Origin: Candidatus Sulfotelmatobacter sp.
GTDB taxonomy: Bacteria; Acidobacteriota; Terriglobia; Terriglobales; Acidobacteriaceae
Assembly: GCA_017883425.1 (NCBI GenBank)
Contig: JADGNP010000001.1
Location: forward strand, 2,514-66,513
Direction: 5' to 3'
Length of the DNA stretch: 64,000 nucleotides
The translations under genes and the position numbers were made by a program. The first letter of the stretch is position 1. The number at the start of each line of letters is the position of its first letter. A model generated the notes under the pieces. It did no database searches and had not been told where the DNA came from. It saw nothing but the letters and a program-made list of their open reading frames with translations. Of this stretch, positions 1-64,000 are shown in pieces.

Positions 1-74
1 CAGTGGAAGGTACCATCCCAGAACTTACGGTCGAAGACTGGTAATTCCGCAACAAGAGGCTTCAGGCCGCTCAT
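1..74 (-). CDS. 5' end of an unidentified CDS running off the left edge (MSGLKPLVAELPVFDRKFWDGTFH...)
   Basis: Minus-strand ATG at 74..72, preceded 5 nt upstream by GGGAGG (revcomp of 80..85). The frame stays open to the window edge. It is absent from the ORF track because there is no stop in the window. Too short to assign a family. Confidence 0.35.
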   Translation of the reverse strand, partial: MSGLKPLVAELPVFDRKFWDGTFH

Positions 75-165
75 CGAGACCTCCCACTGCATCATAGCGG
101 ATGCCGCACGTTTCAACCCGCACCGTCAGAGTGGCGCGCATCTACTTCGAGGCTGCTGACGACCG

Positions 166-1530
166 TTACACCCAGCCGCGTTCGTGGCATGCCTTGGCTA
201 CGCGACCGATCGCGATTGCGTAGGCAGCATCTCTCATATACAACTTTTCCCGGCGCGCCAGATCGGAGACCGCGAAGTATGCGGAAGTCATCTTCAGGTC
301 GAGCTTCCCGAGGACTTCGTCTTTCTCCCAGAAATAGTTCATGTTGCTCTGCACCTGCTCGAAATAGCTGCAGGTCACGCCACCGGCATTCGCCAGAAAG
401 TCGGGGATGAGCAAGATGTTGCGTTTCTGAATCTGAGCGTCGGCTTCCGGTGTGGTTGGCCCGTTGGCGCCTTCAGCGATGATGCGTACTCGGGGACCTA
501 TCCGGTTGACGTTGTCGCCGGTGATCTGGTTTTCCATCGCCGCCGGGATAAGAATGTCGACATCCTGCTCAAGCCATGCCTCTCCCGGCAGTACTTCATA
601 GCCCAGTTCCTTGGCTTTACTTTTGTTGATCCCGCCAAAGTGATCGGTAATCGACGATAGCTGGCTGAGATCGATTCCGTGATTCTTGCGGTAGGTGTAG
701 GGACACTGGTCCGACTGGTCCCAGCAGCAGACTGCGATGACTCGACCTCCCAACCGCTGGTAGAGTTCGATTGCGTAGTGGGCCACATTGCCGAACCCCT
801 GGACGCTGGCCTGGGTATTCTCGGGCCGGATGCCCAGTTCTTTGAGCGCCTCGCGCAATGTAATTACGACGCCATAGCCAGTAGCTTCGGTTCGGCCGAG
901 CGAGCCACCCATGCCGACGGGCTTGCCGGTAATGAAGCCGGGGAACCGGCCACCGTGGATCTTCTCAAACTCATCGAGCATCCAGAGCATGTGTTGCGCG
1001 TCTGTCATTACATCCGGGGCCGGTACATCGGTCACCGGGCCGACATCCTTTGCCACTTGGCGCACCCAGCCACGGCAAATCTGCTCCTGCTCCCGGGCGC
1101 TGAGATTATGCGGATCACAGATCACCCCACCCTTCGCCCCGCCCAGCGGAATATCCACCACGGCGCATTTCCACGTCATCCACATCGATAGAGCCCGTAC
1201 TGTATCGATCGTCTCCTGCGGGTGGAACCGAATGCCACCCTTGCCCGGGCCACGTGCGTCGTTGTGCTGTACGCGGAAACCTCGGAAGACCTTCACCATC
1301 CCGTCGTCCATGCGTACAGGGATGGCAAACTGGTACTCGCGCAGCGGATAGCGCAGGAGATCTCTGGTGGCCGAGTCGAGCCCCAGGTATTCGGCTACTT
1401 TGTCGAACTGAGTCTGTGCGATCTGAAATGAATTGAATGCTTTGGAAGATTTTTTCGCAGGTGGGCCAGGAGCCCCTTTCGAAACTTCCTTTTCGACGTT
1501 GATGGGTTCCGTCAGTACGGGCTCCGGCAT
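166..1530 (-). CDS. gdh: Glutamate dehydrogenase (Glu/Leu/Phe/Val dehydrogenase family)
   Basis: 454-aa ORF. It has the catalytic-Lys motif PLGGAKGGV, the family-typical RGPGKGGIRFHP and the dinucleotide-binding VQGFGNVAHYA. There is a ~40-aa N-terminal extension rich in P/K/E. Confidence 0.9.
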   Translation of the reverse strand: MPEPVLTEPINVEKEVSKGAPGPPAKKSSKAFNSFQIAQTQFDKVAEYLGLDSATRDLLRYPLREYQFAIPVRMDDGMVKVFRGFRVQHNDARGPGKGGIRFHPQETIDTVRALSMWMTWKCAVVDIPLGGAKGGVICDPHNLSAREQEQICRGWVRQVAKDVGPVTDVPAPDVMTDAQHMLWMLDEFEKIHGGRFPGFITGKPVGMGGSLGRTEATGYGVVITLREALKELGIRPENTQASVQGFGNVAHYAIELYQRLGGRVIAVCCWDQSDQCPYTYRKNHGIDLSQLSSITDHFGGINKSKAKELGYEVLPGEAWLEQDVDILIPAAMENQITGDNVNRIGPRVRIIAEGANGPTTPEADAQIQKRNILLIPDFLANAGGVTCSYFEQVQSNMNYFWEKDEVLGKLDLKMTSAYFAVSDLARREKLYMRDAAYAIAIGRVAKACHERGWV

Positions 1531-1597
1531 GGTCTTCTCCTTGTTCTTTCGCAGGCTAATCCAATTATCGCTCCCGTAATGGGAGGGTCCAATGTGA

Positions 1598-2830
1598 TCA
1601 TGCGCACATCCGCTGGTGATCCATACCCTGCGGAGTCACTCTGACGATGTCGTGGTCTTTCCTAATGTTGCCGCCAAACGCCAGCCATCCGAACTGCGGA
1701 TGATCCACGATATAGGTCGCAGTATTCCAGGCATGGCCAAAGAAGTTCGGGCCGTAGTCGCCAGACAACGGGTCTGGCTTCAGCATATCCGGGAATCCAT
1801 GGAAGGCCGCGGAAGCGAATCCTTCCTGATCGATGGTCGGTGAGTGCGCCCATGGTTCCACCGTAACCCACGCGCAGCGAGTAGAAATCGTCAGGATGTT
1901 CGCGATACTCGGCGACCCGGAGCGAGACTGAGCGCTGTAGGAGGATTCCACGGTTGCGCCGTCTTCCACTCATTTTCGGCATAGGCCTGGCTATGCACCA
2001 TCCATTCGTAAAAACCATCGAACGTGATTCCTCGAGGTGTGGGGTCGGTGAATACGGGCTTCGCCCCCCATGGACCTGGCCGATCGAGAATGGGATTGTA
2101 AGCCTCAAATGGCGTCTTACCCTCGGGCACGACCAACAGTGCAGGGCCATGCCCACTCAGCCGCGTCACTTGCAGATATCCCGCATCTTCTCCGATATAC
2201 GGATCGTAGAAAGAGCACTTGGCGTGCGCCTCTTCCAGACCGGTCGTTGAGCACATTGTTGAAGATCAGTGGGAGGCCCAGTGCTCCAATCTGGATGGTC
2301 TCCGATGATTTGTTTTTCAACTCGAATCGGAGGACGAGTCTTCCCGATTCGAGTGCCCAGACGCGCGTAAGCTGCAGGGGAAAATCCGCGGGCAAGGTGG
2401 GCGTCAAATCAGCAGCCGCCAGAACGCCCTTTGATGCCGGCAAAACAGTGACTGGAGTACGAACCGCAGCCGTCGAATCGTTTCTCCAGCCTTCAGAACT
2501 TCCCTTTCGCAAACGAAGCGTAATGTCGCCCAGATGAAAATAACCATCCTGGGAGCGGTCGATCAGCAGATCACCCGGCGTGAAATCGAAATCGCCAGCG
2601 CCCTTCGGCCTCAAAGCTGCGACGGTCTGCGAAGAGCGAACCAGAGTGAGGGTAAATTCGGGCGTGTCTAAGTCAATGGTCCCTTCACTGAGCATAGGAC
2701 CGGGAGTTGGCGGCTCTTTTTTCTTTCCGTCTTGAGCAGAGACCGGCAGGTGCGAGAGCGCGAAGAGGCTTAGAGCAATGCAACACAATCGGATGGCATG
2801 AGCAGCCCGAGTGGAACGGAGGTTATGCAC
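1598..2830 (-). pseudogene. Disrupted gene for a secreted protein of unknown function (tentatively DUF5695-like); at least 2 frameshifts and probable internal deletion
   Basis: Three minus-strand ORFs in different frames (2117..2830, 1891..2256, 1598..1969) read as one protein. It starts with the signal peptide MHNLRSTRAAHAIRLCCIALSLFALSHLPVSAQ and runs to ...GALGLPLIFNN. The frame switches near 2250 to TGLEEAHAKCSFYDPYIGEDAGYLQVTRL...AENEWKTAQPWNPP. It switches again near 1950 to FPDMLKPDPLSGDYGPNFFGHAWNTATYIVDHPQFGWLAFGGNI. The total of ~410 codons is about half the size I recall for this family. Confidence 0.6.
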
Positions 2831-2942
2831 GTTCTTGGACCTCTCTTGAGATCACCAACCTGGCGTCCAACAGCGAAGTAGCGGTGCACGCCGAGATTCG
2901 CTTTATGTCCGCTCGCAGAACTGCTTGATCGCGAGCTCTGGC

Positions 2943-4445
2943 TCAAAATCCATTCGCCAGGTGGTGGTACATATCGTTCCAACGAAGTTCCTTCACGAAG
3001 CTTGCAATCGTGGTCTCGGCGTTGATCAGCAAGCATTCCATGCCTGCCATCTCTGCAAAGTTTTCCAGGTGCTCCGGCGTCAAGGCACAGCTTAAAACCG
3101 TGTGATGAGCGCCGCCAGCATGGATCCACGCGGTAGCCGCAACCTTCAAATTGGGTTCGGGTATCCAGACCGCTCTCGCAACTGGGAGTTTGGGCAGAGG
3201 ATGCTGGGGCTGGATCACATTCACTTGATTGACGATCAACCGAAACCGGTTTCCCATGTCGACTACCGACGCATTGACACCTTTGCCTGAGGCGGCAGTA
3301 AATACCAGGCGGACGGGATCTGCCTTGCCACCGATGGAGAGCGGATGGATTTCAGCGGACGGCTTTTCGTTTGTGATCGACGGACACACTTCCAACATGT
3401 GGGCACCCAACACCTGAGCGCCATCTTTCAGGTGATAGGTATAGTCCTCCATGAATGAGGCTCCGCCCTTGAGGCCGTGACTCATGACTTTCACCGCCCG
3501 GACTAGAGCTGCGGTTTTCCAGTCGCCTTCAGCCCCAAACCCATAGCCATCGGCCATCAGGCGTTGAACGGCGATTCCGGGGAGTTGGGCCAGGCCATGC
3601 AAATCCTCAAAGGTATCTGTGAAGGCTTGCGAACCGGTTTCCTCTAGAAAATGGCGGAGACCGATCTCAATCTTGGCAGCCTCAAGTAAGGATTGGCGCT
3701 TGCCCCCACCTTTGCGAAGCGACTCCACGACCGCGTAGGCATCGTCATAATCAGCCGTAAACTTGTTGATTTCTGCTTCGGTTACTTGCTGGACGCATTG
3801 CCCTAAATCTCCTACTCCGTAGCCATTGACCGTATAACCCAGATCGATTTGCGCATTGACCTTGTTTCCTTCGGTCACAGCAACGTTGCGCATGTTGTCG
3901 CCGAAGCGAGCGACCTTCAGATGTTGAGCATCGTGCCAGGCGCAGGCGGCGCGCATCCATGCGCCGATCTCCGAGTGAACATCCGCATCCTTCCAGTGGC
4001 CTACTACAACCTTGCGCTTGAGGCGCATTCGGGCTCCGATGAATCCGAATTCGCGATCACCATGGGCCGACTGGTTGAGATTCATGAAGTCCATATCGAT
4101 GGTCGACCATGGCAGCTCGTCATTGAACTGAGTGTGCAGGTGCAGCAAGGGCTTCCTGAGCGACTTCAAGCCAGCGATCCACATGCGAGACGGTGAGAAG
4201 GTGTGCATCCAGGTGATGACCCCGATGCAGTTCTTTGAACTGTCGGCGGCCTGGCACAACTGGTAAATCGATTCGCTGCTGGTCATCACTGGTTTCGCGA
4301 CGATCCTTATCGGCATCTCAAGAGATGCGCCAAGGCCCCGCGCAACCTCGGTAGCATGCTGCTCGACTTTTTTCAGCGTTTCCGGCCCGTAGAGATGCTG
4401 GCTTCCGGTGACGAACCAAGCTTCCAGATTCGATAGATCGATCAC
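2943..4445 (-). CDS. araA: L-arabinose isomerase
   Basis: 500 aa. The N-terminus [27 protein letters not shown] closely matches E. coli AraA ([27 protein letters not shown]). Length is typical and the frame is intact. An AAGAGGA RBS lies upstream. Confidence 0.95.
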
Positions 4446-4685
4446 TCAGTCCTCTTTTCCCATACCCATTTCATTTGTGCGGTCTGGCATCGGCGACTTG
4501 CACTACACAGCGCCTGCCTCGTGCCAGAGTTGCAGGGCACAGAAAGGCTCTTTTCCGGATCAAACAATGCCGGCAATCGGGGTAGGTTTTGATTGAGTAC
4601 TTACTATTGACGGCATTAGAAGAAAGAACGCGGGTCGCTAGAATCCCTGTCCAACTCATCCCAGTCTCCTCGCCGGCAGAAACGA

Positions 4686-4697
4686 GTAAACGTTTGC
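4686..4697. promoter_or_regulatory. LacI-type operator candidate GTAAACGTTTGC (araA / GH43 divergent region), abutting a TACAAT -10-like hexamer at 4698..4703
   Basis: Near-palindrome centred on CG. An identical 14-mer AGTAAACGTTTGCT recurs at 9173..9186. It is a member of the recurrent intergenic motif described in the findings. Confidence 0.5.
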
Positions 4698-4760
4698 TAC
4701 AATTTGCTAAAATTATACCCCGTCACCTCTTCTACTGCACTAGGAAAGGCAGCCTCACAT

Positions 4761-5858
4761 ATGAATATCCGCTTCTTTCTGGGCTGCATGGTTCTGGCAG
4801 GCTTTTCGATCGTCGGTAGCCCTGCTCAGCAATCCTCCGGCACACCCCAGGCCCTTGAGTTACACGGGGACATTCAATACGTGCACGATCCTGCCATCAT
4901 TCGGAAGGGCATGACCTGGTACCTGTTCAGTACCGCCAATGGTCCCGAACATGGAGGTCAAATCCCGATCCGCTGCTCCCAAGACCTGCACGCGTGGCAA
5001 AGATGTGGGGATGTACTCGGTGAAATTCCGCAGTGGATCAAGAAAGAGAGCCCGCAAACCAAAGAACTCTGGGCACCAGACATCTCCTACTTCAACGGCG
5101 AGTATCACCTCTACTATGCCTTTTCAATATTCGGTAAGAATACTTCAGGCATCGCGCTGGTAACCAATAAGACACTAAACCCGAAGAGTCCGGACTTTCA
5201 CTGGGTGGATCGGGGATTGGTGGTTCGTTCCCGTGCGGAAGACAACTTCAATGCGATCGACCCAAATTTGATCATGGATGAGAACGGCCGAGTTTGGCTG
5301 GCCTTCGGCAGCTTCTGGGATGGTATCAAGATGAGGCGCATCGATACCCAGACCGGTTTATTGTCGTCCGAAGATACCAAGTTGTACTCTCTGGCCCGAC
5401 GCAGGCGCCCTAAGAATCCTCCGCCAGGCCCGCCCGGTCTGCCTGGCAATTGGCAAGCGATTGAGGCGCCCTTCATTGTTCACCACGATGATTACTACTA
5501 TCTATTTGTTTCATCTGATCTCTGCTGCCGCGGAATCAAGAGCACCTACAAGATCATGGTAGGGCGCTCGCATGCCGTTACCGGGCCGTACGTTGATGCG
5601 GATGGCTCGCCGATGATGGAGGGAGGTGAAACCGCTTTGTTGCAGGGCAACAGGCGCTGGATTGGGCCCGGCGGAGAATCCGTGCTAAAGGAGAAAGACG
5701 GAGACATCATCGTATTCCACGCCTACGACAACGTCAGCGGTCAACCGTACCTCCAGATTTCCACGATGGTATGGATCCACGGTTGGCCCAAGGTTGCGCT
5801 GGAGGGCGGCAAAACGGCCGCCGAGTCAGCAGAGAACGGTCGCTCCGTTCAACACTAG
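4761..5858 (+). CDS. GH43 endo-1,5-alpha-L-arabinanase, Sec-secreted
   Basis: Motifs HDPAIIRKGMTWYLFST and LWAPDISYFNGEYHLYYAFSIFGKNTSGIAL resemble AbnA-type GH43. I prefer the ATG at 4761 (MNIRFFLGCMVLAGFSIVGSPAQQ signal peptide) over the track start at 4704. Confidence 0.85.
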   Translation: MNIRFFLGCMVLAGFSIVGSPAQQSSGTPQALELHGDIQYVHDPAIIRKGMTWYLFSTANGPEHGGQIPIRCSQDLHAWQRCGDVLGEIPQWIKKESPQTKELWAPDISYFNGEYHLYYAFSIFGKNTSGIALVTNKTLNPKSPDFHWVDRGLVVRSRAEDNFNAIDPNLIMDENGRVWLAFGSFWDGIKMRRIDTQTGLLSSEDTKLYSLARRRRPKNPPPGPPGLPGNWQAIEAPFIVHHDDYYYLFVSSDLCCRGIKSTYKIMVGRSHAVTGPYVDADGSPMMEGGETALLQGNRRWIGPGGESVLKEKDGDIIVFHAYDNVSGQPYLQISTMVWIHGWPKVALEGGKTAAESAENGRSVQH

Positions 5859-7519
5859 GACAATGTCAAAGCCAGCTTTGTAACTGACGCTGGCGGAAAC
5901 GCATAGGTCAGCGTTCGTCCTTTGATGTCCAAGCCCTTCGTTTGCGGCGTAACAACATCCCGATGCGCAAACGTGTTGTGCGCATGGATGTCGGAGTTGG
6001 TAAGCGTTGTGGCCGATCCCGATTTCAGCAGGGCCCCCCGCAGGCTGATTTCTGCTTCGCTCGGCTGGCTTACATGAGGGTTAACGACTGTGAGTGTCAG
6101 ATTTTTTTCGCGTAGTGAAGCCGATCCCTTCAGTCCCCAAAAAGAAGCCGGCTTCCCGTCTCGATCATATTGAATCGTGGGCGCGGAAAAAATCGTGCGC
6201 AGTGCCTGGCCGCCCTGGTGGGAGGCATACAGTGCGAACACGTGCCCGACGGGCGTTACGACGAACCGGTCTTCATGCGCCAGATACAAGCTATTTAGAC
6301 AGTTAATCAACTGCGCGCACGCCGCCATGGCGACTTTCCCGGGATGGCGATTGAAGATGTCCAGCGTCATTCCGCTGAAGACCGCGTCGCGCAACGTTGG
6401 CATCTGCTCCAGTTGATCCCCGGGAGTTGCCTCACTGCCAGGTCGATACCATGGGCCCCACTCATCGACGATCAACTTTACGGAGTGTTGGGTATCCACC
6501 TCTCCCATGACCTGCCAATGGCCGTTAATCAGCTCTTCCATGCGGTCCCCTTCGCGCATCAACTCATACCAGTCGACCGCATCGAAGTTAAGCGCATCCC
6601 CCTTGCCTTGGTTCCAATCCTGCGTCTTTCCCCGGCTGAGGTTCCAGGCATAGTGATGAAGCGCCCAGCCATAAATGGATCGGAGTCCGCCTTTTCCTTT
6701 ACGCACGATCTCTTCGAAGAACTCTCGAGTCCAGGCCCAATTATCCACATTTGGCCCAGACCCGATAAACGACAACTCCTGTCCGAATCGCGGCACCCAC
6801 GTAGTGAATCGCCGGAATTCGACGGCGTATTCGGACGCAGTGAAATCCCCTCCGCATCCCCACGATTCGTTGCCAACGCCCCAATAGCGAACGTTGAAAG
6901 GATCTTTGAAACCAGCGTCTGCGCGCAAGTCGGCTAGGGTCGTGCTCCCAGCGGGAGAGTTGCAGTACTCGACCCAGCGAAAGAATTCCTCGGCGGGAAG
7001 GCTGCGCAGGTTCGCGGCCAGATAAGGCTCACCGCCAATCAACTTGCAGAAATGCGCAAACTCATTCGTGCCAAACTCGTTGGGATCGTAGCGGTGACTG
7101 GCGGGGGCCGCACTGCTTTCTCCCTCGGCCCAGAAGTTCGTGCGCCTTGGCCTCTTGTTTACTGGACCGACGCCATCGCGCCAGTCGTAACTGTCCGCAA
7201 AGCAGCCTCCGGGAAAACGCACCACCGGAGGCTTGATCTTGCGCATTTCGTCGATCAGTTCCTTGCGAATTCCGTCGACGTTCGGCACCTTGGAGTTCGG
7301 GCCCACCCAGACTCCGTCGTAAACCACTCCGCTTAAATTTTCCACGAAATGGCCGTAGATGTTAGGGGAAATGGTTCCCAGTGGCTCGTCCAGCAGAACC
7401 TCGATGCGGGCGCCAGTGGCATTCGACTGGGTCCAGCCCAGGGGAGATGCAGCTTTGGCGGCGAGAACAGCGCCCGCGCCAGCCAGACTTGTGCGAAGAA
7501 ACTGACGGCGATCGATCAT
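5855..7519 (-). CDS. GH51 alpha-L-arabinofuranosidase, Tat signal
   Basis: 554 aa. Twin-arginine leader MIDRRQFLRTSLAGAGAVLAAKA. GH51 motifs VVRFPGGCFADSYDWRDGVGP and YWGVGNESWGCGG are present. Confidence 0.88.
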   Translation of the reverse strand: MIDRRQFLRTSLAGAGAVLAAKAASPLGWTQSNATGARIEVLLDEPLGTISPNIYGHFVENLSGVVYDGVWVGPNSKVPNVDGIRKELIDEMRKIKPPVVRFPGGCFADSYDWRDGVGPVNKRPRRTNFWAEGESSAAPASHRYDPNEFGTNEFAHFCKLIGGEPYLAANLRSLPAEEFFRWVEYCNSPAGSTTLADLRADAGFKDPFNVRYWGVGNESWGCGGDFTASEYAVEFRRFTTWVPRFGQELSFIGSGPNVDNWAWTREFFEEIVRKGKGGLRSIYGWALHHYAWNLSRGKTQDWNQGKGDALNFDAVDWYELMREGDRMEELINGHWQVMGEVDTQHSVKLIVDEWGPWYRPGSEATPGDQLEQMPTLRDAVFSGMTLDIFNRHPGKVAMAACAQLINCLNSLYLAHEDRFVVTPVGHVFALYASHQGGQALRTIFSAPTIQYDRDGKPASFWGLKGSASLREKNLTLTVVNPHVSQPSEAEISLRGALLKSGSATTLTNSDIHAHNTFAHRDVVTPQTKGLDIKGRTLTYAFPPASVTKLALTLS

Positions 7520-7558
7520 GGCAATTCACCCTCAAGTACGAACGAAATCCTTCGGATA

Positions 7559-7570
7559 GTAAACGCTTGC
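7559..7570. promoter_or_regulatory. LacI-type operator candidate GTAAACGCTTGC, 40 nt upstream of the GH51 start
   Basis: Matches the recurrent motif in 11 of 12 positions relative to the site at 4686. Confidence 0.45.
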
Positions 7571-7692
7571 CATCCGGGATGCTACAGTTTTCATTTTCTT
7601 GATGGCATTCCGTTACCGGATATCCTTTTTGAGGTCGAAGCCTGAATCCTGCCTACTTGAGGCTCGGCTGGATCGGCGCGTAGATCGTCACG

Positions 7693-7704
7693 CTAAACGA
7701 TTGC
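7693..7704. promoter_or_regulatory. LacI-type operator candidate CTAAACGATTGC upstream of the LacI paralogue 1 gene (possible autoregulation)
   Basis: Lies 64 nt upstream of the ATG at 7768. A TATCAT -10-like hexamer follows at 7715..7720. Confidence 0.4.
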
Positions 7705-7767
7705 CCCTATTTGGTATCATCTTTTGTTTCCTGATCGCGGCCTGCAATGCCGCGCGCGGCCCATCTC

Positions 7768-8808
7768 ATGGATATTCGCGAAATCGCCAAGCGTGCACGA
7801 GTTTCGACTGCGACCGTGTCTCGCACCATCAACCGAATTCCAACGGTCAATCCTCAACTCGCCAAGCGAGTCTGGAACGTCGTTGAAGAACTTGGCTACT
7901 ATCCCAACACTCAGGCTCGCGCCCTCGTTTCCGGACGCAGCCGAATATTTGGCCTCATCATCTCGGAGATCACAAATCCATTCTTTCCCGAGATCGTACA
8001 AGTATTCGAGCGGATTGCGGTCCAGCATCACTACGAAATCATGCTGACCTCGACCGAAAATGATCCTACACAAATGGAGATAGCCGTACGGCGCATGATC
8101 GAACGCCGCGTCGAGGGAGTTGCCATTATGACCTTCGGCATGGAAGAGGTATTGCTGGAGGATCTGAAACTGCGCAAGGTACCCCTCGTATTCGTGGACG
8201 TCGGGCCGGCACGTCCCAGGGTCAGCAATATTCGCATCGACTATGTCCACGGGATTCGGCAGGCGGTCCAGCATCTGGCTGCGCTTCGCCACCATAGGAT
8301 TGGCTTCATATCCGGTCCCCTACATTTGAAATCGGCCGAGGCCCGTAAGCAGGCCTTCCTCAACTCGATGGCAGAGATCGGGTTGGACGTGGACAGGACT
8401 CTAGTCGTCGAAGGGACTCATACGATCGAAGGCGGCATCGCGGCGTTGGGCAAGCTACTGGCCGAACCGAACAGGCCTACTGCAGTCCTTTGCTCGAACG
8501 ACATGACGGCCATGGGGGTCATGAGAAAAGCTTATGAAGAAGGAATTCAGATTCCCGCGGATCTTTCGGTGATTGGCTTCGACGATATTCGTTTAGCACA
8601 ATTTATCTTGCCCGCCCTCACAACAGTGCAAATGTCGCAGGCTGAACTCGCTCGATTGGCTTTCAATGCACTTCTTACGGAATTGCAGCGGGCAGTACCC
8701 TCGCCTACGGGAACGGAATATGTATTGCAAACGCACCTTGTCCTTCGCGAGTCTACACGTCTGGTTCCGGGTCACGTAAAGGCCCCTGCGGGAAAGAAGC
8801 GATCGTAG
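7768..8808 (+). CDS. LacI-family transcriptional regulator (paralogue 1)
   Basis: HTH MDIREIAKRARVSTATVSRTINR followed by a periplasmic-binding-fold sugar domain (AVLCSNDMTAMGV, SVIGFDDI). Start taken at MDIREI (7768) by colinearity with the paralogue at 34366. Confidence 0.9.
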   Translation: MDIREIAKRARVSTATVSRTINRIPTVNPQLAKRVWNVVEELGYYPNTQARALVSGRSRIFGLIISEITNPFFPEIVQVFERIAVQHHYEIMLTSTENDPTQMEIAVRRMIERRVEGVAIMTFGMEEVLLEDLKLRKVPLVFVDVGPARPRVSNIRIDYVHGIRQAVQHLAALRHHRIGFISGPLHLKSAEARKQAFLNSMAEIGLDVDRTLVVEGTHTIEGGIAALGKLLAEPNRPTAVLCSNDMTAMGVMRKAYEEGIQIPADLSVIGFDDIRLAQFILPALTTVQMSQAELARLAFNALLTELQRAVPSPTGTEYVLQTHLVLRESTRLVPGHVKAPAGKKRS

Positions 8809-9122
8809 CTCTCTTCTTACCGGCGGCTCCCAGGACAAGCGGCATCAGGCTCCCCATTGAAGGACTTATCTTGGCGGCTTGAATCAAAGCGGGCAGCACT
8901 TGTCCGAACTCGCTTTTCCCGGGTTCGCCGAAAAGGAAATAGAACCTGCGATAGTGCTGATACAGATCTTCGTACACTGACTGGGCTGCATTCCCGGGTT
9001 CATAGACTGTGAAGGACGAGCAAATTCTATTCTGCGCCTCATCAATCGTCTTGAATGTGCCCGCGCCGAACCAGTTCGAGGTTGGCGTCCAGCACCTGTT
9101 CACGCAACGCAGGTAGAAGCAT
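8753..9122 (-). pseudogene. Deletion scar: first ~20 codons of L-ribulose-5-phosphate 4-epimerase (araD') fused out of frame to the 3' end of ribulokinase ('araB)
   Basis: The minus-strand ATG at 9122 gives MLLPALREQVLDANLELVRRG, then terminates after HIQDD (compare E. coli AraD MLEDLKRQVLEANLALPKH). From ~9070 a different frame reads FGAGTFKTIDEAQNRICSSFTVYEPGNAAQSVYEDLYQHYRRFYFLFG...VLPALI. That resembles the ribulokinase C-terminus (B. subtilis AraB ...[26 protein letters not shown]). About 700 codons of araD+araB are missing. Confidence 0.6.
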
Positions 9123-9173
9123 ATTTACCCCGAGGGTGGAATCCGCCGAGAACCGCTCAGGTTCGCTGATATA

Positions 9174-9185
9174 GTAAACGTTTGC
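9174..9185. promoter_or_regulatory. LacI-type operator candidate GTAAACGTTTGC between the araD' remnant and the aldo/keto reductase
   Basis: Identical to the site at 4686. Lies 52 nt upstream of the araD' ATG (minus) and 110 nt upstream of the AKR ATG (plus). A TACAAT hexamer sits at 9198..9203. Confidence 0.5.
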
Positions 9186-9294
9186 TCGCCGCGGTGTTAC
9201 AATTTTCACCGGAAGTTTGGGGATTTATCGGGCGTGCCGCGCCATCGATGGCACGCGCAACGGAGTTTCGGTCGATCGCAGCTAAAGAAAAACC

Positions 9295-10257
9295 ATGGAA
9301 ACTCGACTTCTCGGGAATAGCGACCTGGCCATCACCCCGATGGGAATTGGCGCGTGGGCTATCGGCGGTGGAGGCTGGAATGGCAGTATGGGACCGCAGA
9401 ATGACGGCGACTCGATCCCTGCGATCCACGCGGCCCTCGACCATGGGCTGAACTGGATTGACACCGCCGCACTTTACGGGCTCGGGCATTCCGAGGAAAT
9501 GGTCGCAAAGGCGATTCAAGGGCGGTCGCCCAAACCATACGTTTTTACGAAATGCGAACGCGTATGGGATAAGCACCGCAACATCGGAGCCTGCCTTAAA
9601 GCAGAGTCCGTGCGCCGGGAATGCGAAGACAGCCTTCGCAGATTGAAAATTGACGCAATCGACCTCTACCAGATCCACTGGCCCGAACCTGACAGGGATA
9701 TCGAGGAAGGCTGGACGGAGTTAGCTCGTCTGAAAGAGGAAGGTAAGGTTCGCTGGATTGCCGTGTCTAATTTCAGCGTGGAACAGATGAGACGGGCGCA
9801 AGCCATCGCTCCGATTACCTCGCTGCAACCGCCCTACGCAATCGTGCGGCGGGAGGTCGAGCAGGAAATTCTCCCGTTCTGCTTGAGCGAGAATATCGGC
9901 GTGATCGTGTATTCGCCCATGTACGCGGGCCTGCTCACCGGAGCGATGACCCGGGAGCGAGTCACGAATTTCCTGCCCGAAGACTGGCGCCGAAATCTGC
10001 CAGGTTTCCAGGAACCGGCGTTGTCTCGGAATCTACGAGTCGTGGAACACTTACGAGAAATTGGCAAACGTCACGGTCGTAGCCCGGGCGAGGTGGCCAT
10101 CGCGTGGACGCTGAACCATCCTGCCGTCACTGGCGCGATCGTGGGTTTTCGCAGCGCGCAACAGGTTGCGGGGATCATCGGCGTGGCGGACTTCCGCTTG
10201 AATCGGACCGAACTTTCTCAAATCGAGGACGTGCTGAAGCAGGCGAACGCAAATTGA
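9295..10257 (+). CDS. Aldo/keto reductase family oxidoreductase
   Basis: 320 aa. AKR motifs are present: GIGAWAIGG, NWIDTAALYGLGHSEEMVAKAI, IDLYQIHWP, SLQPPYA. Confidence 0.88.
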   Translation: METRLLGNSDLAITPMGIGAWAIGGGGWNGSMGPQNDGDSIPAIHAALDHGLNWIDTAALYGLGHSEEMVAKAIQGRSPKPYVFTKCERVWDKHRNIGACLKAESVRRECEDSLRRLKIDAIDLYQIHWPEPDRDIEEGWTELARLKEEGKVRWIAVSNFSVEQMRRAQAIAPITSLQPPYAIVRREVEQEILPFCLSENIGVIVYSPMYAGLLTGAMTRERVTNFLPEDWRRNLPGFQEPALSRNLRVVEHLREIGKRHGRSPGEVAIAWTLNHPAVTGAIVGFRSAQQVAGIIGVADFRLNRTELSQIEDVLKQANAN

Positions 10258-10300
10258 CGCAAGGAGTTCCTCTGCGCAAGCAGATAGTCGGAGCAACTCA

Positions 10301-10330
10301 TTGACAAAAAGGGTACAAGGCTCATAGCCT
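10301..10330 (+). promoter_or_regulatory. Sigma70-like promoter candidate (TTGACA, 18-nt spacer, TAGCCT) for the DUF1680 gene
   Basis: Perfect -35 hexamer at 10301..10306. The -10 keeps the T1, A2 and T6 positions. The predicted TSS falls immediately before the operator at 10339. Confidence 0.3.
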
Positions 10331-10338
10331 CTTTCGTA

Positions 10339-10350
10339 GTAAACGATTGC
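10339..10350. promoter_or_regulatory. LacI-type operator candidate GTAAACGATTGC, 22 nt upstream of the DUF1680 start
   Basis: Member of the recurrent motif. Sits between the promoter candidate and the RBS GGGAGG (10359..10364). Confidence 0.5.
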
Positions 10351-10372
10351 TCACATTCGGGAGGGTAGAAAT

Positions 10373-12235
10373 ATGGCATCTGGAGTAAGTCGTAGAACGT
10401 TCCTGAAGGCGACGGGTGCCACAGCGGCGGGAGCCTATGCTACGAGCGTTCTGCCTGCCTGGGCAGCTTCCGAAAAAAGCCTGGTTGCCGTTTCTACCCC
10501 TCTCACAACCTTCGCCTACGCGGATGTCCAACTGCTTGACGGACCGATGAAACGGCAATTCGAGGAGAACCACGCCCGCTTTCAGAATCTCGACGATGAT
10601 CGCATGCTGAAAGTCTTTCGACAGGTCGCCGGTTTGGCGGCCCCTGGCGAAGATATGGGCGGCTGGTATGACCTAACCGGGTTCAGCCTCGAAGGAAACG
10701 ACTTCCGTGGTTTCATTGCTGGCCATAGCTTCGGACAATATGTCTCCGCGCTGGCTCGAGCCTACGCAGTTACAGGATCAGAGGCGACGCGGGCCAAAAT
10801 CAGTCGCCTGGTGAAAGGCTACGGAGAGACTCTGGATCCGAAAGCCAAGTTCTTCGTCGACTACCGCCTTCCCGCGTACACCTACGACAAGCTGTCCTGC
10901 GGCTTGATCGATGCTCATGAGTTCGCTCATGACCCAATGGCGATGGACATTCATGAGAAGCTCACCCGGGCCATCGTGGCCTATTTGCCCGAGAAGGCGT
11001 TGTCCCGGGCGGAACAGCGCTCCCGCCCGCATAAGGACACGTCCTACACATGGGACGAAACCTATACTCTGCCCGAGAATCTCTTCCTTGCTTATCAGCG
11101 CAGCGGCAAGTCTTTTTACCGCGACATGGCTCAACGCTACTTGGAGGATGACGCGTATTTTAACCCTCTCTCCGAGGGCAACAACGTGCTCCCGTTCGAA
11201 CACGCTTACAGTCATGTCAATGCTTTTAGTTCCGCGATGCAGGCCTACATCACGCTAGGCAGCGAGAAGCATCTGCGGGCGGCGAAGAACGGCTTTGAAA
11301 TGCTGCAGTCCACCCAGAGCTTTGCGACCGGCGGATGGGGACCGAATGAGGCGTTTGGAGAACCGGGGACGGGTCAGTTGGGCAACAGTCTCACGACGAC
11401 TCACGCCAGCTTTGAAACTCCTTGCGGAGCGTATGGCCACTTCAAGATCACGCGCTATCTCTTGCGCGTCACGAAAGACGCTCGCTACGGCGACAGCATG
11501 GAACGCGTGCTTTACAACACGATACTCGGAGCCTGGCCCATTCAAGCGGATGGGACATCGTTCTACTACGCTGATTACGCCACGACGGGCAAGAAAGTCT
11601 GGTATGGACAAAAATGGCCGTGCTGCTCGGGAACATTTCCTCAGCTTGCCGCCGACTACCACATCAGCACCTATCTGCGCTCGGCAGATGGGGTTTACGT
11701 GAATCTATTCACTCCTTCAAGCGTGCAGTGGAGCGACCAAAATGGAAAGTACGGACTGAAGCAGAAGACCAAGTATCCATTCGACAATAGAATCCAGATT
11801 CAAGTGTCGGGTTCGCAGGCGAAAGAATACACCCTCTTCGTGCGCATTCCGGGGTGGGCCACGCCGAACCCGGTGCTCTCTGTCAACGGCAAGCAAATTT
11901 CCGGTCCAGTCGAACCGGGGACCTTCGCCAGCATTCGGAATACCTGGAAAGATGGGGATTTGGTTGAACTCGAACTCCCGATGCCACTCCGCCTCGAATC
12001 TGTTGACGCGAATCATCCCGAGATGGTGGCGTTGCTTCAGGGCCCACTTGTGCTGTTTGCCGTGGCGGAGTCGCAGCCGACGTTCGATCGAAACGCCCTG
12101 CTACAGGCCAAGGCGACGAAGAACGCAACCGGCGACTGGCTGGCCAGTTCGATCGATGGTCGCACGGTATCCATGCGGCCCTTCATGAATATCGACAAGG
12201 AAAGCTATAGCACCTACATGTTGCTGAAGTCCTGA
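10373..12235 (+). CDS. DUF1680-type glycoside hydrolase (GH127/GH146-like beta-L-arabinofuranosidase family), Tat signal
   Basis: 620 aa. Leader MASGVSRRTFLKATGATAAGAYA. Adjacent-cysteine motif KWPCCSGTFPQ sits where GH127 has CCPPN. Overall colinear with the paralogue at 27079..29157. Confidence 0.75.
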   Translation: MASGVSRRTFLKATGATAAGAYATSVLPAWAASEKSLVAVSTPLTTFAYADVQLLDGPMKRQFEENHARFQNLDDDRMLKVFRQVAGLAAPGEDMGGWYDLTGFSLEGNDFRGFIAGHSFGQYVSALARAYAVTGSEATRAKISRLVKGYGETLDPKAKFFVDYRLPAYTYDKLSCGLIDAHEFAHDPMAMDIHEKLTRAIVAYLPEKALSRAEQRSRPHKDTSYTWDETYTLPENLFLAYQRSGKSFYRDMAQRYLEDDAYFNPLSEGNNVLPFEHAYSHVNAFSSAMQAYITLGSEKHLRAAKNGFEMLQSTQSFATGGWGPNEAFGEPGTGQLGNSLTTTHASFETPCGAYGHFKITRYLLRVTKDARYGDSMERVLYNTILGAWPIQADGTSFYYADYATTGKKVWYGQKWPCCSGTFPQLAADYHISTYLRSADGVYVNLFTPSSVQWSDQNGKYGLKQKTKYPFDNRIQIQVSGSQAKEYTLFVRIPGWATPNPVLSVNGKQISGPVEPGTFASIRNTWKDGDLVELELPMPLRLESVDANHPEMVALLQGPLVLFAVAESQPTFDRNALLQAKATKNATGDWLASSIDGRTVSMRPFMNIDKESYSTYMLLKS

Positions 12236-12254
12236 TATTGCCGCGGCGCGCAAT

Positions 12255-13739
12255 CTACCTGGGTTGCGCGTCCCCTTCAACAAGTTTGTAGCGATATTGC
12301 TCCCGTTCTTCCTTTGTCGCTTGTTGGCGAAGAAGCGCAAGTTGCTTGAGTAGGTCGGGGATCTCACTCTTCTTGCCACTTTTCCTCAATGCCTGGATCA
12401 GGTGATATAACGCCGCCTGATCCTTGGGGTCAATCTCGAGCGCTTTCCGGCACTGAACGGCCGCTTCCGAATATTGTCCCGATTGCAGGTAGAGCTTGGC
12501 CAGCACCCCGCGGGCAGGTCCGAGTGTCGGACGTAGCGCCACGGACTTCCTGGCCGAACGCATCGCTGTTTGAAATTCCGGGCTTCCTGGCTCCGCGCCT
12601 CTTTGAGTAAGCACATCGGCCTGCAGGTAGAGCAGGATCGGGTCGTTGGGCGTGCGCACAAGCTTTTCCCGGACACTCGCCAGCGCATGGTCAAGGTCGT
12701 TTTGCTGGACCGCTGCCAACCCTTGAGCGGCAGTGCTCAAGGACTGGGTAGGATCGAACTGGTAGGCAGTTTCGAAATCAGCCTGAGCCTGATCGTATTC
12801 GGCCAACTGGACATGGAGAACACCGCGAGCAAAATAGAGTGGGGCCGCCTTGGGTTGCAGGTTGATCCCGTCATTCACGACATTGATTCCAACCTGGAAA
12901 GACTGATGCGTCGCTGAGATGGCGGCGAAGTCCAGATAGAGATTAACGTTTTGCGGTTCGAGCAAAATGGCCTGGCGCAGGCTCTCGACTGCCTTCTCAG
13001 TGTCATGAGCGTCTTCGTATGCTGCGGACGCAAGATCCAGGGTTCCGGCATCTGCACTGTTCGCCCCGAGTAGTGGATTCAGAGTCGCAAGGGCATCCTG
13101 CGGCTTGTGAGCCATCAGTTGGACGGACGCCAATAGTTCCCGCTCTCGTCGATCGTCGGGATTGAGAGCCACACACTTCTTGAAAACACCCGCCGCTTCG
13201 TCAAATCGCTTGAGTTTTACCAGGCAGGTAGCGTAGGCGTGCAGCCCCTCCGGTTTCGATTCGAACAGCATGCCTGCCGCCGCGAAATACTGGACCGCGG
13301 ATTTGCAGTTGCCCTCCTGATATTCCAATACCGCCAGCATGGCATTCGTTGTAGCGTCCCTGGGTCTCAAACGAAGCAGATGTTGCAGCAAGGGAATTCC
13401 TGCCGCGTTGCCGCTCTCGTATTCGATTTGGCTGGCTCCTTGCAGCGCGGGGATGCTGTCCGGGGATATCTTCAGAGCGCTGCGAAACGACGAGAGTGCT
13501 TCTTTCTTTTGTCCTCGCCCCGCGTAAGCAACACCTTGCATCGTCCATAACTCGGCGTTCCCAGGTGATTGTTGCAGCGCCGCGTGAAGAAGCTCAAGCG
13601 CCTGGCCAAATTGCTGGTTTCGCAACGCCGAAGCGATGGAGACGATACGATCTTGCGTGGTTTGAGCAAGCGTAATCGAAAAGAAGAGAATCGGAGCTAG
13701 GAGGACGGCCGTCTTTCGAGTGGCAAGCATTTCGGTCAT
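12255..13739 (-). CDS. Secreted tetratricopeptide-repeat protein (TPR-A)
   Basis: 494 aa. Sec signal ...LLAPILFFSITLAQ. TPR periodicity runs throughout. About half the residues look identical by eye to the 497-aa ORF at 19336..20829. Confidence 0.85.
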   Translation of the reverse strand: MTEMLATRKTAVLLAPILFFSITLAQTTQDRIVSIASALRNQQFGQALELLHAALQQSPGNAELWTMQGVAYAGRGQKKEALSSFRSALKISPDSIPALQGASQIEYESGNAAGIPLLQHLLRLRPRDATTNAMLAVLEYQEGNCKSAVQYFAAAGMLFESKPEGLHAYATCLVKLKRFDEAAGVFKKCVALNPDDRRERELLASVQLMAHKPQDALATLNPLLGANSADAGTLDLASAAYEDAHDTEKAVESLRQAILLEPQNVNLYLDFAAISATHQSFQVGINVVNDGINLQPKAAPLYFARGVLHVQLAEYDQAQADFETAYQFDPTQSLSTAAQGLAAVQQNDLDHALASVREKLVRTPNDPILLYLQADVLTQRGAEPGSPEFQTAMRSARKSVALRPTLGPARGVLAKLYLQSGQYSEAAVQCRKALEIDPKDQAALYHLIQALRKSGKKSEIPDLLKQLALLRQQATKEEREQYRYKLVEGDAQPR

Positions 13740-13876
13740 TGCCGACCCGAGGATCTCACAGGAATGCGTTCAGATCTCTGAAGCCGCAATATAGACATGG
13801 TAATCGATGGCAGGATGTCCGTATCGAAACGCAACCCTGAGATTGAGCACAAGGTCTTCTGCTGCTTGCCCTAAAC

Positions 13877-13920
13877 AACGGACGGCCAGCTCGCTTCGGG
13901 GGAAGCGCGCCAGCCGTCCG
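13877..13920 (-). terminator. Hairpin terminator candidate downstream of TonB-dependent barrel 1
   Basis: On the minus strand: ACGGACGGC..CGCTTC-CCCC-GAAGCG..GCCGTCCGT (9-bp plus 6-bp stems) followed by TGTTT. It starts 18 nt after the stop at 13938. Confidence 0.5.
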
Positions 13921-13937
13921 TATTTGCAGGACGTGAT

Positions 13938-16900
13938 CTAGAAGGAGATTTTGCCTCCCAGTTGCCAGAAGCGGGGCTCATGCGACGCGGTTGCGAACCC
14001 GAAACTTCCGTCCGGGAAATTCGTGTCGACATTCGCATAGTTAGGTCGGTTGAACAGATTGAAGAACTCAAACCGGAATTGGAAGTTGACCCTTTCCGTA
14101 ATCTTCGTGTCTTTGTAGAAGTTCACGTTGGTCTCGATGAAGTTCGGCCCACGGAACTGCATCGGCTTCTCATTTCCGCCGCCCCCACCGAAGGTAGGAA
14201 CAGCGAAGTTACTCTTGGGGATGGCCCCACCGGTGAGCCATGCCTTGTTGTTCGTCGACTGTTTGTAGCTAGTCGCATCCGGGTAGTCGAGATTGTTTCC
14301 GTCGGCGTTATAGTCTCCGCTTCCGGGTGCATAGCCGATGGCTGGATTCGCCTCCGATGGGCAAGCAGGAGCATCTTGTGCCGTGTCCTCGCAAGCAGGG
14401 TTGTATCCATTGAAGTTGTTGGCGGTCAACGGATAACCAGACTGGAAAATGCTGGTGCCGCTGATTCCCCAGCCACCGGTGAGATAACCCACAGCTCCTC
14501 TGCCGCCATTCAGCCCTTTCACTGAATAATTAAAGCTCGCTGAGATGCGGTTTGGCACGTCGAAGATCGACGGTCCATAGTATTGGGCTGGATTCAGCGG
14601 TGAAGGATAGGCCAGCCCATCATCCTTGGCACGGGAACGAGTGTAGGAGACGTCCACGTACCCGCGCGAGAAGCGGCCCTTAAAGTCAAAGTATATGGAG
14701 TTGTAGTTACCGTAGCGGTTATTGTCGGCATAAGCAATCGACCCAAAGCTGTGATTGAGCCGGGTCGGAGCAATGCTGTTGTTGTCGATCAGGTCGTTCG
14801 GAAAGACGTTGATATCCACTCCGTACGAGACATTCCCGATCGAGTTGCCGTTGCCGATGATGTCATACGAGTGCGATCCGCTGTAACCGACGGTGGCCGC
14901 AAAGACATTGCTTATCTTGCGTTGCACGCTTAACGACCAGATGTTGGCTTTCGGCGACTTCAATAGTGGATTGATACCACCGATGGCGAAATTAGCGCCG
15001 ACGACTCCACCTTGTGCATTTAGCCCGCCTGGGAATGTCGGGAATGTAAATCCAAAGGGCGGCTTATTGCTGGTTCCGAGCCCAAAGATCGGAGGATTTG
15101 AACTCCCCGCGAAGAAGACCGGCAATACCAGACCCGGAGGACTCCCGCGGAATTCCTCCTGCACGTTCGCAGAAGTCAGCCAGTTGTTGTAGATGCCAAA
15201 ACCGCCGCGTACGACCCAGTCGCCCTTCCCTGAGGGATCCCACGCGACCCCCACGCGCGGACTGAACAGGTTGTTAACCGAGTGCAGCAACGCATTGTGG
15301 GTGCCTTTGGCATAGCCATTCGCTATCTGCTGCTCCTGCGTATCCCCTGTTCCGAGGTAGAAGTTCCCGAACACCGTGGCCGGGCTCTTCGACCACGGGT
15401 TTCCGCTGTCATCAAACCGCAGCCCCAAGGTAACAGTGAGATTTCGCCTCGCCTTCCAGGTGTCTTCCACAAACACTCCAAAGGTTCTGGAAGCCGCATC
15501 CCAATTCCACAATTGCTGTTGACCAGTCGCTGGGTTGTACATGATGCCGTTTTCGTTACTCGGCGCATCTTGCGCCAGCGTCAGCAAGTTGTTGAACGAG
15601 AACTTCGGCTGCGACCACGGGCCCTGGAAGGGCTCGACATCGTCGCCATACCAGCCTTCGTAGCCAAACTTCAGAGTGTGCGTGCCTCGCACATGCGTGA
15701 GGACGTCACGCCAGTGGTAATTGTGTTGAATGAAATCTCCCTGCGCAAAGCCCACGCCGTACGCTTGGCCGCCATCCGCGTTGATTCCGTTTACTGAGAT
15801 GGAAGGTACGGTATAGTCTTTGGCGCCACTGCCCAAAACGCCCTCGACTCTGCTCTGCCCCGCCGTGAACTCGTTCAACGTTGTGGGGGAAAACGTGTGC
15901 GTCCAGGACACCTGCCCAGCTACCTGCCAGGTATTGTTCAGTGCTGAGAATTGTGGCATCGGCGACGCCGCGCCCGTCAGGAGCAGAGTCCGGAACAAGC
16001 TGACGTAAATGCGGTCTTTCTTGAAACCTTGGTCGATGCGAGCAAAGTACTGTGTGCCATTGCGGATTTGTGTAGCGCCGAATGATCCCGTATCCGCCAT
16101 TGGCTGGCTACAGGGAATGTTCTCAATGGATGCGGGGTTCGCTTGGCAGATGAAAGGACTGTTCGGATCATTCGGGTCGACACGGCCAAAATAGTTGTCC
16201 GCCGTTTGCGCCGTGATATTGCCGACACCCGTCGGGAGATAAGTGTTGAGCACTTGAGTTCCTACGGTGCTTGGATGGTTTGTTTGCGCCCACGAGATGA
16301 ATTCCGGCGCCGCGAATGTTACTTGTCCGCCCGCACTCGCAGATGAGCGCAATGGCTCGACAGCGAAATAGAAGAAGCTATTGTGATGCGGAATGATCGG
16401 GCCCCCAAGCGCGAAGTCCATGTTGTTCGAATGGAAGGGCTTGTACTTGTTCTCTTTCGAGCTCACAAAATGCTGGTTCGTGAACATCTTCTGATTATTG
16501 AACCAGTCCGATGCCGACCCATGAAACCGGTCCGAGCCAGATCTCGTGGTGAACATCGTCTGCAATCCAGCGGCGCGGCTGTATTCACTGGAAAACGTGT
16601 TGACCTGAACGCTGGTTTCCTGGATCGATTCAGGCTGCGGGGTGAGGTTCAAAACGCCTTGGCGGATTCCGCTGGTCACGTCAAGACCGTCCACCACGTA
16701 TTGATTGTTGTTCTGACCCTGGCCGTTGGCGCTCGCGTCCACTTGCTCTTCTGTGGAGAAGTTGTCCACGCCCGACGCGGGACTCCCCGAGGTACTCGTT
16801 CCCAAACCGGAGACTCCCGGCGCAAGTGTCACTAGCGTGACCAGGTTGCGACCGATGATGGGCAACTGCGCCACTGCCTGATTCTCAATGGTCAACTGGG

Positions 16901-17303
16901 TGCGGCTATCCGCGGTATCAACCACCGGAGCCTCTGCAGTAACCACAACCGACTCGGTCGCGGAGCCGACCCGGAGAGCGAGGGGCACGTTCAGATTCTG
17001 CGAGGTGAGCAGGGTGACGTCCGCCTCAGACTTCGAGAAGCCGCCGGCTTCAGCCGTAATCTTGTACCTGCCCGGTGCGAGACTCACGAAATTGTAGTTG
17101 CCTGAATCGTCGCTCGTTGCAACCGCAGTGACTCCGGTCGCGAGGTTAACTAACTGGATCTTGGCCTTGGCGACGCCCGCACCGCTCTGGTCCTTGACTT
17201 CTCCCTGGATGCTGGCTGTGAATTGTGCAAAGGCCGCACCGGCGGCGATCACGATGATTGAGAGCAACCAGATCGAACGGCGAGACATCATGCTTCGCGG
17301 CAT
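13938..17303 (-). CDS. TonB-dependent outer-membrane receptor-like barrel with N-terminal CarboxypepD_reg domain (TBDR-1)
   Basis: ~1120 aa. Signal MPRSMMSRRSIWLLSIIVIAAGAAFAQ. Beta-sandwich GEVKDQSGAGVAKAKIQLVNLATGVTAVATSDDSGNYNFVSLAPGRYKI. Long beta-strand-rich body. C-terminal ...FWQLGGKISF (terminal Phe). The ATG at 17303 follows GGAGGGA; the track start at 17318 is a TTG. Confidence 0.85.
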   Translation of the reverse strand: MPRSMMSRRSIWLLSIIVIAAGAAFAQFTASIQGEVKDQSGAGVAKAKIQLVNLATGVTAVATSDDSGNYNFVSLAPGRYKITAEAGGFSKSEADVTLLTSQNLNVPLALRVGSATESVVVTAEAPVVDTADSRTQLTIENQAVAQLPIIGRNLVTLVTLAPGVSGLGTSTSGSPASGVDNFSTEEQVDASANGQGQNNNQYVVDGLDVTSGIRQGVLNLTPQPESIQETSVQVNTFSSEYSRAAGLQTMFTTRSGSDRFHGSASDWFNNQKMFTNQHFVSSKENKYKPFHSNNMDFALGGPIIPHHNSFFYFAVEPLRSSASAGGQVTFAAPEFISWAQTNHPSTVGTQVLNTYLPTGVGNITAQTADNYFGRVDPNDPNSPFICQANPASIENIPCSQPMADTGSFGATQIRNGTQYFARIDQGFKKDRIYVSLFRTLLLTGAASPMPQFSALNNTWQVAGQVSWTHTFSPTTLNEFTAGQSRVEGVLGSGAKDYTVPSISVNGINADGGQAYGVGFAQGDFIQHNYHWRDVLTHVRGTHTLKFGYEGWYGDDVEPFQGPWSQPKFSFNNLLTLAQDAPSNENGIMYNPATGQQQLWNWDAASRTFGVFVEDTWKARRNLTVTLGLRFDDSGNPWSKSPATVFGNFYLGTGDTQEQQIANGYAKGTHNALLHSVNNLFSPRVGVAWDPSGKGDWVVRGGFGIYNNWLTSANVQEEFRGSPPGLVLPVFFAGSSNPPIFGLGTSNKPPFGFTFPTFPGGLNAQGGVVGANFAIGGINPLLKSPKANIWSLSVQRKISNVFAATVGYSGSHSYDIIGNGNSIGNVSYGVDINVFPNDLIDNNSIAPTRLNHSFGSIAYADNNRYGNYNSIYFDFKGRFSRGYVDVSYTRSRAKDDGLAYPSPLNPAQYYGPSIFDVPNRISASFNYSVKGLNGGRGAVGYLTGGWGISGTSIFQSGYPLTANNFNGYNPACEDTAQDAPACPSEANPAIGYAPGSGDYNADGNNLDYPDATSYKQSTNNKAWLTGGAIPKSNFAVPTFGGGGGNEKPMQFRGPNFIETNVNFYKDTKITERVNFQFRFEFFNLFNRPNYANVDTNFPDGSFGFATASHEPRFWQLGGKISF

Positions 17304-17352
17304 GGATTCCCTCCACAAATCGTCTTGCGCAAGAAGGTTTTGGAGTTCCCGA

Positions 17353-17364
17353 GAAAACGTTTAC
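17353..17364. promoter_or_regulatory. LacI-type operator candidate GAAAACGTTTAC (GTAAACGTTTTC on the gene strand) upstream of TBDR-1
   Basis: Lies 50 nt upstream of the TBDR-1 start. Member of the recurrent motif. Confidence 0.45.
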
Positions 17365-17505
17365 TCCAAGCAGATAATGTATAAATACTACCGCCAGAGA
17401 CTGTCAAGAACTTTTTTGGCCACGGATGTTCTGGGGAACGGCTCCAGGGGATCGTCGTTCCCTGATTCTGGCTTGCCTGCCTGCAAAAGCCAACCCCGAG
17501 AGACT

Positions 17506-19269
17506 CTAGGAACGACTCCACCCCTTGTTGCTCACAATTCCTAAACCTTCCCGAACGGTTATCAACTGGTTGGAAGAGATCTTCTTGAATTGTTCGTGCA
17601 GACCATTGGGCCAGTACACTTCAACGTCAGCCAGGGCAGATGCACCAAGACCAAAATGCAGCCGAGGATCGTTGCACGAATAATAGCTGGACTGGCTGAG
17701 TACCGCCTGCACCTGCACTTTGTTGCCGTAGTGAACCAGGACTCGGGCCCCGATCGCGCTGCGGTTCGATTTCACACCCTCCAACTTCACCTTCAGCCAG
17801 TTCTGTTTGACTTTCATGTCGTTTCGTAAAAGCGAGGGCGGCTCATTCATGTTGACGATCAGAATGTCCATGTCGCCGTCGTTGTCGAAGTCTCCGAAGG
17901 CACATCCGCGGCTGCTGTGCGGTGTCGTGATTCCATCACCACCCTGCGAATCCAGTTCTTCAAACGTACCGTTTCCCAGATTGCGGAACAGGACTCGCGG
18001 AGTCTTGTATGGATATTGTGGCAACTTGCGTTCGACTTCCGGGTAGACGCTGCCGGTAACGAACAGCACGTCTGGATAACCGTCGTTGTCGAGGTCGACG
18101 ATTCCCGTGCCCCAGCTGGTAAAACGGGTCTCTACTCCAACCTTTGCCATACGCGTCACTTCGTCGAAGTTCCCCTTCCCATCATTGCGGTAGAAGCCGC
18201 TGGTGTCGCCGATGAAATGGGTCTTGAACAAGTCGAGGTGCCCGTCCAGGTTGTAGTCCCCCATACCGACACCCATGCCGGCTTGTTCCATCCCATCGTC
18301 GCTCAACGCAACTCCGCGCATTACGCCCTCTTCGCGGAAAGTCCCATCATGATTGTTCATGAAAAGCAGGCTGGGAGTGGAATCGCAGGCCACAAAGATG
18401 TCCGGCCATCCATCTTCGTCGAAATCAGCAGTGACCACCGTCATCCCGTAGCTCTCGGTCGCTCCAACGATGCCCGTCTGCTTGGAGACGTCGGTGAACG
18501 TCCCATCTCCGTTGTTGCGATAAAGAGAATGCCTGCCCGTGGGAAGTCCACGCGGTCCGCAATTGACCGGGACGCCCTTCCAGTTGCAGGTTGAGTTCTC
18601 ACCGGGTGCCGGGGCATGCTCAAAAGAAAATCGTATGTAGTTGGATACGAAGAGATCCAGATGACCGTCGCGGTTATAGTCCAGGAAGGCGCAGCCGGCT
18701 CCCCACCGAGCCGGACCTGACTCCCACAGTCCGGATTGCTTGGTCACATCCGTGAACGTGCCATCGCCGTTGTTGCGGTAGAGGCGATTCTGTCCAAAAT
18801 AGGTGCAGAAGATGTCATCGAATCCGTCGTTGTTATAATCGGCGACACATACGCCGTTCGCCCATCCCGCGGCCCGGAGTCCGGCCTTCTCCGTCACGTC
18901 AGCAAAAGTTCCGTCGCGATTATTCTTGTAAAGCCGATTGGTCGCTTCCGGCGGATCGCCTTCCAGCCGCGTGCCGGAAAGCAGAAAAATGTCCATCCAC
19001 CCGTCGTTGTCGTAGTCAATGAAAGCGCAACCACACCCGTTGGCCTCTATGATGTATTTCTTGGCGTCCACCCCTCCGTAGATGACAGGCATATGCAAGC
19101 CCGCTTCCTTCGCGACATCGGTGAAATGCGCATTGAACGGTCGACCCGAAGGAGCCGGCTTGGCTTGCGCCTTTACGTCGCGTGTGGCGATTCCTTGCTG
19201 CTGCCCGAGTAACTGCTGGGCCGAGGCACATAGAGAAAACAGGACGAATGAACGGCGGGTAATGGCCAT
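17506..19269 (-). CDS. FG-GAP/VCBS 7-bladed propeller + ASPIC/UnbV C-terminal domain protein (CRTAC1-like), Tat signal; paralogue 1, subtype I
   Basis: 587 aa. Leader MAITRRSFVLFSL. Seven DxDxDG loops: [71 protein letters not shown]-terminal NWLKVKLEGVKSNRSAIGARV...HFGLG. Confidence 0.85.
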   Translation of the reverse strand: MAITRRSFVLFSLCASAQQLLGQQQGIATRDVKAQAKPAPSGRPFNAHFTDVAKEAGLHMPVIYGGVDAKKYIIEANGCGCAFIDYDNDGWMDIFLLSGTRLEGDPPEATNRLYKNNRDGTFADVTEKAGLRAAGWANGVCVADYNNDGFDDIFCTYFGQNRLYRNNGDGTFTDVTKQSGLWESGPARWGAGCAFLDYNRDGHLDLFVSNYIRFSFEHAPAPGENSTCNWKGVPVNCGPRGLPTGRHSLYRNNGDGTFTDVSKQTGIVGATESYGMTVVTADFDEDGWPDIFVACDSTPSLLFMNNHDGTFREEGVMRGVALSDDGMEQAGMGVGMGDYNLDGHLDLFKTHFIGDTSGFYRNDGKGNFDEVTRMAKVGVETRFTSWGTGIVDLDNDGYPDVLFVTGSVYPEVERKLPQYPYKTPRVLFRNLGNGTFEELDSQGGDGITTPHSSRGCAFGDFDNDGDMDILIVNMNEPPSLLRNDMKVKQNWLKVKLEGVKSNRSAIGARVLVHYGNKVQVQAVLSQSSYYSCNDPRLHFGLGASALADVEVYWPNGLHEQFKKISSNQLITVREGLGIVSNKGWSRS

Positions 19270-19319
19270 ATTGGGGTCTATTGCTAAAGCCTCTATTATC
19301 GCGGGCGATGAACACCCGA

Positions 19320-19331
19320 GTAAAGGTTTAC
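19320..19331. promoter_or_regulatory. LacI-type operator-like palindrome GTAAAGGTTTAC between TPR-B stop and propeller 1 start
   Basis: Both half-sites (GTAAA / TTTAC) are perfect, but the centre is GG instead of CG. Lies 51 nt upstream of the start at 19269. Confidence 0.35.
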
Positions 19332-19335
19332 TGAC

Positions 19336-20829
19336 CTAGTCGGACCCCTTGCCCGACGAGACGACCAACTTGTAGCGGTTGTGATCTGCCTCTTCTTTGG
19401 TAGCGTCCTGCCGAGCCGTCGCCAGTCGCTTCAGCAGGTCCGGTATCTCTCCCTGATCGTTCGTCTTTCGGAGCGCAACGATCAGATGGTACAAGGCGGT
19501 CTGATCTGCAGGATTCCCTTGCAACGCGAGCCGGCACTCTTTGATCGCAGACGCATTTTGTCCGGCCTGCAAGTAGAGCTTCCCCAAAACGTTGTGCGCC
19601 GCCGAGAGGGTGGGCTGCAAAGTGATAGCCTTCTTCGCCGATTGCACAGCTTGCTGGAACTCGGCACTACCCGGCGCGGGGGCTTTTTGCGCAAGAATAG
19701 CCGCCTGCAGATACCAAAGAAACGCATCGCCAGGTTTCTTCGCAAGTTTTGACCGGACCGTCGCCAGAGCCCGATCTGGGTCGTTTTGGTTCTGCTCCTC
19801 CGCTATCATTCCCTGCGCGGCGGCGCTTAGAGTTTGGCGCGGGTCTAACAGTTCGGCCTTTTCAAAATCCGCCTCCGCTCTCTCGTAATCGGCAATCTGC
19901 ACATACAGCACTCCACGTGCAAGATAGAGATCCGCGGCCTTGGGTTCCAGATTGAGGCCCGCATTCATCAGGTTGATACCCGCTTGAAACGATTGATGGG
20001 TCATGGCAAGGTTCGCGAAATCCACATAGAGAGCAACATTGTGTGGGTCTTTAACAATGGCGTCGTGGAGAGTTTTGACGGCGTTCGGCGTGTCTTTATT
20101 TGCCTCATAGGCAGCGGCGGCCACCTGCATCGTGCTCACATCTGGGTTACCTGCCGCCAGAAGAGGCTGCAACGTTGTGAGCGCAGCCTCCGGTTGTTCG
20201 GCCGTAAGTTGAACCACTGCCAGACCGCGCCGGGCGCGCGGATCGTCGGGATGAGACGCCAAGATCCGCTGAAAGACAGGAATTGCTTTTTCCGTTTGCC
20301 TAAGTTCCATCAGACAGGCGCCGTATTCCTGCAAAGCTCCTGGCTGCGAATCGAGCAGCGAACCGCTCTGGGCGAAGTGCTGTACCGCCGTCGCACAGTC
20401 TCGGTTCTTGTACGCGAGGACGGCCAGCATGGCATGACTCGTGGGTTCGTTGGGACTTAACCGCAGCACGTGCCGTAATAACGGAATAGCCGAAGGGCTG
20501 CCAGCCTCGTACTCCAATTGGGCCGCGCCCTCGAGGGCAGGAAGATAATCAGGTGCAATCTTCAGCGCATTCTGGTAAGAGGACAGCGCCGCCTTCTGAT
20601 CGCCTTTTCCGGAGTGAGCCAGGCCCTGCAACATCCATAGCTGCGGATTCTTCGGAGACTCCTGCAGTGCGGGCTGGATTAGCTGCAAGGCTTTCTCGAA
20701 TTCCCCGCCGCGTATCGCGGAGGTAATTGCGCTGACGCGATCGTTTGCCGTCTGCGCAAACATCGGGGAAAGCAGCGTGACCAAAGCAAGGGTCAGCCTG
20801 AATTTCTTGCAAGTGAACAAGGGCATCAT
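19336..20829 (-). CDS. Secreted tetratricopeptide-repeat protein (TPR-B), paralogue of TPR-A
   Basis: 497 aa. Signal ...LALVTLLSPMFAQ. Colinear with 12255..13739, including the shared tail ALYHLI.ALRK....EIPDLLK.LA..RQ.ATKEE....RYKLV. Confidence 0.85.
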   Translation of the reverse strand: MMPLFTCKKFRLTLALVTLLSPMFAQTANDRVSAITSAIRGGEFEKALQLIQPALQESPKNPQLWMLQGLAHSGKGDQKAALSSYQNALKIAPDYLPALEGAAQLEYEAGSPSAIPLLRHVLRLSPNEPTSHAMLAVLAYKNRDCATAVQHFAQSGSLLDSQPGALQEYGACLMELRQTEKAIPVFQRILASHPDDPRARRGLAVVQLTAEQPEAALTTLQPLLAAGNPDVSTMQVAAAAYEANKDTPNAVKTLHDAIVKDPHNVALYVDFANLAMTHQSFQAGINLMNAGLNLEPKAADLYLARGVLYVQIADYERAEADFEKAELLDPRQTLSAAAQGMIAEEQNQNDPDRALATVRSKLAKKPGDAFLWYLQAAILAQKAPAPGSAEFQQAVQSAKKAITLQPTLSAAHNVLGKLYLQAGQNASAIKECRLALQGNPADQTALYHLIVALRKTNDQGEIPDLLKRLATARQDATKEEADHNRYKLVVSSGKGSD

Positions 20830-20907
20830 CGATTTTGAAGCGGCGCCTAGATTCTTGTCTCTCGCCTTTATACTTCAGCCGGTGCCGAACCGCATAGTAA
20901 TCTAACC

Positions 20908-22674
20908 GTGATTGTTCCTATCGAAATGCCCACGCAGTTCATTTCGGCCAGAACCCTCTGTAAGAGCCGTCTCCCGAAGGGACGCACGCTTAGTTCGACG
21001 TTTGTCCTCTTGATCGTCTCCAACGTCTTCTTTGCGGCTACACTGTCGTGGCCACAGAACACTTCAGATGTCGTCCATATTCGTGTACATGCCGACCAAG
21101 CCGATGGGATGATGTCGCCGATTTGGAGTTTCTTCGGATATGACGAACCGAACTACACCTACGCCCCGAATGGGAAGAAGCTTCTTGGCGAATTGTCGAC
21201 TCTCAGTCCGGTACCAGTTTATGTGCGCGTGCACAATCTCCTGACCACCGGCGACGGATCCGCTTCGCTGAAATGGGGTTCGACGAACGTCTACACAGAA
21301 GATGCGGCAGGAAGGCCTGTCTACAGTTGGACTATCCTCGATAGGATTTTCGACACGTTTCATGCCGCAGGCATCAGGCCCTTAGTAGAAATCGGATTCA
21401 TGCCGCAGGCTCTGTCTACCCATCCAGAACCTTATCGCCACAATTTTCCTCACGGTGAGATCTTTACTGGATGGGCGTATCCGCCAAAGGACTACCAGAA
21501 ATGGGTGGAACTTGTTTTTCAGTTTGTCCGCCATTTGCGCGAGCGTTACGGCGACGGCGAACTGAAGAACTGGCTCTGGGAAGTATGGAACGAGCCTGAC
21601 ATTGGATATTGGAAAGGAACGCCGGAGGAATATTTCAAGCTGTACGATTTTTCGGTGGATGCGGTCTTGCGTGCGCTGCCGGACGCGCGTATTGGCGGCC
21701 CCGACAGCACCGGCCCCGCGTCCCCCAAAGCCTCTGAATTCTTGCGCTTGTTCTTGGAGCACTGCGCTCATCAGAAAAACTTTGCGACCGGAAAGACTGG
21801 CTCCCGTCTGGATTTCATCGCTTTTCATCCCAAAGGTTCGCCGAAATGGGAGAGCGGTCACGTCCGGATGGGTATTGCCCATCAACTGGCTGCGATCGAA
21901 GAAGGCCTCAGGATCGTGGAGTCTTTTCCTGAGTGGCGCCACACACCCGTTGTGCTGGGAGAATCCGATCCGGAAGGCTGCGCCGCCTGTTCCGCGGAGG
22001 ACAACCCTCAGAATTCCTATCGCAATGGCCCGTTGTACGCGGCTTACACCGCAGAAGTGCTGGACCGCATCTATGCGTTATCCGAGAACACACACGTTAA
22101 CTTTCTTGGCGCGGTGACGTGGGCGTTTGAATTCGAGGATCAGCCACCGTTTGAAGGCTTCCGCGAGTTGGCCACCAATGGTATCGACAAACCTGTTTTG
22201 AATGCCTTCCGGATGTTCGGCCTGCTGGGGAGCGAGCGCGTGAAGGCAACAAGTACAGGGGCCTTGCCTACAGACGATGTAGTGCGCGATGGGGTAAGAG
22301 GTCAGCCCGACATTAACGTGATCGCGACTCGGAAGAACCACGAAGTAGACGTCTTGATCTGGAACTATCATGATGACGACCTCGCGGCTTCACCTGCTTC
22401 CCTCAATCTGGAGATCGATGGCCTGCCGGCAGCATTGACAAAAGGCGCGCTCGAGCATTTTCGTATCGATTCCAGTCACAGCAACGCATTTGCCGCATGG
22501 AAGGAAATGGGATCGCCCCAGTTGCCTTCTGCGGATCAAGTCGAACAATTGCAGAAGGAAGGACGGTTACAAATTCTTGATTCGCCCAGGCCGATGTCGA
22601 TCGAGAAAGGATCGGTGCATCTGCACTTTGTGTTGCCCCGGCAAAGTCTCTCGCTGATCCGCCTCACATGGTAA
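20908..22674 (+). CDS. GH39-like clan GH-A glycoside hydrolase (beta-xylosidase-type)
   Basis: 588 aa. Motifs WSFFGYDEPNYTY and the acid/base motif NWLWEVWNEPD. Hydrophobic N-terminal anchor STFVLLIVSNVFFAATLSW. The start is ambiguous (GTG at 20908 or ATG at 20926). Confidence 0.7.
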   Translation: MIVPIEMPTQFISARTLCKSRLPKGRTLSSTFVLLIVSNVFFAATLSWPQNTSDVVHIRVHADQADGMMSPIWSFFGYDEPNYTYAPNGKKLLGELSTLSPVPVYVRVHNLLTTGDGSASLKWGSTNVYTEDAAGRPVYSWTILDRIFDTFHAAGIRPLVEIGFMPQALSTHPEPYRHNFPHGEIFTGWAYPPKDYQKWVELVFQFVRHLRERYGDGELKNWLWEVWNEPDIGYWKGTPEEYFKLYDFSVDAVLRALPDARIGGPDSTGPASPKASEFLRLFLEHCAHQKNFATGKTGSRLDFIAFHPKGSPKWESGHVRMGIAHQLAAIEEGLRIVESFPEWRHTPVVLGESDPEGCAACSAEDNPQNSYRNGPLYAAYTAEVLDRIYALSENTHVNFLGAVTWAFEFEDQPPFEGFRELATNGIDKPVLNAFRMFGLLGSERVKATSTGALPTDDVVRDGVRGQPDINVIATRKNHEVDVLIWNYHDDDLAASPASLNLEIDGLPAALTKGALEHFRIDSSHSNAFAAWKEMGSPQLPSADQVEQLQKEGRLQILDSPRPMSIEKGSVHLHFVLPRQSLSLIRLTW

Positions 22675-22689
22675 GTATCCGGCGCAGAC

Positions 22690-23562
22690 TCACTTCTTCC
22701 CTACCGATTTCACAACGGCTGAAAAATCCTGATCGCCCAGACCCTGGCCAACGGCGTGTTTAAAAACCTCGAACGCGGGAGCCGCAGTCTGGAGCGGAAG
22801 TCCAAATCTCACCCCTTCGTGGATGGCGTACCCAATATCTTTCGTCATCAGCTTGAGTGGAAAATTCGGAGTGAAGTCGTCAGCGGACATGGCAGTCAGC
22901 ATCCTTTTGATCAGCGGACTTGCCAGCGCGCTGTTGGCCAGGACGGAAACGCTCTTTTCACGATCAAGGCCACTCAGACGAATCAACGACATGGCCTCGG
23001 CAAAAGAGGCCGCTTGCACTCCACAAACGAAGTTGTTGATCAGCTTCAAGAGCGCGCCACTACCGTTTGGGCCGAGATACACCACTTCCCTTCCCAGGAC
23101 AGACAGAACGTCTCGCGCTCGGGCGAAGCCGGCGGACGAGCCTCCTACCATGAAAAATAACTCGCCCGTTGCGGCGTGCGGCTTCGTTCCTGTAACAGGC
23201 GCGTCAAGAAACTCGCATTTTTTCTCAGTCGCCACAGCGGCGAGTTCCCTCACCCAATCGACCGACAGCGTGCTCGATTCCAGAAACAGTGAACCCGCTT
23301 CGGCGCCCGCCAATGCACCGTCTTCCCCAAGCCAGACGCTCCGGGAGGCGACATCGTCGGCGACCATGCTGATGACGATCTCGGCTCGTGAAGCAGCCTC
23401 GCGTGGCGAAGCCGCAACGAAGGCGCCGGCCTGCGCAAATTTCTCGGCACGCTCGCGACTTCGGTTGTAGACCGAGAGCGCAAAACCCGCGGAGAGCAGA
23501 CGTGTAGCCATCCCTCCGCCCATAATGCCGAGACCGAGAACTGCGACGCGTGGTTTTGACAT
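22690..23562 (-). CDS. NAD(P)-dependent beta-hydroxyacid dehydrogenase (3-hydroxyisobutyrate/6-phosphogluconate dehydrogenase-like)
   Basis: Rossmann motif VAVLGLGIMGGGMATRL. The HIBADH-family body includes GALLKLINN. I prefer the ATG at 23562 (MSKPRVAVLG); the track start at 23574 is a GTG overlapping the upstream stop. Confidence 0.85.
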   Translation of the reverse strand: MSKPRVAVLGLGIMGGGMATRLLSAGFALSVYNRSRERAEKFAQAGAFVAASPREAASRAEIVISMVADDVASRSVWLGEDGALAGAEAGSLFLESSTLSVDWVRELAAVATEKKCEFLDAPVTGTKPHAATGELFFMVGGSSAGFARARDVLSVLGREVVYLGPNGSGALLKLINNFVCGVQAASFAEAMSLIRLSGLDREKSVSVLANSALASPLIKRMLTAMSADDFTPNFPLKLMTKDIGYAIHEGVRFGLPLQTAAPAFEVFKHAVGQGLGDQDFSAVVKSVGKK

Positions 23563-23570
23563 TGCACTTT

Positions 23571-24572
23571 TCACCCTAAAGAACTAACTTCGATCGGCGT
23601 AGGCGTCGACTTCGCCACATGAACCGGATTCCGCAAGGCACGCCCGAAGCCCTCAAACACGACTTCCATCACATCTCCATCCTGCAGGTGGATGCCGGCG
23701 CCAAAACTCAAGCAGTCGGTCCCAAAAAAATGAACGTGCACGTCACCCGGACGGCGATGGGCCTCAAACTTAAAATGATGATGCTCCAGGTTCCGCAGGC
23801 TGTGGCACATTTCTGCCTCGCCGGTCCGGAATCCCCCAGACCAAAGCACACTTCCCTCGCGATCAATCCTGACCTTCGCCGACACCGAGGAAAACTCTGG
23901 GTCCAGGACGAGTTCGGGACCCAGCGCACAGGTTCGGAGTTTCGACCCGGCCAGGTTCAAATAGTTCTTCTTCTCGAATCGATGATCCGAGAATTCGTTT
24001 CCACCCGCCATCCCTACGCGGTACGGCGATCCATCCGGGGCAATCACGTAGATGCCCGCAATTTCCGCTTCCTCTCCGCCGTCCTCGGCATAGCCGGGAA
24101 TTTCGAGCGGTTGCCCGTGTCCTCGCAACATAGCGCCCGTGCCTTTGTAGAACCATTCCGGCGCAATCCCAATCTCTCCCGGCGCAGGACGTCCTCCATC
24201 CTTTCCCCAATGGAACATTTTCATACTGTCCGTCATATCGTCGTTGTCCACGGCATGCATCGATTGCCGATCCCGCGCACTGCCGAGATGTGTAAGGCCG
24301 GTTCCGGAAATCATGCAGCGAGAGCACTCATCCGGATGGTCAATCGGCGGCAACAATCGCCATTCCGAGCGACCGCCATACACGAGGTCATAGTCCAAGC
24401 GTTCGCCCGTGAGTCTCTTTCGCGCCATCTCGATGAGCTTCACGCGTTCCTTGATGGCCGATTGCGCCAGTTCGTACACAGAATTGCAGCCGTCGAGCAC
24501 ACGAAGATGAGGTTCTTCGACTAGCGCCACGCGTCGCACGATACCCTTCTTGATTTGAACCAGCCGCGTCAT
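23571..24572 (-). CDS. GguC/AraD1-like protein, FAH (fumarylacetoacetate hydrolase) superfamily
   Basis: 333 aa. MTRLVQIKKG..., PPIDHPDE..CMISGTGLTHLGSA, TDSMKMFHWG, EWFYKG and DGGEEAEIAGIYVI match my recollection of GguC-type proteins from sugar loci. No biochemical role can be read from the sequence. Confidence 0.55.
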   Translation of the reverse strand: MTRLVQIKKGIVRRVALVEEPHLRVLDGCNSVYELAQSAIKERVKLIEMARKRLTGERLDYDLVYGGRSEWRLLPPIDHPDECSRCMISGTGLTHLGSARDRQSMHAVDNDDMTDSMKMFHWGKDGGRPAPGEIGIAPEWFYKGTGAMLRGHGQPLEIPGYAEDGGEEAEIAGIYVIAPDGSPYRVGMAGGNEFSDHRFEKKNYLNLAGSKLRTCALGPELVLDPEFSSVSAKVRIDREGSVLWSGGFRTGEAEMCHSLRNLEHHHFKFEAHRRPGDVHVHFFGTDCLSFGAGIHLQDGDVMEVVFEGFGRALRNPVHVAKSTPTPIEVSSLG

Positions 24573-24600
24573 AGAATTCTGATCCGCTCCTCGCGCTTAT

Positions 24601-25773
24601 CTATTCGACAACTTCGAAGTCCTGCGGCGCCGTCTCAACGATGGTGAGACCGAAACCCGGCACGTCGTCATCCAGATCGATGAAACCGTCTTTCGCCTTA
24701 GGCTCGCCTGCAAAGAGATACCAGAAAAGTTCATTCCCCACTTCGACATCCACCATGGGGAAATATTCTGCCATCGGAGAATTCAGGCTTGCCATAACTA
24801 CGTGATAGTTGTGCATCTGCCCCGCATGTGGAATCACAGGAACCGAGTAGGCCTCGGCCAGCGCGGCAATTTTTCGCGCTTGCGTAATACCGCCCACACG
24901 GTTCGTGTCGAACTGGATATAGTCCACCGCGCGCGCCTGCAACAAATCTCGAAATCCATACAAAGTAAATTCGTGCTCCCCTCCAGCGATCGGGATTTGC
25001 CCGTAGGATTTCAACTCGGCATATCCCTGGATATCGTCAGGAATAACGGGCTCTTCCAGCCAGCGGAGGTGAAACGGTTCCAGGAGTGGGAGCATTCGCT
25101 TGGCGTAGTCGAGTGTCCAGCCCATGTAGGCATCGGCCATCACATCGATGTCGTTCCCTACGGCCTCGCGCACGGTGCGAACCAGTTCGAGATTTCGCTG
25201 CATCCCTTCCCCACCATCCACCGGTCCCCACCCGAAACGAAGCTTCATTGCCTTGTAGCCTTCCTTCTTATAGTGCGTCGCCTCTGCCGCGAGTTCACTG
25301 GGCTTCGTGGCATACAGGCGGCTCGCGTAAACAGGAATGCGCGGCTTCGTTCTGCCTCCCAGCAACCGGTACACAGGTTGCTTGGCAGACTTGCCCAACA
25401 GATCCCAGAGGGCGATGTCGACGGCACTGATTGCCACCATTCCAATCCCCTTGCGTCCAAATGCCATCGTCTTGCGATACATGTGCTGCCAGAGGAATTC
25501 GATATCCCACGGATTCCGCCCCATCAACAGCGGCTTCAAATAGAGATCAATTGCCTGTTTCGTGACTTGCGGGGCAAGGGCGGCGTTGCCGATTCCCACG
25601 AGACCATCATCAGTGAATATCTCGACGACGAGCCATCCGTGGAAAGTGAATGTGCCCATGGACGCCTGCGGCAACTGCAGCGAATCCATCGGATTCGTGC
25701 AGAAATGTGGCGGCAACGGCACCGTCTTGCCACGCCATCGGAACACGCGCGTTCGAATCTCTTTGATCTTCAT
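24601..25773 (-). CDS. Enolase-superfamily acid-sugar dehydratase (mandelate racemase/muconate lactonising family, L-rhamnonate/L-fuconate dehydratase-like)
   Basis: 390 aa. Motifs VDIALWDLLGKSAKQPVYRLLGG and WLEEPV (metal ligand). The N-terminal capping region resembles RhmD-type enzymes. There is a 4-nt ATGA overlap with the upstream MFS gene. Confidence 0.8.
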   Translation of the reverse strand: MKIKEIRTRVFRWRGKTVPLPPHFCTNPMDSLQLPQASMGTFTFHGWLVVEIFTDDGLVGIGNAALAPQVTKQAIDLYLKPLLMGRNPWDIEFLWQHMYRKTMAFGRKGIGMVAISAVDIALWDLLGKSAKQPVYRLLGGRTKPRIPVYASRLYATKPSELAAEATHYKKEGYKAMKLRFGWGPVDGGEGMQRNLELVRTVREAVGNDIDVMADAYMGWTLDYAKRMLPLLEPFHLRWLEEPVIPDDIQGYAELKSYGQIPIAGGEHEFTLYGFRDLLQARAVDYIQFDTNRVGGITQARKIAALAEAYSVPVIPHAGQMHNYHVVMASLNSPMAEYFPMVDVEVGNELFWYLFAGEPKAKDGFIDLDDDVPGFGLTIVETAPQDFEVVE

Positions 25774-27008
25774 CGCGCTCCTTGATACGTCAATCTCCGC
25801 TCAATATCCTCAGGCTGGAATAACGGAATCGCGACCAGAATGACAATGAATGCAACGACGTGGAACATTCCGGCGAGCGTGAGAACCACGCCGTATCCGA
25901 TACCGTGGTCCAGCAAATAGCCAACCAACTGCCCAAACGCAATTCCGCCCATCGCTCCACCAAACCCAACCAGGCCCGCCACTGAGCCCACCACACGCCG
26001 CGGCAGAAGATCAGTAGGCAGCACCATCACCAGTGTCGACCAGGATTGCTGCCCGAAATATGCCACGCTGAAGATCACGATGGCCCAGGACACTGCGACA
26101 TAGGGAACGAAAATGACAAGCGGCATGACCGCCGCACTCAACCCTAGTGCCAGCTTCCTCGCCGCACTCAGTGAGAATTCCCGACGCACCAGGTAACTTG
26201 AAAACCACCCCCCCACGAGGCACCCGATTCCGGCTGCCGCATACGGAATCCACGCAAACGCGCCAACTGCCTTGATGTCGAATCCGCGCGCGTCGTACAG
26301 ATATTTTGGCAACCAGAAAAGATAGAAGTACCAGGCAGCGTCGCTCAGGAATTTCGCCGCCACCATTCCCCAAACCTCACGGATGCGCAACAGATCAATC
26401 CAGCGTAGGTGCGCTGCAGATTCGCCACCATCCGAGTGATTCGCCTCAGGACCTTGCTCCGGAGAGAAGTACGACAAGCGCCACCATGCGGTCCAGAGCA
26501 GGCCAAGAGCGCCCGAGATGACGAATATCCATCGCCAATTCAAGAAACTCAGGATGACGGCAATCAGGGGCGGAGCGATCACGGCTCCTACGGCCGTTCC
26601 CGCATTGATGATGCCCATCGCACTCGCGCGTTCATGGGTCGGGAACCACTCCGCAACTGCCCTTGTTGCCGCTGGAAAACCGCCTCCTTCGCCGATCCCG
26701 AGCAGGAAACGGCTCACTGCAAGCATCGCGAAGCTCAACGCCAGCGCGTGACTCGCGCAAGCCAGGGACCAGAAAATCATGATCACCGTGAAGCCCCGGC
26801 GCGTTCCCAACGCGTCGGTTAGCTTTCCCCCGCCGGCATACATGAAGGCATAGGCGAACAGAAACGCGGATTGCAGCATGGAAAACTGCTGATTCGAAAG
26901 CGGGATATCCTTCCCAATCGCATTCACGGCGACTGGAAGAGTCTGGCGGTCCAGATAGCTGATTGCAATCGCCGCACTGACTAGAACTGCAATTCTCCAC
27001 CGCACCAA
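25770..27008 (-). CDS. MFS transporter, anion:cation symporter (ExuT/hexuronate-acid-sugar) type
   Basis: 412 aa with ~12 hydrophobic segments. Motifs ISYLDRQTLPVAV and GGKLTDALGTRRGF (MFS loop 2-3 signature). Non-ATG start (TTG at 27008 or GTG at 27005). Confidence 0.8.
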   Translation of the reverse strand: MVRWRIAVLVSAAIAISYLDRQTLPVAVNAIGKDIPLSNQQFSMLQSAFLFAYAFMYAGGGKLTDALGTRRGFTVIMIFWSLACASHALALSFAMLAVSRFLLGIGEGGGFPAATRAVAEWFPTHERASAMGIINAGTAVGAVIAPPLIAVILSFLNWRWIFVISGALGLLWTAWWRLSYFSPEQGPEANHSDGGESAAHLRWIDLLRIREVWGMVAAKFLSDAAWYFYLFWLPKYLYDARGFDIKAVGAFAWIPYAAAGIGCLVGGWFSSYLVRREFSLSAARKLALGLSAAVMPLVIFVPYVAVSWAIVIFSVAYFGQQSWSTLVMVLPTDLLPRRVVGSVAGLVGFGGAMGGIAFGQLVGYLLDHGIGYGVVLTLAGMFHVVAFIVILVAIPLFQPEDIERRLTYQGAR

Positions 27009-27078
27009 GAGCCTGCTCCTCGATTAAGCTGCCCTTCACGGGGCGATCCCGGTGTTCCCGTCTACTGCGATTCGCTTC

Positions 27079-29157
27079 TTAAGATTTGACCACCTGAGTC
27101 CAAACCTGCATCGCGGTTGCTTGCCGGTTCGCCCATGCGTAGTACGGAATGAAGGTCAGTGGAACTCTCTTCGTTCTCTCGTTTGCTCCGGTGTACCGCG
27201 GGTAGAGAACGTTGGCGGACGCGCTCCTCTCGTAGGACGCGCCAGTGTGGTGGAGTAAGAGAACTCCACCGAGAAGGTCGCTCTTCATCTCGGTCTGAAA
27301 CTCGGAGCCAGGGCGCTTCCCCAACTCCAAGGCCACGTCACTCAATGTCACGCCGTTCGACTGATCGACTTCTTCGAGACAATAGACAAGTGGGCCGCGC
27401 TGGACCGCGACACGCCCTGTGTCATCCGCCACCCGTGGATTCGCTTCAAGTACCTGCGGCACCATTTCCACCTGCAAATGGACGCGATCTCCCGCAGACC
27501 AGCGCCGGCGTATCGGTAGATACGCACCCGGTTTTACACCCGACAGCGCTGTGCCGTTTACGGTCACCTGTGCGCTGTCGACCCATCCAGGAATTCGCAG
27601 ATAGACCGCAAAATCGGTCGGTTGCGACGGTGTTACTGTCATCTCAACACTGCCATCCCACGGATAATTTGTCTTCTGCGCGACCTTCAGGCCCGTGCCA
27701 TTCTCCAGATGCCAGTCCAGTTCTGAATTGTCATAAAGGTGCACGTAGATCCCGTCGTCGCTGGTGCTGTAGAAATATCCGGGCAACGAACCGAAAGTGC
27801 GCTCGAGATTAGGAGGACAGCACGTTGTGTCGTACCACGGGTTGCGAATCTTATCTCCGCCCGACGGATCGAATGCCAGCGGATTGCGATAGCAGTACAT
27901 CACTCCATCGAGCGACATTCCCGAGTTGATGCCGTTATAGAGGGCACGCTCGATCACATCCGCGAACTTCGCGTCCCCAGTTGCCGCCAGCATGCGCCAG
28001 TTCCACATCATGTTCCCGATGGCGGCGCAACTCTCCCCATACGCTCGGAAATTTGGCAGTTCGTAGGCATCGCCGAAGGCTTCTCCGTCCGCGCGGGAAC
28101 CCACCCCTCCGGTGACGTACATCTTGGTGGTGGTCATGTCGGTCCAGAGTTTGTTCAGAGTCGCCCAGTAGGAGTCGTCGCCGGTCTCCATGTAGTAGTC
28201 CGTAGCTCCACAGCACGCATAAACGGCTCGAACGGCGTGGCCTTCGAGTTTCGTCCGTTCTGTAAAAGGCGTGCCCGAGAACATGTAAATCGTTCTGCGC
28301 TCCGGGAGGTCGATCCGTTTGTCTCCCCGCAGGATGTAGCCGGCAAGTTCGAGTTGTCGCTTGTCGCCCGTGATTCGATAGAGCTCAATCAGTGCCATCT
28401 CTATCTCAGGATGTCCGGACACGATTGGCTTTTTCGGAGCAGGACCATAGTTAGGAATCAGGAAGCCGTCAACGAATCGAATGCCGGCGTCAAGCAACTT
28501 GCGGTCGCCGGTCGCGCGGTAGTAGGCAATTGCCCCCTGCAACATGTGTCCGATGTTGTACAGCTCATGGCCGGTCGTCTGCGTTTGTGGCAGCATCCTC
28601 TGCGACTTGCGATCGTCCACGTAGTAGGTGTTCAGGTACCCGTTGGGTTCCTGCACCGCCACCACCTCGTTAATCATCTTCTCAGCGCTTGCCCGAAGCT
28701 TTGGGCGATCCCCGGACTGCAGAACAAAGCCAACCGCTTCCGTCCATTTGTAGACATCGGAGTCCGAATACACCGGGCCACGCTGTGCAGCGTCGCTCTT
28801 GCCCACAAGTCGAAGGAAATTGGTCATGCGGCCATTCGCTTCTAGCAGATCATGCATCGTCGGGATACTTGCGTTGACGTTGATCTCGCGCCGGGCTCCC
28901 CAAAAACCACTATCGATCGTTACCGCGCGCACCGGAATATTTCGCAGCTTCGCGTGAGGCGATTTCGCCAGGTTCTCAACCCCTTGGTCTCGCCAGCCGG
29001 GTTTATCCGTTAGAGCGACCTCGGTCTGAGTCGCACCTGCGGCCCCCTCTCTAGCAATGACAGCTATGGCATCCCGTGCGGGAAAGGATGAAATAGCAGC
29101 CACGGCGGCCGCTGAGGTCACAAACTGCCGCCGAGACATCTCCCTTTTCTGATTCAT
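27079..29157 (-). CDS. GH127 beta-L-arabinofuranosidase (DUF1680), Tat signal
   Basis: 692 aa. Leader MSRRQFVTSAAAVAAISS. Canonical Zn/nucleophile cysteine motif YDTTCCPPNLERT. Confidence 0.88.
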   Translation of the reverse strand: MNQKREMSRRQFVTSAAAVAAISSFPARDAIAVIAREGAAGATQTEVALTDKPGWRDQGVENLAKSPHAKLRNIPVRAVTIDSGFWGARREINVNASIPTMHDLLEANGRMTNFLRLVGKSDAAQRGPVYSDSDVYKWTEAVGFVLQSGDRPKLRASAEKMINEVVAVQEPNGYLNTYYVDDRKSQRMLPQTQTTGHELYNIGHMLQGAIAYYRATGDRKLLDAGIRFVDGFLIPNYGPAPKKPIVSGHPEIEMALIELYRITGDKRQLELAGYILRGDKRIDLPERRTIYMFSGTPFTERTKLEGHAVRAVYACCGATDYYMETGDDSYWATLNKLWTDMTTTKMYVTGGVGSRADGEAFGDAYELPNFRAYGESCAAIGNMMWNWRMLAATGDAKFADVIERALYNGINSGMSLDGVMYCYRNPLAFDPSGGDKIRNPWYDTTCCPPNLERTFGSLPGYFYSTSDDGIYVHLYDNSELDWHLENGTGLKVAQKTNYPWDGSVEMTVTPSQPTDFAVYLRIPGWVDSAQVTVNGTALSGVKPGAYLPIRRRWSAGDRVHLQVEMVPQVLEANPRVADDTGRVAVQRGPLVYCLEEVDQSNGVTLSDVALELGKRPGSEFQTEMKSDLLGGVLLLHHTGASYERSASANVLYPRYTGANERTKRVPLTFIPYYAWANRQATAMQVWTQVVKS

Positions 29158-29214
29158 GAACTTTCCTCCCCAGTCTGGTCAGGTCCGTTGCTCGAAATTA
29201 TAGCGCCGAGCGCA

Positions 29215-29226
29215 GTAACCGTTTAC
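29215..29226. promoter_or_regulatory. LacI-type operator candidate GTAACCGTTTAC in the GH127 / arabinonate dehydratase divergent region
   Basis: Lies 58 nt upstream of the GH127 start. Matches the idealised palindrome GTAAACGTTTAC in 11 of 12 positions. Confidence 0.45.
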
Positions 29227-29349
29227 TCGTCGGCGCGAGCGAACGGCGCAGTCCGCACTCACATATCCACGCCCCGCCATGCCTTCGTTCAAATTACAGT
29301 TCGTGAGATGATCCTGCTTGCTTGTTCTGTCGTCAATCAATTTTTTTGA

Positions 29350-29361
29350 GATTACGTTTAC
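29350..29361. promoter_or_regulatory. Weaker operator candidate GATTACGTTTAC upstream of arabinonate dehydratase
   Basis: The right half-site CGTTTAC is perfect and the left half matches 3 of 5. Lies 78 nt upstream of the ATG at 29439, preceded by a T7 run. Confidence 0.3.
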
Positions 29362-29438
29362 TTACATGTTTTACAGTATGATCGAAACGCTTCCACACAC
29401 CGGAGACGGCGAAGGAACCAAACCTCTAGGATCATCCG

Positions 29439-31154
29439 ATGACCAAACTACGCAGTCAATCATGGTTCGGGCGACAGGACCGTGAAGGCTTCATGTATCG
29501 CAGCTGGATGAAGAACCAAGGTTGGCCGCATGATCTTTTCGATGGCCGCCCGGTGATCGGAATTTGCAACACCTGGTCTGAGTTCACGCCTTGCAATGCC
29601 CATTTTCGAGAGCTTGCCGAGTTTGTGAAGCGCGGCGTCTGGGAGGCCGGCGGCTTCCCTCTCGAGTTCCCCGTCATGTCGCTGGGCGAGACACAACTTC
29701 GGCCCACGGCAATGTTCTTTCGCAACCTCGCCAGCATGGACGTCGAAGAGTCGATTCGTGGCAATCCCATGGACGGTGTCGTCCTGCTTATGGGCTGCGA
29801 CAAGACAACCCCTTCCCTGCTGATGGGCGCCGCTTCCTGCGACTTGCCGACAATCGGCCTCTCCGGCGGCCCCATGCTCTCCGGCAAATTTCAAGGTCGC
29901 GATCTGGGATCCGGAACTGGCCTCTGGCAAATGTCGGAACAAGTTCGGGCCGGTGCCATGCCAGTCGAGGAATTCTTCCAGGCTGAAAGCTGCATGCATC
30001 GCTCGAAGGGTCACTGCATGACCATGGGTACAGCTTCGACTATGGCGAGCATGGTCGAGGCGCTCGGCATGAGTCTTCCCGGCAATGCTGCAATCCCCGC
30101 GGTCGATGCTCGGCGCAGCACTCTTGCGCAGCTAACGGGCCGCCGTATCGTCGAAATGGTCCATGAAGACCTGCGTATCTCGCGCATTCTGACCCGTCAG
30201 GCATTTGAAAACGCCATTCGCGCGAACGCAACCATCGGCGGATCCACCAACGCGGTGATTCATTTGATTGCCATCGCGGGCCGCGTGGGTGTGCCTCTTG
30301 CTCTCGACGATTTTGACCGGCTCGGTTCGACGCTGCCGTGCCTCGTCAACATTCAGCCCTCCGGAAAATACCTTATGGAGGACTTCTACTATGCCGGCGG
30401 CCTGCCTCGTGTTCTTCGAGAACTTGGCGAGGCGGGCGCGCTTCACCGTGACGCGTTAACCGTCAACGGAAAATCGATCGGCGAGAATGTGGCCGAGGCG
30501 CCTTGCTGGAATCCCGATGTGGTCCACACCTTTGCCAGTCCATTTAAATCGAATGCTGGCATTGCTGTTCTGCACGGAAATCTCGCACCGGATGGCGCCG
30601 TAATCAAGCCATCCGCGGCCAGTCCACAACTGTTGCAGCACACTGGGCGAGCCGTCGTCTTCGAATCGATCGAAGAGTTTCACTCGCGGATCAATGACGA
30701 AGCCCTCGACGTCGATGAAAGTTGTGTCCTGGTTCTCAAAAACTGCGGCCCCCGTGGTTATCCGGGTATGGCCGAAGTTGGCAACATGCCCCTGCCCCCA
30801 AAACTGCTGCGCAAGGGGATAACGGACATGGTCCGGATCTCCGACGCGAGAATGAGCGGTACCGCGTACGGAACTGTCGTACTGCACGCTTCGCCCGAAG
30901 CTGCTGCCGGCGGCACGCTCGCGCTGGTCCGCTCCGGCGATACGATCACTCTGGATGTCGCTCGGCGCTTGGTTCAACTTGAGGTCGATGACGCAACCTT
31001 GGCCGCCCGCCGCGCGCAATGGAAACCTCCGGCTCTTCCTGAACGCGGCTGGCAAAGACTTTATATCCAACACGTGCAACAAGCGCATTTGGGAGCCGAT
31101 CTCGATTTTCTCGTGGGACACAGTGGCTCACGCGTCGCTCGCGACTCCCACTGA
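29439..31154 (+). CDS. L-arabinonate dehydratase (IlvD/Edd family pentonate dehydratase)
   Basis: 571 aa. Close colinear resemblance to rhizobial L-arabinonate dehydratase as I recall it: LRSQ.W.G..., NQGWPHDLFDGRPVIGICNTWSEFTPCN, the cluster motif LLMGCDKTTPSLLMGAAS, and VRISDARMSGTAYGTVVLH. Confidence 0.88.
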   Translation: MTKLRSQSWFGRQDREGFMYRSWMKNQGWPHDLFDGRPVIGICNTWSEFTPCNAHFRELAEFVKRGVWEAGGFPLEFPVMSLGETQLRPTAMFFRNLASMDVEESIRGNPMDGVVLLMGCDKTTPSLLMGAASCDLPTIGLSGGPMLSGKFQGRDLGSGTGLWQMSEQVRAGAMPVEEFFQAESCMHRSKGHCMTMGTASTMASMVEALGMSLPGNAAIPAVDARRSTLAQLTGRRIVEMVHEDLRISRILTRQAFENAIRANATIGGSTNAVIHLIAIAGRVGVPLALDDFDRLGSTLPCLVNIQPSGKYLMEDFYYAGGLPRVLRELGEAGALHRDALTVNGKSIGENVAEAPCWNPDVVHTFASPFKSNAGIAVLHGNLAPDGAVIKPSAASPQLLQHTGRAVVFESIEEFHSRINDEALDVDESCVLVLKNCGPRGYPGMAEVGNMPLPPKLLRKGITDMVRISDARMSGTAYGTVVLHASPEAAAGGTLALVRSGDTITLDVARRLVQLEVDDATLAARRAQWKPPALPERGWQRLYIQHVQQAHLGADLDFLVGHSGSRVARDSH

Positions 31155-31174
31155 CCAACGGGCCGGGTGTCAAC

Positions 31175-33409
31175 ATGAACGATCAGTGGAGTCGACGCAC
31201 TCTTCTAAAACAACTCGCAGCGCTATCGGCAACGCTGGCTTTGCCGACCGAAAAATTTGTTGGAGAGCCATCCGTGGCCGCGGTCAGCCGAGACTGCGAA
31301 GTCCAAATTGCCATCGTGAGCGCACATACCGTCCGCTTGACGGTTCTCCCTATCCAGAATGGAAAAGTGGCAGACACTCCTTTCAATGGCGCGCTCGTGC
31401 GCGAATCCTGGGGTCCTCCAATCGCAAGACTGCGTGGCCAGGAACTGGGGCAAGCGATTCAATCCGGCAACCTGAGGGTTCGCGCGTCTCTCGATCCTCT
31501 GTCGTTTACGATCTCAACCGCCGACGGAGTCGAGGTCCAAACACTTTCAGCAGACCGCTCCACCGGCATCGTGTCATTCGCGACCGGAAAATCCCCTCTG
31601 CTCGGTCTTGGAGAGGGCGGTCCTCAGTTCGACCGGCGAGGTTCCGTCGACACCATGATAAATGGACAGGTCGGTTATCACCTTGAAACTCACGGCGGTC
31701 GTGTCCCCATCCCATGGATCATCGGCACTGCTGGTTGGGCGATCTTCTTTCATCAACCATTCGGAACCTTCGACTTTACCGAACCTCAATCCAGGTTCGC
31801 TCCTGCAAGCCCAGACACCCGATTTCCGCTGGATATCTTCGTCGTGGCCTCGCCTGATCCGGCCACGATTATGGCTGAATACGCCCGCCTCACCGGGCAC
31901 GCCGAACTGCCCCCGCTCTGGAGTCTCGGATATCAGCAATCACATCGGACGCTTGCAAGCCGTGAGGAAGTGCTAGCCGAAGCAAAAACATTCCGCGAAA
32001 AGAAACTTCCTTGCGATGCCCTGGTCTACCTGGGTACAGGCTTCTGCCCATCGGGCTGGAATACAGAGAACGGCTCATTCTCCTGGAACCTCCAAGTGTT
32101 TCCCGACCCCCGGAAGATGATCGATGAACTGCACAAAGACAACTTCCGGGTTGTGCTCCATGACGTAATCCTGACTGACAAACTTAGAGGATCGGTTCAC
32201 GACTCATGTAAGTTGTCCGAGTTCGACGAGGCAGAAGCGAGTTGCTACTGGGACGCTCACCGCAAAGATTTCGCGATGGGCGTCGACGGCTGGTGGCCCG
32301 ACGAAGGCGACCCACTCGACATTCCTTCGCGGCTCGGACGCAACCGGATGCACTGGGAAGGTCCCCAACTCGATCGACCCAATGAGCGTCCGTATGCGTT
32401 ACATCGCAACGGCTACGCAGGCATGCAGCGCTACGCATCGTTTCTGTGGTCGGGAGACGTGTATTCCAAGTGGGAGACGCTCAAGATGCAGGTTCCAATT
32501 GCGATCAACACCTCTCTTTCCGGCATTCCCTACTGGGGAACCGACATCGGAGGTTTCGTCCCTACAAAAGACTTCACGGCGGAGCTATATCTGCGTTGGT
32601 TTCAGTTCGGAGCATTCTGCACGCTGTTCCGCTCCCATGGCCGCACATGGAAGTTGCGTCTTCCCTGGGGATGGAATACTGGCGATCCCGGTCCGATCGA
32701 GATCCGCAACTACGACGGCGCAGCGATTCCAGATGCGAGCCAATTACACAACGAACAGGTAGAGCCCATCTGTCGCAAATATCTGGAGCTTCGCTATCGG
32801 ATGCTTCCCTATCTCTATAGCGCCGTGCGTGAGTGCACTGTCACCGGCTTGCCTGTCATGCGCGCGTTGTGGCTTCATTACACCGACGATCCAAAGGCAG
32901 TCGAGTGCCCGGACGAGTACCTGTGGGGCCGGGACATCCTAGTGGTCCCCGTGGTGGAGAATGGTGCAAACTCTCGCAAAATTTATCTGCCACGCGGGGT
33001 TTGGTACGACTTCTGGACGCGCGAGAGACTCGAAGGCGGCCGCGAATTCATGCGCCCGGTTGATTTGGAGACCATTCCCCTCTACGTGCGGGCCGGAACG
33101 ATCTTGCCCCTTGGCCCCGTGAAGCAATACACCGGAGAACAAGTCGATCAACCGCTCTCCGTTTCCATTTATCCCGGTGCTGATGCTTCATTTCTGCTTT
33201 ATGAAGACGATGGCCGTTCCTTCAATTACCGCAAAGGTGAGTGGATGGGTGTGCACCTGACCTGGAATGACGCACAACGCACGCTCACGTTAAGTCTTGC
33301 ACTGGGCTCGCGTCTGCTCCCTCCATTGCAAAGGAATCTCGAAGTAAAGCTTCTTGATGCGGAGAAGCACATCATGTTCGACGGACGTCCGATCAAGGTG
33401 CGATTCTAG
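31175..33409 (+). CDS. GH31 alpha-glycosidase (alpha-xylosidase/alpha-glucosidase type), Tat signal
   Basis: 744 aa. Leader SRRTLLKQLAALSATLALP. GH31 motifs GVDGWWPDEGDP and IPYWGTDIGGF. Starts 20 nt after the dehydratase stop, so it is probably co-transcribed. Confidence 0.88.
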   Translation: MNDQWSRRTLLKQLAALSATLALPTEKFVGEPSVAAVSRDCEVQIAIVSAHTVRLTVLPIQNGKVADTPFNGALVRESWGPPIARLRGQELGQAIQSGNLRVRASLDPLSFTISTADGVEVQTLSADRSTGIVSFATGKSPLLGLGEGGPQFDRRGSVDTMINGQVGYHLETHGGRVPIPWIIGTAGWAIFFHQPFGTFDFTEPQSRFAPASPDTRFPLDIFVVASPDPATIMAEYARLTGHAELPPLWSLGYQQSHRTLASREEVLAEAKTFREKKLPCDALVYLGTGFCPSGWNTENGSFSWNLQVFPDPRKMIDELHKDNFRVVLHDVILTDKLRGSVHDSCKLSEFDEAEASCYWDAHRKDFAMGVDGWWPDEGDPLDIPSRLGRNRMHWEGPQLDRPNERPYALHRNGYAGMQRYASFLWSGDVYSKWETLKMQVPIAINTSLSGIPYWGTDIGGFVPTKDFTAELYLRWFQFGAFCTLFRSHGRTWKLRLPWGWNTGDPGPIEIRNYDGAAIPDASQLHNEQVEPICRKYLELRYRMLPYLYSAVRECTVTGLPVMRALWLHYTDDPKAVECPDEYLWGRDILVVPVVENGANSRKIYLPRGVWYDFWTRERLEGGREFMRPVDLETIPLYVRAGTILPLGPVKQYTGEQVDQPLSVSIYPGADASFLLYEDDGRSFNYRKGEWMGVHLTWNDAQRTLTLSLALGSRLLPPLQRNLEVKLLDAEKHIMFDGRPIKVRF

Positions 33410-33520
33410 TCTTACACGATTGGGGACGCAGAGGCAGAGATTGACCATTACGTTCTTTGGGACGTTCACCTCCGGAGAAACTTTACGGAACACCGGATTT
33501 GAACCTTCCATCTGCTCGCA

Positions 33521-33686
33521 AGTCTCCGTCAGCTTGTGTCTCAGATCCAAACGTAGGCTGCAATGCTCTGAAGTTCTTGCAGAGCCTTTGCGCCCCCTCC
33601 AGCTTTAACACTTCCTGATATCTCATTCTTTGTTCAGGTGCTTAACCAGTTAGAGCGCAAAATTGACGAAAGGCTTCGCTCTGCAA
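33521..33686 (+). repeat. Copy 1 of a diverged ~165-nt direct repeat (partner at 55101..55262)
   Basis: Alignable by eye end to end. A 54-nt core (33629..33682) is ~80% identical to 55206..55259. It encodes ALTLPDISFFVQVLNQLERKIDERLRSA, against ALTFPDTSLFVQVVKRLERKIDERLRSS in copy 2. Confidence 0.6.
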
Positions 33687-33954
33687 AGTTTAGTTCGTCA
33701 AGAACCTTCTGCAATTCAGAGACTTTCAGCCGTATGACGGGTGTGCGGACCTAACCGCTCCACCCATGATTAGAGAGCTTTTGCGCTAGAAGAGAGGTTT
33801 AACAATTTTAACCATAGAGCCAGTACATTAGCGTTTTCCCTTCCTGACACATTGGTTATACGCGGACGCGTTGACCATGAAGTCTGGATTGCTAGCAGAA
33901 TTCTGACCTCTACTACGATTGTCATCGCCGGGTATTTCCGCAAGGTGTTAGCGT

Positions 33955-34314
33955 TCACGCATGAGTCGCTCCCAGCGTTCGCTTTAAGCCTTCTTCATAG
34001 GATATCCGTTCCTTGTAGCCCCACTCTGCGCGAATGCGGGTAGTGTCGTATGCGATGTCCTGGCGGAAATCATAGGCATTGGCTGCGACCGGCGGGATGT
34101 TTGACGGCGGAAGGTTCTGAAGACGCTTCGCAATGGTTGGGGTGTACGCCTCGCCTACGTTGTAGACCTGGTTAGCGGCCGCAGAATGAAGAGCCGCCAA
34201 CACAATAGCTCTCCGGGAATTGTTTCGTCTAAGGTTGAATTGCCCTCGTGATGCCTGCCTGTCGCCACTTGTGCGGAATCGCTTCACAGACGTTTTCCAA
34301 TTCAGGACGGACAC
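33955..34314 (-). pseudogene. 3' remnant of an NAD-dependent epimerase/dehydratase-family gene
   Basis: Only the last ~70 residues look genuine: QVYNVGEAYTPTIAKRL...YDTTRIRAEWGYKERISYEEGLKRTL. There is no Rossmann N-terminal domain. It sits in a lower-GC, gene-poor stretch. Confidence 0.45.
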
Positions 34315-34334
34315 GGGGGCATGATAAGATATTC

Positions 34335-34346
34335 CAAGTCGTTTGC
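34335..34346. promoter_or_regulatory. Degenerate operator half-site CAAGTCGTTTGC upstream of LacI paralogue 2
   Basis: Right half CGTTTGCCCC resembles CGATTGCCCC at 7698..7707 upstream of paralogue 1. The left half is poor. Lies 20 nt upstream of the ATG at 34366. Confidence 0.2.
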
Positions 34347-34365
34347 CCCCTTTCTTCTCACCCCA

Positions 34366-35472
34366 ATGGATATCCGAGAGATTGCCCGGAGGGCGAAAGT
34401 TTCCATTGCCACCGTGTCTAGAGCGATTAACCGTGTTCCCACGGTCGATCCTCAGCTCGCCAAGCGAGTATGGAAAGTGGTCGACGAGTTGGGTTATTAC
34501 CCCAATACCCAGGCTCGCGCGTTGGTGCTCGGGCGAAGCCGCATCTTCGGACTGATTGTGTCGGAAATCACGAATCCGTTTTTCCCGGAGATTGTTCAGA
34601 CCTTCGAGGATTTAGCGGTTGAGAACAACTACGAGATTCTGTTGACTTCCACCGTGCATGACCCCAAACGCATGGAGTCATCGGTCCGCAGGATGATTGA
34701 ACGCCGCGTGGATGGAGTCGCGATTCTAACCTTCGGCATGGAGGAGTCCCTGATTGAACACCTTCGCGACCGGAAGGTTCCGCTCGTATTCGTTGATGTT
34801 GGGCCCGATGTCCCGGGCATTGCAAATATCCGGATCAACTATCTGAACGGCATTCGACAGGCAGTCCAGCACTTGGCTGCGCTGCGTCATAGACGAATAG
34901 CATTTATTGCGGGTCCACAGTACTTGAAGTCCGCCGGTGCGCGGCGAGAGGCTTTCGAGGACTCCATGAAGGAAATCGGACTTTCTCCAGACTTAATCGT
35001 AATCGGGGACCACAGGATGGAGGGGGGAATGAATGCCCTTCTCGAACTCAATAAATTGAATGATCCGCCGACTGCGGTCCTCTGCTCCAACGACATGACT
35101 GCCATTGGAGTCCTGCGGGAAGCATACGAACAAAACATCAATATACCGGATGACCTCTCGGTTGTCGGCTTCGACGATATCCATTTGGCCGAGTTCACTA
35201 TTCCGCCATTGACGACGGTTCAGATGTCTCAGCACGATTTGGCCAAGATTGCGTTCAACGCCCTATTGCAAGAAGTCGAGTACGGATCTTCCTCGCGCGA
35301 ACGGCACAACTATGAACTCGTGACGAGTCTAGTCCTCCGCCGATCCACGGCCTTGGCTCCGATTAGAAAATCGGCGGCTACGCTGCCCAAGACAAACCGC
35401 ATTGCGAAATCACGCAGGACATCTATAGTTGATTTTGGGCCAGCCAATCATAACTCTCGCGTCACAGACTGA
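34366..35472 (+). CDS. LacI-family transcriptional regulator (paralogue 2)
   Basis: HTH MDIREIARRAKVSIATVSRAINR. About 70% identical by eye to the regulator at 7768..8808, with a near-identical recognition helix. Has an extra ~40-aa C-terminal tail. Confidence 0.9.
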   Translation: MDIREIARRAKVSIATVSRAINRVPTVDPQLAKRVWKVVDELGYYPNTQARALVLGRSRIFGLIVSEITNPFFPEIVQTFEDLAVENNYEILLTSTVHDPKRMESSVRRMIERRVDGVAILTFGMEESLIEHLRDRKVPLVFVDVGPDVPGIANIRINYLNGIRQAVQHLAALRHRRIAFIAGPQYLKSAGARREAFEDSMKEIGLSPDLIVIGDHRMEGGMNALLELNKLNDPPTAVLCSNDMTAIGVLREAYEQNINIPDDLSVVGFDDIHLAEFTIPPLTTVQMSQHDLAKIAFNALLQEVEYGSSSRERHNYELVTSLVLRRSTALAPIRKSAATLPKTNRIAKSRRTSIVDFGPANHNSRVTD

Positions 35473-35581
35473 TTTTCAAAAGGGGTCCGTCTTGGATTCC
35501 CCGGCCAGAGATCCATTGCGCACTTCGCCTTGGGGTGAGAGCATAACTGGAATATATTCTTCGATAGTCGGGCCCCGATCC

Positions 35582-38500
35582 ATGAACATCACCCTCAGGC
35601 TTGCATCCGCGTGCGTGATTTCGCTGCTACTAGTCATCTGTAGCCCCGCAGAAGCGTCTCTCTCGACGGAAAACCCCGGACAGGCCAAGGAAAACGATTC
35701 AGCCCTCTCTGTGACGCAGATTCAGGCGTCGCTTCAGCGTGAGCCTGGCAATTCAAAGCTTTACATCAAACTGGGGCAAGCTTACTGGAACAATGGCGAC
35801 TACCAACCAGCCTTCGATGCCTTCAGGCAGGCTGTGAAACTCGCTCCAGCTTCGGCTGAGGCCCATAACTGGTTGGGCGCATTTCTGATGGGACGTGGCA
35901 ACCTGCCCGACTCAATTTCGGAACTGCGCAAGGCCGTTTCTCTCGATCCCAAGTATGCGCGAGGGTACACGAATCTGGGTTCTGCTCTCGCGAAGAGCGG
36001 CGACCTTGGCGACGCGGTAACCGCGTTTCAAAAGGCCTTGGCCCTTGAGCCAAATAGTTGGGCAGCACACCTCAACCTTGGGCTCGCGTTGCGTGAGAAT
36101 GGAGATGCCGCGGGCGCGCTTGTCCACCTGCGCCGAGTGGCACAAGCGCAACCGAAAAATCCGACGGTGCAATGCGAACTCGGCCAGGCGCTTCGCCAGA
36201 ACGGTGACTTGTCGGCCGCAGCGGCCGCCTTCGAGCGTGCACTGGAGATGGATCCGGAGACGCGCGAAGCCTATTACGGGCTCGGCTTCACGTTAAAGCA
36301 GCAAGCTGCGGCGGCACGTAAAGCTCCGCCGGCCTCTCTTGCAACGAATCAATATCAAAAGGGAGCGCAAGATGACTTGGCCAAAGGTGATTTAAGCTCG
36401 GCCAAGGAACAACTCCTGAAAGCCCTTGCGGCCGATGAAAACGACGGCGATGCTCACAATCTCCTCGGATACATCTTGGGTCAGCAAGGAGACACGGCCT
36501 CCGCACTACCGCATCTGGAACGTGCTGTCGCGCTTCGACCCGACTCTGCGGACGTTCACTACAACTATGGCGCAGCCCTGTGGTATGGCGGTGCGAAACA
36601 GAAGGCCATCTCGGAACTTAAAACGAGTATTCGCCTCGACCCTTCGGCCGCTGCCAGTTACGCGCTGCTCGGAATGGCGCAACGCGACGAAGGTGATTTA
36701 GCTGATTCGAAAGTGAATCTTGAGCGGGCGCTCGCCCTCTCACCGACAACAGCAGCTAGCTTCATTGATCTTGGAATAGTTTTCCTCAAGCAGGCCCAAC
36801 TTCAAAGAGCCCTGGCGCAGTTTGAAGCTGGGCTGAATGCCAACTCAGCCGTTCCCACTCCCGATTGGGATGGTGCAATCACCGCATTGCGTGAAGCCAT
36901 TTCACAAGGTCCCGACCTCCCAGAACTACACAATGTGCTCGGACTCTTGCTCGGTCGCAGAGGCACCGATAGCAACGAAGTTCTGACCGAGCTCCGTCAA
37001 GCTCTGCGTTTGCGGCCGCACTATGCCGAGGCTCACAACAACATGGGCCTGGTCTTGGCCCAAAACGGTGATGACGAGAAAGCGACCGTTGAATTTCGCG
37101 AGGCTGTCCGGATTCGTCCGGACTACGCTGACGCTCATGCGAACCTGGGCGCCGTGCTCATGCTCGCGGACGTGGAAGAAGCTATTGGCGAGTTAGAGAA
37201 GGCGACATCTCTCGATCCAACATTGATAAAAGCCCAATTCAACCTTGCCGAAGCGTACGGCAACAGTTCGAGCCACGGCGCTGCGAAACAGATCGAGCAA
37301 TTGCGAAAGATCATTTCGATCGCACCGGACTTTGCCCGGGCACATCTTGCATTGGGCAAGGCCCTGCTGCACGACGCGAAGGTCAGCGATGCGGTCGCTG
37401 AACTTCGAGACGCAACGCGCCTGGACCCGACAAGCGGCGAAGCGCACTACCAATTGGGCCTGGCCTTAGCTAGAAGCGGTCAGCAAGAGGAAGCTGCAGC
37501 AGAAGTGAAGAAAGGACGGGAACTCTCCTCCGCCGACGAGCGCAACCAGAATGCGGAGCTTGATATCTCGGAAGGCCAGGCAGCTCTTCAAAAAGCCGAA
37601 CTGCGGGAAGCGGAAGCGAAGTTCCGTCATGCCATCAAACTGCTGCCAAACTCTCCGGTCGCACAGCATTTCTTGGGCATGGTATTGGAAAAAGAAGGGG
37701 ACACCGAGGGCGCCGTCACCGCCTATCAGAAAGCGGTGGAATTGAATCCGAGCGACTTGAGCGCCAGGCAGAGCGTGGGTAGGCTGAAGCCACCTGATGC
37801 GCCTGCGCAAACTTCCAGTTCCACCGACCTGGCCGGCGGGATGAGCGAAGGCAAAATCGCTGACGATGATCCCGCAAAGATTTCCGAGTTCGAGAACTAT
37901 ATTCGTGAGAGTCGATATAAGGACGTAGAGCCATTGCTCACATCCTACGTGAAAGAACATCCCAACTCTTCCCGTGGTTGGTACGCTCTCGGCTACAGCC
38001 AGTTTGCTCAGAAAAGGATCGGGGACTCCATCAAATCACTGTCCCAATCGCTCAGCTTGAATGTTAGAAACGCCGACGCACACAAAATCCTTGGGCGCGA
38101 CCTTATGGTCATCGGGCGTTTTGACGCCGCACAAACGGAATTTGAACGGGCGATTCGCTACGCTCCGAAATCGAGTGAAAGCTACTACGATCTGGGCAAA
38201 CTGTATTCGCTCCAGGACAATTGGCTGGCCGCGCGCAAGCAATTCGAGGAGGCCATTCGACTCGATCCGGGATATATCGAAGCAATTGATTCCCTGGGCT
38301 TTACTCAAGAGGCGTTGAGCGATGATGCCGCTGCCCTTCAGACCTATCAGAAGGCAATCGCTCTCAATGAGGAGCGCCACGGCAAATTCGTTTCTGCTCA
38401 CGTGAATTTGAGCGCCTACTACAACCGCACTGGCAATCCGACAAAGGCCCTCGAGTACGCGGAGAAAGCGCTTGAACTTGATCCTAAGTCCGATTCCGCC

Positions 38501-38770
38501 TGGTTTCAAAAGGCACGAGCCGAGGAGCGTCAGGGGCAACTTCAGGCTGCCGCCGATTCGCTGAATCACGCCATCTCCTTGAACCAACGCTCGTCTTCGT
38601 ATTACTACGTCCTCTCCGGAATCTATCGACGGCTCGGCAATCTCCCGGAGAGCAAGAAGGCACTCGAGTCGTTCACGCGCCTGGATCAAGAGAACAACGA
38701 ATTGGAAAAGATGCGACACAACATGTCGAAGAGCAGAGCTGCGCCACATCCCGGAGGAGACCGTGAGTAG
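35582..38770 (+). CDS. Very large secreted TPR protein (~1060 aa, about 25 TPR units)
   Basis: The ATG at 35582 gives the signal peptide MNITLRLASACVISLLLVICSPAEA; the track start at 35429 adds 51 non-signal residues. The unit ...A..Y..LG..L...G....A...F..AL.L.P... repeats throughout. Confidence 0.85.
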   Translation: MNITLRLASACVISLLLVICSPAEASLSTENPGQAKENDSALSVTQIQASLQREPGNSKLYIKLGQAYWNNGDYQPAFDAFRQAVKLAPASAEAHNWLGAFLMGRGNLPDSISELRKAVSLDPKYARGYTNLGSALAKSGDLGDAVTAFQKALALEPNSWAAHLNLGLALRENGDAAGALVHLRRVAQAQPKNPTVQCELGQALRQNGDLSAAAAAFERALEMDPETREAYYGLGFTLKQQAAAARKAPPASLATNQYQKGAQDDLAKGDLSSAKEQLLKALAADENDGDAHNLLGYILGQQGDTASALPHLERAVALRPDSADVHYNYGAALWYGGAKQKAISELKTSIRLDPSAAASYALLGMAQRDEGDLADSKVNLERALALSPTTAASFIDLGIVFLKQAQLQRALAQFEAGLNANSAVPTPDWDGAITALREAISQGPDLPELHNVLGLLLGRRGTDSNEVLTELRQALRLRPHYAEAHNNMGLVLAQNGDDEKATVEFREAVRIRPDYADAHANLGAVLMLADVEEAIGELEKATSLDPTLIKAQFNLAEAYGNSSSHGAAKQIEQLRKIISIAPDFARAHLALGKALLHDAKVSDAVAELRDATRLDPTSGEAHYQLGLALARSGQQEEAAAEVKKGRELSSADERNQNAELDISEGQAALQKAELREAEAKFRHAIKLLPNSPVAQHFLGMVLEKEGDTEGAVTAYQKAVELNPSDLSARQSVGRLKPPDAPAQTSSSTDLAGGMSEGKIADDDPAKISEFENYIRESRYKDVEPLLTSYVKEHPNSSRGWYALGYSQFAQKRIGDSIKSLSQSLSLNVRNADAHKILGRDLMVIGRFDAAQTEFERAIRYAPKSSESYYDLGKLYSLQDNWLAARKQFEEAIRLDPGYIEAIDSLGFTQEALSDDAAALQTYQKAIALNEERHGKFVSAHVNLSAYYNRTGNPTKALEYAEKALELDPKSDSAWFQKARAEERQGQLQAAADSLNHAISLNQRSSSYYYVLSGIYRRLGNLPESKKALESFTRLDQENNELEKMRHNMSKSRAAPHPGGDRE

Positions 38771-40484
38771 TTGCTCGCGGATCGAGTGGCCGCGTAAATC
38801 CTTCTGGATACTGGGTTGGGCGGGTGCGGTGATATCGGCCTCACTGATGACCGTCGCTCAAACGGCTCCCGAAGTGCAGTTTGCCGACATCACGGCTCAG
38901 AGCCACGTCGATTTCACTCAGGAAAACTCCGCCACTTCGAATAAATACCTGATCGAAACCATGGGTGGCGGTGTGGCCCTCTTCGACTACGACAATGACG
39001 GCCGACTGGACATTTTCTTCACCAATGGCGCGCTGCTTTCCGATCCAATGCCCGATGGCAAGATGCCCGACAAATCGCACAAGGAGTTCTGGAATCGCCT
39101 CTACCACCAGAATGCAGACGGTACCTTTACCGAAGTGACGGAACATGCCGGTCTTACCGGAATGCCCCAGGGGTACTACAGCATGGGCGTGGCAGTTGGC
39201 GACTATGACAACGATGGTTTTGAAGATCTGTACGTCACCGGATACGGCGGAAACATTTTGTATCACAACAACCACGATGGAACCTTTACCGATGTCACCG
39301 AGAAAGCCGGGGTCAGAGGGGGGGGCTGGAGTGCGAGCGCGGGGTTTTTTGATTATGACAATGACGGAAGACTTGACCTACTCGTCACGCGCTACATTGA
39401 CTGGACACTTAAGACGAATCGCTATTGTGGAGAAAGACCCCCGAATGGCGTTCGTGCCTACTGCCACCCGGATAATTACGACGGCTTGACGAATATCCTG
39501 TATCACAACAACGGAGATGGCACATTCACCGATGTTTCTCAGAAGGCAGGAATCGCCAATCCGCACGGCAAGGGGCTGGGCGTTTCTTTTGCCGACTACG
39601 ATGGCGATGGCTTCACTGATGTTTTTGTCGCAAATGACTCCGTGCAATGCTTTCTCTACCACAACAACGGCAACGGCACGTTCAGCGAAGTCGGTCTGCT
39701 CGCCGGCGTCGGTTACAACGAGGATGGCAAAACTTTCGCGGGCATGGGGATCGACTTCAGCGACTACGACAACGATGGCCTGCCTGATATCGTGGTTACC
39801 GATCTCTCCAATGAACGCTACATGCTATTTCGTAATGAGGGGACGGGCACGTTTCGCGATGTGACCAACACCTCCGGCATCGGGAGCGCCACTCTGGCTT
39901 TCTCTGGTTGGAGCACCCACCTTTTCGATTATGACAACGACGGCTGGAAAGACCTGTTCGTCGCGCAGTCTCATGTCATGGACACGATCGAGAAGACTTC
40001 CCCCAACCTTCGGTATCTGCAACCGCCTTTGTTGCTCCGCAATGTGTCCGGCCATTTTTCGCGGGTCGTCGCTGGAGAGGTCTTCCGGAAAGACTGGGCA
40101 GGGCGCGGCGCCGCTTTTGGTGACATCGACAACGATGGCGACACGGATATTGTCGTCAGCAATCTTGGCCAGAAAGCGTACTTACTTCGGAATGACGGCG
40201 GAAACAGGAATAACTGGATCGGCATTCAGCCCGTGGGCACTAAATCCAATCGCGATGGCATCGGAGCACGAATCAAGGTCGTGTCCGCTTCCGGCCTGAC
40301 GCAGTACTTTACGGTGAACACGGCGGTCGGCTATCTTTCCGCCAGTGATAAACGCGTGATTGCCGGTCTCGGCAGGGACTCCAGCGCCAAACTGATCGAA
40401 ATTCGATGGCCCTCGGGAATCGTGCAAAAATTTGAGGACGTCAAAGCCCGCCAATATCTCAAGGCGGTCGAACCCACCCAATGA
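38763..40484 (+). CDS. FG-GAP 7-bladed propeller + ASPIC/UnbV protein (CRTAC1-like), Sec signal; paralogue 2, subtype II
   Basis: 573 aa. GTG start with GGAGG 5 nt upstream, overlapping the TPR stop by 8 nt. Seven loops: FDYDNDGRLD, GDYDNDGFED, FDYDNDGRLD, ADYDGDGFTD, SDYDNDGLPD, FDYDNDGWKD, GDIDNDGDTD. C-terminal NWIGIQPVGTKSNRDGIGARI. Confidence 0.85.
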   Translation: MSSCSRIEWPRKSFWILGWAGAVISASLMTVAQTAPEVQFADITAQSHVDFTQENSATSNKYLIETMGGGVALFDYDNDGRLDIFFTNGALLSDPMPDGKMPDKSHKEFWNRLYHQNADGTFTEVTEHAGLTGMPQGYYSMGVAVGDYDNDGFEDLYVTGYGGNILYHNNHDGTFTDVTEKAGVRGGGWSASAGFFDYDNDGRLDLLVTRYIDWTLKTNRYCGERPPNGVRAYCHPDNYDGLTNILYHNNGDGTFTDVSQKAGIANPHGKGLGVSFADYDGDGFTDVFVANDSVQCFLYHNNGNGTFSEVGLLAGVGYNEDGKTFAGMGIDFSDYDNDGLPDIVVTDLSNERYMLFRNEGTGTFRDVTNTSGIGSATLAFSGWSTHLFDYDNDGWKDLFVAQSHVMDTIEKTSPNLRYLQPPLLLRNVSGHFSRVVAGEVFRKDWAGRGAAFGDIDNDGDTDIVVSNLGQKAYLLRNDGGNRNNWIGIQPVGTKSNRDGIGARIKVVSASGLTQYFTVNTAVGYLSASDKRVIAGLGRDSSAKLIEIRWPSGIVQKFEDVKARQYLKAVEPTQ

Positions 40485-42244
40485 TCACTCGCCGGGAATT
40501 GATGTTCAGAATTGCAACTGCGGCGGGCTCTACCCTGATTCTTCCATCCCGATTCGCCCTTGCTCAGGGAATTTCGTCCCGCGGCATGAAGCCGCAACCG
40601 CGCGGCAAGCCATCCGGTCGTCCATTTTTTGCGCACTTCGTTGACGTTGCAAAAGAGGCTGGATTGAAGGAGTCCATCGTCTACGGTGGTCTCGAAACAA
40701 AAAACTACATCGTCGAGGTAGTTGGAGCTGGGGTTGCATTCCTTGACTATGACAATGATGGCTGGATGGATCTACTGGTGCTGAACGGCACTCGACTTGA
40801 AGGCGATCCGCCGGGCGTCACCAATCGCCTGTACAAGAACAATCGAGATGGTACGTTCACCGACGTGACCGCAAAAGCAGGGCTGATACGGGCTGGCTGG
40901 GCTTCGGGCGTGACCGTTGCCGATTATGACAACGACGGTTTTGACGATCTCTTTATCACCTACTACGGCCACAACGTGCTTTACCACAACAATGGCAACG
41001 GCACGTTCTCTGATGTGACGAACAAGGCTGGGCTCTCGCAGAGCGCTGTGCGTTACGGTTCGGGCTGCACTTGGGTGGACTACGACCGCGACGGACACCT
41101 CGATCTCTTTGTTGCTAACTACCTCAGCACTACTCTCGATAAGTTGCCAAAGCCGGGAACGAACCCTGACTGCACCTGGAAAGGTGTTGCGGTGAACTGC
41201 GGTCCCCGCGGCCTGCCTACCGGCTTCGTGCAGCTTTTTCATAACAACGGCAACGGTACTTTTACAGAAGTCAGTAAACAGAGTGGCGTGGCGTCCGCAT
41301 CCGGTTCCTATCCCATGACGTGTGTGGCAGCCGACTACGATAATGACGGCTGGCCTGATATTTACGTCGCGTGCGATTCCACCCCTAGCTGGATGTTTCG
41401 CAATCAGCACGATGGCACTTTTCGCGAAGAGGCCCTCGAACGCGGCGTCGCGCTCAGCGAAGATGGACTAGTGCAAGCCGGCATGGGCGCAGCAGTGGGG
41501 GATATTGATCTAGACGGGAATCTCGACATTTTCAAGACTAACTTTGCCGACGATACGAACATTCTCTATCACAACGACGGCAAGGGCAACTTCGACGACG
41601 TCACCATTCATTCCGGCTTAGGCGTTGAAACACGCTACGTCGGATGGGGTGCAGGAATCGTTGATCTGGACAACGACGGCTTCCCCGATCTCTTTGTGGC
41701 GACCGGAAGTGTTTATCCCGAAGTTGAAAAGAAAGTGCCGGCCTACCCGTTTCGGACTCCACGCCTGGTCTTTCGCAATCTGGGCGACGGCAGATTCGAG
41801 GAGTTAATCGAAGAAGCTGGCCCGGGCGTCTCCGATGTGCACGCCAGCCGCGGGTGCGCTTTCGGGGACTTCGACAATGATGGCGACATCGACGTCCTCA
41901 TCTGGAACATGAACGAGCCTCCTTCTTTGCTGCGAAATGATCTGTCCGGGAGAGGCCACTGGCTGAAAGTCTTCCTCATTGGAGTCCGCAGCAATCGCAG
42001 CGCGATTGGCGCGCGAGTGACTGCCCGGTACGGCAACCGTCTGCAATCGCAGGAGGTTAGCGCGCAATCCAGCTTCTATTCTGTGAACGACCGCCGCTTA
42101 CACTTCGGGCTTGGAAACGAAACAGTGGCGCATCTGAGCATTCGCTGGACAAACGGCACCACAGAGACTGTTCCAAACGTTGCGGCCGACCAACTCGTCG
42201 TCATTCGCGAAGCGGCGGGGATCATTCACAAGCAAAAGTTCTGA
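40481..42244 (+). CDS. FG-GAP 7-bladed propeller + ASPIC/UnbV protein (CRTAC1-like), Tat signal; paralogue 3, subtype I
   Basis: 587 aa. ATGA start/stop overlap with paralogue 2. Leader MITRRELMFRIATAAG. About 70% identical by eye to paralogue 1 (17506..19269). Seven DxDxDG loops. Confidence 0.85.
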   Translation: MITRRELMFRIATAAGSTLILPSRFALAQGISSRGMKPQPRGKPSGRPFFAHFVDVAKEAGLKESIVYGGLETKNYIVEVVGAGVAFLDYDNDGWMDLLVLNGTRLEGDPPGVTNRLYKNNRDGTFTDVTAKAGLIRAGWASGVTVADYDNDGFDDLFITYYGHNVLYHNNGNGTFSDVTNKAGLSQSAVRYGSGCTWVDYDRDGHLDLFVANYLSTTLDKLPKPGTNPDCTWKGVAVNCGPRGLPTGFVQLFHNNGNGTFTEVSKQSGVASASGSYPMTCVAADYDNDGWPDIYVACDSTPSWMFRNQHDGTFREEALERGVALSEDGLVQAGMGAAVGDIDLDGNLDIFKTNFADDTNILYHNDGKGNFDDVTIHSGLGVETRYVGWGAGIVDLDNDGFPDLFVATGSVYPEVEKKVPAYPFRTPRLVFRNLGDGRFEELIEEAGPGVSDVHASRGCAFGDFDNDGDIDVLIWNMNEPPSLLRNDLSGRGHWLKVFLIGVRSNRSAIGARVTARYGNRLQSQEVSAQSSFYSVNDRRLHFGLGNETVAHLSIRWTNGTTETVPNVAADQLVVIREAAGIIHKQKF

Positions 42245-42296
42245 GCGGCGCGGATCAGCCTCATCATCCCCCAGAAAAGCTGCTAGCCTCTAGTCA

Positions 42297-42308
42297 GAAA
42301 ACGATTTC
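42297..42308. promoter_or_regulatory. LacI-type operator candidate GAAAACGATTTC (extended palindrome CAGAAAACGATTTCTG, 42295..42310)
   Basis: 16-nt inverted repeat with one mismatched pair, in the 468-nt region upstream of TBDR-2. Confidence 0.4.
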
Positions 42309-42463
42309 TGCACGCTCGCAGATAGGGTGTAGGGCGTGGCTGGACGCTGCAGACGCCTACCAGGCGCGCGCCAAGCGAGCACAAATTCAGAACCCGATCC
42401 CCTGCAAGCAAGAATACTCGCAACAGAATGCTTTTTGCAGATGGAGGCTGGCCTGCAAACGGG

Positions 42464-42475
42464 AAAAACGATTTA
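42464..42475. promoter_or_regulatory. Second operator-like site AAAAACGATTTA upstream of TBDR-2
   Basis: Shares the AAAACGATTT core with 42298..42307. Confidence 0.3.
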
Positions 42476-42572
42476 GATTAGCCGATTCTTTTCATAAACT
42501 TACAGGAGCGTCGAGACTTTCAGCCGAAGCCTTGACCAATCGGTTACCTCTACTGCCCTTTGCGCAGGTCCG

Positions 42573-42595
42573 AGGCGCCACTGTGCCTTTTTCTG
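42573..42595 (+). terminator. Weak terminator-like hairpin + T-run in the TBDR-2 upstream region
   Basis: AGGCGC-CACT-GTGCCT (6 bp including one G-U pair) followed by TTTTCT. Lies ~330 nt after the propeller-3 stop and 20 nt before the promoter candidate. Confidence 0.25.
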
Positions 42596-42614
42596 CTAGT
42601 ACAAAAGAATTAGC

Positions 42615-42643
42615 TTGACAGTGATGCCGGTTAGCAGTAAAAA
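42615..42643 (+). promoter_or_regulatory. Sigma70-like promoter candidate (TTGACA, 17-nt spacer, TAAAAA) for TBDR-2
   Basis: Perfect -35 hexamer at 42615..42620. A-rich -10 at 42638..42643. Lies ~70 nt upstream of the ATG at 42713. Confidence 0.3.
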
Positions 42644-42712
42644 ATGCATCCATCTGAGAAAAGGTTTTCTCGACATCGCGTGAGGTTTCGAACTTCAACC
42701 GGGAGGCGCGAG

Positions 42713-45700
42713 ATGAAACGCCGGCCGTTTTCTGCAATCTCTCTGCTGTTGGCCCTAGTTTGGTTCAGCAACGTACAATCGTTTGGTCAGTTTGCTGATC
42801 GAGCCATAATCACAGGCGTAGTCACCGATTCCAGCGGCGCGGCCATTCCAGACGCTCGGGTCACAATTACCGACGAGCAGACCAGCGTCAAGACAATAGT
42901 CGGTACGAACAGCGCCGGCAACTACAGCACCCCGCCCCTCATACTCGGCACCTACCGAGTGGATATCGAAAAACAAGGCTTCCGAATCTTCAGCCGCACC
43001 GGGAACTCGCTTACCGGCGGTCAAACCGTGCGTGTAGACGCAACGCTCGGTGTCGGCGCAACGACGGAAAGCGTACAGGTGGAGGCTGCGACCACTGAAC
43101 TCGTCAACACCGAGAATGCGACGGTTCAGCATACGATCGGCGAGGAATATTACCGCGATCTCCCAGCAGTGATGGGCGCCGACATCCGTTTAGCCGAGTC
43201 CCTGCTGCAGCTTCAGCCGGGCTACGTGCCCATGCAGCCCAACGGCGATGCCATTTTCCGCGGAAGCCAATTCACCTCGCGCATGAATGGCGGCCAGACG
43301 ATGGCTACCGAGAACTGGTTTGATGGTGCGGCTTTCGGATACGCAGAGGGGCATCAGCAGACACAAGAAAGCTCGATCCCTTATCCCTCGGTGCGTGAAA
43401 TGACAGTTGTTCAGAACACCTTCTCCGCACAGTATGGCCACACCAGCGGCGGATTCATTACCTACACCACGAAGTCGGGCACCAACAAACTGCACGGCAA
43501 CGTCTACGACTTCTATACAAACAACAAATTCGACGCCTCGAATTACTTCGTAGGGCCACTGCTCAAGGCTGGCGGCTTGGGAACCACACTGCCTCTCGGC
43601 CAAAACAACTGGGGTTTTGCACTTGGCGGTCACGTTCCCAAACTGAAACAAACCTTCTGGTTTTTCAACCTCGATGGTCTTGATTACCACAGCACCGTGA
43701 ACACGGGCTTCGTGAACACTCTTCCGACTACAGCCCAGAGGGCGGGCAACTTCAGCGACCCCCAGATCCTGACGGGAGCCCAGGCGGTGGACTCGAATAA
43801 TAATCCAATTTTTGATGCTCTTGATCGGCCGGTTTTTCAGGGGGAGATCTACAACCCTGCGACTACAAGACTGGTGGGCGGCGTGCCCGTTCGGGATGGT
43901 TACGGTTTTGACCCCACCACCGGTTTGCCGATTGCTGGGCAGGCAAACATTATTCCCAGTAGTGACCCGTTATGGAGTCCTCTGGCGACCGCCGTTATTC
44001 CCAATATCCCGGCTCTTGATCGCGACCAGCTGCGCGCGAACGGCTTCGGTGGAAGCTCGGATGACAATGACAAGATCAACGTGCGGACGTGGTTATTCCG
44101 CTTCGATCATAACTTCAACGACAAGTTCTCGATCTCGAACACGTATTACGAAAATATGCGGCCGCGTACTGCTCACTGCGGTGGCCCGCAGGGCTGCAAT
44201 ACGATCCACAATGGCCAAACCGACTCTGCGGCGAACGACACCTACATTGGCCAGGGGTTCTATCAGCGCGTTACCAACCACTTTGAACACCTGCAGATGA
44301 ACTGGATCATCAAGCCAAACTTGTTTAACCATACGACCTTGGCTTATGACCGCTGGATGATGCTCGGAAATCAACTGTCCGGCGGAGTGGGATGGAATCA
44401 GAAACTGGGGCTCGGGCTTCCCGATGCGCCGGTCTTCAACAACGCTGGATTCCCTCAGCTCAACTTCAATGGCTCGGTTGGTTACACCCACTTTGGAACA
44501 CCGTGGGCTAGTGGGGGAGCTGATATCAACAACCGCTATCAGTTCTTGGACGACGTGGCTTGGACCGTCGGCAAGCATACGATCAAGGCTGGTGTCGAAT
44601 ACCGTTACATGACCTTCCCGCAAACAGGGTGGGCTGTTAACACCGGCGGCAACTTCAATTTTGCGGATAACGAAACCGCTGGCTACAACAAAGCTGGTGC
44701 GATTCTGAATGCGGGAAAAACCGGCAATGAGTTCGCGTCCTTCATCTTGGGTCAGGTCGACAGCGCCAATTTCTCGGTGCCGTTCAGATACATGCCGAAG
44801 ATGAAATACGGCTCGTTCTGGGGCAATGACGACATCAAGGTCACCAAGAACCTGAACCTGACCTTGGGACTGCGCTTTGACTGGCAGGGAGGCCTCAGCG
44901 AAGAGTACAACCGCTTCTCTACGTTCGATCCTACAGTTCCGAATCCGGTCGGCGTGCCAGGGGCGACTATCTTCAACAGTTCGAAGGCGAACGGAAAGTC
45001 CAGTTGGAACGTTGGTCCGCGCTTCGGATTTGCCTACTCCTTCAACCCGAAGACGGTCATTCGTGGCGGCTATGGCATGTACTACGCCGGCGTCCAGGCC
45101 GACTCTTGGGATCCGTACCCAGTCGATGGTTATCAAACCAACCCCGTGGCGCCGAATACGACGAATGGGCTTGCCCCGGCTTTTTACTTCAATGGCACGG
45201 GAGCGTGCCCCTCTACTCTCACCCAGATCACGACAGTGAGCGTCTCTTGCGGTTGGCCCGCGGGCTCCATCACCTTGCCGCCGCAACTGAGGGCTGACGT
45301 AGCGAACGGTGGTAACCCGGTTGGTGTCGACCCGCGCACCTACACCATGCCGCGGTATCAGAACTGGTCTCTGTCGTTCCAGCGTCAGTTAAGTCGCAAC
45401 ATGGGAATTGACATCGCTTATGTGGGTAACCATGGTACGCGCCTGATCGATGGGCGCAGCTCCGCTGGCGTATATGACAATATGAACCCGGCAAGCGTCC
45501 TCAGCCTGGGTGCTCCAGTTCTGAACACTACCTTCACCGATGGCGTGTGCAATGGCGATTGCGGTGGAGTAGCTGCTCCGTACCCGACTTTTAGCGGAAC
45601 TGTGGCGCAGGCGCTGCGAAGCTGGCCGCAATACCAGCAGATCAATTGGCGATTCTTCCCGTTCGGGAATAGCCACTACAATGCCCTGCAAGTTGCCTTT

Positions 45701-46420
45701 GAGCGACGTATGAGTGCGGGTTTGCAGCTGAAAGTCTCCTACACCTACTCTCGGCTTATGAACAATGGCTCGGAGACGGGATTAGGGTCCGGGGGGCCTC
45801 CGGTCCAGAATCCCAGCGATATGCGGGACCTGTACAGCGTCAGTTCCGACGACGTGCCCCACATCTTCTCGTTCGGTTGGGTTTACCATCTGCCGTTCGG
45901 CAAGGGCCGGCCCCTTGCAAGTAATGCGTCAGGTCTCTTGAACAAGCTTATCGGTGACTGGCAGATCTCGGGTATTCAGAGTTACTCGTCTGGCAGACCG
46001 CTGTCGATCACGATGCCGAATGACATGGGGGGATACCTGTTCAATTACGCAAAGTTCCCGAATAAAGACGGCAGCGGCCGCTCCGGGAAGTTCAATAATC
46101 CCTACACCGACTCTTACTTGAACCAGGGCGGTTGGTCCGATCCCGGTGCACTCGCGTTCGGTAACGCGCCGAGAATGGATGCGAATGTACGCGGATTCAA
46201 GTACTTCAACGAGGACATTTCAATCTACAAAGACACCTTCTTCGGCGAGGACAAATACGTGAGGTTTGAAGCCGATGCAGGCAACGCCCTGAACCGCGTC
46301 TTCTTCTGCCCGGTGGATCAGTTCTGGATTCCCAACAACGGTAACGGTAACTTTGGGAAGACCGGCAGCCAGTGCAACATCCCGAGGCGAATCCAGTTCG
46401 GGTTGCAATTGTTCTTCTAG
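42713..46420 (+). CDS. TonB-dependent outer-membrane receptor-like barrel with N-terminal CarboxypepD_reg domain (TBDR-2)
   Basis: ~1235 aa from the ATG at 42713, with RBS GGGAGG at 42701..42706. Signal MKRRPFSAISLLLALVWFSNVQSFGQ. Beta-sandwich GVVTDSSGAAIPDARVTITDEQTSVKTIVGTNSAGNYSTPPLILGTYRV. C-terminal IQFGLQLFF. Confidence 0.85.
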   Translation: MKRRPFSAISLLLALVWFSNVQSFGQFADRAIITGVVTDSSGAAIPDARVTITDEQTSVKTIVGTNSAGNYSTPPLILGTYRVDIEKQGFRIFSRTGNSLTGGQTVRVDATLGVGATTESVQVEAATTELVNTENATVQHTIGEEYYRDLPAVMGADIRLAESLLQLQPGYVPMQPNGDAIFRGSQFTSRMNGGQTMATENWFDGAAFGYAEGHQQTQESSIPYPSVREMTVVQNTFSAQYGHTSGGFITYTTKSGTNKLHGNVYDFYTNNKFDASNYFVGPLLKAGGLGTTLPLGQNNWGFALGGHVPKLKQTFWFFNLDGLDYHSTVNTGFVNTLPTTAQRAGNFSDPQILTGAQAVDSNNNPIFDALDRPVFQGEIYNPATTRLVGGVPVRDGYGFDPTTGLPIAGQANIIPSSDPLWSPLATAVIPNIPALDRDQLRANGFGGSSDDNDKINVRTWLFRFDHNFNDKFSISNTYYENMRPRTAHCGGPQGCNTIHNGQTDSAANDTYIGQGFYQRVTNHFEHLQMNWIIKPNLFNHTTLAYDRWMMLGNQLSGGVGWNQKLGLGLPDAPVFNNAGFPQLNFNGSVGYTHFGTPWASGGADINNRYQFLDDVAWTVGKHTIKAGVEYRYMTFPQTGWAVNTGGNFNFADNETAGYNKAGAILNAGKTGNEFASFILGQVDSANFSVPFRYMPKMKYGSFWGNDDIKVTKNLNLTLGLRFDWQGGLSEEYNRFSTFDPTVPNPVGVPGATIFNSSKANGKSSWNVGPRFGFAYSFNPKTVIRGGYGMYYAGVQADSWDPYPVDGYQTNPVAPNTTNGLAPAFYFNGTGACPSTLTQITTVSVSCGWPAGSITLPPQLRADVANGGNPVGVDPRTYTMPRYQNWSLSFQRQLSRNMGIDIAYVGNHGTRLIDGRSSAGVYDNMNPASVLSLGAPVLNTTFTDGVCNGDCGGVAAPYPTFSGTVAQALRSWPQYQQINWRFFPFGNSHYNALQVAFERRMSAGLQLKVSYTYSRLMNNGSETGLGSGGPPVQNPSDMRDLYSVSSDDVPHIFSFGWVYHLPFGKGRPLASNASGLLNKLIGDWQISGIQSYSSGRPLSITMPNDMGGYLFNYAKFPNKDGSGRSGKFNNPYTDSYLNQGGWSDPGALAFGNAPRMDANVRGFKYFNEDISIYKDTFFGEDKYVRFEADAGNALNRVFFCPVDQFWIPNNGNGNFGKTGSQCNIPRRIQFGLQLFF

Positions 46421-46439
46421 CCCTCTCCAGAAGGCTACA

Positions 46440-46475
46440 GGGATGGTCCAACACGGACCATCCCGTTATTTTTCT
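46440..46475 (+). terminator. Rho-independent terminator after TBDR-2
   Basis: GGGATGGTCC-AACAC-GGACCATCCC (perfect 10-bp stem) followed by GTTATTTTTCTTCT. Starts 20 nt after the stop. Confidence 0.8.
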
Positions 46476-46534
46476 TCTGCCATTTTTGCGGCAGAGTAGA
46501 AAGAGGCTAAGGAAGTGCACGTACCCCAGGGAGG

Positions 46535-48433
46535 TTACTTTCCTAGCTTCTCTCGCCGTATGATGCCGTGGCCTTCCTGCAGCACCAGCAGTTGATTGGC
46601 ATCAACATTCTTGAAGGACTCGACCAGGCCTAGCGGCCAACGCACTTCGACCAAGTCCGCCAGTTTGGCCTGACCCAGGCCGAAATGCAGGCGCAAATCG
46701 TTCTGCGAGATGTAACTCGATCCGCTCATGACTTCGTTGATCTGGGAGTGCCGCCCAGTCAATACGCGCACGCGGGCACCGATCGCGCTTCGGTTCGACT
46801 TGGTTCCAACGCATTTCACCTTCAGCCAGTTGTTCTTTGTCGAACAGTCATTTCGCAGCAGCGATGGCGGCTCATTCATGTTGATGATTACCATGTCGAC
46901 GTCTCCATCGTTATCGAAGTCCCCGAACGCTGCTCCCCGGCTGGGGCGCGGCTCTGTCAGCACTGCGCCGCTATCGGCCGTCACGTCAACAAAGCGGCCG
47001 TTCCCAAGATTGCGGTAGACGATCTTTCGCTGCTTGAAGGTGAGGTGCAGTTTCTTGCTATCAACTTCAGGAAACACGTGACCGTTCGACATGAATATGT
47101 CAGGCCAGCCATCGTTGTCGAAATCACAGAGGCCCACGCCCCATCCCAGGTATCTGGTATTTCCGCCCAGACCGCCCTGCAAGACCGCGTCGTAGAAGGT
47201 TCCATCTCCGTTGTTGTGGTATAGATTGGCTGTTTGATCAGAGTAGTTCGTCTTAACGATATCCAGCCACCCGTCACAGTCATAATCGCCGACGGCCACT
47301 CCCATCCCGCCCTGCATTCCGCCGTTCTCGTTCACCGCGCAACCGATTTCCCGTCCAACCTCCTCGAAGGTTCCGTTCCCCTTGTTGTGATAGAAACGGC
47401 TGGGGACCGAGTCACAAGCTACGTAAATGTCCGGCCAGCCATCGTTGTCGAAATCTGCAGCGGAGACACCCAGACCATAGGAACCGGTCGGAATCCATTG
47501 GTCGCTCACAAAGAAAGGGTCTGAAGGACCGCGAGGTACCGCAATTCCCGACTGCAGAGACACATCCTCGAACGTTCCGTCGCCGCGATTGCGATAGAGG
47601 ATGTTCGTTCCGCCGCCCATTCCCTGCGGCCCGCAGCCGACCGAGAGTCCAAAATAACGGCAGTAGGCATTCTTCCCGGCGAGCGGCGTAGTCTTCAGGT
47701 CGAAATTGACGTAGTTCGCGACGAAGAGATCGAGGTGGCCGTCGCGATTGTAGTCTACAAAGCAGCAGCCGGTGTTCCATCGCGGATGCGCGTCCTTCTG
47801 CACAAGACCTGCTTTTTCGGTGACATCGGTGAAGGTCCCGTCCCCGTTGTTGTGATACAGGACAATGCCACCCCAATAGGTCACAACCAGATCGTCGCAA
47901 CCGTCGTTGTCGTAGTCTCCAATGCAACAACCTTGGCCCCAGCCGGACCTGGCCAGGCCTGCTTTCTGGGTAACGTCGGTAAACGTGCCATCGCGATTGT
48001 TGTGAAACAGGAAATTGGTCGGCGGACGCGATGCCGAGATTCCCTCAAGCCTGGTCCCGTTGACCATGAAAATGTCCAGCCAGCCGTCATTGTCGTAATC
48101 GAAAAGAGCAACGCCACAGCCCGTTTCCTCAAGGATGTACTCTTTGCGCTCAACTCCGCCAAAGACGTTAATTGCTGCCGCGAGACCGGATTCTTTGGCA
48201 ACGTCTTTGAATGAGAAGCTTGCGACTGCGGATGGGCTCGTTGTCGCCCTTCGGCTAGTGGGGGCTGTCGTATGCTTCTGCAGTGCCTGTAAAGCCGGCA
48301 GTCCAGTGAGCAGTGAGGAAACAGGCAATATGGAGCCTAGTCGGCCCATGGCACCAAGGAAATCACGGCGGGAAAAGTGAGTCGCTGCCGATAAGTTGCT
48401 GGGCCCGTGAAGGTCGAGAATACGCCGGCTCAT
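46535..48433 (-). CDS. FG-GAP 7-bladed propeller + ASPIC/UnbV protein (CRTAC1-like), Tat signal; paralogue 4, subtype I
   Basis: The ATG at 48433 gives MSRRILDL...FSRRDFLGAMGRLGS; the track start at 48517 overlaps the TPR gene. Seven loops from FDYDNDGWLD to GDFDNDGDVD. C-terminal NWLKVKCVGTKSNRSAIGARV. Confidence 0.85.
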   Translation of the reverse strand: MSRRILDLHGPSNLSAATHFSRRDFLGAMGRLGSILPVSSLLTGLPALQALQKHTTAPTSRRATTSPSAVASFSFKDVAKESGLAAAINVFGGVERKEYILEETGCGVALFDYDNDGWLDIFMVNGTRLEGISASRPPTNFLFHNNRDGTFTDVTQKAGLARSGWGQGCCIGDYDNDGCDDLVVTYWGGIVLYHNNGDGTFTDVTEKAGLVQKDAHPRWNTGCCFVDYNRDGHLDLFVANYVNFDLKTTPLAGKNAYCRYFGLSVGCGPQGMGGGTNILYRNRGDGTFEDVSLQSGIAVPRGPSDPFFVSDQWIPTGSYGLGVSAADFDNDGWPDIYVACDSVPSRFYHNKGNGTFEEVGREIGCAVNENGGMQGGMGVAVGDYDCDGWLDIVKTNYSDQTANLYHNNGDGTFYDAVLQGGLGGNTRYLGWGVGLCDFDNDGWPDIFMSNGHVFPEVDSKKLHLTFKQRKIVYRNLGNGRFVDVTADSGAVLTEPRPSRGAAFGDFDNDGDVDMVIINMNEPPSLLRNDCSTKNNWLKVKCVGTKSNRSAIGARVRVLTGRHSQINEVMSGSSYISQNDLRLHFGLGQAKLADLVEVRWPLGLVESFKNVDANQLLVLQEGHGIIRREKLGK

Positions 48434-48440
48434 TTTAGGT

Positions 48441-49985
48441 TCACTCAGGCAGCAACAGGCGCAAACGCACGTCCTTTTGCGCACGTTGCGCCGCTTCCAG
48501 CTTTCGTGACTCCGCAAACTCGCTCTCTGACTCGGCAGACTTGCCCAGGCGTCGAAGCAGAAGCCCTAGCTGGTAATGCGCTTCCACCGAATCCGGATCG
48601 AGAGAGACTGCGCGCTCGAGGTTCTGTTGGGCGTCCTCGTACTGGTGCACCCTCAGCAGTATGCCACCCAGTTTCACGTAGGACGGCGCATGCTTGGGAT
48701 TGCTCTTGAGTAACTCGCGGAAGACCGGGATCGCACGATCATCGTCGCCAATTGCGTCGTAAGTCAGCCCCAGATAGTAGGAAGCCGCTACCTGATTCGG
48801 TTGAGCCGCAAGGCTCTGCTTGAGCAAAGCTTCCGCTTCGCTGTACTTCCCTTGCAGGTAATATACGGCGCCGGTTGCATACATCAGGACGGCATCATGC
48901 GGGTGCTTCTGGAGCAGTCGCTGGAAAAGCGCTAGAGCGTCCGGCAACTGGCCCTTGGCAACTTTGGCGGAGCCTAAAACGTAGACGTACGAGTCATTGT
49001 CCGGCTCTCGTTCTACAGCCTTTGTCAGCGCAGGCAGCGCATCGTCGACAAGATTTCTCTCTAGACAGACTTTGCCAAATTCGAAGAGAACCTCCGGATC
49101 TTCAGGAGCTAGCTTTTTGGCGGCAACCAGATATGCCAGAGCTTTCTCACTGTTGTCTTGTCGATCGGCAACTTGCGCAAGAGTCTGGTAACACGCGACG
49201 CAGTCGGGAGCCAGCGACAACGCAAGTTGCGAATTCTTCTCCGCCTCGTCGAGAAGCCCTAGAGCCAGAAAAGCATTCCCCAATTTGAGGGCTAGAGGCG
49301 GTGACGGATGAGCACCGAGTCGCGCTGCTTCGTCCTGGGCCACTTTCGTGGCCTCAGTTTTCATCCCGTACACGAGCAGCGTGGTGCCGAAATCCAATGA
49401 CGCTTGATCCTCAGGTTGTGGCAACTTTTGCCAGTGCGCAAACAGGTCCGCTAACTCTTGCTTCTTTCCGAGCCCACCATAGTCGGAGGCAAGGACAACT
49501 ATCGCCTCATCAGATTCCAGTAGCTGAGGCATGATTGGCACAGCCAGATCGAGGGACTGCTGGAAATTGCGCCGGGAAGCCTCCAGTTTGAACAGGTCGA
49601 AGCGAGCATCGAAATTGCTTGGATCGATTTTCAGCACATCGTAAAAGCATTTCGCCGCCAAATCTGGCTTACCGCCGAACGCGTAGGCATTCCCCAACGT
49701 TGTGCGAGCGCCCACTAGCTTTGGATTCAGGGCGAGAGCTTGAACCAGAAACTTGGTACTCTCATCGGTTTTCCCCTGCTGCAACCGAATCGTTCCGAGC
49801 ATGGCCAGCGCTAAGGCGCGAGTCGATGGACTCTGCATGGCTTTACGGGCCTCGGCCTCGGCTTGCACCGTATCGCCGTTGCTCAATAGCTGAGCAGAGG
49901 TCGCAATGTGATTGGTCTGAGCACATGCGGCGACTGCAAGGAAACACAGGACGAGGAACACGCGCCAGCAGTCTCTTGCCCGCAT
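48441..49985 (-). CDS. Secreted TPR protein (TPR-3)
   Basis: The ATG at 49985 gives the signal MRARDCWRVFLVLCFLAVAACAQ; the track start at 50132 adds 49 non-signal residues. The stop lies 7 nt before the propeller-4 ATG. Confidence 0.8.
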   Translation of the reverse strand: MRARDCWRVFLVLCFLAVAACAQTNHIATSAQLLSNGDTVQAEAEARKAMQSPSTRALALAMLGTIRLQQGKTDESTKFLVQALALNPKLVGARTTLGNAYAFGGKPDLAAKCFYDVLKIDPSNFDARFDLFKLEASRRNFQQSLDLAVPIMPQLLESDEAIVVLASDYGGLGKKQELADLFAHWQKLPQPEDQASLDFGTTLLVYGMKTEATKVAQDEAARLGAHPSPPLALKLGNAFLALGLLDEAEKNSQLALSLAPDCVACYQTLAQVADRQDNSEKALAYLVAAKKLAPEDPEVLFEFGKVCLERNLVDDALPALTKAVEREPDNDSYVYVLGSAKVAKGQLPDALALFQRLLQKHPHDAVLMYATGAVYYLQGKYSEAEALLKQSLAAQPNQVAASYYLGLTYDAIGDDDRAIPVFRELLKSNPKHAPSYVKLGGILLRVHQYEDAQQNLERAVSLDPDSVEAHYQLGLLLRRLGKSAESESEFAESRKLEAAQRAQKDVRLRLLLPE

Positions 49986-50188
49986 AGAGTGGGTGCCCGG
50001 GTGGATACGAGGCCCGGTCAGAACTTCGTCTTTTATAGCATTGCCGCTGTACCCGCGCAATGCGTAAACCCGCGAAAATACTGGGGGGATTGCTCTTGTG
50101 ACCCCGCGCTCCACAGGTGTAGATTCATCCACAGGACAATCGGTTCTACTCTTGTCGGTTGCGGCTTTTCGGGGGCAGACGCAGCTTC

Positions 50189-51913
50189 ATGATCCAGGGA
50201 AAAAGTGGGTATTTTGGCACACGCCGTGGCTTCCTGAGACGCATCGGTGCAGTACTAGCCGCTTCTGCTCTTCCCGGTTTGCCCAGGCTTTGGCCAGTAG
50301 CCGTATCACCCCCTGAATTCCCCTTTGAACTCGTACCTCCAGAAGTGAACGGGATAACCTGGACCCACCGCAACGGCCGCTCGCCCGAGATGTACTTGCC
50401 TGAGACGGTTGGAGCGGGTTGCGGATTCATTGATTATGACAACGACGGCTGGATGGACCTCTATCTGGTCAACAGCGGGAAGTGCGATTTCCTGGATCCG
50501 AATCCGCCCCTTCGCAACGCACTCTACCACAACAACCGTGATGGCACCTTCACGGATGTAACCGAGAAAACGGGAGTTCCGGGAAGCGGCTATGGAATGG
50601 GTGTTGCGGTGGGCGACTACGACGGCGACGGCTTCCCCGACCTTCTCGTCACGCAATACAACGGTGTCATCCTCTACCACAACAATGGGAACGGCACGTT
50701 TACTGACGTGACCCGTAAAGCCGGGCTTCCCGCCACTGGATGGGCCTCGAGCGCAGTGTGGTTCGACTACGACAACGATGGCAAGCTTGACCTTTTTATC
50801 TGCCGGTTCGTGGACTTCGACAAGTCCAAGAACAAATTCTGCGGCAACCAGGAGACCGGAGACCGTTACTACTGCATCCCTCGCGTTTACGATCCCATGC
50901 CGAGTTGGCTGTTCCACAACAATGGCGACGGCACCTTCACCGACGTCAGCCAGGAGTCCGGGATTGCGAAGTCATTGGGCAAAGCCTGGGGCGTGGTCGC
51001 CTGCGACATTAACAATGATGGCCGGATGGACCTCTTCGTCGCGAACGATACGGTCGCGAACTTTCTATTTCTCAACCGGGGTAATGGCAAATTCGATGAG
51101 ATCGGACTTCAGGCAAATGTCGGCTACAGCGCCGAAGGCCATGCTCGCTCCGGCATGGGCGTGGACGCCGCGGATTATGACCAGGATGGGTGGGTAGACC
51201 TGTTCGTCACCAACGTGGACCGGGAGATGTATTCGCTGTATCACAACAATCACGATGAGAGTTTCGACGATATGGCCATTCCTAATGGGATCGGGCGAGT
51301 GACCCGGCTGATGAGCGGGTGGGGAGTTAAGTACTTCGACTACGACAACGACGGCAATCTCGACCTGTTCCTTGCCAATGGCCATCCGGACGACAAAATT
51401 GAAGAGCACTCGACGGAAGTGAAGTACTGCGAACCTATGCTTCTCTTTCGCGGCACTGGTAAACGATTCGAAGACATTTCTGGATCCAGCGGCCCAGTCT
51501 TTACAAAGCCCTATGCGTCGCGTGGCATGGCAGTTGGTGATTTCAATAACGATGGAGCCTTGGACATTCTCGTCGCGGTTAACAATGGCGCCCCTCTGTT
51601 GGTTAAGAACAATGCGGGGAGACACAATCATTGGCTGGGCGTGAAACTGGTAGCGAAGCAAGCGAACCCTGATGCTATCGGAGCCGTGATCACTTGGCAG
51701 GCTGGAGACTTGAAACGATCGATCTTCAAGACAGGCGGGGGGAGCTATCTTGCCTCGCACGATCCACGCCTCATTCTCGGCATCGGCGCTCGTCCGAAGA
51801 TCGACTGGGTGGAAATCAAATGGCCTATGCCTAGTGGACGGGTAGAACGATTCGCCGACCTCCCGATCGACAAATACATAACCTTATCGGAAGGCCGCGG
51901 AACAAAGGTTTAA
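50189..51913 (+). CDS. FG-GAP 7-bladed propeller + ASPIC/UnbV protein (CRTAC1-like), Tat signal; paralogue 5, subtype II
   Basis: The ATG at 50189 gives [30 protein letters not shown]. Seven loops from [10 protein letters not shown] to [10 protein letters not shown]. Shares the subtype-II insert [16 protein letters not shown] (compare RYCGERPPNGVRAYCHP in paralogue 2). Confidence 0.85.
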
Positions 51914-51965
51914 TTCGAAAAAGAGGCGTTGCTCAGGCGCGAAACACCACCCCGTTCGAGTCTTC

Positions 51966-53576
51966 TTACGCTGCCCACTGAATCACGGTGTAAGAGTGTG
52001 CTGGAACCTCAAACCTTGTGCGCCCGTTTGCCGTTGAAGGTTTGTCGAGAGACTGCGGCTTCACTCGCTCGGGCGCATCGAAGCCGTTTACCGCCTTCAG
52101 ATCGGGTCCTGTCAATACCTGTGATGCCACCACGCGGCTCTGCGGCTGGTCTTCCCACACCACCTCGACAGCATGAGCTTTCGACAGGTCGCGGTTGAGA
52201 ATGAAGAGTGAAGTCTTCCCATCCTCGGTTGTCGCAACCGCATCCACGTACGGCACCGCATCCAGCCCCTTCACATCGTAAGTGGGCGACTCTACCAGCA
52301 GGTTGAGCACGCGCCCATGCGCATATTGCAGCGCCCAAGCGTACGGATAGTAAATGGTCTGGCGGTAGAGCCCGTTTTCGTTGGTCATGATCGGCGCAAT
52401 CACGTTGATCAGCTGTGCCAGACAGGCGACCTTCACACGATCTGCATTTCGCATCAGGGTGTTGAGCATGCCGCCAACCAGCAGAGCGTCCTCGAGGTCG
52501 TAGATTTCTTCGAGGAGATGTGGCGCCTCTTTCCGGTGCCCATCCACTGCGTCTCCGCTGCGTGCGCGATACCAGACATTCCATTCATCGAAGGACAGCC
52601 ACAGTTTCTTGGGCGATCTCGTGTGACCCCGCACCAGGTCGCAAACCGCCAGCGTCTCGGCAATCTGGCGATCCATCGTCAAGTTCATGGCCAGATACTT
52701 TGCGCTGTCCTCGCCCGTTTCCTGATTGTTCCCGAGATAACGATGCAACGAGAGCCCGTCCACGTTCTCGTAACACTGCTCCAGGACTTCGCGGTCCCAC
52801 TCCAGGTAGGTCGGCATAAACGGGCCGCTTGATCCACACGCAATCAACTGCACCGACCGGTCTACATAGCGCATCTGGCGGGCCGTATCCTGGGCCTTCA
52901 TGCCGTATTCTGTCGCGGTCATGTGCCCGATCTGCCACGGTCCGTCCATTTCATTTCCTAGGCACCAGTGCTTCACGTTGTACGGCTCGGCGTATCCGTG
53001 CTTCCGCCGCAAGTCGCTCCACTCCGTTCCTTTGTCCACATTGCAGTACTCCAGGAGGGCGGCTGCTTGCTCCGGAGTTCCGGTACCGAGATTAAGGCCC
53101 ATGAGGGGCAATGTTCCGACGGCCTTGCACCATTGCATGTATTCGTTGGTGCCAAACTGATTCGTGTTCAAGGCGTCCCACGCCTTGTCCAGCACGCGCG
53201 GACGGTCCTGCTTCGGGCCAACGCCGTCGAGCCAGTTGTAGCCAGAAACGAAGTTGCCGCCCGGATATCGAATGATAGGAACACCCAGACCACGCACTTC
53301 CTGCATTACGTCCTTGCGGAAACCGTTCGAGTCGGACAACTTCGATCCGGGATCGTAGATCCCCTCATAGATCGCGCGTCCCAATTGCTCGAGGAAGGAG
53401 CCGAACAAGTTTCGGTCCAGGGGGGAGATGCTACGGCGGCCGTCTAGCAAAATGCGGACGGTTTGATCTGCGGTTGACGATGTCTGCGCCGAGGCAAGGC
53501 GCCCGAAGAGAGTGCTGGAAGACAGAGCTAAAGCGGCCGTAGAAGCCTGTTGCAGAAACTGGCGTCTCGACGACAT
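51966..53576 (-). CDS. GH51 alpha-L-arabinofuranosidase (AbfA-type), Tat signal
   Basis: The ATG at 53576 follows GGAGGA by 8 nt. Leader MSSRRQFLQQASTAALALSS. Motifs IIRYPGGNFVSGYNWLDGVGP and HWCLGNEMDGPWQIGH are classic AbfA. Confidence 0.9.
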   Translation of the reverse strand: MSSRRQFLQQASTAALALSSSTLFGRLASAQTSSTADQTVRILLDGRRSISPLDRNLFGSFLEQLGRAIYEGIYDPGSKLSDSNGFRKDVMQEVRGLGVPIIRYPGGNFVSGYNWLDGVGPKQDRPRVLDKAWDALNTNQFGTNEYMQWCKAVGTLPLMGLNLGTGTPEQAAALLEYCNVDKGTEWSDLRRKHGYAEPYNVKHWCLGNEMDGPWQIGHMTATEYGMKAQDTARQMRYVDRSVQLIACGSSGPFMPTYLEWDREVLEQCYENVDGLSLHRYLGNNQETGEDSAKYLAMNLTMDRQIAETLAVCDLVRGHTRSPKKLWLSFDEWNVWYRARSGDAVDGHRKEAPHLLEEIYDLEDALLVGGMLNTLMRNADRVKVACLAQLINVIAPIMTNENGLYRQTIYYPYAWALQYAHGRVLNLLVESPTYDVKGLDAVPYVDAVATTEDGKTSLFILNRDLSKAHAVEVVWEDQPQSRVVASQVLTGPDLKAVNGFDAPERVKPQSLDKPSTANGRTRFEVPAHSYTVIQWAA

Positions 53577-53634
53577 TGTTTTCATCCTCCGGTTCGCCAG
53601 CCCACACAAAATTGACCAGCGCTAAGAATGCTTA

Positions 53635-53646
53635 GTAAACGATTAC
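53635..53646. promoter_or_regulatory. LacI-type operator candidate GTAAACGATTAC upstream of the second GH51
   Basis: Lies 59 nt upstream of the ATG at 53576. Palindrome with one mismatched pair. Confidence 0.45.
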
Positions 53647-53873
53647 TCCAGGCCGCATCAATATACGACTTGGGGCGCTAATGGGCAAGGGCAAAGCTGC
53701 GGGCAGACGTACACCTGTTTGCCAGGTTTTCCATGGTGTAAGGGATCTCGAATCTGTGAGCAAGCCCCTCGTCGATGTCGTTTGTTCGACTTTACCGGGC
53801 GCTACCGAGTCGTGGTAGCCGTGAACCTCAGCATCGTAACTGGGTCTTCGACTGTTTGCCTGTAATAACGATC

Positions 53874-55028
53874 CTAACGGACCTCTGAACTCGGACCCGT
53901 TGGCTTTCCCCTGCCCGTCAATTCCCGAATCAGTTTGATCTCGGCATCGCGGTAAGGCTTCCCATCCGGGTGAAGCACTTCGTGGAACCACACCGTTGGC
54001 TCATCGAGGATGTAAGGATGCCGCCAGGAATCCCACGGGTAGTACGTTTGCGTCTTGCCGGCAACGAAGCCCCAGTTAATGGCCGCCACTTTGTACTTCT
54101 TTGCGAGGGGCAAGACAGTGTCAAACGTGCTGCCGGCTCCGCGTGCCATAAATTCTGTGCAGATCAGCGGACGATGGAACTTCTGAAGAAATAGCACTTC
54201 TTTTTCGAAGCTCTCCGGCCATCCGTAGTTGTGGAAGCTGATTACATCAGAGTCTTCGAGCTGAATCTGCTGAGTCTTCGTCAACGCCGACCCGTTTTCA
54301 AAATCGATATCCCAAACGCCACTAGTAAGAGGCTGCGACGGATGCGCTTCTCGCGCCCACGCGAACACTTTCGGCAGCAATGCTTCCACTAATTGCTGTT
54401 TGTTGGAAGGCTCGAGTTTGGAATAGCTGCCGTGATTTGTATTTGAGGGCTCATTCCATACGTCCCAGCCGAGCACGCGGCCGTCGTTCGCGAACGATCC
54501 AACTACTCCCAATACATATGCCTTCAGCCGGCCTTCTTGAGCAGGATCGGCGAGCGCTGCGCTGCCCGGTGACTGCACCCATCCTGAGTTGTGCACTCCG
54601 GGGATCGGCGGATGCTGGACTCCGAGTTTGGGGTGCGGGTCCCAGCACGAATCAAACAGTACAAAAAGCGGCTTGATGTGGTGCCGAGAAGAAATCTCCA
54701 GGAATTGATCGATGCGCTTCTTGAAGCCATCAGGATCTTCTTGCCATAGCAGGTCATGGAGGAAGACGCGCATCGTATTCATCCCGAGGCTCTCCGCCCA
54801 ACCCAATTCCTTGTCGATTTGAGCAGCATTGAAGCTCTGCGCCTGCCACATCTCGAGTTCGTTGATTGCGTCTGCTGGAATGTAGTTGCTGCCGACCAGC
54901 CAGGATTGCTGGTCATACCAGGATCTCGCCCTATCTTCGGTCCATCGTGACGCCTGCGCACGCAAGGGGCCTGAAGTTAGCAACGTAAAGGTGATAACCG
55001 CCCAAACTAATGTTCTTTTTACAACCAT
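53874..55028 (-). CDS. Clan GH-A TIM-barrel glycoside hydrolase (GH5-like), Sec-secreted
   Basis: The ATG at 55028 gives the signal MVVKRTLVWAVITFTLLTSGPLRAQA. Acid/base motif GWDVWNEPSN, ISFHNYG, and candidate nucleophile LICTEF. Specificity cannot be read from the sequence. Confidence 0.65.
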   Translation of the reverse strand: MVVKRTLVWAVITFTLLTSGPLRAQASRWTEDRARSWYDQQSWLVGSNYIPADAINELEMWQAQSFNAAQIDKELGWAESLGMNTMRVFLHDLLWQEDPDGFKKRIDQFLEISSRHHIKPLFVLFDSCWDPHPKLGVQHPPIPGVHNSGWVQSPGSAALADPAQEGRLKAYVLGVVGSFANDGRVLGWDVWNEPSNTNHGSYSKLEPSNKQQLVEALLPKVFAWAREAHPSQPLTSGVWDIDFENGSALTKTQQIQLEDSDVISFHNYGWPESFEKEVLFLQKFHRPLICTEFMARGAGSTFDTVLPLAKKYKVAAINWGFVAGKTQTYYPWDSWRHPYILDEPTVWFHEVLHPDGKPYRDAEIKLIRELTGRGKPTGPSSEVR

Positions 55029-55100
55029 CGCATCACCCGACACAGAATATAGTCGAAAAGCTGAAGAACGACGTACACAAAAGAGGAGCGTGTGGCGCCC

Positions 55101-55262
55101 AGTCTCCATGTCGTTCTCAGAACGCAAACGATGTCCGCATCCCGTGAACTTTCTGCAAAGCGTTCGCGCACCCCTCCAGCATTAACTTTTCCGGATACCT
55201 CATTGTTCGTTCAGGTCGTTAAGAGGTTAGAACGCAAAATCGATGAAAGGCTGCGCTCTTCA
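55101..55262 (+). repeat. Copy 2 of the diverged ~165-nt direct repeat (partner at 33521..33686)
   Basis: Same orientation as copy 1. Contains an open 51-codon frame from the ATG at 55131 (MSASRELSAKRSRTPPALTFPDTSLFVQVVKRLERKIDERLRSSTSRIAAS). Copy 1 carries a 1-nt frame disruption in the equivalent stretch. Confidence 0.6.
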
Positions 55263-55619
55263 ACGAGTCGCATAGCGGCAAGTTGATGACTTTCAATCGT
55301 CATTGCTCGTTTTCAAGGGCTTACAGTCGGAGCAAGGGCCTCCAAGTCGGACTCAGGGGCTCTCGTTCGGCAGTTACCTGCACTCCGCTTGGTGCTCCAT
55401 TTTTCGAGATGCGATTCAAGCCACCCCGCGGATCCTGCTACTCCCACAAAACTGGCGCCATCGTCGTTGTCTTCGATCTCTACGTTCATTCGTACAGCAC
55501 GTCTACAGACTTCGCACAGGACTTGGCCGAATCTGAACTGGTGCGATTGGCCATGACCGCCTAACGCTATTCCTTGGTAGCTTCTCTCACGATCCGTGCG
55601 AGCGTCTTCAGATCTCGAA

Positions 55620-58600
55620 TCATGCCGCAGCGAGTCTACGCGGCATATCTCTTCGTCGCACATGCGCGACCGGCTTCTCGTGTAGTAGCAGTTCAGTTGC
55701 CTGCACTCGCCGCTCGGCGTGAAACCACTTCTGCACAACATCGTCATTCAGAAAATTGGCCAACGCCAACAGGCTCATTCCTTGATGGTGGGCCATCCAG
55801 CACCGCACTAATTGCGGGCGCCCCCTCCACAATCTGTGCCTGGTGGAAGTAAAGTCTGCGGCTTCGTAAAAGCCGTGGTTCCCAAACCACCCCATATCAG
55901 CCATTTTGAGCAGATTGCGCACCGCTCCTACTGGGTCAGTATTGAGCGCGAGGAACGTCGAATAGGGGGATATGACGAGTGCATTTGTCTCTCGTGCCCG
56001 CAGTCCGAGATGGGGAAGGCCAAAAGCGTAATACTGATAATTTCCAGCTTCGTCCAATTTGAAATACGCGGATTCGGAAATACCCCAAGGAACGCCTTTG
56101 CGCGCAGCATAGGTCTGCTGCGCACGTACGGCGGCCGTGCGCGAACGCTCTAAGAGCGTATTGGGGTAGGTGCGCATCCAAAGCGAAGGCATCAAATACT
56201 CAAACAACGTTCCAGTCCAGGAAAGCAAAACCGGCCGTCCGCCATCCAGAGTGTGGGCCCGGCCAAGCAGGAACCAGCTCTCCTGTGGAATATCTTCCTT
56301 GGCAATAGCGACAAACACGGCGGTGCGAGACTCCGTTCCGAGCAAGTCATAGCAAGCAGGGTGAAGATGGTGTGTCTCCACATCGAAGCCTACGGATATC
56401 AGTTTGCGGCGGTTGTCGAGCAACAACCCGAAGTCCATTTCATCGGCCAGCTTCCCCGCGCTGTTTGCGATCGTTCGAATATCCGCAATCAAGCGTTCCG
56501 TGTTCGATCTTGCTTTCAGGAGCTGGTCGCGAAGGCGTACATACCGAAGTTCCTGCCCCTGGGTCGTGGATTCGAGGCCCCGCTCGATTTGGCCGATCAG
56601 TTGGTCGATGAATCGGGGCAGTTCCTGCAACGCGATGCTGTCCATCAATTTGATGTTGACCGCGGCGTCATCACGCAAAGCTGCAAAATCAAGCGAAGAC
56701 CACGGCGAATATTCGCTCACTGCGTGCTGAATGCTCCGGAACCGCAACGCAGCCTCTTCCGCAAACCATTCGATTTGGGAGGGTCGTTTGGACTTGGCAA
56801 TAGTTTCGTTGGTCTGCTTGAAAACTGCCTCGGACAAGCCGAGTATCGACTGCAACCAACTATCCGTATTGCGCAGCCGTTCGCAGCTCAAAAGCAACTT
56901 TCGCGGAAAGGCACGGCCGGCAGACAGTACACGAAGATAATCCAGAAATCCTTCCGACAAACACGGCTGCAATACCGGCTGGCGTAACCGTTCCATGCAT
57001 CCTTGCTGCAGAGTCCAGAGCGACGCCAGCAAGTTACCGCTATCCACGGAAGAAACGAAAAGGGGAGCAAGCGGCTGAAGCGTACGCGTGTCGTACCAGT
57101 TCAACACGTGGCCGTGATGCTTTTTCAAGCTCTCGATTGTGGCTAATGTGCGAAGAGTCTGTTCGGCAAATTCCGGCACCGTGAGATATCCGAATTCACA
57201 GGCCACCTGCCTCGCGTTGAGTAGAAACCCGATGTTGGTCGGTGAGACCCGGGCCGCCACAGCAGCAGGCTCTTCTTGAACGTTGTCCGGGATCAACCAG
57301 TGGTGCTCGGCGGTACTGTACTCCGCGAAATATCGCCAGGTGCTCAGGGAGGTACGCCTGAGAAAAGCCACGTTCTTTCGGGAGGTTTGATTTCGGGCCG
57401 TGGCCGGAGCCCGACCAAGCCAGATGGAAACCGCTTTACTACAGGCCCAAAGCGCTAGCATCGGCAGCGCGGTCGGAAGCGCCTGGCGCCGCACCGCCCA
57501 CACCAAAAAACCCAATAGGATCGCAAGCAGAGGCATCCAGTTCAGATACGCGTCGACAGGTGTGCGGCCCCGAGTATTGAGCTCCGATTCGGCCGCCGTT
57601 TCCCATTCCAAAAGCCGGGCTTGCGTGACAAAGCGCCGGACCAACGATCGCACGACCGCATCCAGCGCGAGCATGGTCTGATGGGGGAGGAAGATCAACG
57701 TGAAAAGAAGATTAACTTTAGCGGTGTAAAGTGCATTGAACGCATCGCCGACGATGGTCAGATCAAGAGCGAAAATGGCGCGGAGCAGACTGAAGCTAAA
57801 CTCGACCCAGGCGGGTATGAATAAAATGCACAGCGTGGCCAGAGTCCATAGCCACGGCTTACCGGGTAAGAACCATCCAGCCACGAGCAACAGAAATGTT
57901 GCCGGTTCCACTAAGCTGCGGCGAAGGTTGTCGACAATCTTCCACCACGAAATCAGCGAAATCGGATTGGCAACGCGTTGCACCGACTCGTCCGGCACAA
58001 AACGGAATAACCACTCCGCGATCTGCCAGTCGCCTCGCAACCAGCGGTGTTTTCGCCGATTGTAAGCGCTGTAGTGGGAGGGGTAGTCCTCGATTATCTC
58101 GATGTCACTGGCCAAGCCCGCCCGCGCATAGGCTCCTTCCAGCAGATCATGACTGAGCAGAGAATTTCTGGGAAAGCGCCGGTCGAGGACCCGATGCAGG
58201 GCGTCCACCTCGTAGATTCCCTTTCCCGTAAAGCTGCCCTCGCGATACAAATCCTGATAGGCATCGGAAATCGCACGAGTATAGATATCGAAACCAGTTT
58301 CTCCCGCGTAGATGGCTGCGAGCCGCGAGCGGGCTGTGCTTTGCACGCTGACGCCGACCCGCGGCTGCAATATGCCATATCCGTCAACCACAATATTCGT
58401 TTGTGGATCGATGATGGCTTGGTTCAGTGGATGCGCCAGAGCTCCAACCATGCGGTGTGCCGCGCCCCGTGGAAGCTCCGTATCCGAATCGAGCGTGATC
58501 ACAAACCGAACCCGGGGGAGGATCGACAGCTCTCCAACTTTCACCGGGAAACTGTCGTACTGCCCGCGCAGCAGTTTGTTGAGGTCGAGCAGTTTGCCGC

Positions 58601-60110
58601 GCTTACGCTCCCATCCCATCCACGATTTCTCGCGCGGGTTGTAAACCCGATGCCGATGAAATAAAAAGAAGGAACCTGCGCTCTGACTCGCGTACTTGTC
58701 ATTCAATTCGCGAATCAAATCCGAGCACAACGTAATGAGCGGATTGTCCTCCCGAGCCGGTTCACGAGAATCGGCCAAGTCGGTCAGGAGTGCGAAATGA
58801 ATATTGGGATCATGGTTTCCCAGGAAGCGCACTTCCAGGCTCTCAACCAGCTCTTTCACCTGTTTTTCACCCAGGAGCAGAGTAGGAATTGCGACCATGG
58901 TTACGCAGTTGTCAGGAATCCCTTCCGTGAAATCGAGTTTAGGGAGAATTTCGGGAGGCAGCAGCAAACTGACCAGATAGTTCATGAGCTGCACGGCGCT
59001 CTGTGAACTGGGTAACAACAGGATCAGCATCGAGAACAAAATAAGCGCCACCGAATTGAAGGAATCGGTGAGAAGTATCACCGCCACGGACATGATGGCA
59101 AGCGCCAGAAGGTGTATGCCCAGCAAGAAAAACTCATCGGGATGCTTACGCACAAGTGCCTGAATCTTCTGGCCGAATGGCGGATGGAAGCGGACCTTCT
59201 GCCAGAGAAGAGAGCATCCCTTGTCCACCAGGTAGTAACCGACGTGCGATTCCCGGAGAGCGACGCGTGGCTCGACATAGCTGCGTTGACTGGCCTGTTC
59301 GGCCAATGCCACGACCGCCTCCGCGGTCTCCAACTCGGAACAATCAGAATGCTTGGCGATGTTTGCGATTCGGTTTCGGTAAAGATCCCGGCTTTCGAAA
59401 TCCATCCGACCGTAGGCGCCGGCGGGGTCCTGCCGTAACACGCCGTCGATCATCATGAGCGGCTCAAGGACATCCTTCCAGGTTGTTTGTCCAATGTCCC
59501 GCAGACTCCGTACCAAAATACTCACACCGCTGGAATCGTCCTTGGGATTGTCCAGCAGACACCTGCCACGCTCGGCGATCTCCTCCAGAAGAACCAGCTT
59601 AAGGGCCGAGCCCAAGGACCACAGCTCGCGCAGTTGCAACGCCGTGGTTTGCTGAAATACTTCCACAAACAAAGTAAATTCCTGTTCACTGAACTCGTAG
59701 GAAACCGCCTCAAGAAATCCTTCTGCGAGGGCCAGAACTCGGGGAATGGTTAGGCCAGCCGGGGTCCGCACGTGTGCAATTTTGGCTTGGGACTTGAGCG
59801 TTCCAACCGCATTCTGGAGTTCCGAATACAGAAGGCGGCTACTGTCGTAAAGCCAGTGGAAATCGCCGGAGGTCGGCGATTTCGGCGCGGGCCGTTCCAG
59901 GCCAGCAAATATGGGCTTGAAATCATGGGCGAGAACGCGGCTGCGCTCAGCAAAGGTGTGCGATGAAGGAGCGTTGGGCAACCAGGTTAGACTGCGCGCA
60001 AGCGCCGCTGCTTTGTCATGAATTACTTGCGGATCCCGGGCCCGTTGAGCGGGCTCCGGCAGGCGTTCAGCGTCTGCGCTGACGGCCTCTAAATGTGTGT
60101 TCTTCGGCAT
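55620..60110 (-). CDS. Cyclic beta-1,2-glucan synthase-like membrane protein: GT84 glycosyltransferase + (alpha/alpha)6 cyclisation-type domain, without GH94 phosphorylase domain
   Basis: 1496 aa. N-terminal cytosolic region (MDFESRDLYRNRIANIAKH). TM clusters flank a GT84 core (VITLDSDTELP, GILQPRVGV, LLSHDLLEG, HRWLRGDWQ). The C-terminal domain (SPTNIGFLLNA, SSVDSGNL, LFEYLMPSLWM, WGISESAY, GFYEAADF) is typical of the Cgs middle domain. The ORF stops there. Confidence 0.8.
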   Translation of the reverse strand: MPKNTHLEAVSADAERLPEPAQRARDPQVIHDKAAALARSLTWLPNAPSSHTFAERSRVLAHDFKPIFAGLERPAPKSPTSGDFHWLYDSSRLLYSELQNAVGTLKSQAKIAHVRTPAGLTIPRVLALAEGFLEAVSYEFSEQEFTLFVEVFQQTTALQLRELWSLGSALKLVLLEEIAERGRCLLDNPKDDSSGVSILVRSLRDIGQTTWKDVLEPLMMIDGVLRQDPAGAYGRMDFESRDLYRNRIANIAKHSDCSELETAEAVVALAEQASQRSYVEPRVALRESHVGYYLVDKGCSLLWQKVRFHPPFGQKIQALVRKHPDEFFLLGIHLLALAIMSVAVILLTDSFNSVALILFSMLILLLPSSQSAVQLMNYLVSLLLPPEILPKLDFTEGIPDNCVTMVAIPTLLLGEKQVKELVESLEVRFLGNHDPNIHFALLTDLADSREPAREDNPLITLCSDLIRELNDKYASQSAGSFFLFHRHRVYNPREKSWMGWERKRGKLLDLNKLLRGQYDSFPVKVGELSILPRVRFVITLDSDTELPRGAAHRMVGALAHPLNQAIIDPQTNIVVDGYGILQPRVGVSVQSTARSRLAAIYAGETGFDIYTRAISDAYQDLYREGSFTGKGIYEVDALHRVLDRRFPRNSLLSHDLLEGAYARAGLASDIEIIEDYPSHYSAYNRRKHRWLRGDWQIAEWLFRFVPDESVQRVANPISLISWWKIVDNLRRSLVEPATFLLLVAGWFLPGKPWLWTLATLCILFIPAWVEFSFSLLRAIFALDLTIVGDAFNALYTAKVNLLFTLIFLPHQTMLALDAVVRSLVRRFVTQARLLEWETAAESELNTRGRTPVDAYLNWMPLLAILLGFLVWAVRRQALPTALPMLALWACSKAVSIWLGRAPATARNQTSRKNVAFLRRTSLSTWRYFAEYSTAEHHWLIPDNVQEEPAAVAARVSPTNIGFLLNARQVACEFGYLTVPEFAEQTLRTLATIESLKKHHGHVLNWYDTRTLQPLAPLFVSSVDSGNLLASLWTLQQGCMERLRQPVLQPCLSEGFLDYLRVLSAGRAFPRKLLLSCERLRNTDSWLQSILGLSEAVFKQTNETIAKSKRPSQIEWFAEEAALRFRSIQHAVSEYSPWSSLDFAALRDDAAVNIKLMDSIALQELPRFIDQLIGQIERGLESTTQGQELRYVRLRDQLLKARSNTERLIADIRTIANSAGKLADEMDFGLLLDNRRKLISVGFDVETHHLHPACYDLLGTESRTAVFVAIAKEDIPQESWFLLGRAHTLDGGRPVLLSWTGTLFEYLMPSLWMRTYPNTLLERSRTAAVRAQQTYAARKGVPWGISESAYFKLDEAGNYQYYAFGLPHLGLRARETNALVISPYSTFLALNTDPVGAVRNLLKMADMGWFGNHGFYEAADFTSTRHRLWRGRPQLVRCWMAHHQGMSLLALANFLNDDVVQKWFHAERRVQATELLLHEKPVAHVRRRDMPRRLAAA

Positions 60111-60139
60111 TGGATATACGGGTTCCTATGGATGAAGTT

Positions 60140-61960
60140 CTATCGGTAGTTGGCAGCTTGCATTTCAAACATGCCTGCGTAGCGCCCCCCGAGATTCAAT
60201 AGAGTGTCGTGATTGCCATCCTCGGCAATCCTTCCCTTGTGCAAGACAACGATGCGGTCTGCCATTCTTACGGTTGAAAATCTGTGTGAGATAAAGAGGG
60301 CGGACTTTCCCGCGGTGAGCTCGGCGAACCGCTGAAACACTTCGAACTCACTGCGCGCGTCGAGTGCGGCCGTAGGCTCGTCCAGAATGAGCACTTGCGC
60401 ATCGCGAAGATAGGCGCGCGCGAGTGCGATCTTCTGCCACTCGCCGCCCGACAGATCCACCCCATTCTCAAAGCGGCGGCCTAACATTTGATCGTAGTCG
60501 CGGGGAAGTCTTTCGATGACTTCGTTGGCCATGCTCTTATCAGCTGCTGTTTTGAGGAGCGGCAAATTGTCGATCTCATCGATCCGTCCGACCGCGACGT
60601 TTTCGCGGGCGGTCATCTCATAGCGCATGAAGTCCTGGAAGATGACGCCAATTTCCCGGTAAAGATCCTCCAGGTTGTACTCTCGAAGATCCACGCCATC
60701 CAATAAAATCTGGCCTTCGACCGGATCGTAGAGCCGCGTCATCAACTTCACCAGGGTCGTCTTGCCTTCGCCGTTTTCTCCAATCAGCGCGACCCGCTCC
60801 CCTGCCCGGAGATGGAAGTCCAAGCAGTTCAGCACGAGCCGGGAGGTTCCCGGATAGCGGAAGGAAACGTTGCGAAATTCGAATCCCCGCATGATCGGTC
60901 GAGGAGCTGGCAGCGCGTTGGGCTTGGATCTGATGGTGGGCTGCATTTCAAAAAATGCGAGCAAGTCAGTGAGGAACAACGCCTGGTCCGCAATGCTGGA
61001 GAGGCTGGAGAAGATTTGCTGGATATTTCCACTCGCCTGCACGATCGCGCCGGTCAGAAAAGTCAGGGTACCGATCGTCAGCGATCCGGTCACGGTCCGC
61101 CAAATGACATAGACATAGGCGGAGTAATAACCGGCAGTGCCGATCATGGAGAGGAAGGATCCTGCGATGAGCCTTCGGCGGGCGAGATCAACGTTCTCGC
61201 GATAAATATCATCCGAAAGACGCGTGAACCGCCCGATGAGGAAATCCTTCAGTCCAAAAAGCTTGAGTTCCTTGGCGGCTTCCCGGCTTCCTCCCAGTAC
61301 GCGAAGGTAGTCGAGTTCCCGGCGGATCGGGGTTTGGCGGAAGTTTCTGGCGTATCCAAGAAACGCGAAGTGGCTTTCTCCGAGGAATGCCGGAAGAATA
61401 CCGGCAATCAGCAACAGCAAAAGCCATGGCGAGAACAAGAGAATGGAAACCGACAGGGATGCAGCGGTAATCACCTGCTGCACCAATCGCCCGATGGACT
61501 GAATCATGCCGAGGCGGTCGGTGGCCTGTACCCGTGCGCGTTCGAGCCGGTCATAGAAGACCGGATCTTCGTAGGTGGTGAGATCCAGTTCGGCAGCGTG
61601 CTTCATCACCTGAATGCTGATGTGGCGGGTGTATTTGTCCGCCAGTAGAGCATCGAGATAATCGATAGTCCGGCCGAGAAAGCTGCCGAAAATGGCGATG
61701 GCGAATTCTGCCGCAACCAGCCACCAGAACACTGGTTTCACGGGCTGATGGCTGGAAACGGCATGCACAATGCCGTCAATAATGAGTTTCGTGATCCAAA
61801 GGGCCGCGAGCGGTATCAGCGAACTGACGAGCCGGAGAACCAGTCCCAGGGCGACGACAAGCGGGCCCGACTGCCAAACGATGCGGAGGACTGGGGGAAC
61901 GTTGCGAAGCGCTGCGAGACGCTCTCTCCAACCGCCCCAAAACCTCCTCGTCTCGGCCAT
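60140..61960 (-). CDS. ABC exporter, fused permease + ATPase (MsbA/NdvA-ChvA-like)
   Basis: 606 aa. Six-TM N-terminal half. Walker A GENGEGKTT, signature LSGGEWQ, Walker B VLILDEPT. The stop is 29 nt upstream of the synthase start. Confidence 0.85.
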   Translation of the reverse strand: MAETRRFWGGWRERLAALRNVPPVLRIVWQSGPLVVALGLVLRLVSSLIPLAALWITKLIIDGIVHAVSSHQPVKPVFWWLVAAEFAIAIFGSFLGRTIDYLDALLADKYTRHISIQVMKHAAELDLTTYEDPVFYDRLERARVQATDRLGMIQSIGRLVQQVITAASLSVSILLFSPWLLLLLIAGILPAFLGESHFAFLGYARNFRQTPIRRELDYLRVLGGSREAAKELKLFGLKDFLIGRFTRLSDDIYRENVDLARRRLIAGSFLSMIGTAGYYSAYVYVIWRTVTGSLTIGTLTFLTGAIVQASGNIQQIFSSLSSIADQALFLTDLLAFFEMQPTIRSKPNALPAPRPIMRGFEFRNVSFRYPGTSRLVLNCLDFHLRAGERVALIGENGEGKTTLVKLMTRLYDPVEGQILLDGVDLREYNLEDLYREIGVIFQDFMRYEMTARENVAVGRIDEIDNLPLLKTAADKSMANEVIERLPRDYDQMLGRRFENGVDLSGGEWQKIALARAYLRDAQVLILDEPTAALDARSEFEVFQRFAELTAGKSALFISHRFSTVRMADRIVVLHKGRIAEDGNHDTLLNLGGRYAGMFEMQAANYR

Positions 61961-62187
61961 TTGGTTATTCCCCTTGGACAGTGAGCAGATTAGAGATGCC
62001 TAACCTGCATCAGAGGTTTAAGTTTACAGGCTGGGATCTAGAAAACAGAGCAATATTGGTCGCTTCTTTTTCGATCCTTCCCGGTCATTTTCTAATTCCG
62101 TGCCCGGCAAATACGAGATACGACAGAAATTGATGGGTCGGACGCGCGATTGTCGCGAAAATACAGGTAAATTGAGCTTTTTGAACT

Positions 62188-63525
62188 TCACGCCTGGTAT
62201 TTCTTGAAACCCGCCCGCCGCATGCCGCGTTGAGCCGCTTCGTTCTTCATAAACGTATTCCAGACAAATCCAGTGCGCAAATTCTCAGCCATCAGCAATG
62301 TGATCCCAGTATCGATCCCGATCACGTCGCTGTCGTACCAGCCGGTGAGCGGGTTGAAGGCGTTCACAAACCCGTACTTGCTCCAAGCCGCGGGATAGCG
62401 ATCTTTTATCGTCCGCAACCCACGCATCACCGGTTGGGGCAGGAACGGCAGTGAACCAGCCGACGCGCTCGGCACAATGGTCCCATCGATCGGCCCGACA
62501 GCCGGCGGGCCGCCCCAAATCACGTAGCCATTGGGGGAATCCGAAGCGGTGATTCCCCATAAGTTCTCGCTATAGCTGGGAAATTGCCTCGCCAGCTCAA
62601 GGCAGAACCGACGATGAACCTCGGTCGCTGTAATGGAATTCTGGAAATAATCCGCGTATTTATCGCGCTTCCCGCGAAAATCAAACCAGGCTTGAGAATA
62701 TTGATGAATAAAAAGCGGGGCAAACGAGCCGATATAGCGCAAGCCGTCATACTCAAACGTCAGACGCTTCCAGGCTGTCCATGTTTCCTGGCGGAGCGGA
62801 TAGGTAGTGGAACCGAGCCCCAGCAGATACATCATCATCAATTCGCTGTAATTGTCCCAGCGGTAAGGGAGGAAACCCATCTCCGGCGTCCAGCCGTGAG
62901 GCAGGAGAGCGGTATCTTCAGACAACCAGGACCATTCCACTCGATCAAAAATGGCATCGGCCAAGCCTTGGACCTCTGCCGTCGGGAAGTACTCCCGGCA
63001 CGCCAAAACCCCGCAGAGCAGGATGGTGGTGTCAACGGAAGAAACTTCGGCGTCCCAAACACGTTCGCCAGTATTGATATTGGCCCAATGGAAGAAGAAT
63101 CCGCGATGATTCGGCAGTTTCGCCCAAAGGCACTCGAGGGTGGCCCGGACCCGCTCCTGCGCCGGAGAGCGCAAGACAAATCCACGTTTTTCACCGATGC
63201 ATAACGCGGTCAATCCGAAACCGGTGGCGGCAATACTGCCGACAGTTCCGCCATCATTGGCGTGAACGTTGCATCGGTCTCTGACCAAGCCTGTTTTTGG
63301 ATTGGCCTGTTCCCAAAAATATTGGAAATTGGCTTTTTCCAAGTCATTGAGGAACCGATCGTCCTCCGGCGAAATCGAGTTTGAACCGGTCTTCGCGGTC
63401 GAAACCCCACGCGAACCGCTCAGCTGGGAAAATGCCAAGCTCGCGAATGGCAGGCAACATCCCATGCCGAGGATTTGCCGCACAAAATCGCGCCGCGTAG
63501 GTTCTTTGGAATTCATTCCTTTCAT
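62188..63525 (-). CDS. DUF3131/GH144-like (endo-beta-1,2-glucanase family) protein, Tat signal
   Basis: ~445 aa. Leader PTRRDFVRQILGMGCCLPFASLAFS. FQYFWEQANPKTGLVRDR and ATGFGLTALCIGEKRGFV resemble the glucoamylase-like beta-1,2-glucanase fold as I recall it. The track start at 63537 is a TTG; ATGs lie at 63525 and 63516. Confidence 0.6.
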   Translation of the reverse strand: MKGMNSKEPTRRDFVRQILGMGCCLPFASLAFSQLSGSRGVSTAKTGSNSISPEDDRFLNDLEKANFQYFWEQANPKTGLVRDRCNVHANDGGTVGSIAATGFGLTALCIGEKRGFVLRSPAQERVRATLECLWAKLPNHRGFFFHWANINTGERVWDAEVSSVDTTILLCGVLACREYFPTAEVQGLADAIFDRVEWSWLSEDTALLPHGWTPEMGFLPYRWDNYSELMMMYLLGLGSTTYPLRQETWTAWKRLTFEYDGLRYIGSFAPLFIHQYSQAWFDFRGKRDKYADYFQNSITATEVHRRFCLELARQFPSYSENLWGITASDSPNGYVIWGGPPAVGPIDGTIVPSASAGSLPFLPQPVMRGLRTIKDRYPAAWSKYGFVNAFNPLTGWYDSDVIGIDTGITLLMAENLRTGFVWNTFMKNEAAQRGMRRAGFKKYQA

Positions 63526-63673
63526 TGTGTCACGCAAAGCACCCGAATATGGCGTAAAACCTCAAGGTGGACCGCTTGCGCGATTCGGGGCAGCCTCGAC
63601 CCGTGGATTCGAATATATATTATAAGGATGCCGTTTCCGCTGCGTCTCTCATAAAATAGTTGAAGACTATTAG

Positions 63674-64000
63674 ATGACGATGGCAAGAAGAAGCTCGCTT
63701 TGGATCGTGCTAGCCCTGGCCGCAGGGCTGATTTTCGTGGGCGTATTGATTCGCCGACAACATTGGAAGCCGTTGACCATCACAGGTGCGGTCACCATCA
63801 AGGATGCGGATCCCAGAAAGCAATTGCCCATCGCAGATGTGGAAATCACGGTCGCCAACAGTGCAGGCGAGCCGCCGGCTAAATCCGATTCGTCCGGGTT
63901 TTTCAGCCTGAAATTGCGCAAAGGCCTGCTACGGGGTCAAGCGCTGATGTTGAAGTTCCGGCATCCCGATTACCTCCCTCTCGACCTTCCTGAATTTGCG
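63674..64000 (+). CDS. 5' part of a membrane-anchored protein with a CarboxypepD_reg-like beta-sandwich (runs off the right edge)
   Basis: The ATG at 63674 opens a frame of 109 codons to the window end; it is absent from the ORF track because there is no stop. Sequence: MTMARRSSLWIVLALAAGLIFVGVLI (TM anchor), then ITGAVTIKDADPRKQLPIADVEITVANSAGEPPAKSDSSGFFSLKL. Confidence 0.5.
   Translation, partial: MTMARRSSLWIVLALAAGLIFVGVLIRRQHWKPLTITGAVTIKDADPRKQLPIADVEITVANSAGEPPAKSDSSGFFSLKLRKGLLRGQALMLKFRHPDYLPLDLPEFA

Follow-up and report, generated by a model that had tools for sequence, protein, structure and literature searches.

A conserved 14-bp palindrome, the predicted operator of two paralogous LacI-family repressors at an arabinose and arabinan locus of soil Acidobacteria

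Few soil bacteria are as abundant as the Acidobacteria (Terriglobia), which are difficult to grow. The literature searched contained neither a LacI or arabinose regulon from Acidobacteria nor any reconstructed transcription-factor regulon for the group. A 64,000-nt stretch of Candidatus Sulfotelmatobacter sp. (the window) carries a short palindrome that recurs in front of genes for arabinose enzymes, glycoside hydrolases and outer-membrane barrels. An earlier note had listed 12 copies as 12-mers, all of which were found exactly as written (12/12), and had assigned them to a single LacI regulon. What is this element, which protein would bind it, and does it define one regulon?

Position weight matrices (PWMs), together with an alignment of the sites of relatives, define the element as a 14-bp palindrome, aGTAAACGTTTACt, rather than a 12-mer. 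Enumeration of perfect dyads (4+gap+4) in intergenic DNA was not discriminating (top count 3, against a shuffle mean of 2.4 and a maximum of 4), so word counts and weight matrices were used. In an unbiased count, AGTAAACG is the commonest 8-mer of the window's intergenic DNA, with eight copies in 5.4 kb versus two in 58.5 kb of coding sequence; AAACGNTT occurs 11 times in the 5,433 nt of intergenic sequence and six times in the 58.5 kb of coding DNA. The consensus derived from relatives, GHAAWCGWTTDC, has six exact matches in the window where 0.22 are expected. All six are intergenic, and none of 100 shuffles reached this number. One mismatch raises the count to 16 (4.7 expected), comprising 11 proposed operators and five others, the latter being the background level. 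These counts bear out the intergenic enrichment suggested in the earlier note, and the intragenic half-match mentioned there (51459) is the sole coding match to [GC]TAAACGNTT. Operators of the LacI family follow a common rule: an even palindrome with a central CG, located 30–140 bp before the start, with autoregulation in 72% of cases (PMC4052901). The 14-bp motif has the form of LacI/GalR-family operators (an even palindrome of 14–22 bp with a CG centre), and the central C8/G9 pair is kept in 455/462 half-sites of the LacI1 loci and 355/364 of the LacI2 loci described below. The near-invariant CG is replaced by GG at two window operators, 19320 and 42658. The motif has all the sequence-level hallmarks of a LacI/GalR-family operator.

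Conservation of the operator extends to about 160 sequences from related soil Acidobacteria. A scan with the window-derived PWM covered 159 related Terriglobia loci that encode orthologues of LacI1 or LacI2 (2.45 Mb, the regulator genes with 10-kb flanks), with a threshold of at least 13 bits for the orthologue counts. The density of intergenic matches is 21–25 times that of coding matches, and a Markov null predicts about one match where 142 and 130 were observed in the two locus sets. The 79 LacI1-orthologue loci contain 231 sites (122 distinct 16-mers), counts which, like all those from relatives, are not phylogenetically independent; 158 are intergenic, intergenic DNA being 9.2%, and 47 of the 73 “coding” matches fall within 90 nt of the start of a maximal ORF. 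At the 80 LacI2-orthologue loci, 133 of 182 matches are intergenic and 49 coding; in the two sets, matches outside intergenic DNA are mostly found at ORF starts. The motif is found together with LacI genes in 154/159 loci, and it precedes 55/69 LacI1 and 57/70 LacI2 orthologues, about 80% of the 139 testable, as expected under autoregulation. Footprinting across relatives reveals the operator as a conserved island within diverged upstream regions.

The genes that follow the sites in relatives are mostly those of arabinose and arabinan use. Homologues with a site amount to 16/20 for araA, 4/4 for GH43, 15/24 for the aldo-keto reductase (AKR), 23/31 for GH127 in all (GH127a 15/21, GH127b 8/10), 48/82 for GH51, 34/55 for GH51b-type homologues, 16/19 for GH31, 10/16 for MFS and 3/5 for IlvD. 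The commonest additional targets are AraD (40 LacI1 loci) and AraB (10), confirmed by NCBIfam NF006047 and NF003154, which is why an arabinose-responsive reading fits; araA, araB and araD, the core targets of an arabinose regulon, are thus all found in relatives, and araB and araD are absent from the window. Barrel genes resembling those of TonB-dependent receptors (TBDRs) have a site in 28/37 cases. Homologues of TPR1, TPR3, FGGAP2 and FGGAP3 almost never carry their own site (0/18, 3/20, 0/10), and no operator was found at FGGAP4, TPR4 or FGGAP5 in the window, so that within the propeller/barrel loci the operators belong to the barrel genes and FGGAP1 only. Hence the target list drawn up earlier holds for araA, GH43, GH51, GH127, AKR, the IlvD-type dehydratase and the TBDR-like genes, but not for the TPR and FG-GAP genes at large.

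Two regulators are encoded in the window, both on the plus strand. LacI1 (7768..8808; Pfam LacI + Peripla_BP_3) has the helix-turn-helix sequence VSTATVSRTIN and the hinge NTQARAL, and is a probable AraR-like repressor. LacI2 (34366..35472), 69% identical to LacI1, is the first gene of LacI2-TPR3-FGGAP2-FGGAP3. Pfam assigns to the regulators a LacI helix-turn-helix (PF00356) and a periplasmic-binding-protein-type sensor domain (PF13377/PF00532), which gives the LacI-family architecture of N-terminal helix-turn-helix, hinge helix with an intercalating leucine, and effector domain. The solved structures closest to LacI1 are CcpA and PurR, whose recognition helix is nearly the same (VSMATVSR in CcpA); the alignment to CcpA covers residues 3–306 and places NTQARAL against the NAVARGL hinge of CcpA. 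NCBIfam gave only sub-threshold matches, to PurR, RbsR, CytR and CcpA models. The near identity of the two recognition helices, pointed out before, is confirmed on alignment: across the LacI1 and LacI2 clades these positions are the same except for T/A after SR. The window LacI2 has a Thr-to-Ile change in this helix (VSIATVSR). Differing helices were considered as a clade trait and rejected, Thr being present in all 76 LacI2 orthologues and in 156/156 orthologues of both clades, with Ile unique to the window.

The motif is, with high confidence, the predicted operator of these two paralogous, autoregulated LacI-family repressors, and the set of sites makes a solid case for a conventional sugar regulon of standard LacI-family pattern, binding being predicted. 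Each repressor would bind, as a dimer, the 14-bp palindrome aG[T/C/A]AA[A/T]CG[T/A]TT[A/G/T]Ct. A recognition helix (VSTATVSR) would enter the major groove at either half-site, and the leucine of the hinge helix (ARAL) would be placed at the central CpG. The operators appear to overlap the −35 region or to sit near +10 relative to the transcription start. A repressor bound there would block transcription and would be released by a sugar effector. The effector is most likely L-arabinose or an arabino-oligosaccharide, because araA, araB and araD are core targets. The predicted regulon of the window includes araA, GH43 (endo-arabinanase-like), GH51a, GH51b, the aldo-keto reductase and GH127a, the GH127b-MFS-MR/MLE-FAH(AraD1-type)-HIBDH operon, the IlvD-type dehydratase and GH31, as well as two TBDR-like outer-membrane barrels, FGGAP1 and both regulators.

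The placement of the sites relative to promoters is consistent with this mechanism. Over 458 site–gene pairs, TTGACA-like hexamers peak 41–50 nt upstream of the operator centres. A sigma-70 consensus scan detected promoters at GH51b and FGGAP1, none in 4400–10400, and barely more than the shuffle background in the other regions scanned; most of the promoter assignments below are therefore our own reading and are worded accordingly. With corrected starts for GH43 (4761), LacI1 (7768), LacI2 (34366) and TBDR2 (42713), operator centres in the window lie 28–115 nt from the nearest start codon.

Nine of the 12 listed sites are strong, with leave-one-out scores of 12–23 bits (12-mers at 4686, 7559, 9174, 10339, 17353, 19320, 29215, 42297 and 53635). 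The predicted operator between the divergent araA (minus strand) and GH43 (plus strand), at 4685..4698, is an exact consensus match (aGTAAACGTTTGCt, 24.5 bits); on the araA strand a TATAAT would precede it by 14 nt, and on the GH43 strand a TACAAT would directly adjoin it. The same exact match, with the same score, is found at 9173..9186 upstream of the aldo-keto reductase gene (plus), with 115 nt between its centre and the ATG and with a TACAAT 13 nt downstream of the site. Upstream of GH51a (minus), and also distal to LacI1, the candidate at 7558..7571 (aGTAAACGCTTGCc, 17 bits, leave-one-out 12.3) is centred 45 nt from the GH51a ATG. Further exact matches precede GH127a/DUF1680 (plus; 10338..10351, aGTAAACGATTGCt), TBDR1 (minus; 17352..17365, aGAAAACGTTTACt, top PWM score) and GH51b (minus; 53634..53647, aGTAAACGATTACt). 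The first is centred 28 nt from the ATG and would follow a TTGACA-18-TAGCCT by 8 nt; the second starts 41 nt downstream of a TTGACA on the gene strand, and TBDR1 orthologues in five relatives (L015, L017, L022, L023 and L025) have GAGTAAACGTTTTCTC 55–69 nt upstream; the third lies 13 nt downstream of the promoter TTGCCC-17-TATATT, which the scan detected and whose end is at 53660. The site assigned to FGGAP1 (minus), at 19319..19332 (aGTAAAGGTTTACt, leave-one-out 17.4 bits), has a non-canonical central GG and sits in the 66-nt TPR2–FGGAP1 gap, where the scan places the −35 hexamer of TTTACT-18-GATAAT within it; comparative support is thin, with a site at 1/2 testable orthologues. A predicted operator at 29214..29227 (aGTAACCGTTTACt, leave-one-out 17.1 bits) separates the GH127b-MFS-MR/MLE-FAH-HIBDH operon (minus) from IlvD-GH31 (plus); it is centred 63 nt from the GH127b ATG, on whose strand a TATAAT follows the site after 12 nt.

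The remaining listed sites fared less well. Upstream of the IlvD-type dehydratase gene, a marginal candidate at 29349..29362 (aGATTACGTTTACt, rank 15 with 8.5 bits leave-one-out) fits in its right half alone; relatives lend it no specific support, and it is kept as a possible site. The 12-mer at 42464 (1.2 bits leave-one-out, rank 167, without a counterpart in relatives) was rejected. The LacI1-proximal copy at 7692..7705 (gCTAAACGATTGCc) is weak, at 7.9 bits leave-one-out. When 80 upstream regions of LacI1 are aligned, no island is better conserved than this one; at the matching position, about 60 nt before the LacI1 start, relatives carry GCGTAAACGATTGCCC, and the window copy has a G to C change at an invariant position; on sequence, it is a decayed copy of the conserved autoregulatory operator. 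A counterpart in front of LacI2, missing from the earlier list, was newly found at 34285..34298 (cACAGACGTTTTCc, 2.9 bits, centre 74 nt before the start); it is likewise decayed, close relatives having TAGCAAACGTTTTCTA at −66 to −71. The regulator genes of relatives are co-localised with their targets and preceded by the motif, and both window copies (7693 and 34286) are degenerate.

TBDR2 has two predicted operators, where the earlier note had seen distant sites only. The distal one (42296..42309, aGAAAACGATTTCt, an exact consensus match) lies 53 nt past the FGGAP3 stop; nine relatives have CAG[C/A]AAACGATTTCT 328–352 bp upstream of the proximal TBDR2 site, and the spacing in the window is 361 bp. 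The proximal one, previously overlooked, is at 42657..42670 (aGAAAAGGTTTTCt; 12-mer at 42658, GAAAAGGTTTTC) and scores 19.2 bits though it was outside the training set. Relatives have an identical GAGAAAAGGTTTTCTC at this position, and the GG-centred variant is thus kept. It would follow a TTGACA-17-TAAAAA by 14 nt, and the true TBDR2 start is probably 42713 (MKRRPF signal peptide). A terminator-like hairpin (42572–42589) lies between the two sites.

The half-sites bear on the question of one regulon or two. The LacI2 autoregulatory sites and those of TBDR2 are A-rich at half-site position 4, the LacI1 and enzyme-gene sites T/C-rich: A-type halves number 69/124 at LacI2 autoregulatory sites versus 22/158 at LacI1 ones, and 22/30 at TBDR2-like genes in LacI2 loci versus 1/32 in LacI1 loci. 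With two paralogues of slightly different half-site preference, the single regulon proposed earlier is not demonstrated. In the division of labour that we think probable, LacI1 controls the enzyme genes via half-sites of the form G[T/C]AAAC, and LacI2, acting on GAAAAC half-sites arranged as a conserved pair of operators some 350 bp from each other, controls TBDR2 and its own operon. Given how little the DNA-binding domains differ, each repressor is likely to bind sites of the other as well. A possible but rather doubtful alternative is that both paralogues, or LacI1 alone, bind all sites, and that the position-4 difference reflects shared site ancestry. It would account for the matching recognition helices of the clades, in which no base-contacting residue differs in line with the half-sites, for the GTAAAC/GCAAAC sites of TBDR-like genes beside LacI1 orthologues, and for a window LacI2 that looks impaired, with its unique T-to-I change and decayed operator. 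The skewed A-type counts speak against it, as does the retention of both paralogues, each autoregulated, in many lineages.

Two other readings concern the nature of the element. That it is a cre-like element of a CcpA-like global catabolite regulator is very improbable. CcpA proteins are the closest solved structures, with a recognition helix one residue away, and the motif core, G[T/A]AA[A/G]CG..TT[A/T]C, is one that we take to resemble the Bacillus cre consensus. Against this, the regulators sit amid arabinose and arabinan genes in the 159 loci and are autoregulated, as is typical of local LacI-family members (PMC4052901), and the window sites skip gdh, GH39, the GH10-like gene and the glycoamylase and ABC genes. 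Nearly all targets identified in the 2.45 Mb around the regulators and the 64-kb window are arabinose- or arabinan-related, and in this DNA no spread over unrelated catabolic or central operons, as expected of global control, was observed. Less probable still is that the palindrome binds some unrelated factor, or serves as a repeat or a structural element (REP-like, RNA hairpin), and lies near LacI genes by coincidence. Palindromes can fold as RNA or DNA hairpins, and operator binding is predicted here from sequence alone; yet a loop-less, A/T-rich 14-bp palindrome makes a poor hairpin, and the motif obeys every LacI-family rule, accompanies the regulator genes almost throughout, and is placed relative to promoters, not gene ends. 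Rfam finds no RNA family anywhere in the 64-kb window, which leaves a riboswitch or sRNA explanation without support.

The two-repressor reading leaves the general picture of LacI-family regulation unchanged. Its interest lies in the conserved link that the motif provides between arabinan/arabinose catabolism and numerous uncharacterised acidobacterial outer-membrane barrels, whose substrate it predicts to be arabinose-containing plant glycans; the 14-bp operator and its two repressors may also offer a handle for inducible expression or reporter design in Acidobacteria. A more speculative scenario, which we consider unlikely as a whole, is that, after a recent duplication, two LacI repressors whose DNA-binding domains stayed almost the same divided one ancestral operator into the dialects G[T/C]AAAC and GAAAAC. 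LacI2 would then form a loop between its conserved paired operators, which are about 350 bp from each other and of which the proximal has a GG centre, to shut off an outer-membrane uptake module made of a CarboxypepD_reg/OMP_b-brl_4 barrel, CRTAC1-like FG-GAP propellers and TPR proteins. This module would be an Acidobacteria-specific importer of arabinan or arabino-oligosaccharides, a functional counterpart of SusC/D or CUT built from different parts.

Several known systems resemble the predicted regulon. Comparative genomics of bifidobacteria defined the LacI-family regulons AraQ (araBDA), AbfR (GH51), AauR (GH43/arabinanase) and BauR (GH127 HypBA1) (PMC5928203), with which it shares mostly autoregulated local repressors, palindromic operators, the enzyme families araBAD, GH51, GH43 and GH127, and overlapping regulons of paralogous regulators. 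The phylum is different, however, and the likeness drawn here is one of function and targets; one motif family covers here what bifidobacteria divide among four or more regulators, TBDR-like barrels and an MFS transporter replace ABC transport, and an oxidative (IlvD/AraD1-type) branch is included. With PurR and CcpA and their operators (the E. coli PurR box and Bacillus cre; 1RZR, 1ZVV and PurR entries) it has in common the fold, a near-identical recognition helix, the hinge leucine and a CG-centred operator with a AAACGTTT-type core, but within the scanned DNA it is sugar-specific and local, unlike purine or global catabolite control. In the CUT loci of Xanthomonas and Caulobacter, such as sux, the LacI/GalR-type SuxR controls the TBDR SuxA, the MFS SuxC and the enzyme SuxB (PMC1790865); the predicted regulon likewise places a putative outer-membrane TonB-dependent-type transporter, an MFS and glycoside hydrolases for a plant carbohydrate under an autoregulated LacI-type repressor. 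The predicted substrate here is arabinan or arabinose instead of sucrose. The barrels had no Plug domain at E<=1e-3 in Pfam, no matching NCBIfam model and no PDB relative; they match OMP_b-brl_4 and, weakly, TonB_dep_Rec_b-barrel, and predicted co-regulation with GH genes, MFS and LacI is seen. Unlike those of CUT loci, they are of the acidobacterial CarboxypepD_reg + OMP_b-brl_4 type and travel with FG-GAP/ASPIC (CRTAC1-like) and TPR proteins, which are absent from CUT.

All twelve 12-nt palindromes that an earlier note had listed as operators of a single LacI-family regulon were found in the sequence at their assigned positions. By leave-one-out scoring, nine of them are strong (4686, 7559, 9174, 10339, 17353, 19320, 29215, 42297 and 53635) and two are marginal (7693 and 29350). 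The twelfth, 42464, does not hold up, scoring 1.2 bits (rank 167) and having no counterpart in related genomes. A further strong site at 42658 (GAAAAGGTTTTC), missed in the earlier note, was found by scanning. When delimited with maximal ORFs, intergenic DNA makes up 8.5% of the window (5,433 nt); AAACGNTT occurs there at 11 positions, against 6 in coding DNA. Unbiased word counts gave AGTAAACG as the top intergenic 8-mer (8 intergenic, 2 coding) and AGTAAAC as the top intergenic 7-mer. The consensus GHAAWCGWTTDC, obtained from other genomes, matches the window exactly 6 times (0.22 expected), always in intergenic DNA, a number that 100 shuffles never attained. Allowing one mismatch raises the count to 16 (4.7 expected); 11 of these are proposed operators, and the other five represent background level. 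The enrichment therefore holds independently of the initial selection of sites. The 12-mer grows by one base on each side into the 14-bp palindrome aGTAAACGTTTACt.

A scan of species-representative genomes for LacI1, one of the two paralogous regulators encoded in the window, yielded 79 loci from Terriglobia/Acidobacteriaceae MAGs (protein identity 76–95%), each including roughly 10 kb of flanking DNA; by these relationships, the window derives from a member of the Terriglobales. Nine of the window sites listed in the earlier note served as the sole basis of a 16-nt matrix, which was scanned over these 1.5 Mb and gave 231 matches of at least 14 bits, 158 of them in the 9.2% of the DNA that is intergenic; 47 of the 73 “coding” matches are no more than 90 nt from the start of a maximal ORF. 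The matches comprise 122 distinct 16-mers with the consensus aG[T/C/a]AA[A/t]CG[T/a]TT[A/G/t]Ct. A metagenome scan for the paralogue LacI2 produced 80 further loci (identity 82–94%), with 133 intergenic and 49 coding matches, a 25-fold difference in density. Under a first-order Markov null, about one match is expected per intergenic set, compared with 142 and 130 observed.

The gene map, based on Pfam and NCBIfam matches, begins with gdh, followed by a fragmented DUF5695 gene (1598–2830, minus strand) downstream of araA (2943–4445, minus), GH43 (plus, start probably at 4761), GH51a (minus), LacI1 (7768–8808, plus), an aldo-keto reductase (AKR) and GH127a. The TPR-protein gene TPR1, the outer-membrane barrel gene TBDR1, the FG-GAP propeller gene FGGAP1 and TPR2 are all on the minus strand and precede GH39 and the minus-strand operon GH127b–MFS–MR/MLE–FAH (AraD1/GguC type)–HIBDH. 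An IlvD-type dehydratase, close to L-arabinonate dehydratase (859.7 bits, cut-off 882), and GH31 follow on the plus strand, as do LacI2 (34366–35472), TPR3, FGGAP2, FGGAP3 and TBDR2 (start probably at 42713). The remainder contains FGGAP4 and TPR4 (minus), FGGAP5 (plus), GH51b (minus), a GH10-like gene, glycoamylase genes and ABC genes. In Pfam the barrels have matches to OMP_b-brl_4 and CarboxypepD_reg but none to Plug; they have no NCBIfam model and no relative in the PDB, and the label “TBDR” is only loosely apt. FGGAP1 resembles CRTAC1 (9ETN).

Homologues of these genes, operon-internal ones left out, were counted as having a site when a match of 13 bits or more fell between −250 and +90. 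Sites precede both regulators (LacI1 55/69, LacI2 57/70), araA (16/20), GH43 (4/4), GH31 (16/19), GH127a (15/21), GH127b (8/10), AKR (15/24), GH51 (48/82), MFS (10/16) and IlvD (3/5). The largest newly identified downstream groups at the LacI1 loci are the L-ribulose-5-phosphate 4-epimerase AraD (40 loci) and the ribulokinase AraB (10); araB and araD, core targets in the relatives, are absent from the window. The LacI2 loci add a class-II aldolase/epimerase, an FGGY kinase, a sugar isomerase, a galactokinase and a sodium:solute symporter to the targets. The earlier claim that both propeller loci belong to the regulon stands for the barrel genes (TBDR2-like 17/20, TBDR1-like 11/17) but not for FGGAP2/3 (0/10); the TPR genes are rarely preceded by a site (TPR1 0/18, TPR3 3/20). 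The order DUF5695–araA–(GH43)–GH51a–LacI1–(GH51b)–AKR–GH127a–TPR1–TBDR1–FGGAP1 is kept in about 20 relatives. In 17 cases the barrel gene is followed on the same strand by a TPR gene; the gap measures 56–291 nt in 16 of them, and in the remaining one the maximal ORFs overlap by 74 nt, an arrangement from which the two could be co-transcribed. The TBDR1–TPR1 gap showed no terminator-like hairpin.

Both regulators contain a LacI helix-turn-helix and a periplasmic-binding-protein-like sensor domain, share 69% identity and have CcpA and PurR as their closest solved structures. The recognition helix VSTATVSR is one residue away from that of CcpA (VSMATVSR), and the hinge leucine is conserved. The DNA-binding domain hardly varies among the 80 LacI1-clade and 76 LacI2-clade orthologues, consistent differences between the clades occurring only outside base-contacting positions (e.g., S55 versus L55). 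Position 14 is Thr in 156/156 orthologues, and the LacI2 of the window is the sole case among 157 sequences with Ile there (VSIATVSR; codon at about 34405–34407), either because this copy is drifting toward loss or altered specificity or because of a sequencing or assembly error. At half-site position 4, A-type halves are found in 69/124 cases at LacI2-side autoregulatory sites versus 22/158 on the LacI1 side, and in 22/30 versus 1/32 at TBDR2-like genes, but these counts are not phylogenetically independent, and operators in two dialects are for this reason a lead, not a result. Enzyme genes have T/C at this position in both sets, and the only A/A operators in the window are the two at TBDR2.

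The marginal site 7693 forms the best-conserved island when 80 LacI1 upstream regions are aligned. Its counterpart in the relatives, GCGTAAACGATTGCCC, lies about 60 nt ahead of the LacI1 start, and the window copy carries a G to C change at a position invariant elsewhere. The pairs 7559/7693 and 29215/29350 are spaced by 134 and 135 bp, a match that is probably meaningless since paired sites upstream of LacI1 are 42 to 139 bp apart in the relatives. Upstream of LacI2, the window has only a decayed copy, TCACAGACGTTTTCCA (34285–34298, centred at −74), where close relatives have TAGCAAACGTTTTCTA (−66 to −71); the left half of this autoregulatory operator is gone. A 119-residue ORF (33955–34314, minus) in the 911-nt gap ahead of LacI2 resembles, on visual inspection, what is left of the C-terminal part of an NAD-dependent epimerase/dehydratase-type gene, in which case the gap would be a decayed gene and not regulatory DNA. 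Two sites are present at 19/39 TBDR-like genes. The window pair at TBDR2, 42658 (42657–42670) and 42297 (42296–42309), is 361 bp apart, and this layout is repeated in nine relatives, in which the proximal operator GAGAAAAGGTTTTCTC keeps the unusual GG centre instead of CG and the distal one, CAG[C/A]AAACGATTTCT, lies 328–352 bp upstream of it. A terminator-like hairpin (42572–42589) is found between the two window operators.

The sites themselves, with their enrichment, positions and conservation, their association with the regulator genes and the domain make-up of the proteins are best accounted for if LacI1 and LacI2 are two autoregulated repressors that would bind the 14-bp palindrome as dimers. 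The bound repressor would prevent transcription at the promoter or immediately downstream of it, and an arabinose-derived effector would release it. LacI1 may be the arabinose regulator proper (araBAD, GH51, GH43, GH127 and AKR); LacI2 is located among the GH127b/oxidative-branch genes and heads the TPR3–FGGAP2–FGGAP3 operon beside TBDR2, where the paired operators might form a loop. Their spacing recalls lac O1–O2 looping, but neither regulator has an obvious tetramerisation tail.

Because a stricter scan returned no promoters in 4400–10400, most promoter assignments are inferred from reading the oriented upstream regions. Two arrangements were recognized. The operator apparently lies just downstream of the −10 hexamer at TBDR1 (TTGACA, about 17 nt, an A/T-rich hexamer, about 14 nt, operator), TBDR2 (TTGACA-17-TAAAAA, 14 nt, operator), GH127a (TTGACA-18-TAGCCT, 8 nt, operator) and araA (TATAAT, 14 nt, operator), all read by eye. 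At AKR, GH43, LacI1, GH127b and FGGAP1 it would overlap the −35 region, 0–20 nt upstream of a −10-like hexamer. The stricter scan gave a GH51b promoter (TTGCCC-17-TATATT) ending 13 nt ahead of the operator and an FGGAP1 promoter with its −35 hexamer within the operator. Among 458 oriented site–gene pairs from the relatives, TTGACA-like hexamers peak 41–50 nt and −10-like hexamers 15–30 nt upstream of the operator centre, which places the commonest operator class near +10, a repressor position.

The predicted operator agrees with all the sequence-level rules for the LacI family, that is, palindromes of even length centred on CG, sites mostly 30–140 bp before the start, and 72% autoregulation (Ravcheev et al., PMC4052901), a survey that does not mention Acidobacteria. 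Functional parallels are the bifidobacterial LacI-family regulators AraQ (araBDA), AbfR (GH51), AauR (GH43) and BauR (GH127) (PMC5928203), and the Xanthomonas CUT loci, where a TBDR, together with an MFS transporter and an enzyme, is under the LacI-type repressor SuxR (PMC1790865). The mechanism is unsurprising. A literature search found no description of such a LacI regulon in Acidobacteria, and this is apparently the first conserved operator motif to be reported for the group, offering a functional anchor for acidobacterial outer-membrane barrels. The main thrust of the earlier interpretation is retained, its “single regulon” being overstated or unproven, as are the inclusion of both propeller loci and site 42464.

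The operator-controlled divergon at 22690–31154 (GH127b, galactonate-type MFS, MR/MLE dehydratase, AraD1/GguC-type FAH, HIBDH-like dehydrogenase and IlvD-type dehydratase) suggests by its gene content a non-phosphorylative sugar-acid branch beside the AraA pathway. FGGAP4, TPR4 and FGGAP5 (46535–51913) form a third propeller/TPR group, without a barrel gene or an operator; TPR4 and FGGAP5 are divergent with 26 nt between the maximal ORFs, so that at least one start or promoter must fall within the neighbouring ORF. Finally, DUF5695, intact at about 930 residues in most relatives and preceded by an operator in 7/17 homologues, is represented here by two ORFs matching profile positions 2–141 and 673–698 of 857; this uncharacterised protein is an arabinose-regulon member elsewhere and a pseudogene in the window.

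Follow-up and report, generated by a model that had tools for sequence, protein, structure and literature searches.

Blanvillain et al. are said to have described, in 2007, carbohydrate utilization (CUT) loci with TonB-dependent transporters (TBDTs) in Xanthomonas, Caulobacter, and other bacteria outside the Bacteroidota. The acidobacterial DNA analyzed here, a stretch of 64,000 nucleotides that we call the window, resembles such loci in placing a TBDT beside a LacI repressor, glycoside hydrolases, and sugar catabolism genes, in having no SusD, and in carrying operator palindromes across a candidate regulon; TBDTs, regulators, degradative enzymes, an MFS transporter, and a shared operator are all found in it. 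It departs from CUT loci in that its TBDTs are of the predicted Oar subclass and the inner-membrane MFS transporter (25770-27008) is not adjacent, lying about 8 to 15 kb from the TBDTs.

Oar of Myxococcus xanthus has been implicated in export of the PopC protease, and its gene adjoins those of a Ton system of its own (PMC6434023). The window TBDTs share with it an N-terminal CarboxypepD_reg domain followed by a TonB-box-like motif, a probable plug, and a barrel; however, unlike Oar, they carry sugar-repressor operators and sit among glycoside hydrolase genes. No ExbB, ExbD, or TonB gene was seen within the window.

Gene content of the two window modules

Every gene named in the first-pass annotation of the block at 34321-51913 was present, and each domain was backed by Pfam profiles: the LacI repressor, a TPR protein of about 1,060 residues, coupled propellers, and a barrel protein of 1,235 residues followed by a terminator-like hairpin. 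The fifth propeller also placed in this block is not there; the block holds four, and the fifth (propE) belongs to a second module. The features of the block are as follows.

34321..35472 (likely start 34366), plus strand: LacI-family repressor LacI_1 (Pfam LacI HTH and Peripla_BP_1/3/4)
35582..38770 (ORF from 35429), plus strand: TPR_1, predicted exported giant TPR protein, 1062 aa from M52 (Pfam TPR families along its entire length)
38763..40484, plus strand: propA, CRTAC1-type seven-bladed FG-GAP propeller with UnbV_ASPIC (Pfam FG-GAP_3, 4e-61; UnbV_ASPIC, 5e-17)
40481..42244, plus strand: propB, CRTAC1-type propeller with UnbV_ASPIC (Pfam; AF2 model; Foldseek)
42295..42310: operator-like palindrome CAGAAAACGATTTCTG, upstream of TBDT_1
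42656..42671: operator-like palindrome GAGAAAAGGTTTTCTC, 43 nt 5' of the TBDT_1 start codon (ATG)
42713..46420 (ORF from 42644; 42713 is the likely start), plus strand: TBDT_1, predicted Oar-subclass TBDT, 1235 aa (Pfam)
46440..46474, plus strand: intrinsic-terminator-like hairpin 3' of TBDT_1 (hairpin at 46440-46464; 10-bp stem, 7 GC pairs, T-rich tail)
46535..48433, minus strand: propC, CRTAC1-type propeller with UnbV_ASPIC (Pfam)
48441..49985, minus strand: TPR_2, 514 aa from M50 (Pfam TPR families; the JGI ortholog is also 514 aa)
50189..51913, plus strand: propD, CRTAC1-type propeller with UnbV_ASPIC, divergent from TPR_2 (Pfam)

TPR_1 has an N-terminal Sec-type signal peptide, MNITLRLASACVISLLLVICSPAEA, and the JGI gene call for its ortholog is 1,055 aa long. 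The start of propA overlaps the TPR_1 stop by 8 nt, propA and propB overlap by 4 nt, and TPR_2 and propC are separated by the 7-nt gap originally reported. The TPR proteins as a group have Sec signal peptides; that of TPR_2 contains VAAC, the sole lipobox-like sequence among the TPR proteins and propellers. The block is kept entire from LacI to propD in two other loci (L081 and L082), where the upstream flank differs, a sign that the block may be mobile; there, the LacI_1 ortholog occupies the equivalent position and is preceded at 77 nt by an operator-like site, and a conserved counterpart of the 42656 site precedes the orthologous TBDT by 58 nt. Pfam detected no SusD family member among window ORFs of at least 250 aa. 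This lack is no anomaly, because the genome is acidobacterial and SusD is a feature of the Bacteroidota.

The second module (12255-20829) lies outside this block and has the order TPR-propeller-TBDT-TPR.

12255..13739, minus strand: TPR_4, 494 aa, predicted exported, last gene of the module (Pfam)
13938..17318, minus strand: TBDT_2, second predicted Oar-subclass TBDT (Pfam, weak Plug match)
17352: operator-like site AGAAAACGTTTACT, upstream of TBDT_2
17506..19269, minus strand: propE, fifth propeller of the window (Pfam)
19319: operator-like site AGTAAAGGTTTACT, upstream of propE
19336..20829, minus strand: TPR_3, 497 aa, predicted exported, first gene of the module (Pfam)

TPR_3 and TPR_4 are 52.6% identical and the window propellers are mutually 40 to 46% identical; identity between TBDT_1 and TBDT_2 is only 25 to 28%. 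The gene order TPR, propeller, TBDT recurs in both modules, which sequence comparison indicates are anciently diverged.

Both transporters are assigned by their domain profiles to the Oar subclass, their architecture being an N-terminal extension of the CarboxypepD_reg type, a TonB-box-like motif, a probable plug, and a barrel. The N-terminal CarboxypepD_reg domain (PF13620) matched with E values of 1.2e-15 (TBDT_1) and 1.9e-18 (TBDT_2), and OMP_b-brl_4 matched over its full length (1-838/838) with E values of 1e-160 and 4e-102, respectively; TBDT_1 also matched TonB_dep_Rec_b-barrel (E of 4e-8) and carries a signal peptide, and the C-terminal residue of both proteins is F. Directly 3' of the extension is a TonB-box-like stretch, recognized as a motif only (TESVQVEAATT in TBDT_1 and TESVVVTAEAP in TBDT_2), and a 37-sequence profile (A4) has the TonB-box consensus ExVxVxxxAP. 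The HMM searches proposed in the first-pass annotation confirmed the TPR, FG-GAP, UnbV_ASPIC, CarboxypepD_reg, and barrel domains; in both paralogs, Plug matched where expected but, at 13.6 and 14.2 bits, under the 23.9 cutoff. Profile A4 matches carboxypeptidase D domains in the PDB as well as the plug region of YncD (6v81) and PqqU (9c4o) (E of 1e-5). A divergent plug is probably present.

As had been claimed, each propeller, in all five cases, contains exactly seven D-x-[DN]-x-[DN]-G (DxDxDG) motifs and a C-terminal UnbV_ASPIC domain (PF07593; E of 1e-13 to 1e-22), with FG-GAP_3 E values of 1e-56 to 1e-64. The AF2 model of propB (pLDDT, 80.6; pTM, 0.85) has strands sufficient for seven blades, and its best Foldseek match was murine CRTAC1 (9etn; E of 1.7e-29; TM of 0.68/0.72 over 584 columns); phmmer also matched CRTAC1 by sequence (E of 3e-16). 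Seven-bladed GlcNAc-binding fungal lectins came next (E of about 1e-10 to 1e-11), and integrin alpha was also among the best structural relatives. The modeled propeller is thus of the CRTAC1 fold, with seven predicted Ca2+ loops.

Tat-like motifs were seen by eye in four of the five propellers (propB, TRRELM; propC, SRRDFL; propD, TRRGFL; and propE); the signal of propA is Sec-like. Such motifs occurred in 32/114 homologous ORFs compared with 29/329 other ORFs. Pfam TAT_signal gave no score on the propellers with Tat-like motifs but recognized the GH51 and GH127 proteins close by, whose Tat signals fit a periplasmic location shared with the propellers. From the signal peptides, we infer that the propellers and TPR proteins reside in the periplasm.

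A candidate operator in a local sugar regulon

In addition to its TBDTs, the window encodes two LacI proteins, GH31, GH39, GH43, two GH51 and two GH127 proteins, and AraA. The flanking GH51 noted previously is therefore present, but the accompanying "GH5" gene (ORF 53874-55127) has just a weak GH10-like Pfam match. Both LacI genes encode HTH_LacI plus a periplasmic-binding-protein-like sensor (Pfam). Palindromes resembling AGTAAACGTTTACT, with a central CG, occur at 11 sites in the window compared with 0.85 expected, all within promoters, and a variant at the TBDT promoters, AGAAAACGTTTTCT, has 5 matches compared with 0.26 expected. Predicted repressor domains and promoter palindromes together are the features of a LacI-family regulon.

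The candidate operator is common to GH43, GH51, GH127, and arabinose catabolism genes, TBDT_1, TBDT_2, and propE; the window scan found none at the promoters of TPR_1-propA-propB, TPR_2-propC, and propD. Since the same operator stands at GH43, GH51, GH127, and L-arabinose catabolism genes, the cargo in the window probably consists of arabinose-containing plant glycan fragments. The shared operator noted at first is borne out in the window, but the glycan link is local and not general. Similar palindromes were found upstream of cluster TBDTs in seven other species, and divergent TBDT/operator/propeller promoters are present in loci L049 and L053.

Association in other genomes and possible roles

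Neighborhood statistics, as the first-pass annotation had suggested, were obtained for 74 propeller loci from 74 other, independent genomes, comparing near genes with positions at least five genes away in the same loci, a conservative control. A TPR gene lay within two genes of the propeller in 58% of the loci (OR, 9.1; p = 1.7e-12), a TBDT within three genes in 45% (OR, 2.7; p = 0.005), and further propeller paralogs within two genes in 41% (OR, 3.0). The three families are therefore clustered beyond chance: TPR and propeller genes form a tight pair and are each other's preferred neighbors across the Acidobacteriota, and the TBDT, though often present, is an optional partner. A second, independent sample based on proper gene calls agreed, with TPR and/or TBDT adjacency at 5/6 places. 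LacI, listed in the block at first, accounted for 1/260 near genes and is no general partner of the propellers.

Furthermore, single polypeptides join TPR and propeller domains, with either domain first; of 10 long family representatives, 8 have one or the other architecture, and more fusion architectures occur in loci L045, L023, and L004. A model of a natural fusion had a pTM of 0.72, a score that does not establish the interface.

We postulate, with a probability of about 0.4, that an exported TPR-propeller complex assists TBDT uptake as an accessory that binds ligand or provides a scaffold. The block would then be a LacI-repressed, TBDT-based locus of the CUT type in a Terriglobia-class acidobacterium near Ca. 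Sulfotelmatobacter, where each TPR protein and its propeller or propellers would assemble into a complex located in the periplasm or beneath the outer membrane. The Ca2+-loaded propeller may serve as a lectin-like ligand binder that accepts the oligosaccharide from the transporter, and the TPR solenoid may be the scaffold that keeps it close to the transporter and TonB machinery or to periplasmic glycosidases. Across genomes, the pair could be a generic, specificity-diversified accessory for many substrates. Speaking against an accessory role are the 55% of loci with no TBDT inside three genes, the 20% without any partner, and the operator scan, whose matches at transport-module genes were confined to the TBDTs and propE.

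It is also conceivable, although somewhat unlikely, that TPR proteins and propellers together make up an independent envelope module (e.g., a scaffold for matrix, adhesion, protein-quality, or redox functions) unrelated to TBDT transport, its proximity to TBDT and glycoside hydrolase genes reflecting only the high density of expanded acidobacterial families. The TBDT enrichment is modest, and many propellers are solitary or accompanied by a TPR gene only; however, that enrichment is significant against a conservative control, and the TPR, propeller, TBDT order is repeated in two window modules that appear anciently diverged. The family is enormous (152,403 representative clusters of CRTAC1/ASPIC-UnbV proteins at 50% identity) and varied in context: some members are fused to AhpC/TSA-redoxin domains, FGE-sulfatase and Laminin_G_3 adjoin propellers in other lineages, and CRTAC1-family genes are also found within hydrazine-synthase-homolog clusters (PMC12758564). 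The redoxin fusions and hydrazine-synthase-homolog clusters suggest that the family also serves nonglycan contexts. Likewise, the flanks of such clusters elsewhere are mixed (ROK, CN-hydrolase, S9/M19 peptidases, response regulators, and redox genes), with CAZymes making up only about 10% of flanking genes, which argues that the pair is not glycan specific. A module independent of transport is harder to reconcile with the operator immediately upstream of propE as well as TBDT_2 and with the divergent promoters of L049 and L053.

The lyase or hydrolase activity first suggested for the propellers is unsupported; their nearest structural relatives, CRTAC1, the sugar-binding fungal lectins, and integrin alpha, are noncatalytic binders. 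We therefore consider it quite unlikely that they are unrecognized carbohydrate-active enzymes (lyase, hydrolase, or dehydratase) that act on imported oligosaccharides in the periplasm with the TPR protein as a scaffold. Several divergent paralogs per locus, akin to the diversification of glycoside hydrolase families, Tat-like export paralleling that of GH51 and GH127, and invariant residues outside the repeats (E79, a Cys pair, R432, R457, and W389 among others) would suit an enzyme, and aldos-2-ulose dehydratase (4a7z) and the PL11 rhamnogalacturonan lyase YesX (2zuy) were among the lower-ranked Foldseek matches; however, these matches are weak (TM of 0.3 to 0.48; rmsd of 12 to 20 Å), no Pfam or NCBIfam family assigns the propellers an activity, no catalytic motif was identified in them, and propeller contexts are often noncarbohydrate.

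We regard as very improbable the idea that the Oar-class TBDT works outward, delivering periplasmic TPR-propeller proteins to the cell surface to capture substrate as analogues of SusD or surface glycan-binding proteins: although the Oar architecture of the window TBDTs, the extracellular location of animal CRTAC1, the lipobox-like signal of TPR_2, and the direct adjacency of propeller and TBDT genes in many loci would fit it, a requirement for export is known for a single TBDT, whose cargo is unrelated, sugar operators of the LacI type at TBDT promoters suit import better, and the adjoining Tat-signal glycosidases imply that imported sugar is processed in the periplasm.

Broadening the accessory reading, TPR-CRTAC1 complexes might constitute a general accessory apparatus of Oar-class TBDTs in the Acidobacteriota and other non-Bacteroidota phyla, an analogue of SusD and surface glycan-binding proteins for Ca2+-dependent, specificity-diversified substrate capture and hand-off, perhaps delivered to the surface by the transporter itself. 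We think this unlikely; if true, a family that exceeds 150,000 sequence clusters would gain a role.

Acidobacteriota are among the commonest soil bacteria, and their genomes are rich in Oar-class TBDTs. The pairing and fusion with TPR proteins, together with the frequent sugar-regulated TBDT neighbors, offer a testable entry into plant-carbon capture by these organisms. The window is a good test case: its two modules have diverged, its operator is defined, and arabinose-containing glycans are a plausible substrate class. Its study would also yield a bacterial model of the CRTAC1 fold.

Comparison with described systems

No published description of the TPR-propeller-TBDT arrangement was found in the literature searched. 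The four CRTAC1-type propellers and two TPR proteins of the block have no known counterpart in described CUT loci.

Like vertebrate CRTAC1 (cartilage acidic protein 1, or LOTUS; 9etn), the bacterial proteins join an FG-GAP propeller of seven blades, with Ca2+-loop motifs, to an ASPIC/UnbV beta domain at the C terminus; unlike it, they carry Tat-like or Sec signals, and identity is about 20%. Animal CRTAC1 acts through protein-protein binding in the extracellular matrix and has a C-terminal EGF-like region that is absent from the bacterial proteins. The fungal FG-GAP lectins PVL (2bwr), AAL2 (4tqj), and PAL (5mb4) share the integrin-like seven-bladed propeller and bind sugars at interblade sites, but the match covers the propeller part only (TMq of about 0.35) at 17 to 20% identity, and the lectins have no ASPIC domain. 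UnbV, or enediyne biosynthesis protein E4, is the source of the UnbV_ASPIC name and the label that JGI gives to the window orthologs; the window contains neither an enediyne polyketide synthase gene nor any other biosynthetic gene, and the label is an annotation transfer, not a function.

The window resembles the polysaccharide utilization loci of the Bacteroidota in that a glycan-regulated TBDT is clustered with glycosidases and with exported, apparently noncatalytic accessory proteins that occur as divergent paralogs. It differs in phylum, in having no SusC/SusD pair, and in its accessories, which are long canonical TPR solenoids and propellers rather than SusD-fold lipoproteins.

Composition of the block and of the second module

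Gene content was checked by ORF listing and Pfam scans, and every gene that the first-pass annotation had named was present in the block that runs from the LacI regulator to propD; the Pfam domains agreed with it for the LacI, TPR, propeller and TonB-dependent transporter (TBDT) genes. Its fifth propeller, propE, exists but lies in a second module that the first-pass annotation had left out; the block itself has four.

Features of the block and of the second module
34321/34366-35472, +, LacI regulator (Pfam)
ORF from 35429, likely start M52 at 35582, TPR_1, exported TPR protein (1062 aa; Sec-type signal peptide)
38763-40484, +, propA, CRTAC1-type FG-GAP propeller, 8-nt overlap with the TPR_1 stop
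40481-42244, +, propB, propeller, 4-nt overlap with propA
42713-46420, +, TBDT_1, transporter of 1235 aa with CarboxypepD_reg and full-length OMP_b-brl_4 (E 1e-160)
46440-46474, strong terminator-like hairpin after TBDT_1
48433-46535, -, propC, propeller, 7-nt gap from TPR_2
49985-48441, -, TPR_2, exported TPR protein
50189-51913, +, propD, propeller, divergent to TPR_2
20829-12255, -, second module, in minus-strand order TPR_3, propE, TBDT_2, TPR_4 (Pfam)
17506-19269, -, propE, propeller of the second module

The window has a GC content of ~56%, and the closest relatives of its proteins are from Terriglobia-class Acidobacteriota near Candidatus Sulfotelmatobacter. Two metagenome contigs, L081 (1-20799) and L082, keep the block whole, with proteins ~91% identical; there the upstream GH31 and IlvD-type dehydratase genes are replaced by small genes for hypothetical proteins and a fragment of Transposase_20. 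Because the block is conserved in this relative despite the different upstream flank, it behaves and moves as a unit.

TBDT_1 and TBDT_2 are 25 to 28% identical and the propellers 40 to 46% identical among themselves; the only close pair is TPR_3 and TPR_4 (52.6%). Judged from their sequences, the two modules are ancient, with no recent duplication, and the gene order TPR, propeller(s), TBDT is found again in both despite the divergence. A GH39 gene at 20908 is divergent from the second module.

The D-x-[DN]-x-[DN]-G motif was counted exactly seven times in every propeller, and the C-terminal domain is UnbV_ASPIC in each, as had been claimed. The AF2 model of propB (pLDDT 80.6, pTM 0.85) has murine CRTAC1 as its best PDB match (9etn; E 1.7e-29, TM 0.68/0.72), and the propellers are bona fide members of the CRTAC1/ASPIC-UnbV family, with its fold and seven Ca2+ loops. 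This family is very large: a profile search returned 152,403 representative clusters at E <= 1e-3 and, with the stricter cutoff of E <= 1e-30, 27,168. Its members are named "CRTAC1 family protein" by NCBI and "enediyne biosynthesis protein E4" by JGI, and no NCBIfam model matches the propellers or the TBDTs.

Both TBDTs have a signal peptide, a CarboxypepD_reg N-terminal extension, a TonB-box-like motif (ESVQVEA in TBDT_1, ESVVVTA in TBDT_2), a probable plug and a large barrel ending in a C-terminal F. This is the architecture described for the Oar subclass in Myxococcus (PMC6434023), to which we assign them on that basis. The probable plug is divergent, scoring only 13.6 and 14.2 bits in Pfam, at the correct position in both paralogs; a PDB sequence search with a single TBDT gave no match, and TBDT plugs (YncD and PqqU, E 1e-5) were reached only by a 37-sequence profile.

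Twin-arginine-like motifs occur in four of the five propellers (TRRELM, SRRDFL, TRRGFL and TRRSFV) and in 32/114 homologous ORFs versus 29/329 other ORFs. The Pfam TAT_signal model gave the propeller motifs no score, whereas it scored the neighboring GH51 and GH127 proteins; the Pfam-detectable signals are on the GH51 and GH127 paralogs at 5855-7519 (-) and 10373-12235 (+). Export of folded periplasmic proteins by the Tat route appears to be common in this host, in line with the Tat-like motifs on the four propellers. The TPR proteins carry Sec signals, with a lipobox-like VAAC in TPR_2. Together, the signals suggest that the whole set is located in the periplasm or the envelope.

Several other features were observed in the window, in which no Rfam match was found. 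A repeat of ~150 nt (77% identity) occupies two long intergenic regions, at 33539-33686 and 55115-55263 (+), and both copies encode the conserved plus-strand peptide PPALTxPDxSxFVQVxxxLERKIDERLRS; the repeat may represent a small ORF, the remnant of a gene or a regulatory leader. At 1662-2830 (-), two short adjoining ORFs, of 164 and 237 aa, align to widely separated segments of DUF5695, a model of 857 positions, and are probably a disrupted or decayed gene. The region 55620-63537 (-) encodes a protein of 1496 aa whose C-terminal domain is "Glycoamylase" (PF10091), a 606-aa ABC exporter-type protein and a 449-aa PF10091 protein, which may be a beta-glucan-related set unconnected with the TPR-propeller block.

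Association of TPR proteins, propellers and transporters

Eighty loci around propA relatives were compared, one genome per species, nearly all from Acidobacteriota and one from Poribacteria; choosing them by propA similarity biased the sample to Acidobacteriota, and 74 anchored loci entered the statistics. Locus ORFs were crudely called and classified against the window proteins, the TPR queries being limited to the four TPR proteins of the window. Near genes were those within two genes, and the controls were genes at least five positions away in the same loci, a conservative choice because such positions remain within 10 kb of a propeller.

Gene classes near propellers, per gene versus control, in 74 anchored loci
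TPR within ±2 genes: 43/74 loci (58%); 21% vs 2.9%; OR 9.1; p 1.7e-12
TBDT within ±3 genes: 33/74 loci (45%); 10.4% vs 4.2%; OR 2.7; p 0.005
Further propeller within ±2 genes: 30/74 loci (41%); 13.8% vs 5.1%; OR 3.0; p 4e-4

The enrichment of all three classes in these mostly acidobacterial loci bears out the repeated association proposed by the first-pass annotation. TPR and TBDT genes occurred together in 22/74 loci, and 15/74 had no partner at all. In an independent sample of six diverse family representatives, for which genes were called by pipeline and labeled from Pfam, five of the six places had a TPR gene, a TBDT gene or both next to the propeller; some neighbors listed as unannotated there are TPR proteins. 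LacI was rejected as a conserved cluster member (1/260 near genes in the 74 loci, not significant).

The TPR-propeller linkage is also seen in natural fusions. Of the ten representatives of the family that exceed the length of a single propeller, four have the order TPR, FG-GAP, ASPIC and another four the order FG-GAP, ASPIC, TPR. The argument rests on these representatives and on loci L004 (a TPR-propeller-ASPIC fusion), L045 and L023. The proteins at L045 3318-7151 and L023 16004-19789, and one at L036, are of 1260 to 1280 aa and run FG-GAP propeller, UnbV_ASPIC, AhpC/TSA-redoxin (thioredoxin fold), TPR; AhpC/TSA-redoxin domains are fused to some propeller-family members, and such fusions are a hint that the TPR-propeller pairing may also serve in redox processes. 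Single ORFs of 1.6 to 1.7 kaa join a propeller to a giant TPR protein at L001 4813-9930 and L002 5043-9941, but were not counted, since a Tat-like signal (RRGFL) is still present inside the ORF at the junction, along with a linker of low complexity; these ORFs may reflect read-through, frameshifts in MAGs from long reads, or genes with internal initiation. The AF2 model of a natural TPR-propeller fusion, P0153, has scores (pLDDT 82.8, pTM 0.72) that establish no TPR-propeller interface.

We conclude that the TPR protein and the propeller form a tight functional pair, with the Oar-class TBDT as a frequent but optional third partner. In the literature covered by full-text searching, no description was found of the TPR/CRTAC1/TBDT association, nor of the systematic pairing of TPR proteins with propellers and its common link with Oar-class TBDTs; the only related reports are a Solibacter paralog-family paper, an Oar/PopC paper (PMC6434023) and a note on CRTAC1 and a hydrazine-synthase homolog (PMC12758564).

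Operator sites and the arabinose setting

Strict palindrome scans had missed the operator, which was found by intergenic k-mer comparison. The LacI-type palindrome AGTAAACGTTTACT has 11 sites in the window with up to three mismatches, versus 0.85 expected, all in promoter regions.

Sites matching AGTAAACGTTTACT
4685, GH43 promoter
7558, promoter of LacI_2, a second LacI-family gene
9173, aldo-keto reductase promoter
10338, GH127b promoter
17352, TBDT_2 promoter
19319, propE promoter
29214 and 29349, divergent promoter of GH127a and the IlvD-type dehydratase
42296 and 42657, TBDT_1 promoter
53634, GH51 promoter

The two sites before TBDT_1 are 16 nt long and form nearly perfect palindromes of the variant AGAAAACGTTTTCT, which has five matches versus 0.26 expected. 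The site proximal to the TBDT_1 start is kept in L081 and L082, where the LacI ortholog has its own site. Of 11 similar palindromes in the 80 loci, 7 to 8 precede a cluster TBDT gene by 34 to 215 nt, and these come from seven species. The window scan found no operator before TPR_1-propA-propB, TPR_2-propC or propD.

The remaining window genes include AraA, GH43, two GH51, two GH127, GH39, GH31, an MFS transporter and sugar-acid dehydratases, and the rest of the window is a predicted arabinose/arabinan regulon marked by this putative LacI operator. From the shared operator and the arabinose-gene setting, TBDT_1, TBDT_2 and propE are plausibly co-repressed with the arabinofuranosidases. The same two observations support, for this locus, the earlier guess of an arabinoglycan substrate.

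Proposed role and comparison with known systems

We put at about 40% the probability that the Ca2+-loaded propeller and the TPR solenoid assemble in the envelope into a complex that helps TBDT-mediated uptake. The propeller would be the ligand-binding element and the TPR protein a scaffold towards the transporter/TonB machinery or periplasmic enzymes, and specificity would come from paralog diversification.

A TPR-propeller module that is functionally independent of the TBDT is the strongest of the alternatives, albeit an unlikely one; the enrichment of TBDTs near propellers speaks against it, their absence from many loci and the contexts found elsewhere for it.

The 92 genes flanking other clusters are heterogeneous (ROK, 4; CN-hydrolase, 4; peptidase S9, 3; response regulators, 3; GH42, GH127, GH3 and DUF2961, two each), with ~10% CAZymes. 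Other propellers lie with an M19 dipeptidase, with Rieske/TPP enzymes, or with FGE-sulfatase and Laminin_G_3 proteins, and a CRTAC1-family gene lies between the subunit genes of a hydrazine-synthase homolog in non-anammox bacteria (PMC12758564). The distant loci L084, L087 and L088 have Laminin_G_3 and FGE-sulfatase-like genes around the propeller and no TBDTs; a TPR gene still adjoins the propeller in L087 and L088. The TPR-propeller pair seems to be a general-purpose exported unit, used again with many partners, which argues against a glycan-specific system.

It is less probable still that the propellers are an unrecognized enzyme family. After CRTAC1, the propB model next matches fungal lectins that have seven blades and bind GlcNAc (PVL, AAL2 and PAL; E ~1e-10), and aldos-2-ulose dehydratase and the PL11 lyase YesX appear, with integrin alpha propellers, among the weaker ones. 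Oar-like outward transport that would bring the propellers to the surface is the least probable reading. The association with TPR proteins and TBDTs now gives a testable context to a huge, functionally blank propeller family.

The idea that the TPR proteins are SusD homologues was set aside: they are canonical TPR solenoids over their full length, with no SusD family among the matches listed. The description of the locus as "SusD-less" is correct in that no SusD was found among the scanned ORFs of 250 aa or more, but this is expected rather than strange, because the locus fits the concept of the CUT loci of non-Bacteroidota and lacks the SusC/SusD pair that defines a Bacteroidota PUL.

What the first reader, a model, noticed from the sequence alone, without database searches (positions are those of the whole stretch)
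55620..63537. Beta-1,2-glucan module with a half-size synthase: GH144-like glucanase, ABC exporter, GT84+cyclisation protein lacking GH94
Seen in sequence: three co-oriented genes. The 1496-aa protein has the N-terminal region, TM segments, GT84 core (DSD, HRWLRGDWQ) and the (alpha/alpha)6 middle domain of cyclic beta-1,2-glucan synthases. It ends where the ~1300-aa GH94 phosphorylase (length-control) domain of ChvB/NdvB/Cgs proteins would begin. It is preceded by an MsbA/NdvA-like exporter 29 nt upstream, and further upstream by a Tat-exported GH144-like enzyme.

Established knowledge: Cgs (~2800+ aa) with the ChvA/NdvA exporter makes periplasmic cyclic beta-1,2-glucans in Rhizobiales and Brucella. 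GH144 enzymes are endo-beta-1,2-glucanases.

Inference: an acidobacterial system that synthesises, exports and trims beta-1,2-glucan without phosphorolytic length control. To my knowledge such a short architecture, and this polymer in this phylum, are uncharacterised.
Basis: partly seen in the sequence, partly recalled or inferred. Interest (0 to 1): 0.65.

Follow-up and report, generated by a model that had tools for sequence, protein, structure and literature searches.

The report
Short cyclic-glucan synthase operon in Acidobacteria
A soil acidobacterium carries an expressed gene cluster for making, exporting and cutting beta-1,2-glucan, and its synthase naturally lacks the large length-control half that all studied versions have, so it tests how these sugar rings are sized.

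Summary
Three co-oriented minus-strand genes encode:
- a Tat-signal GH144-family beta-1,2-glucanase (62188-63537);
- an ABCB/MsbA-type exporter (60140-61960);

All twelve glycosyltransferase, priming-tyrosine and cyclisation residues I checked are invariant.

The short gene is not a fragment. It belongs to one deep clade of short forms. Every named member is from Acidobacteriota (Terriglobales, Sulfotelmatobacter, Bryobacteraceae). Against long forms the clade lacks only two things: the GH94 tail and an 85-residue block of the N-terminal domain.

In 80 of 80 related loci the exporter gene sits directly upstream. A secreted GH144 and/or GH39 gene lies within 10 kb in 76 of 80. No GH94 gene lies within 10 kb in any of them.

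Metatranscriptome contigs cover all three genes and cross both gene junctions.

The most likely function is synthesis of cyclic beta-1,2-glucan without phosphorolytic trimming, followed by dedicated export and periplasmic hydrolysis. The product itself is untested, and a GH94 gene elsewhere in the genome is not excluded.

Verdict: a new variant of a known kind, apparently undescribed in the searchable literature.

The parts
55620..60110 (-). [quoted passage not shown]
   Evidence: Alignment to 8rf0 (753 bits, residues 34-1520 of 2,818) and to 8wy1. More than 120 homologue clusters of about 1,495 aa.
59151..60110 (-). N-terminal domain (residues 1-320). It lacks an ~85-residue block after residue 188 (near coordinate 59546) that all 12-20 long forms aligned carry
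   Evidence: The alignment jumps from query 178 / Cgs 185 to query 198 / Cgs 287. MAFFT comparisons of short and long forms confirm the block.
57921..58928 (-). GT84 catalytic region (residues ~395-730): DxD D541/D543, priming Tyr610 (equivalent to Cgs Y694), Asp655 (equivalent to D739), HRWLRGDWQ 688-696
   Evidence: Residue mapping from the alignment. All are invariant in 43 short and 20 long sequences. The roles of the Cgs residues come from PMC10901819.
57414..59126 (-). Span that holds the two blocks of membrane segments, with the cytoplasmic GT84 region between them: hydropathy peaks at residues 329-347 and 350-368 on one side of the GT domain, and 732-750, 757-775, 855-873 and 881-899 on the other
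   Evidence: Kyte-Doolittle scan. This matches the 2+4 helix layout described for Cgs. No dedicated topology predictor was available.
55665..57386 (-). GH189 cyclisation (transglycosylase) domain, residues 909-1482: acid/base E1260, nucleophile E1346, E1304, W1298, H1441/H1442
   Evidence: 380 bits against TiCGSCy 8wy1. The residues map onto E1356, E1442, E1400, W1394 and H1536/7 (with roles from PMC10834661). All are invariant.
60140..61960 (-). ABC exporter half-transporter (606 aa, TMD-NBD), in an operon with the synthase
   Evidence: PF00005 116.7 bits; PF00664 26.3 bits (cut-off 28). Best NCBIfam model is MsbA at 283 bits, and every model is below its cut-off. PDB hits are ABCB1 and MsbA. 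It lies directly upstream in 80/80 loci; the ABC-stop to synthase-start distance, measurable in 75 of them, runs from -8 to 79 nt. RNA contigs span the junction.
62188..63537 (-). GH144-family endo-beta-1,2-glucanase homologue with a twin-arginine signal peptide (TRRDFV...AFSQ)
   Evidence: PF10091 234.7 bits. 8xul XcSGL 228 bits, 5gzh CpSGL 177 bits. The E/F/Y clan residues align.
63674..64000 (+). Start of a divergently transcribed gene for a membrane-anchored protein of unknown function (c3), a conserved neighbour of the GH144 gene; cut by the window end
   Evidence: tblastn gives 95% identity to L001:5455-6441. It is present in 51/80 loci. Model and fold search.

Best explanation
The cluster is a beta-1,2-glucan synthesis, export and turnover module built around a naturally two-enzyme synthase.

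Proposed mechanism:
1. The 1,496-aa inner-membrane protein glucosylates its own Tyr610.
2. It extends a beta-1,2 chain from UDP-glucose with its GT84 site (D541/D543/D655).
3. Its GH189 domain (nucleophile E1346, acid/base E1260) cuts the chain off by intramolecular transglycosylation. This releases a cyclic beta-1,2-glucan in the cytoplasm and leaves the primer behind.
4. There is no GH94 phosphorylase, so the chain is not trimmed. Ring size is set by the cyclisation domain alone, and the rings are probably larger or more varied than the 17-25 glucoses of Rhizobiales.
5. The co-transcribed ABC half-transporter carries the product to the periplasm.
6. There the Tat-exported GH144 glucanase degrades or resizes it. 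In relatives a GH39 or GH3 enzyme is also present.

Shown: homology, residue conservation, clade structure, synteny and transcription.
Inferred: the product, its cyclic form and size, the transporter's substrate and the role of the glucanase.
For: Domain and boundary homology to the solved Cgs and to the isolated cyclisation domain.

Twelve functional residues are invariant in 43 short-clade and 20 long sequences.

The short form makes up one pure clade of 23 representative clusters (clustered at 50% identity) plus the window. These go down to 43% identity and carry only acidobacterial names.

The only differences from long forms are the GH94 tail and an 85-residue NTD block.

The ABC gene is directly upstream in 80/80 GTDB-species loci and in two distant members (L081, L082).

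GH144 and/or GH39 lies within 10 kb in 76/80 loci, and a Bryobacteraceae locus reads GH144-GH3-ABC-synthase.

No GH94 was found in the window or in the 80 loci searched by tblastn.

Contigs from four metatranscriptome runs cover all three genes and cross both junctions. Depth falls to zero downstream of the synthase stop.

Published precedent:
- The cyclisation domain alone makes cyclic glucans (PMC10834661).
- Brucella Cgs with the phosphorylase domain deleted makes larger cyclic glucans in E. coli, and Cgt exports them poorly (PMC11071196).
- The Cgs TM domain forms no export channel, so a separate transporter is needed (PMC10901819).
Against: No biochemical data exist for any member of the clade.

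In A. tumefaciens, removing the C-terminal half abolishes function in the osmotic assay. The published model gives the RFL/GH94 surface a role in orienting the chain for cyclisation, so activity of a tail-less enzyme is not guaranteed.

Only 10 kb on each side was searched for GH94; the rest of each genome was not available.

The exporter fails the curated cut-offs of the glucan-exporter models, so its substrate is inferred from context alone.

Metatranscriptome contigs can contain DNA.

The GH144 gene is missing from the flanks of 17/80 loci.
Confidence: 0.62

Rival explanations
1. The standard pathway, split in two. A separate GH94 beta-1,2-glucan phosphorylase encoded elsewhere in the genome works with the short synthase and provides length control (and perhaps the scaffold) in trans.
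For: Only +-10 kb per locus could be searched. In A. tumefaciens the C-terminal half is structurally important. GH94-bearing long synthases exist in other Acidobacteriota classes: Vicinamibacterales, Blastocatellia, Pyrinomonadaceae.
Against: No GH94 was found in the 80 loci searched by tblastn or in the 64-kb window. The two extra distant loci show none among their annotated genes' Pfam families. The NTD block lost together with the tail suggests the contact surface went too (this is an inference). None of the 120 best GH94 hits carried a Terriglobales or Sulfotelmatobacter name. The apparent stand-alone 'PF10091+GH94' proteins are long genes broken by frameshifts.
Confidence: 0.13
2. The product is a linear or secreted beta-1,2-glucan (a matrix or capsule-type polymer), not a periplasmic cyclic glucan. 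The GH189 domain only releases chains. The secreted GH144/GH39 enzymes act like the hydrolases encoded in other exopolysaccharide operons (own knowledge: BcsZ, PslG).
For: A GH39 gene lies inside the cluster in 46/80 relatives, and GH39 PslG is such an operon hydrolase (own knowledge). The part of Cgs proposed to orient the chain for cyclisation is missing. E. coli makes linear periplasmic beta-1,2-glucans that GH186 glucanases process (PMC11842490).
Against: The isolated cyclisation domain catalysed only transglycosylation, with no hydrolysis detected, and made cyclic glucans on its own. Its whole catalytic set is invariant here. The truncated Brucella enzyme still makes cyclic products. No outer-membrane export genes are conserved in the cluster.
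Confidence: 0.15
3. The cluster is catabolic. It takes up and breaks down beta-1,2-glucans made by other soil organisms, and the large protein acts only as a transglycosylase.
For: The window is otherwise a polysaccharide-utilisation region with GH43, GH51, GH127, GH39 and GH31 genes. GH144 plus GH3 is a known degradative pair (own knowledge), and one relative has both genes in the cluster.
Against: The GT84 donor-binding and catalytic residues and the priming tyrosine are invariant over deep divergence. The ABC protein has the fused TMD-NBD exporter layout, and no solute-binding-protein family appears among the conserved neighbours. The soluble domains of Cgs face the cytoplasm.
Confidence: 0.05
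4. The short gene is a truncated pseudogene or an assembly artefact.
For: Long-read MAGs do split long Cgs genes by frameshift. Fourteen 'short' representatives are scattered singly among long forms and may be fragments.
Against: More than 120 homologue clusters have nearly the same length, and they come from JGI, ENA, NCBI and Logan assemblies. The downstream DNA has no GH94 similarity. The catalytic residues are invariant. The gene is transcribed.
Confidence: 0.01

Closest known systems
[quoted passage not shown]
   Same: The order NTD - TM - GT84 - TM - GH189 is the same. DxD, the catalytic Asp, the HRW motif, the priming Tyr and the cyclisation residues are all conserved.
   Different: It has no GH94/RFL C-terminal half (about 1,300 aa) and lacks an 85-residue NTD block. 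It is half the size. It is found in Acidobacteriota (Terriglobia) and is always fused into an operon with an ABC exporter.
[quoted passage not shown]
   Same: It keeps the same two catalytic domains. The engineered protein shows that this set is enough to make cyclic glucans.
   Different: The acidobacterial form is natural, anciently conserved and further trimmed in the NTD. Cgstr products are larger and Cgt exports them poorly, whereas here a different, dedicated exporter co-occurs with the synthase in every locus examined.
Isolated cyclisation domain TiCGSCy, founding member of GH189 (PDB 8wy1; PMC10834661)
   Same: 380 bits over 574 residues. E1356, E1442, E1400, W1394 and H1536/7 are all conserved.
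   Different: TiCGS is a full three-region synthase; only its excised domain was studied.
NdvA/ChvA/Cgt cyclic-glucan ABC exporters
   Same: It has the same half-transporter exporter layout, and the gene lies next to the synthase gene.
   Different: It scores far below the curated cut-offs: PRK13657 231 vs 733 and TIGR01192 188 vs 585. These matches cover mostly the ATPase half, and the best model is MsbA. It works like these exporters by context but is not shown to be a member.
GH144 endo-beta-1,2-glucanases CpSGL and XcSGL (PDB 5gzh, 8xul)
   Same: [quoted passage not shown]
   Different: Here the gene sits beside a synthase-exporter operon rather than in a degradative cluster, and it carries a Tat signal. 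Its activity is untested.
E. coli OpgH with the OpgG/OpgD (GH186) system
   Same: The logic is the same: a membrane synthase plus periplasmic beta-1,2-glucanases that process the product (PMC11842490).
   Different: The protein families are unrelated (GT2 and GH186), and the E. coli product is linear and branched.

Membership tests
[quoted passage not shown] | GT84 glycosyltransferase region with DxD, a catalytic Asp and the (Q/H)RW motif | tested here: met
   LDSDT (D541/D543), SHD (D655) and HRWLRGDWQ align with Cgs D624/D626, D739 and HRWARGDWQ. They are invariant in 63 sequences.
[quoted passage not shown] | Autoglucosylated priming tyrosine in the IF1-homology loop (Cgs Y694) | tested here: met
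   Tyr610 (GFDIY) aligns with GIDPY of Cgs and is invariant. The glucosylation itself was not tested.
[quoted passage not shown] | Six transmembrane helices flanking the GT domain | tested here: inconclusive
   The hydropathy scan gives ten peaks above threshold. Six of them lie where the 2+4 helix layout of Cgs would put them, two before and four after the GT domain. No dedicated topology predictor was available.
[quoted passage not shown] | C-terminal GH94 phosphorylase (length-control) domain with the RFL subdomain | tested here: not met
   The protein ends 15 residues after the last residue aligned to Cgs (1520), and GP starts at 1536. There is no PF06165/PF17167 hit. tblastn found no GH94 in the window or in 80 loci.
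[quoted passage not shown] | Full N-terminal domain | tested here: not met
   An 85-column block after residue 188 is present in all 12-20 long forms aligned and absent from all short forms.
[quoted passage not shown] | Product is cyclic beta-1,2-glucan made from UDP-glucose | not testable with these tools
   This needs expression and product analysis.
GH189 (cyclising beta-1,2-glucanotransferase domain) | (alpha/alpha)6 domain similar to TiCGSCy, with nucleophile Glu, acid/base Glu and the supporting Glu and His-His | tested here: met
   380 bits against 8wy1. E1346, E1260, E1304 and H1441/H1442 align with E1442, E1356, E1400 and H1536/7 and are invariant.
GH144 (endo-beta-1,2-glucanase) | Sequence membership: PF10091 above the gathering score and full-length similarity to characterised members | tested here: met
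   234.7 bits against a cut-off of 27. E = 1.9e-66 to XcSGL and 3.7e-51 to CpSGL.
GH144 (endo-beta-1,2-glucanase) | SGL-clan residues (XcSGL E239, F286, Y367) | tested here: met
   E, F and Y align in the alignment (query ...YSELMM......PLFIHQYS......YVIWGG...). This mapping assumes that the Q at chain position 225 of 8xul is an E239Q substitution (my inference; residue list).
GH144 (endo-beta-1,2-glucanase) | Hydrolysis of beta-1,2-glucan | not testable with these tools
   An enzyme assay is needed.
NdvA/ChvA/Cgt glucan ABC exporter | Reaches the curated equivalog/subfamily score (NCBIfam PRK13657, TIGR01192) | tested here: not met
   231.5 vs 733 and 187.8 vs 585.4. The matches cover residues 283-601 only, and MsbA scores higher (283 vs 602).
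NdvA/ChvA/Cgt glucan ABC exporter | Fused TMD-NBD exporter encoded next to the glucan synthase gene | tested here: met
   PF00664 + PF00005. It is directly upstream in 80/80 loci plus L081 and L082.

The most novel reading that the evidence does not exclude
In Terriglobia, cytoplasmic phosphorolytic length control was discarded. The minimal synthase and its dedicated ABC exporter act as one coupled machine, and size control or turnover moved to periplasmic hydrolases (GH144, GH39, GH3). If so, the GH94/RFL 'landscape' is not needed for cyclisation, and some of the most abundant soil and peat bacteria make large-ring beta-1,2-glucans of unknown role, possibly in osmotic or freeze-thaw tolerance.
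Probability: 0.2. Interest if true: 0.75.

Novelty: new variant of a known kind. Interest (0 to 1): 0.6.

Why it matters
All mechanistic work on cyclic beta-1,2-glucan synthesis uses the ~300-kDa three-region enzymes of Rhizobiales, plus one Thermoanaerobacter domain. The current structural model gives the GH94/RFL half a scaffolding and chain-orienting role. It also notes that the GH94 active site is conserved in known homologues (PMC10901819).

A deep, expressed clade that dispenses with that half is a natural experiment on three questions: what sets ring size, whether the tail is needed for cyclisation, and how product size and exporter are matched.

It also points to beta-1,2-glucan production in Acidobacteriota, a dominant but poorly cultured soil and peat phylum. 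It offers a compact enzyme plus exporter pair for making large cyclic glucans, which are of interest as inclusion hosts. And it flags GH39 enzymes and an unknown membrane protein as candidate new beta-1,2-glucan-associated proteins.

Tried and rejected
- **Pfam and NCBIfam on the synthase.** They gave only PF10091 and no GT hit, because there is no GT84 model. The GT assignment had to come from the PDB alignment.
- **Promoter and terminator consensus scan.** Hits were no more frequent than in shuffled sequence, so it was uninformative.
- **Literature searches.** Queries for GT84 or the synthase name with Acidobacteria, and for GH94 with Terriglobia, found nothing relevant.
- **Searching whole genomes for a separate GH94.** A GH94-domain protein search returned mostly long synthases; the named ones included several other acidobacterial classes and other phyla.
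- **A possible third architecture.** Proteins of 1,400-2,200 aa with 'PF10091+GH94' turned out to be frameshift-broken long genes in long-read MAGs.
- **The downstream 417-aa ORF.** It has only a weak GH10 hit, is unrelated to the cluster's GH39, and is absent from all related loci, so I do not count it as part of the module.
- **Neighbourhoods of long-form genes.** They showed no adjacent ABC gene in the two cases obtained, too few to generalise.
- **Fold search of the c3 model.** It identified only its small transthyretin-like domain.
- **Structure prediction of the synthase.** Not attempted, because the tool's stated limit for a single protein is 1,200 residues.
Full report
**Observation.** The region holds three co-oriented minus-strand ORFs: 62188-63537 (449 aa), 60140-61960 (606 aa) and 55620-60110 (1,496 aa). 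The intergenic gaps are 227 nt and 29 nt, and an AGGAA lies 13 nt before the synthase ATG. Upstream of the first gene is an AT-rich gap, then a divergent plus-strand gene that starts at 63674 and is cut by the window end. Composition is uniform at 54-59% G+C across the window.

**The large protein.** Pfam sees only PF10091 at residues 1266-1465, and NCBIfam sees nothing. [quoted passage not shown] It also aligns with the isolated cyclisation domain of Thermoanaerobacter italicus (8wy1, 377-380 bits). In the Agrobacterium enzyme the cyclisation domain is 979-1535 and the GH94 half starts at 1536 (PMC10901819). The window protein stops 15 residues after the position aligned to 1520, so it ends at that boundary.

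Mapping the experimentally defined residues gives:
- D541/D543, equivalent to D624/D626;
- Tyr610, equivalent to the glucosylated Y694;
- D655, equivalent to D739;
- HRWLRGDWQ at 688-696;
- in the cyclisation domain, E1260, E1346, E1304, W1298 and H1441/H1442, equivalent to TiCGS E1356 (acid/base), E1442 (nucleophile), E1400, W1394 and H1536/7.

All twelve positions are invariant in 43 short-form and 20 long-form sequences. Hydropathy peaks fit two membrane segments before the GT domain and four after it.

**Not a fragment, but a clade.** The word-indexed search listed 120 homologue clusters at 64-92% identity. Nearly all are 1,480-1,520 aa, and the names are Sulfotelmatobacter or Terriglobales, or generic labels such as "glucoamylase family protein" and "cyclic beta-1,2-glucan synthetase".

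An exhaustive HMMER search with residues 380-1496 found 12,527 related proteins among representatives clustered at 50% identity. Of the best 150, 39 end within 70 residues of the cyclisation domain and have no GH94, and 102 carry GH94. In a neighbour-joining tree of the shared region, 23 short representatives plus the window protein form one pure clade reaching down to 43% identity. The other 14 short sequences are single leaves among long forms and may be fragments. The named members of the distant part of the clade are Acidobacteriota and Bryobacteraceae. The 80 best species-representative genome loci are all Terriglobia-type MAGs, the closest being a palsa Acidobacteriaceae MAG at 98% identity.

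Over the whole shared length, long forms differ from short forms by only two blocks: the GH94 tail, and 85 columns in the N-terminal domain after window residue 188 (Cgs ~186-286). There are no short-specific insertions. The RFL subdomain of the GH94 half is reported to contact the N-terminal domain. I therefore suspect that the two losses are linked, but I could not check this in the coordinates.

**Neighbours.** The 606-aa protein is a fused TMD-NBD exporter (PF00005 116.7 bits; PF00664 26.3 bits, just under its cut-off). Its best curated model is MsbA (283 bits against a cut-off of 602). The glucan-exporter models score lower and match mainly the ATPase half: PRK13657 231 vs 733, and TIGR01192 188 vs 585. 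It is therefore not an NdvA/ChvA orthologue by those criteria.

Its gene is nevertheless directly upstream of the synthase in 80 of 80 loci. The distance from the ABC stop to the synthase start was measurable in 75 of them. It runs from -8 to 79 nt, with a median of about 15. The ABC protein is also better conserved than the synthase, at 71-98% against 55-98% identity. The same pairing holds in two members at 43-44% identity, including one whose annotated coordinates overlap by 4 bases.

The 449-aa protein is a clear GH144-family member. It scores 234.7 bits on PF10091, 228 bits to XcSGL and 177 bits to CpSGL. The clan E/F/Y residues are aligned, and it carries a TRRDFV twin-arginine motif.

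A GH144 homologue lies within 10 kb in 63 of 80 loci, in several arrangements: upstream on the same strand, downstream convergent, or upstream divergent. A strong GH39 family member (354 bits) lies inside the cluster in 46 of 80 loci. Only four loci have neither gene, and two of those have very short flanks. A Bryobacteraceae locus reads GH144-GH3-ABC-synthase. No GH94 similarity exists in the window or in any of the 80 loci. The rest of the window is an arabinan/hemicellulose utilisation region without GH94.

**Expression.** The DNA is found in permafrost, peat and soil metagenomes. Fourteen metatranscriptome runs hold 9-43% of the sampled words of the synthase gene. Assembled RNA contigs from four of those runs match all three genes at 95-99+% identity. 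One contig spans 59587-60556 and another spans 60024-60286; both cross the ABC/synthase junction. One spans 61955-62698, covering the GH144-ABC gap. Depth is zero at 55000-55300, beyond the synthase stop. This fits one transcription unit, or at least read-through. The caveat is that such contigs can include DNA.

**Mechanism.** Three published results bear on what a tail-less enzyme can do:
1. The excised cyclisation domain alone converts linear beta-1,2-glucan into cyclic glucans (PMC10834661).
2. Brucella Cgs lacking the phosphorylase domain still makes cyclic glucans in E. coli. They are larger, and Cgt exports them poorly (PMC11071196).
3. In A. tumefaciens the same kind of truncation fails the osmotic assay, although a catalytic GH94 mutant is nearly normal. 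This led to the idea of a scaffold role for the tail (PMC10901819).

The acidobacterial clade looks like a natural solution to the third point. It is a synthase remodelled to work without the tail (hence the NTD deletion), and it is locked to its own exporter, which would handle untrimmed rings. The Cgs membrane domain forms no export channel, so a transporter is required. The Tat-exported GH144 can only meet the product outside the cytoplasm, so it either recycles or resizes exported glucan. Which of these it does is open.

I give the overall reading a confidence of 0.62. The main rivals are a GH94 supplied in trans (0.13) and a linear or secreted polymer (0.15). A catabolic role and an artefact are unlikely.

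**Comparison and novelty.** The protein meets the tested sequence features of GT84 and GH189. It fails two features of the canonical three-region synthase: the GH94 half and the full NTD. The exporter works like NdvA/ChvA/Cgt by context but fails their family thresholds.

A 2025 review still describes these synthases as ~300-kDa, three-region proteins. The 2024 structure paper states that the GH94 active-site residue is conserved in known homologues. My searches found no account of the short form, or of beta-1,2-glucan synthesis in Acidobacteria.

I rate it a new variant of a known kind: real, conserved, expressed and mechanistically informative, but biochemically untested.

Noticed in passing
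window 63674-64000 (+), cut by the window end; full length in L001:5455-6441: A gene for a 328-aa membrane-anchored protein of unknown function (c3) lies divergently next to the GH144 gene in 51/80 related loci. A 322-aa gene with no Pfam family occupies the same position in a Bryobacteraceae locus; I did not compare its sequence with c3. The family has more than 6,800 homologues, all 'hypothetical', with no Pfam domain. The AF2 model (pLDDT 77) shows a TM helix, a transthyretin/CarboxypepD_reg-like beta-sandwich, and a ~190-aa Cys-rich all-beta domain with no convincing PDB match.
   Followed up: partly
L011:11900-13594 and 45 other related loci; not beside the window's cluster: A secreted GH39-family enzyme (PF01229, 354 bits) is embedded in the ABC-synthase cluster in 46/80 relatives. 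It is the only glycosidase there in the subclade that lacks GH144. To my knowledge no GH39 enzyme is known to act on beta-1,2-glucan, so this may be a new specificity.
   Followed up: partly
L082:4530-14467 (Bryobacteraceae): A distant member has a four-gene cluster, GH144-GH3-ABC-synthase. An MscS-type mechanosensitive channel gene lies about 1.7 kb upstream of the cluster.
   Followed up: no
window 1-53609: The rest of the window is an arabinan/hemicellulose utilisation island: L-arabinose isomerase, GH43, two GH51, two GH127, GH39, GH31, two LacI regulators and two large OMP_b-brl_4 receptors. It also holds five FG-GAP/UnbV_ASPIC genes (17506-19269, 38763-40484, 40481-42244, 46535-48517, 50159-51913) interspersed with TPR-repeat genes.
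   Followed up: no
window 53874-55127 (-): A 417-aa ORF lies 492 nt downstream of the synthase. It has only a weak GH10 hit (25 bits) and no counterpart in any of the 80 related loci. The RNA contigs laid gave zero depth over the part of it that was examined (55000-55127).
   Followed up: partly
L085:2630-11398; protein list: Many database proteins of 1,400-2,200 aa with PF10091+GH94 are long synthase genes broken by frameshifts in long-read MAG assemblies. A neighbouring OMP gene is split in the same way. Length-based surveys of this family need this caveat.
   Followed up: yes
P0157 locus and L085:502-2594: Long-form synthases whose closest named relatives are Vicinamibacterales sit directly after NTP_transferase and GHMP-type sugar kinase genes, possibly a sugar-nucleotide supply pair. 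No ABC exporter gene lies next to them.
   Followed up: no
L021:391-4656 and 10 similar loci: In the GH144-less subclade, the GH39-ABC-synthase cluster is preceded by a CHASE3 histidine kinase gene and a GAF-domain alpha-glucan phosphorylase-like gene.
   Followed up: no
L001:1654-3972 (-): The window's closest relative carries a second, longer GH144-type paralogue (772 aa, with an N-terminal extension) about 1.5 kb beyond c3. The matching position lies outside the window.
   Followed up: no
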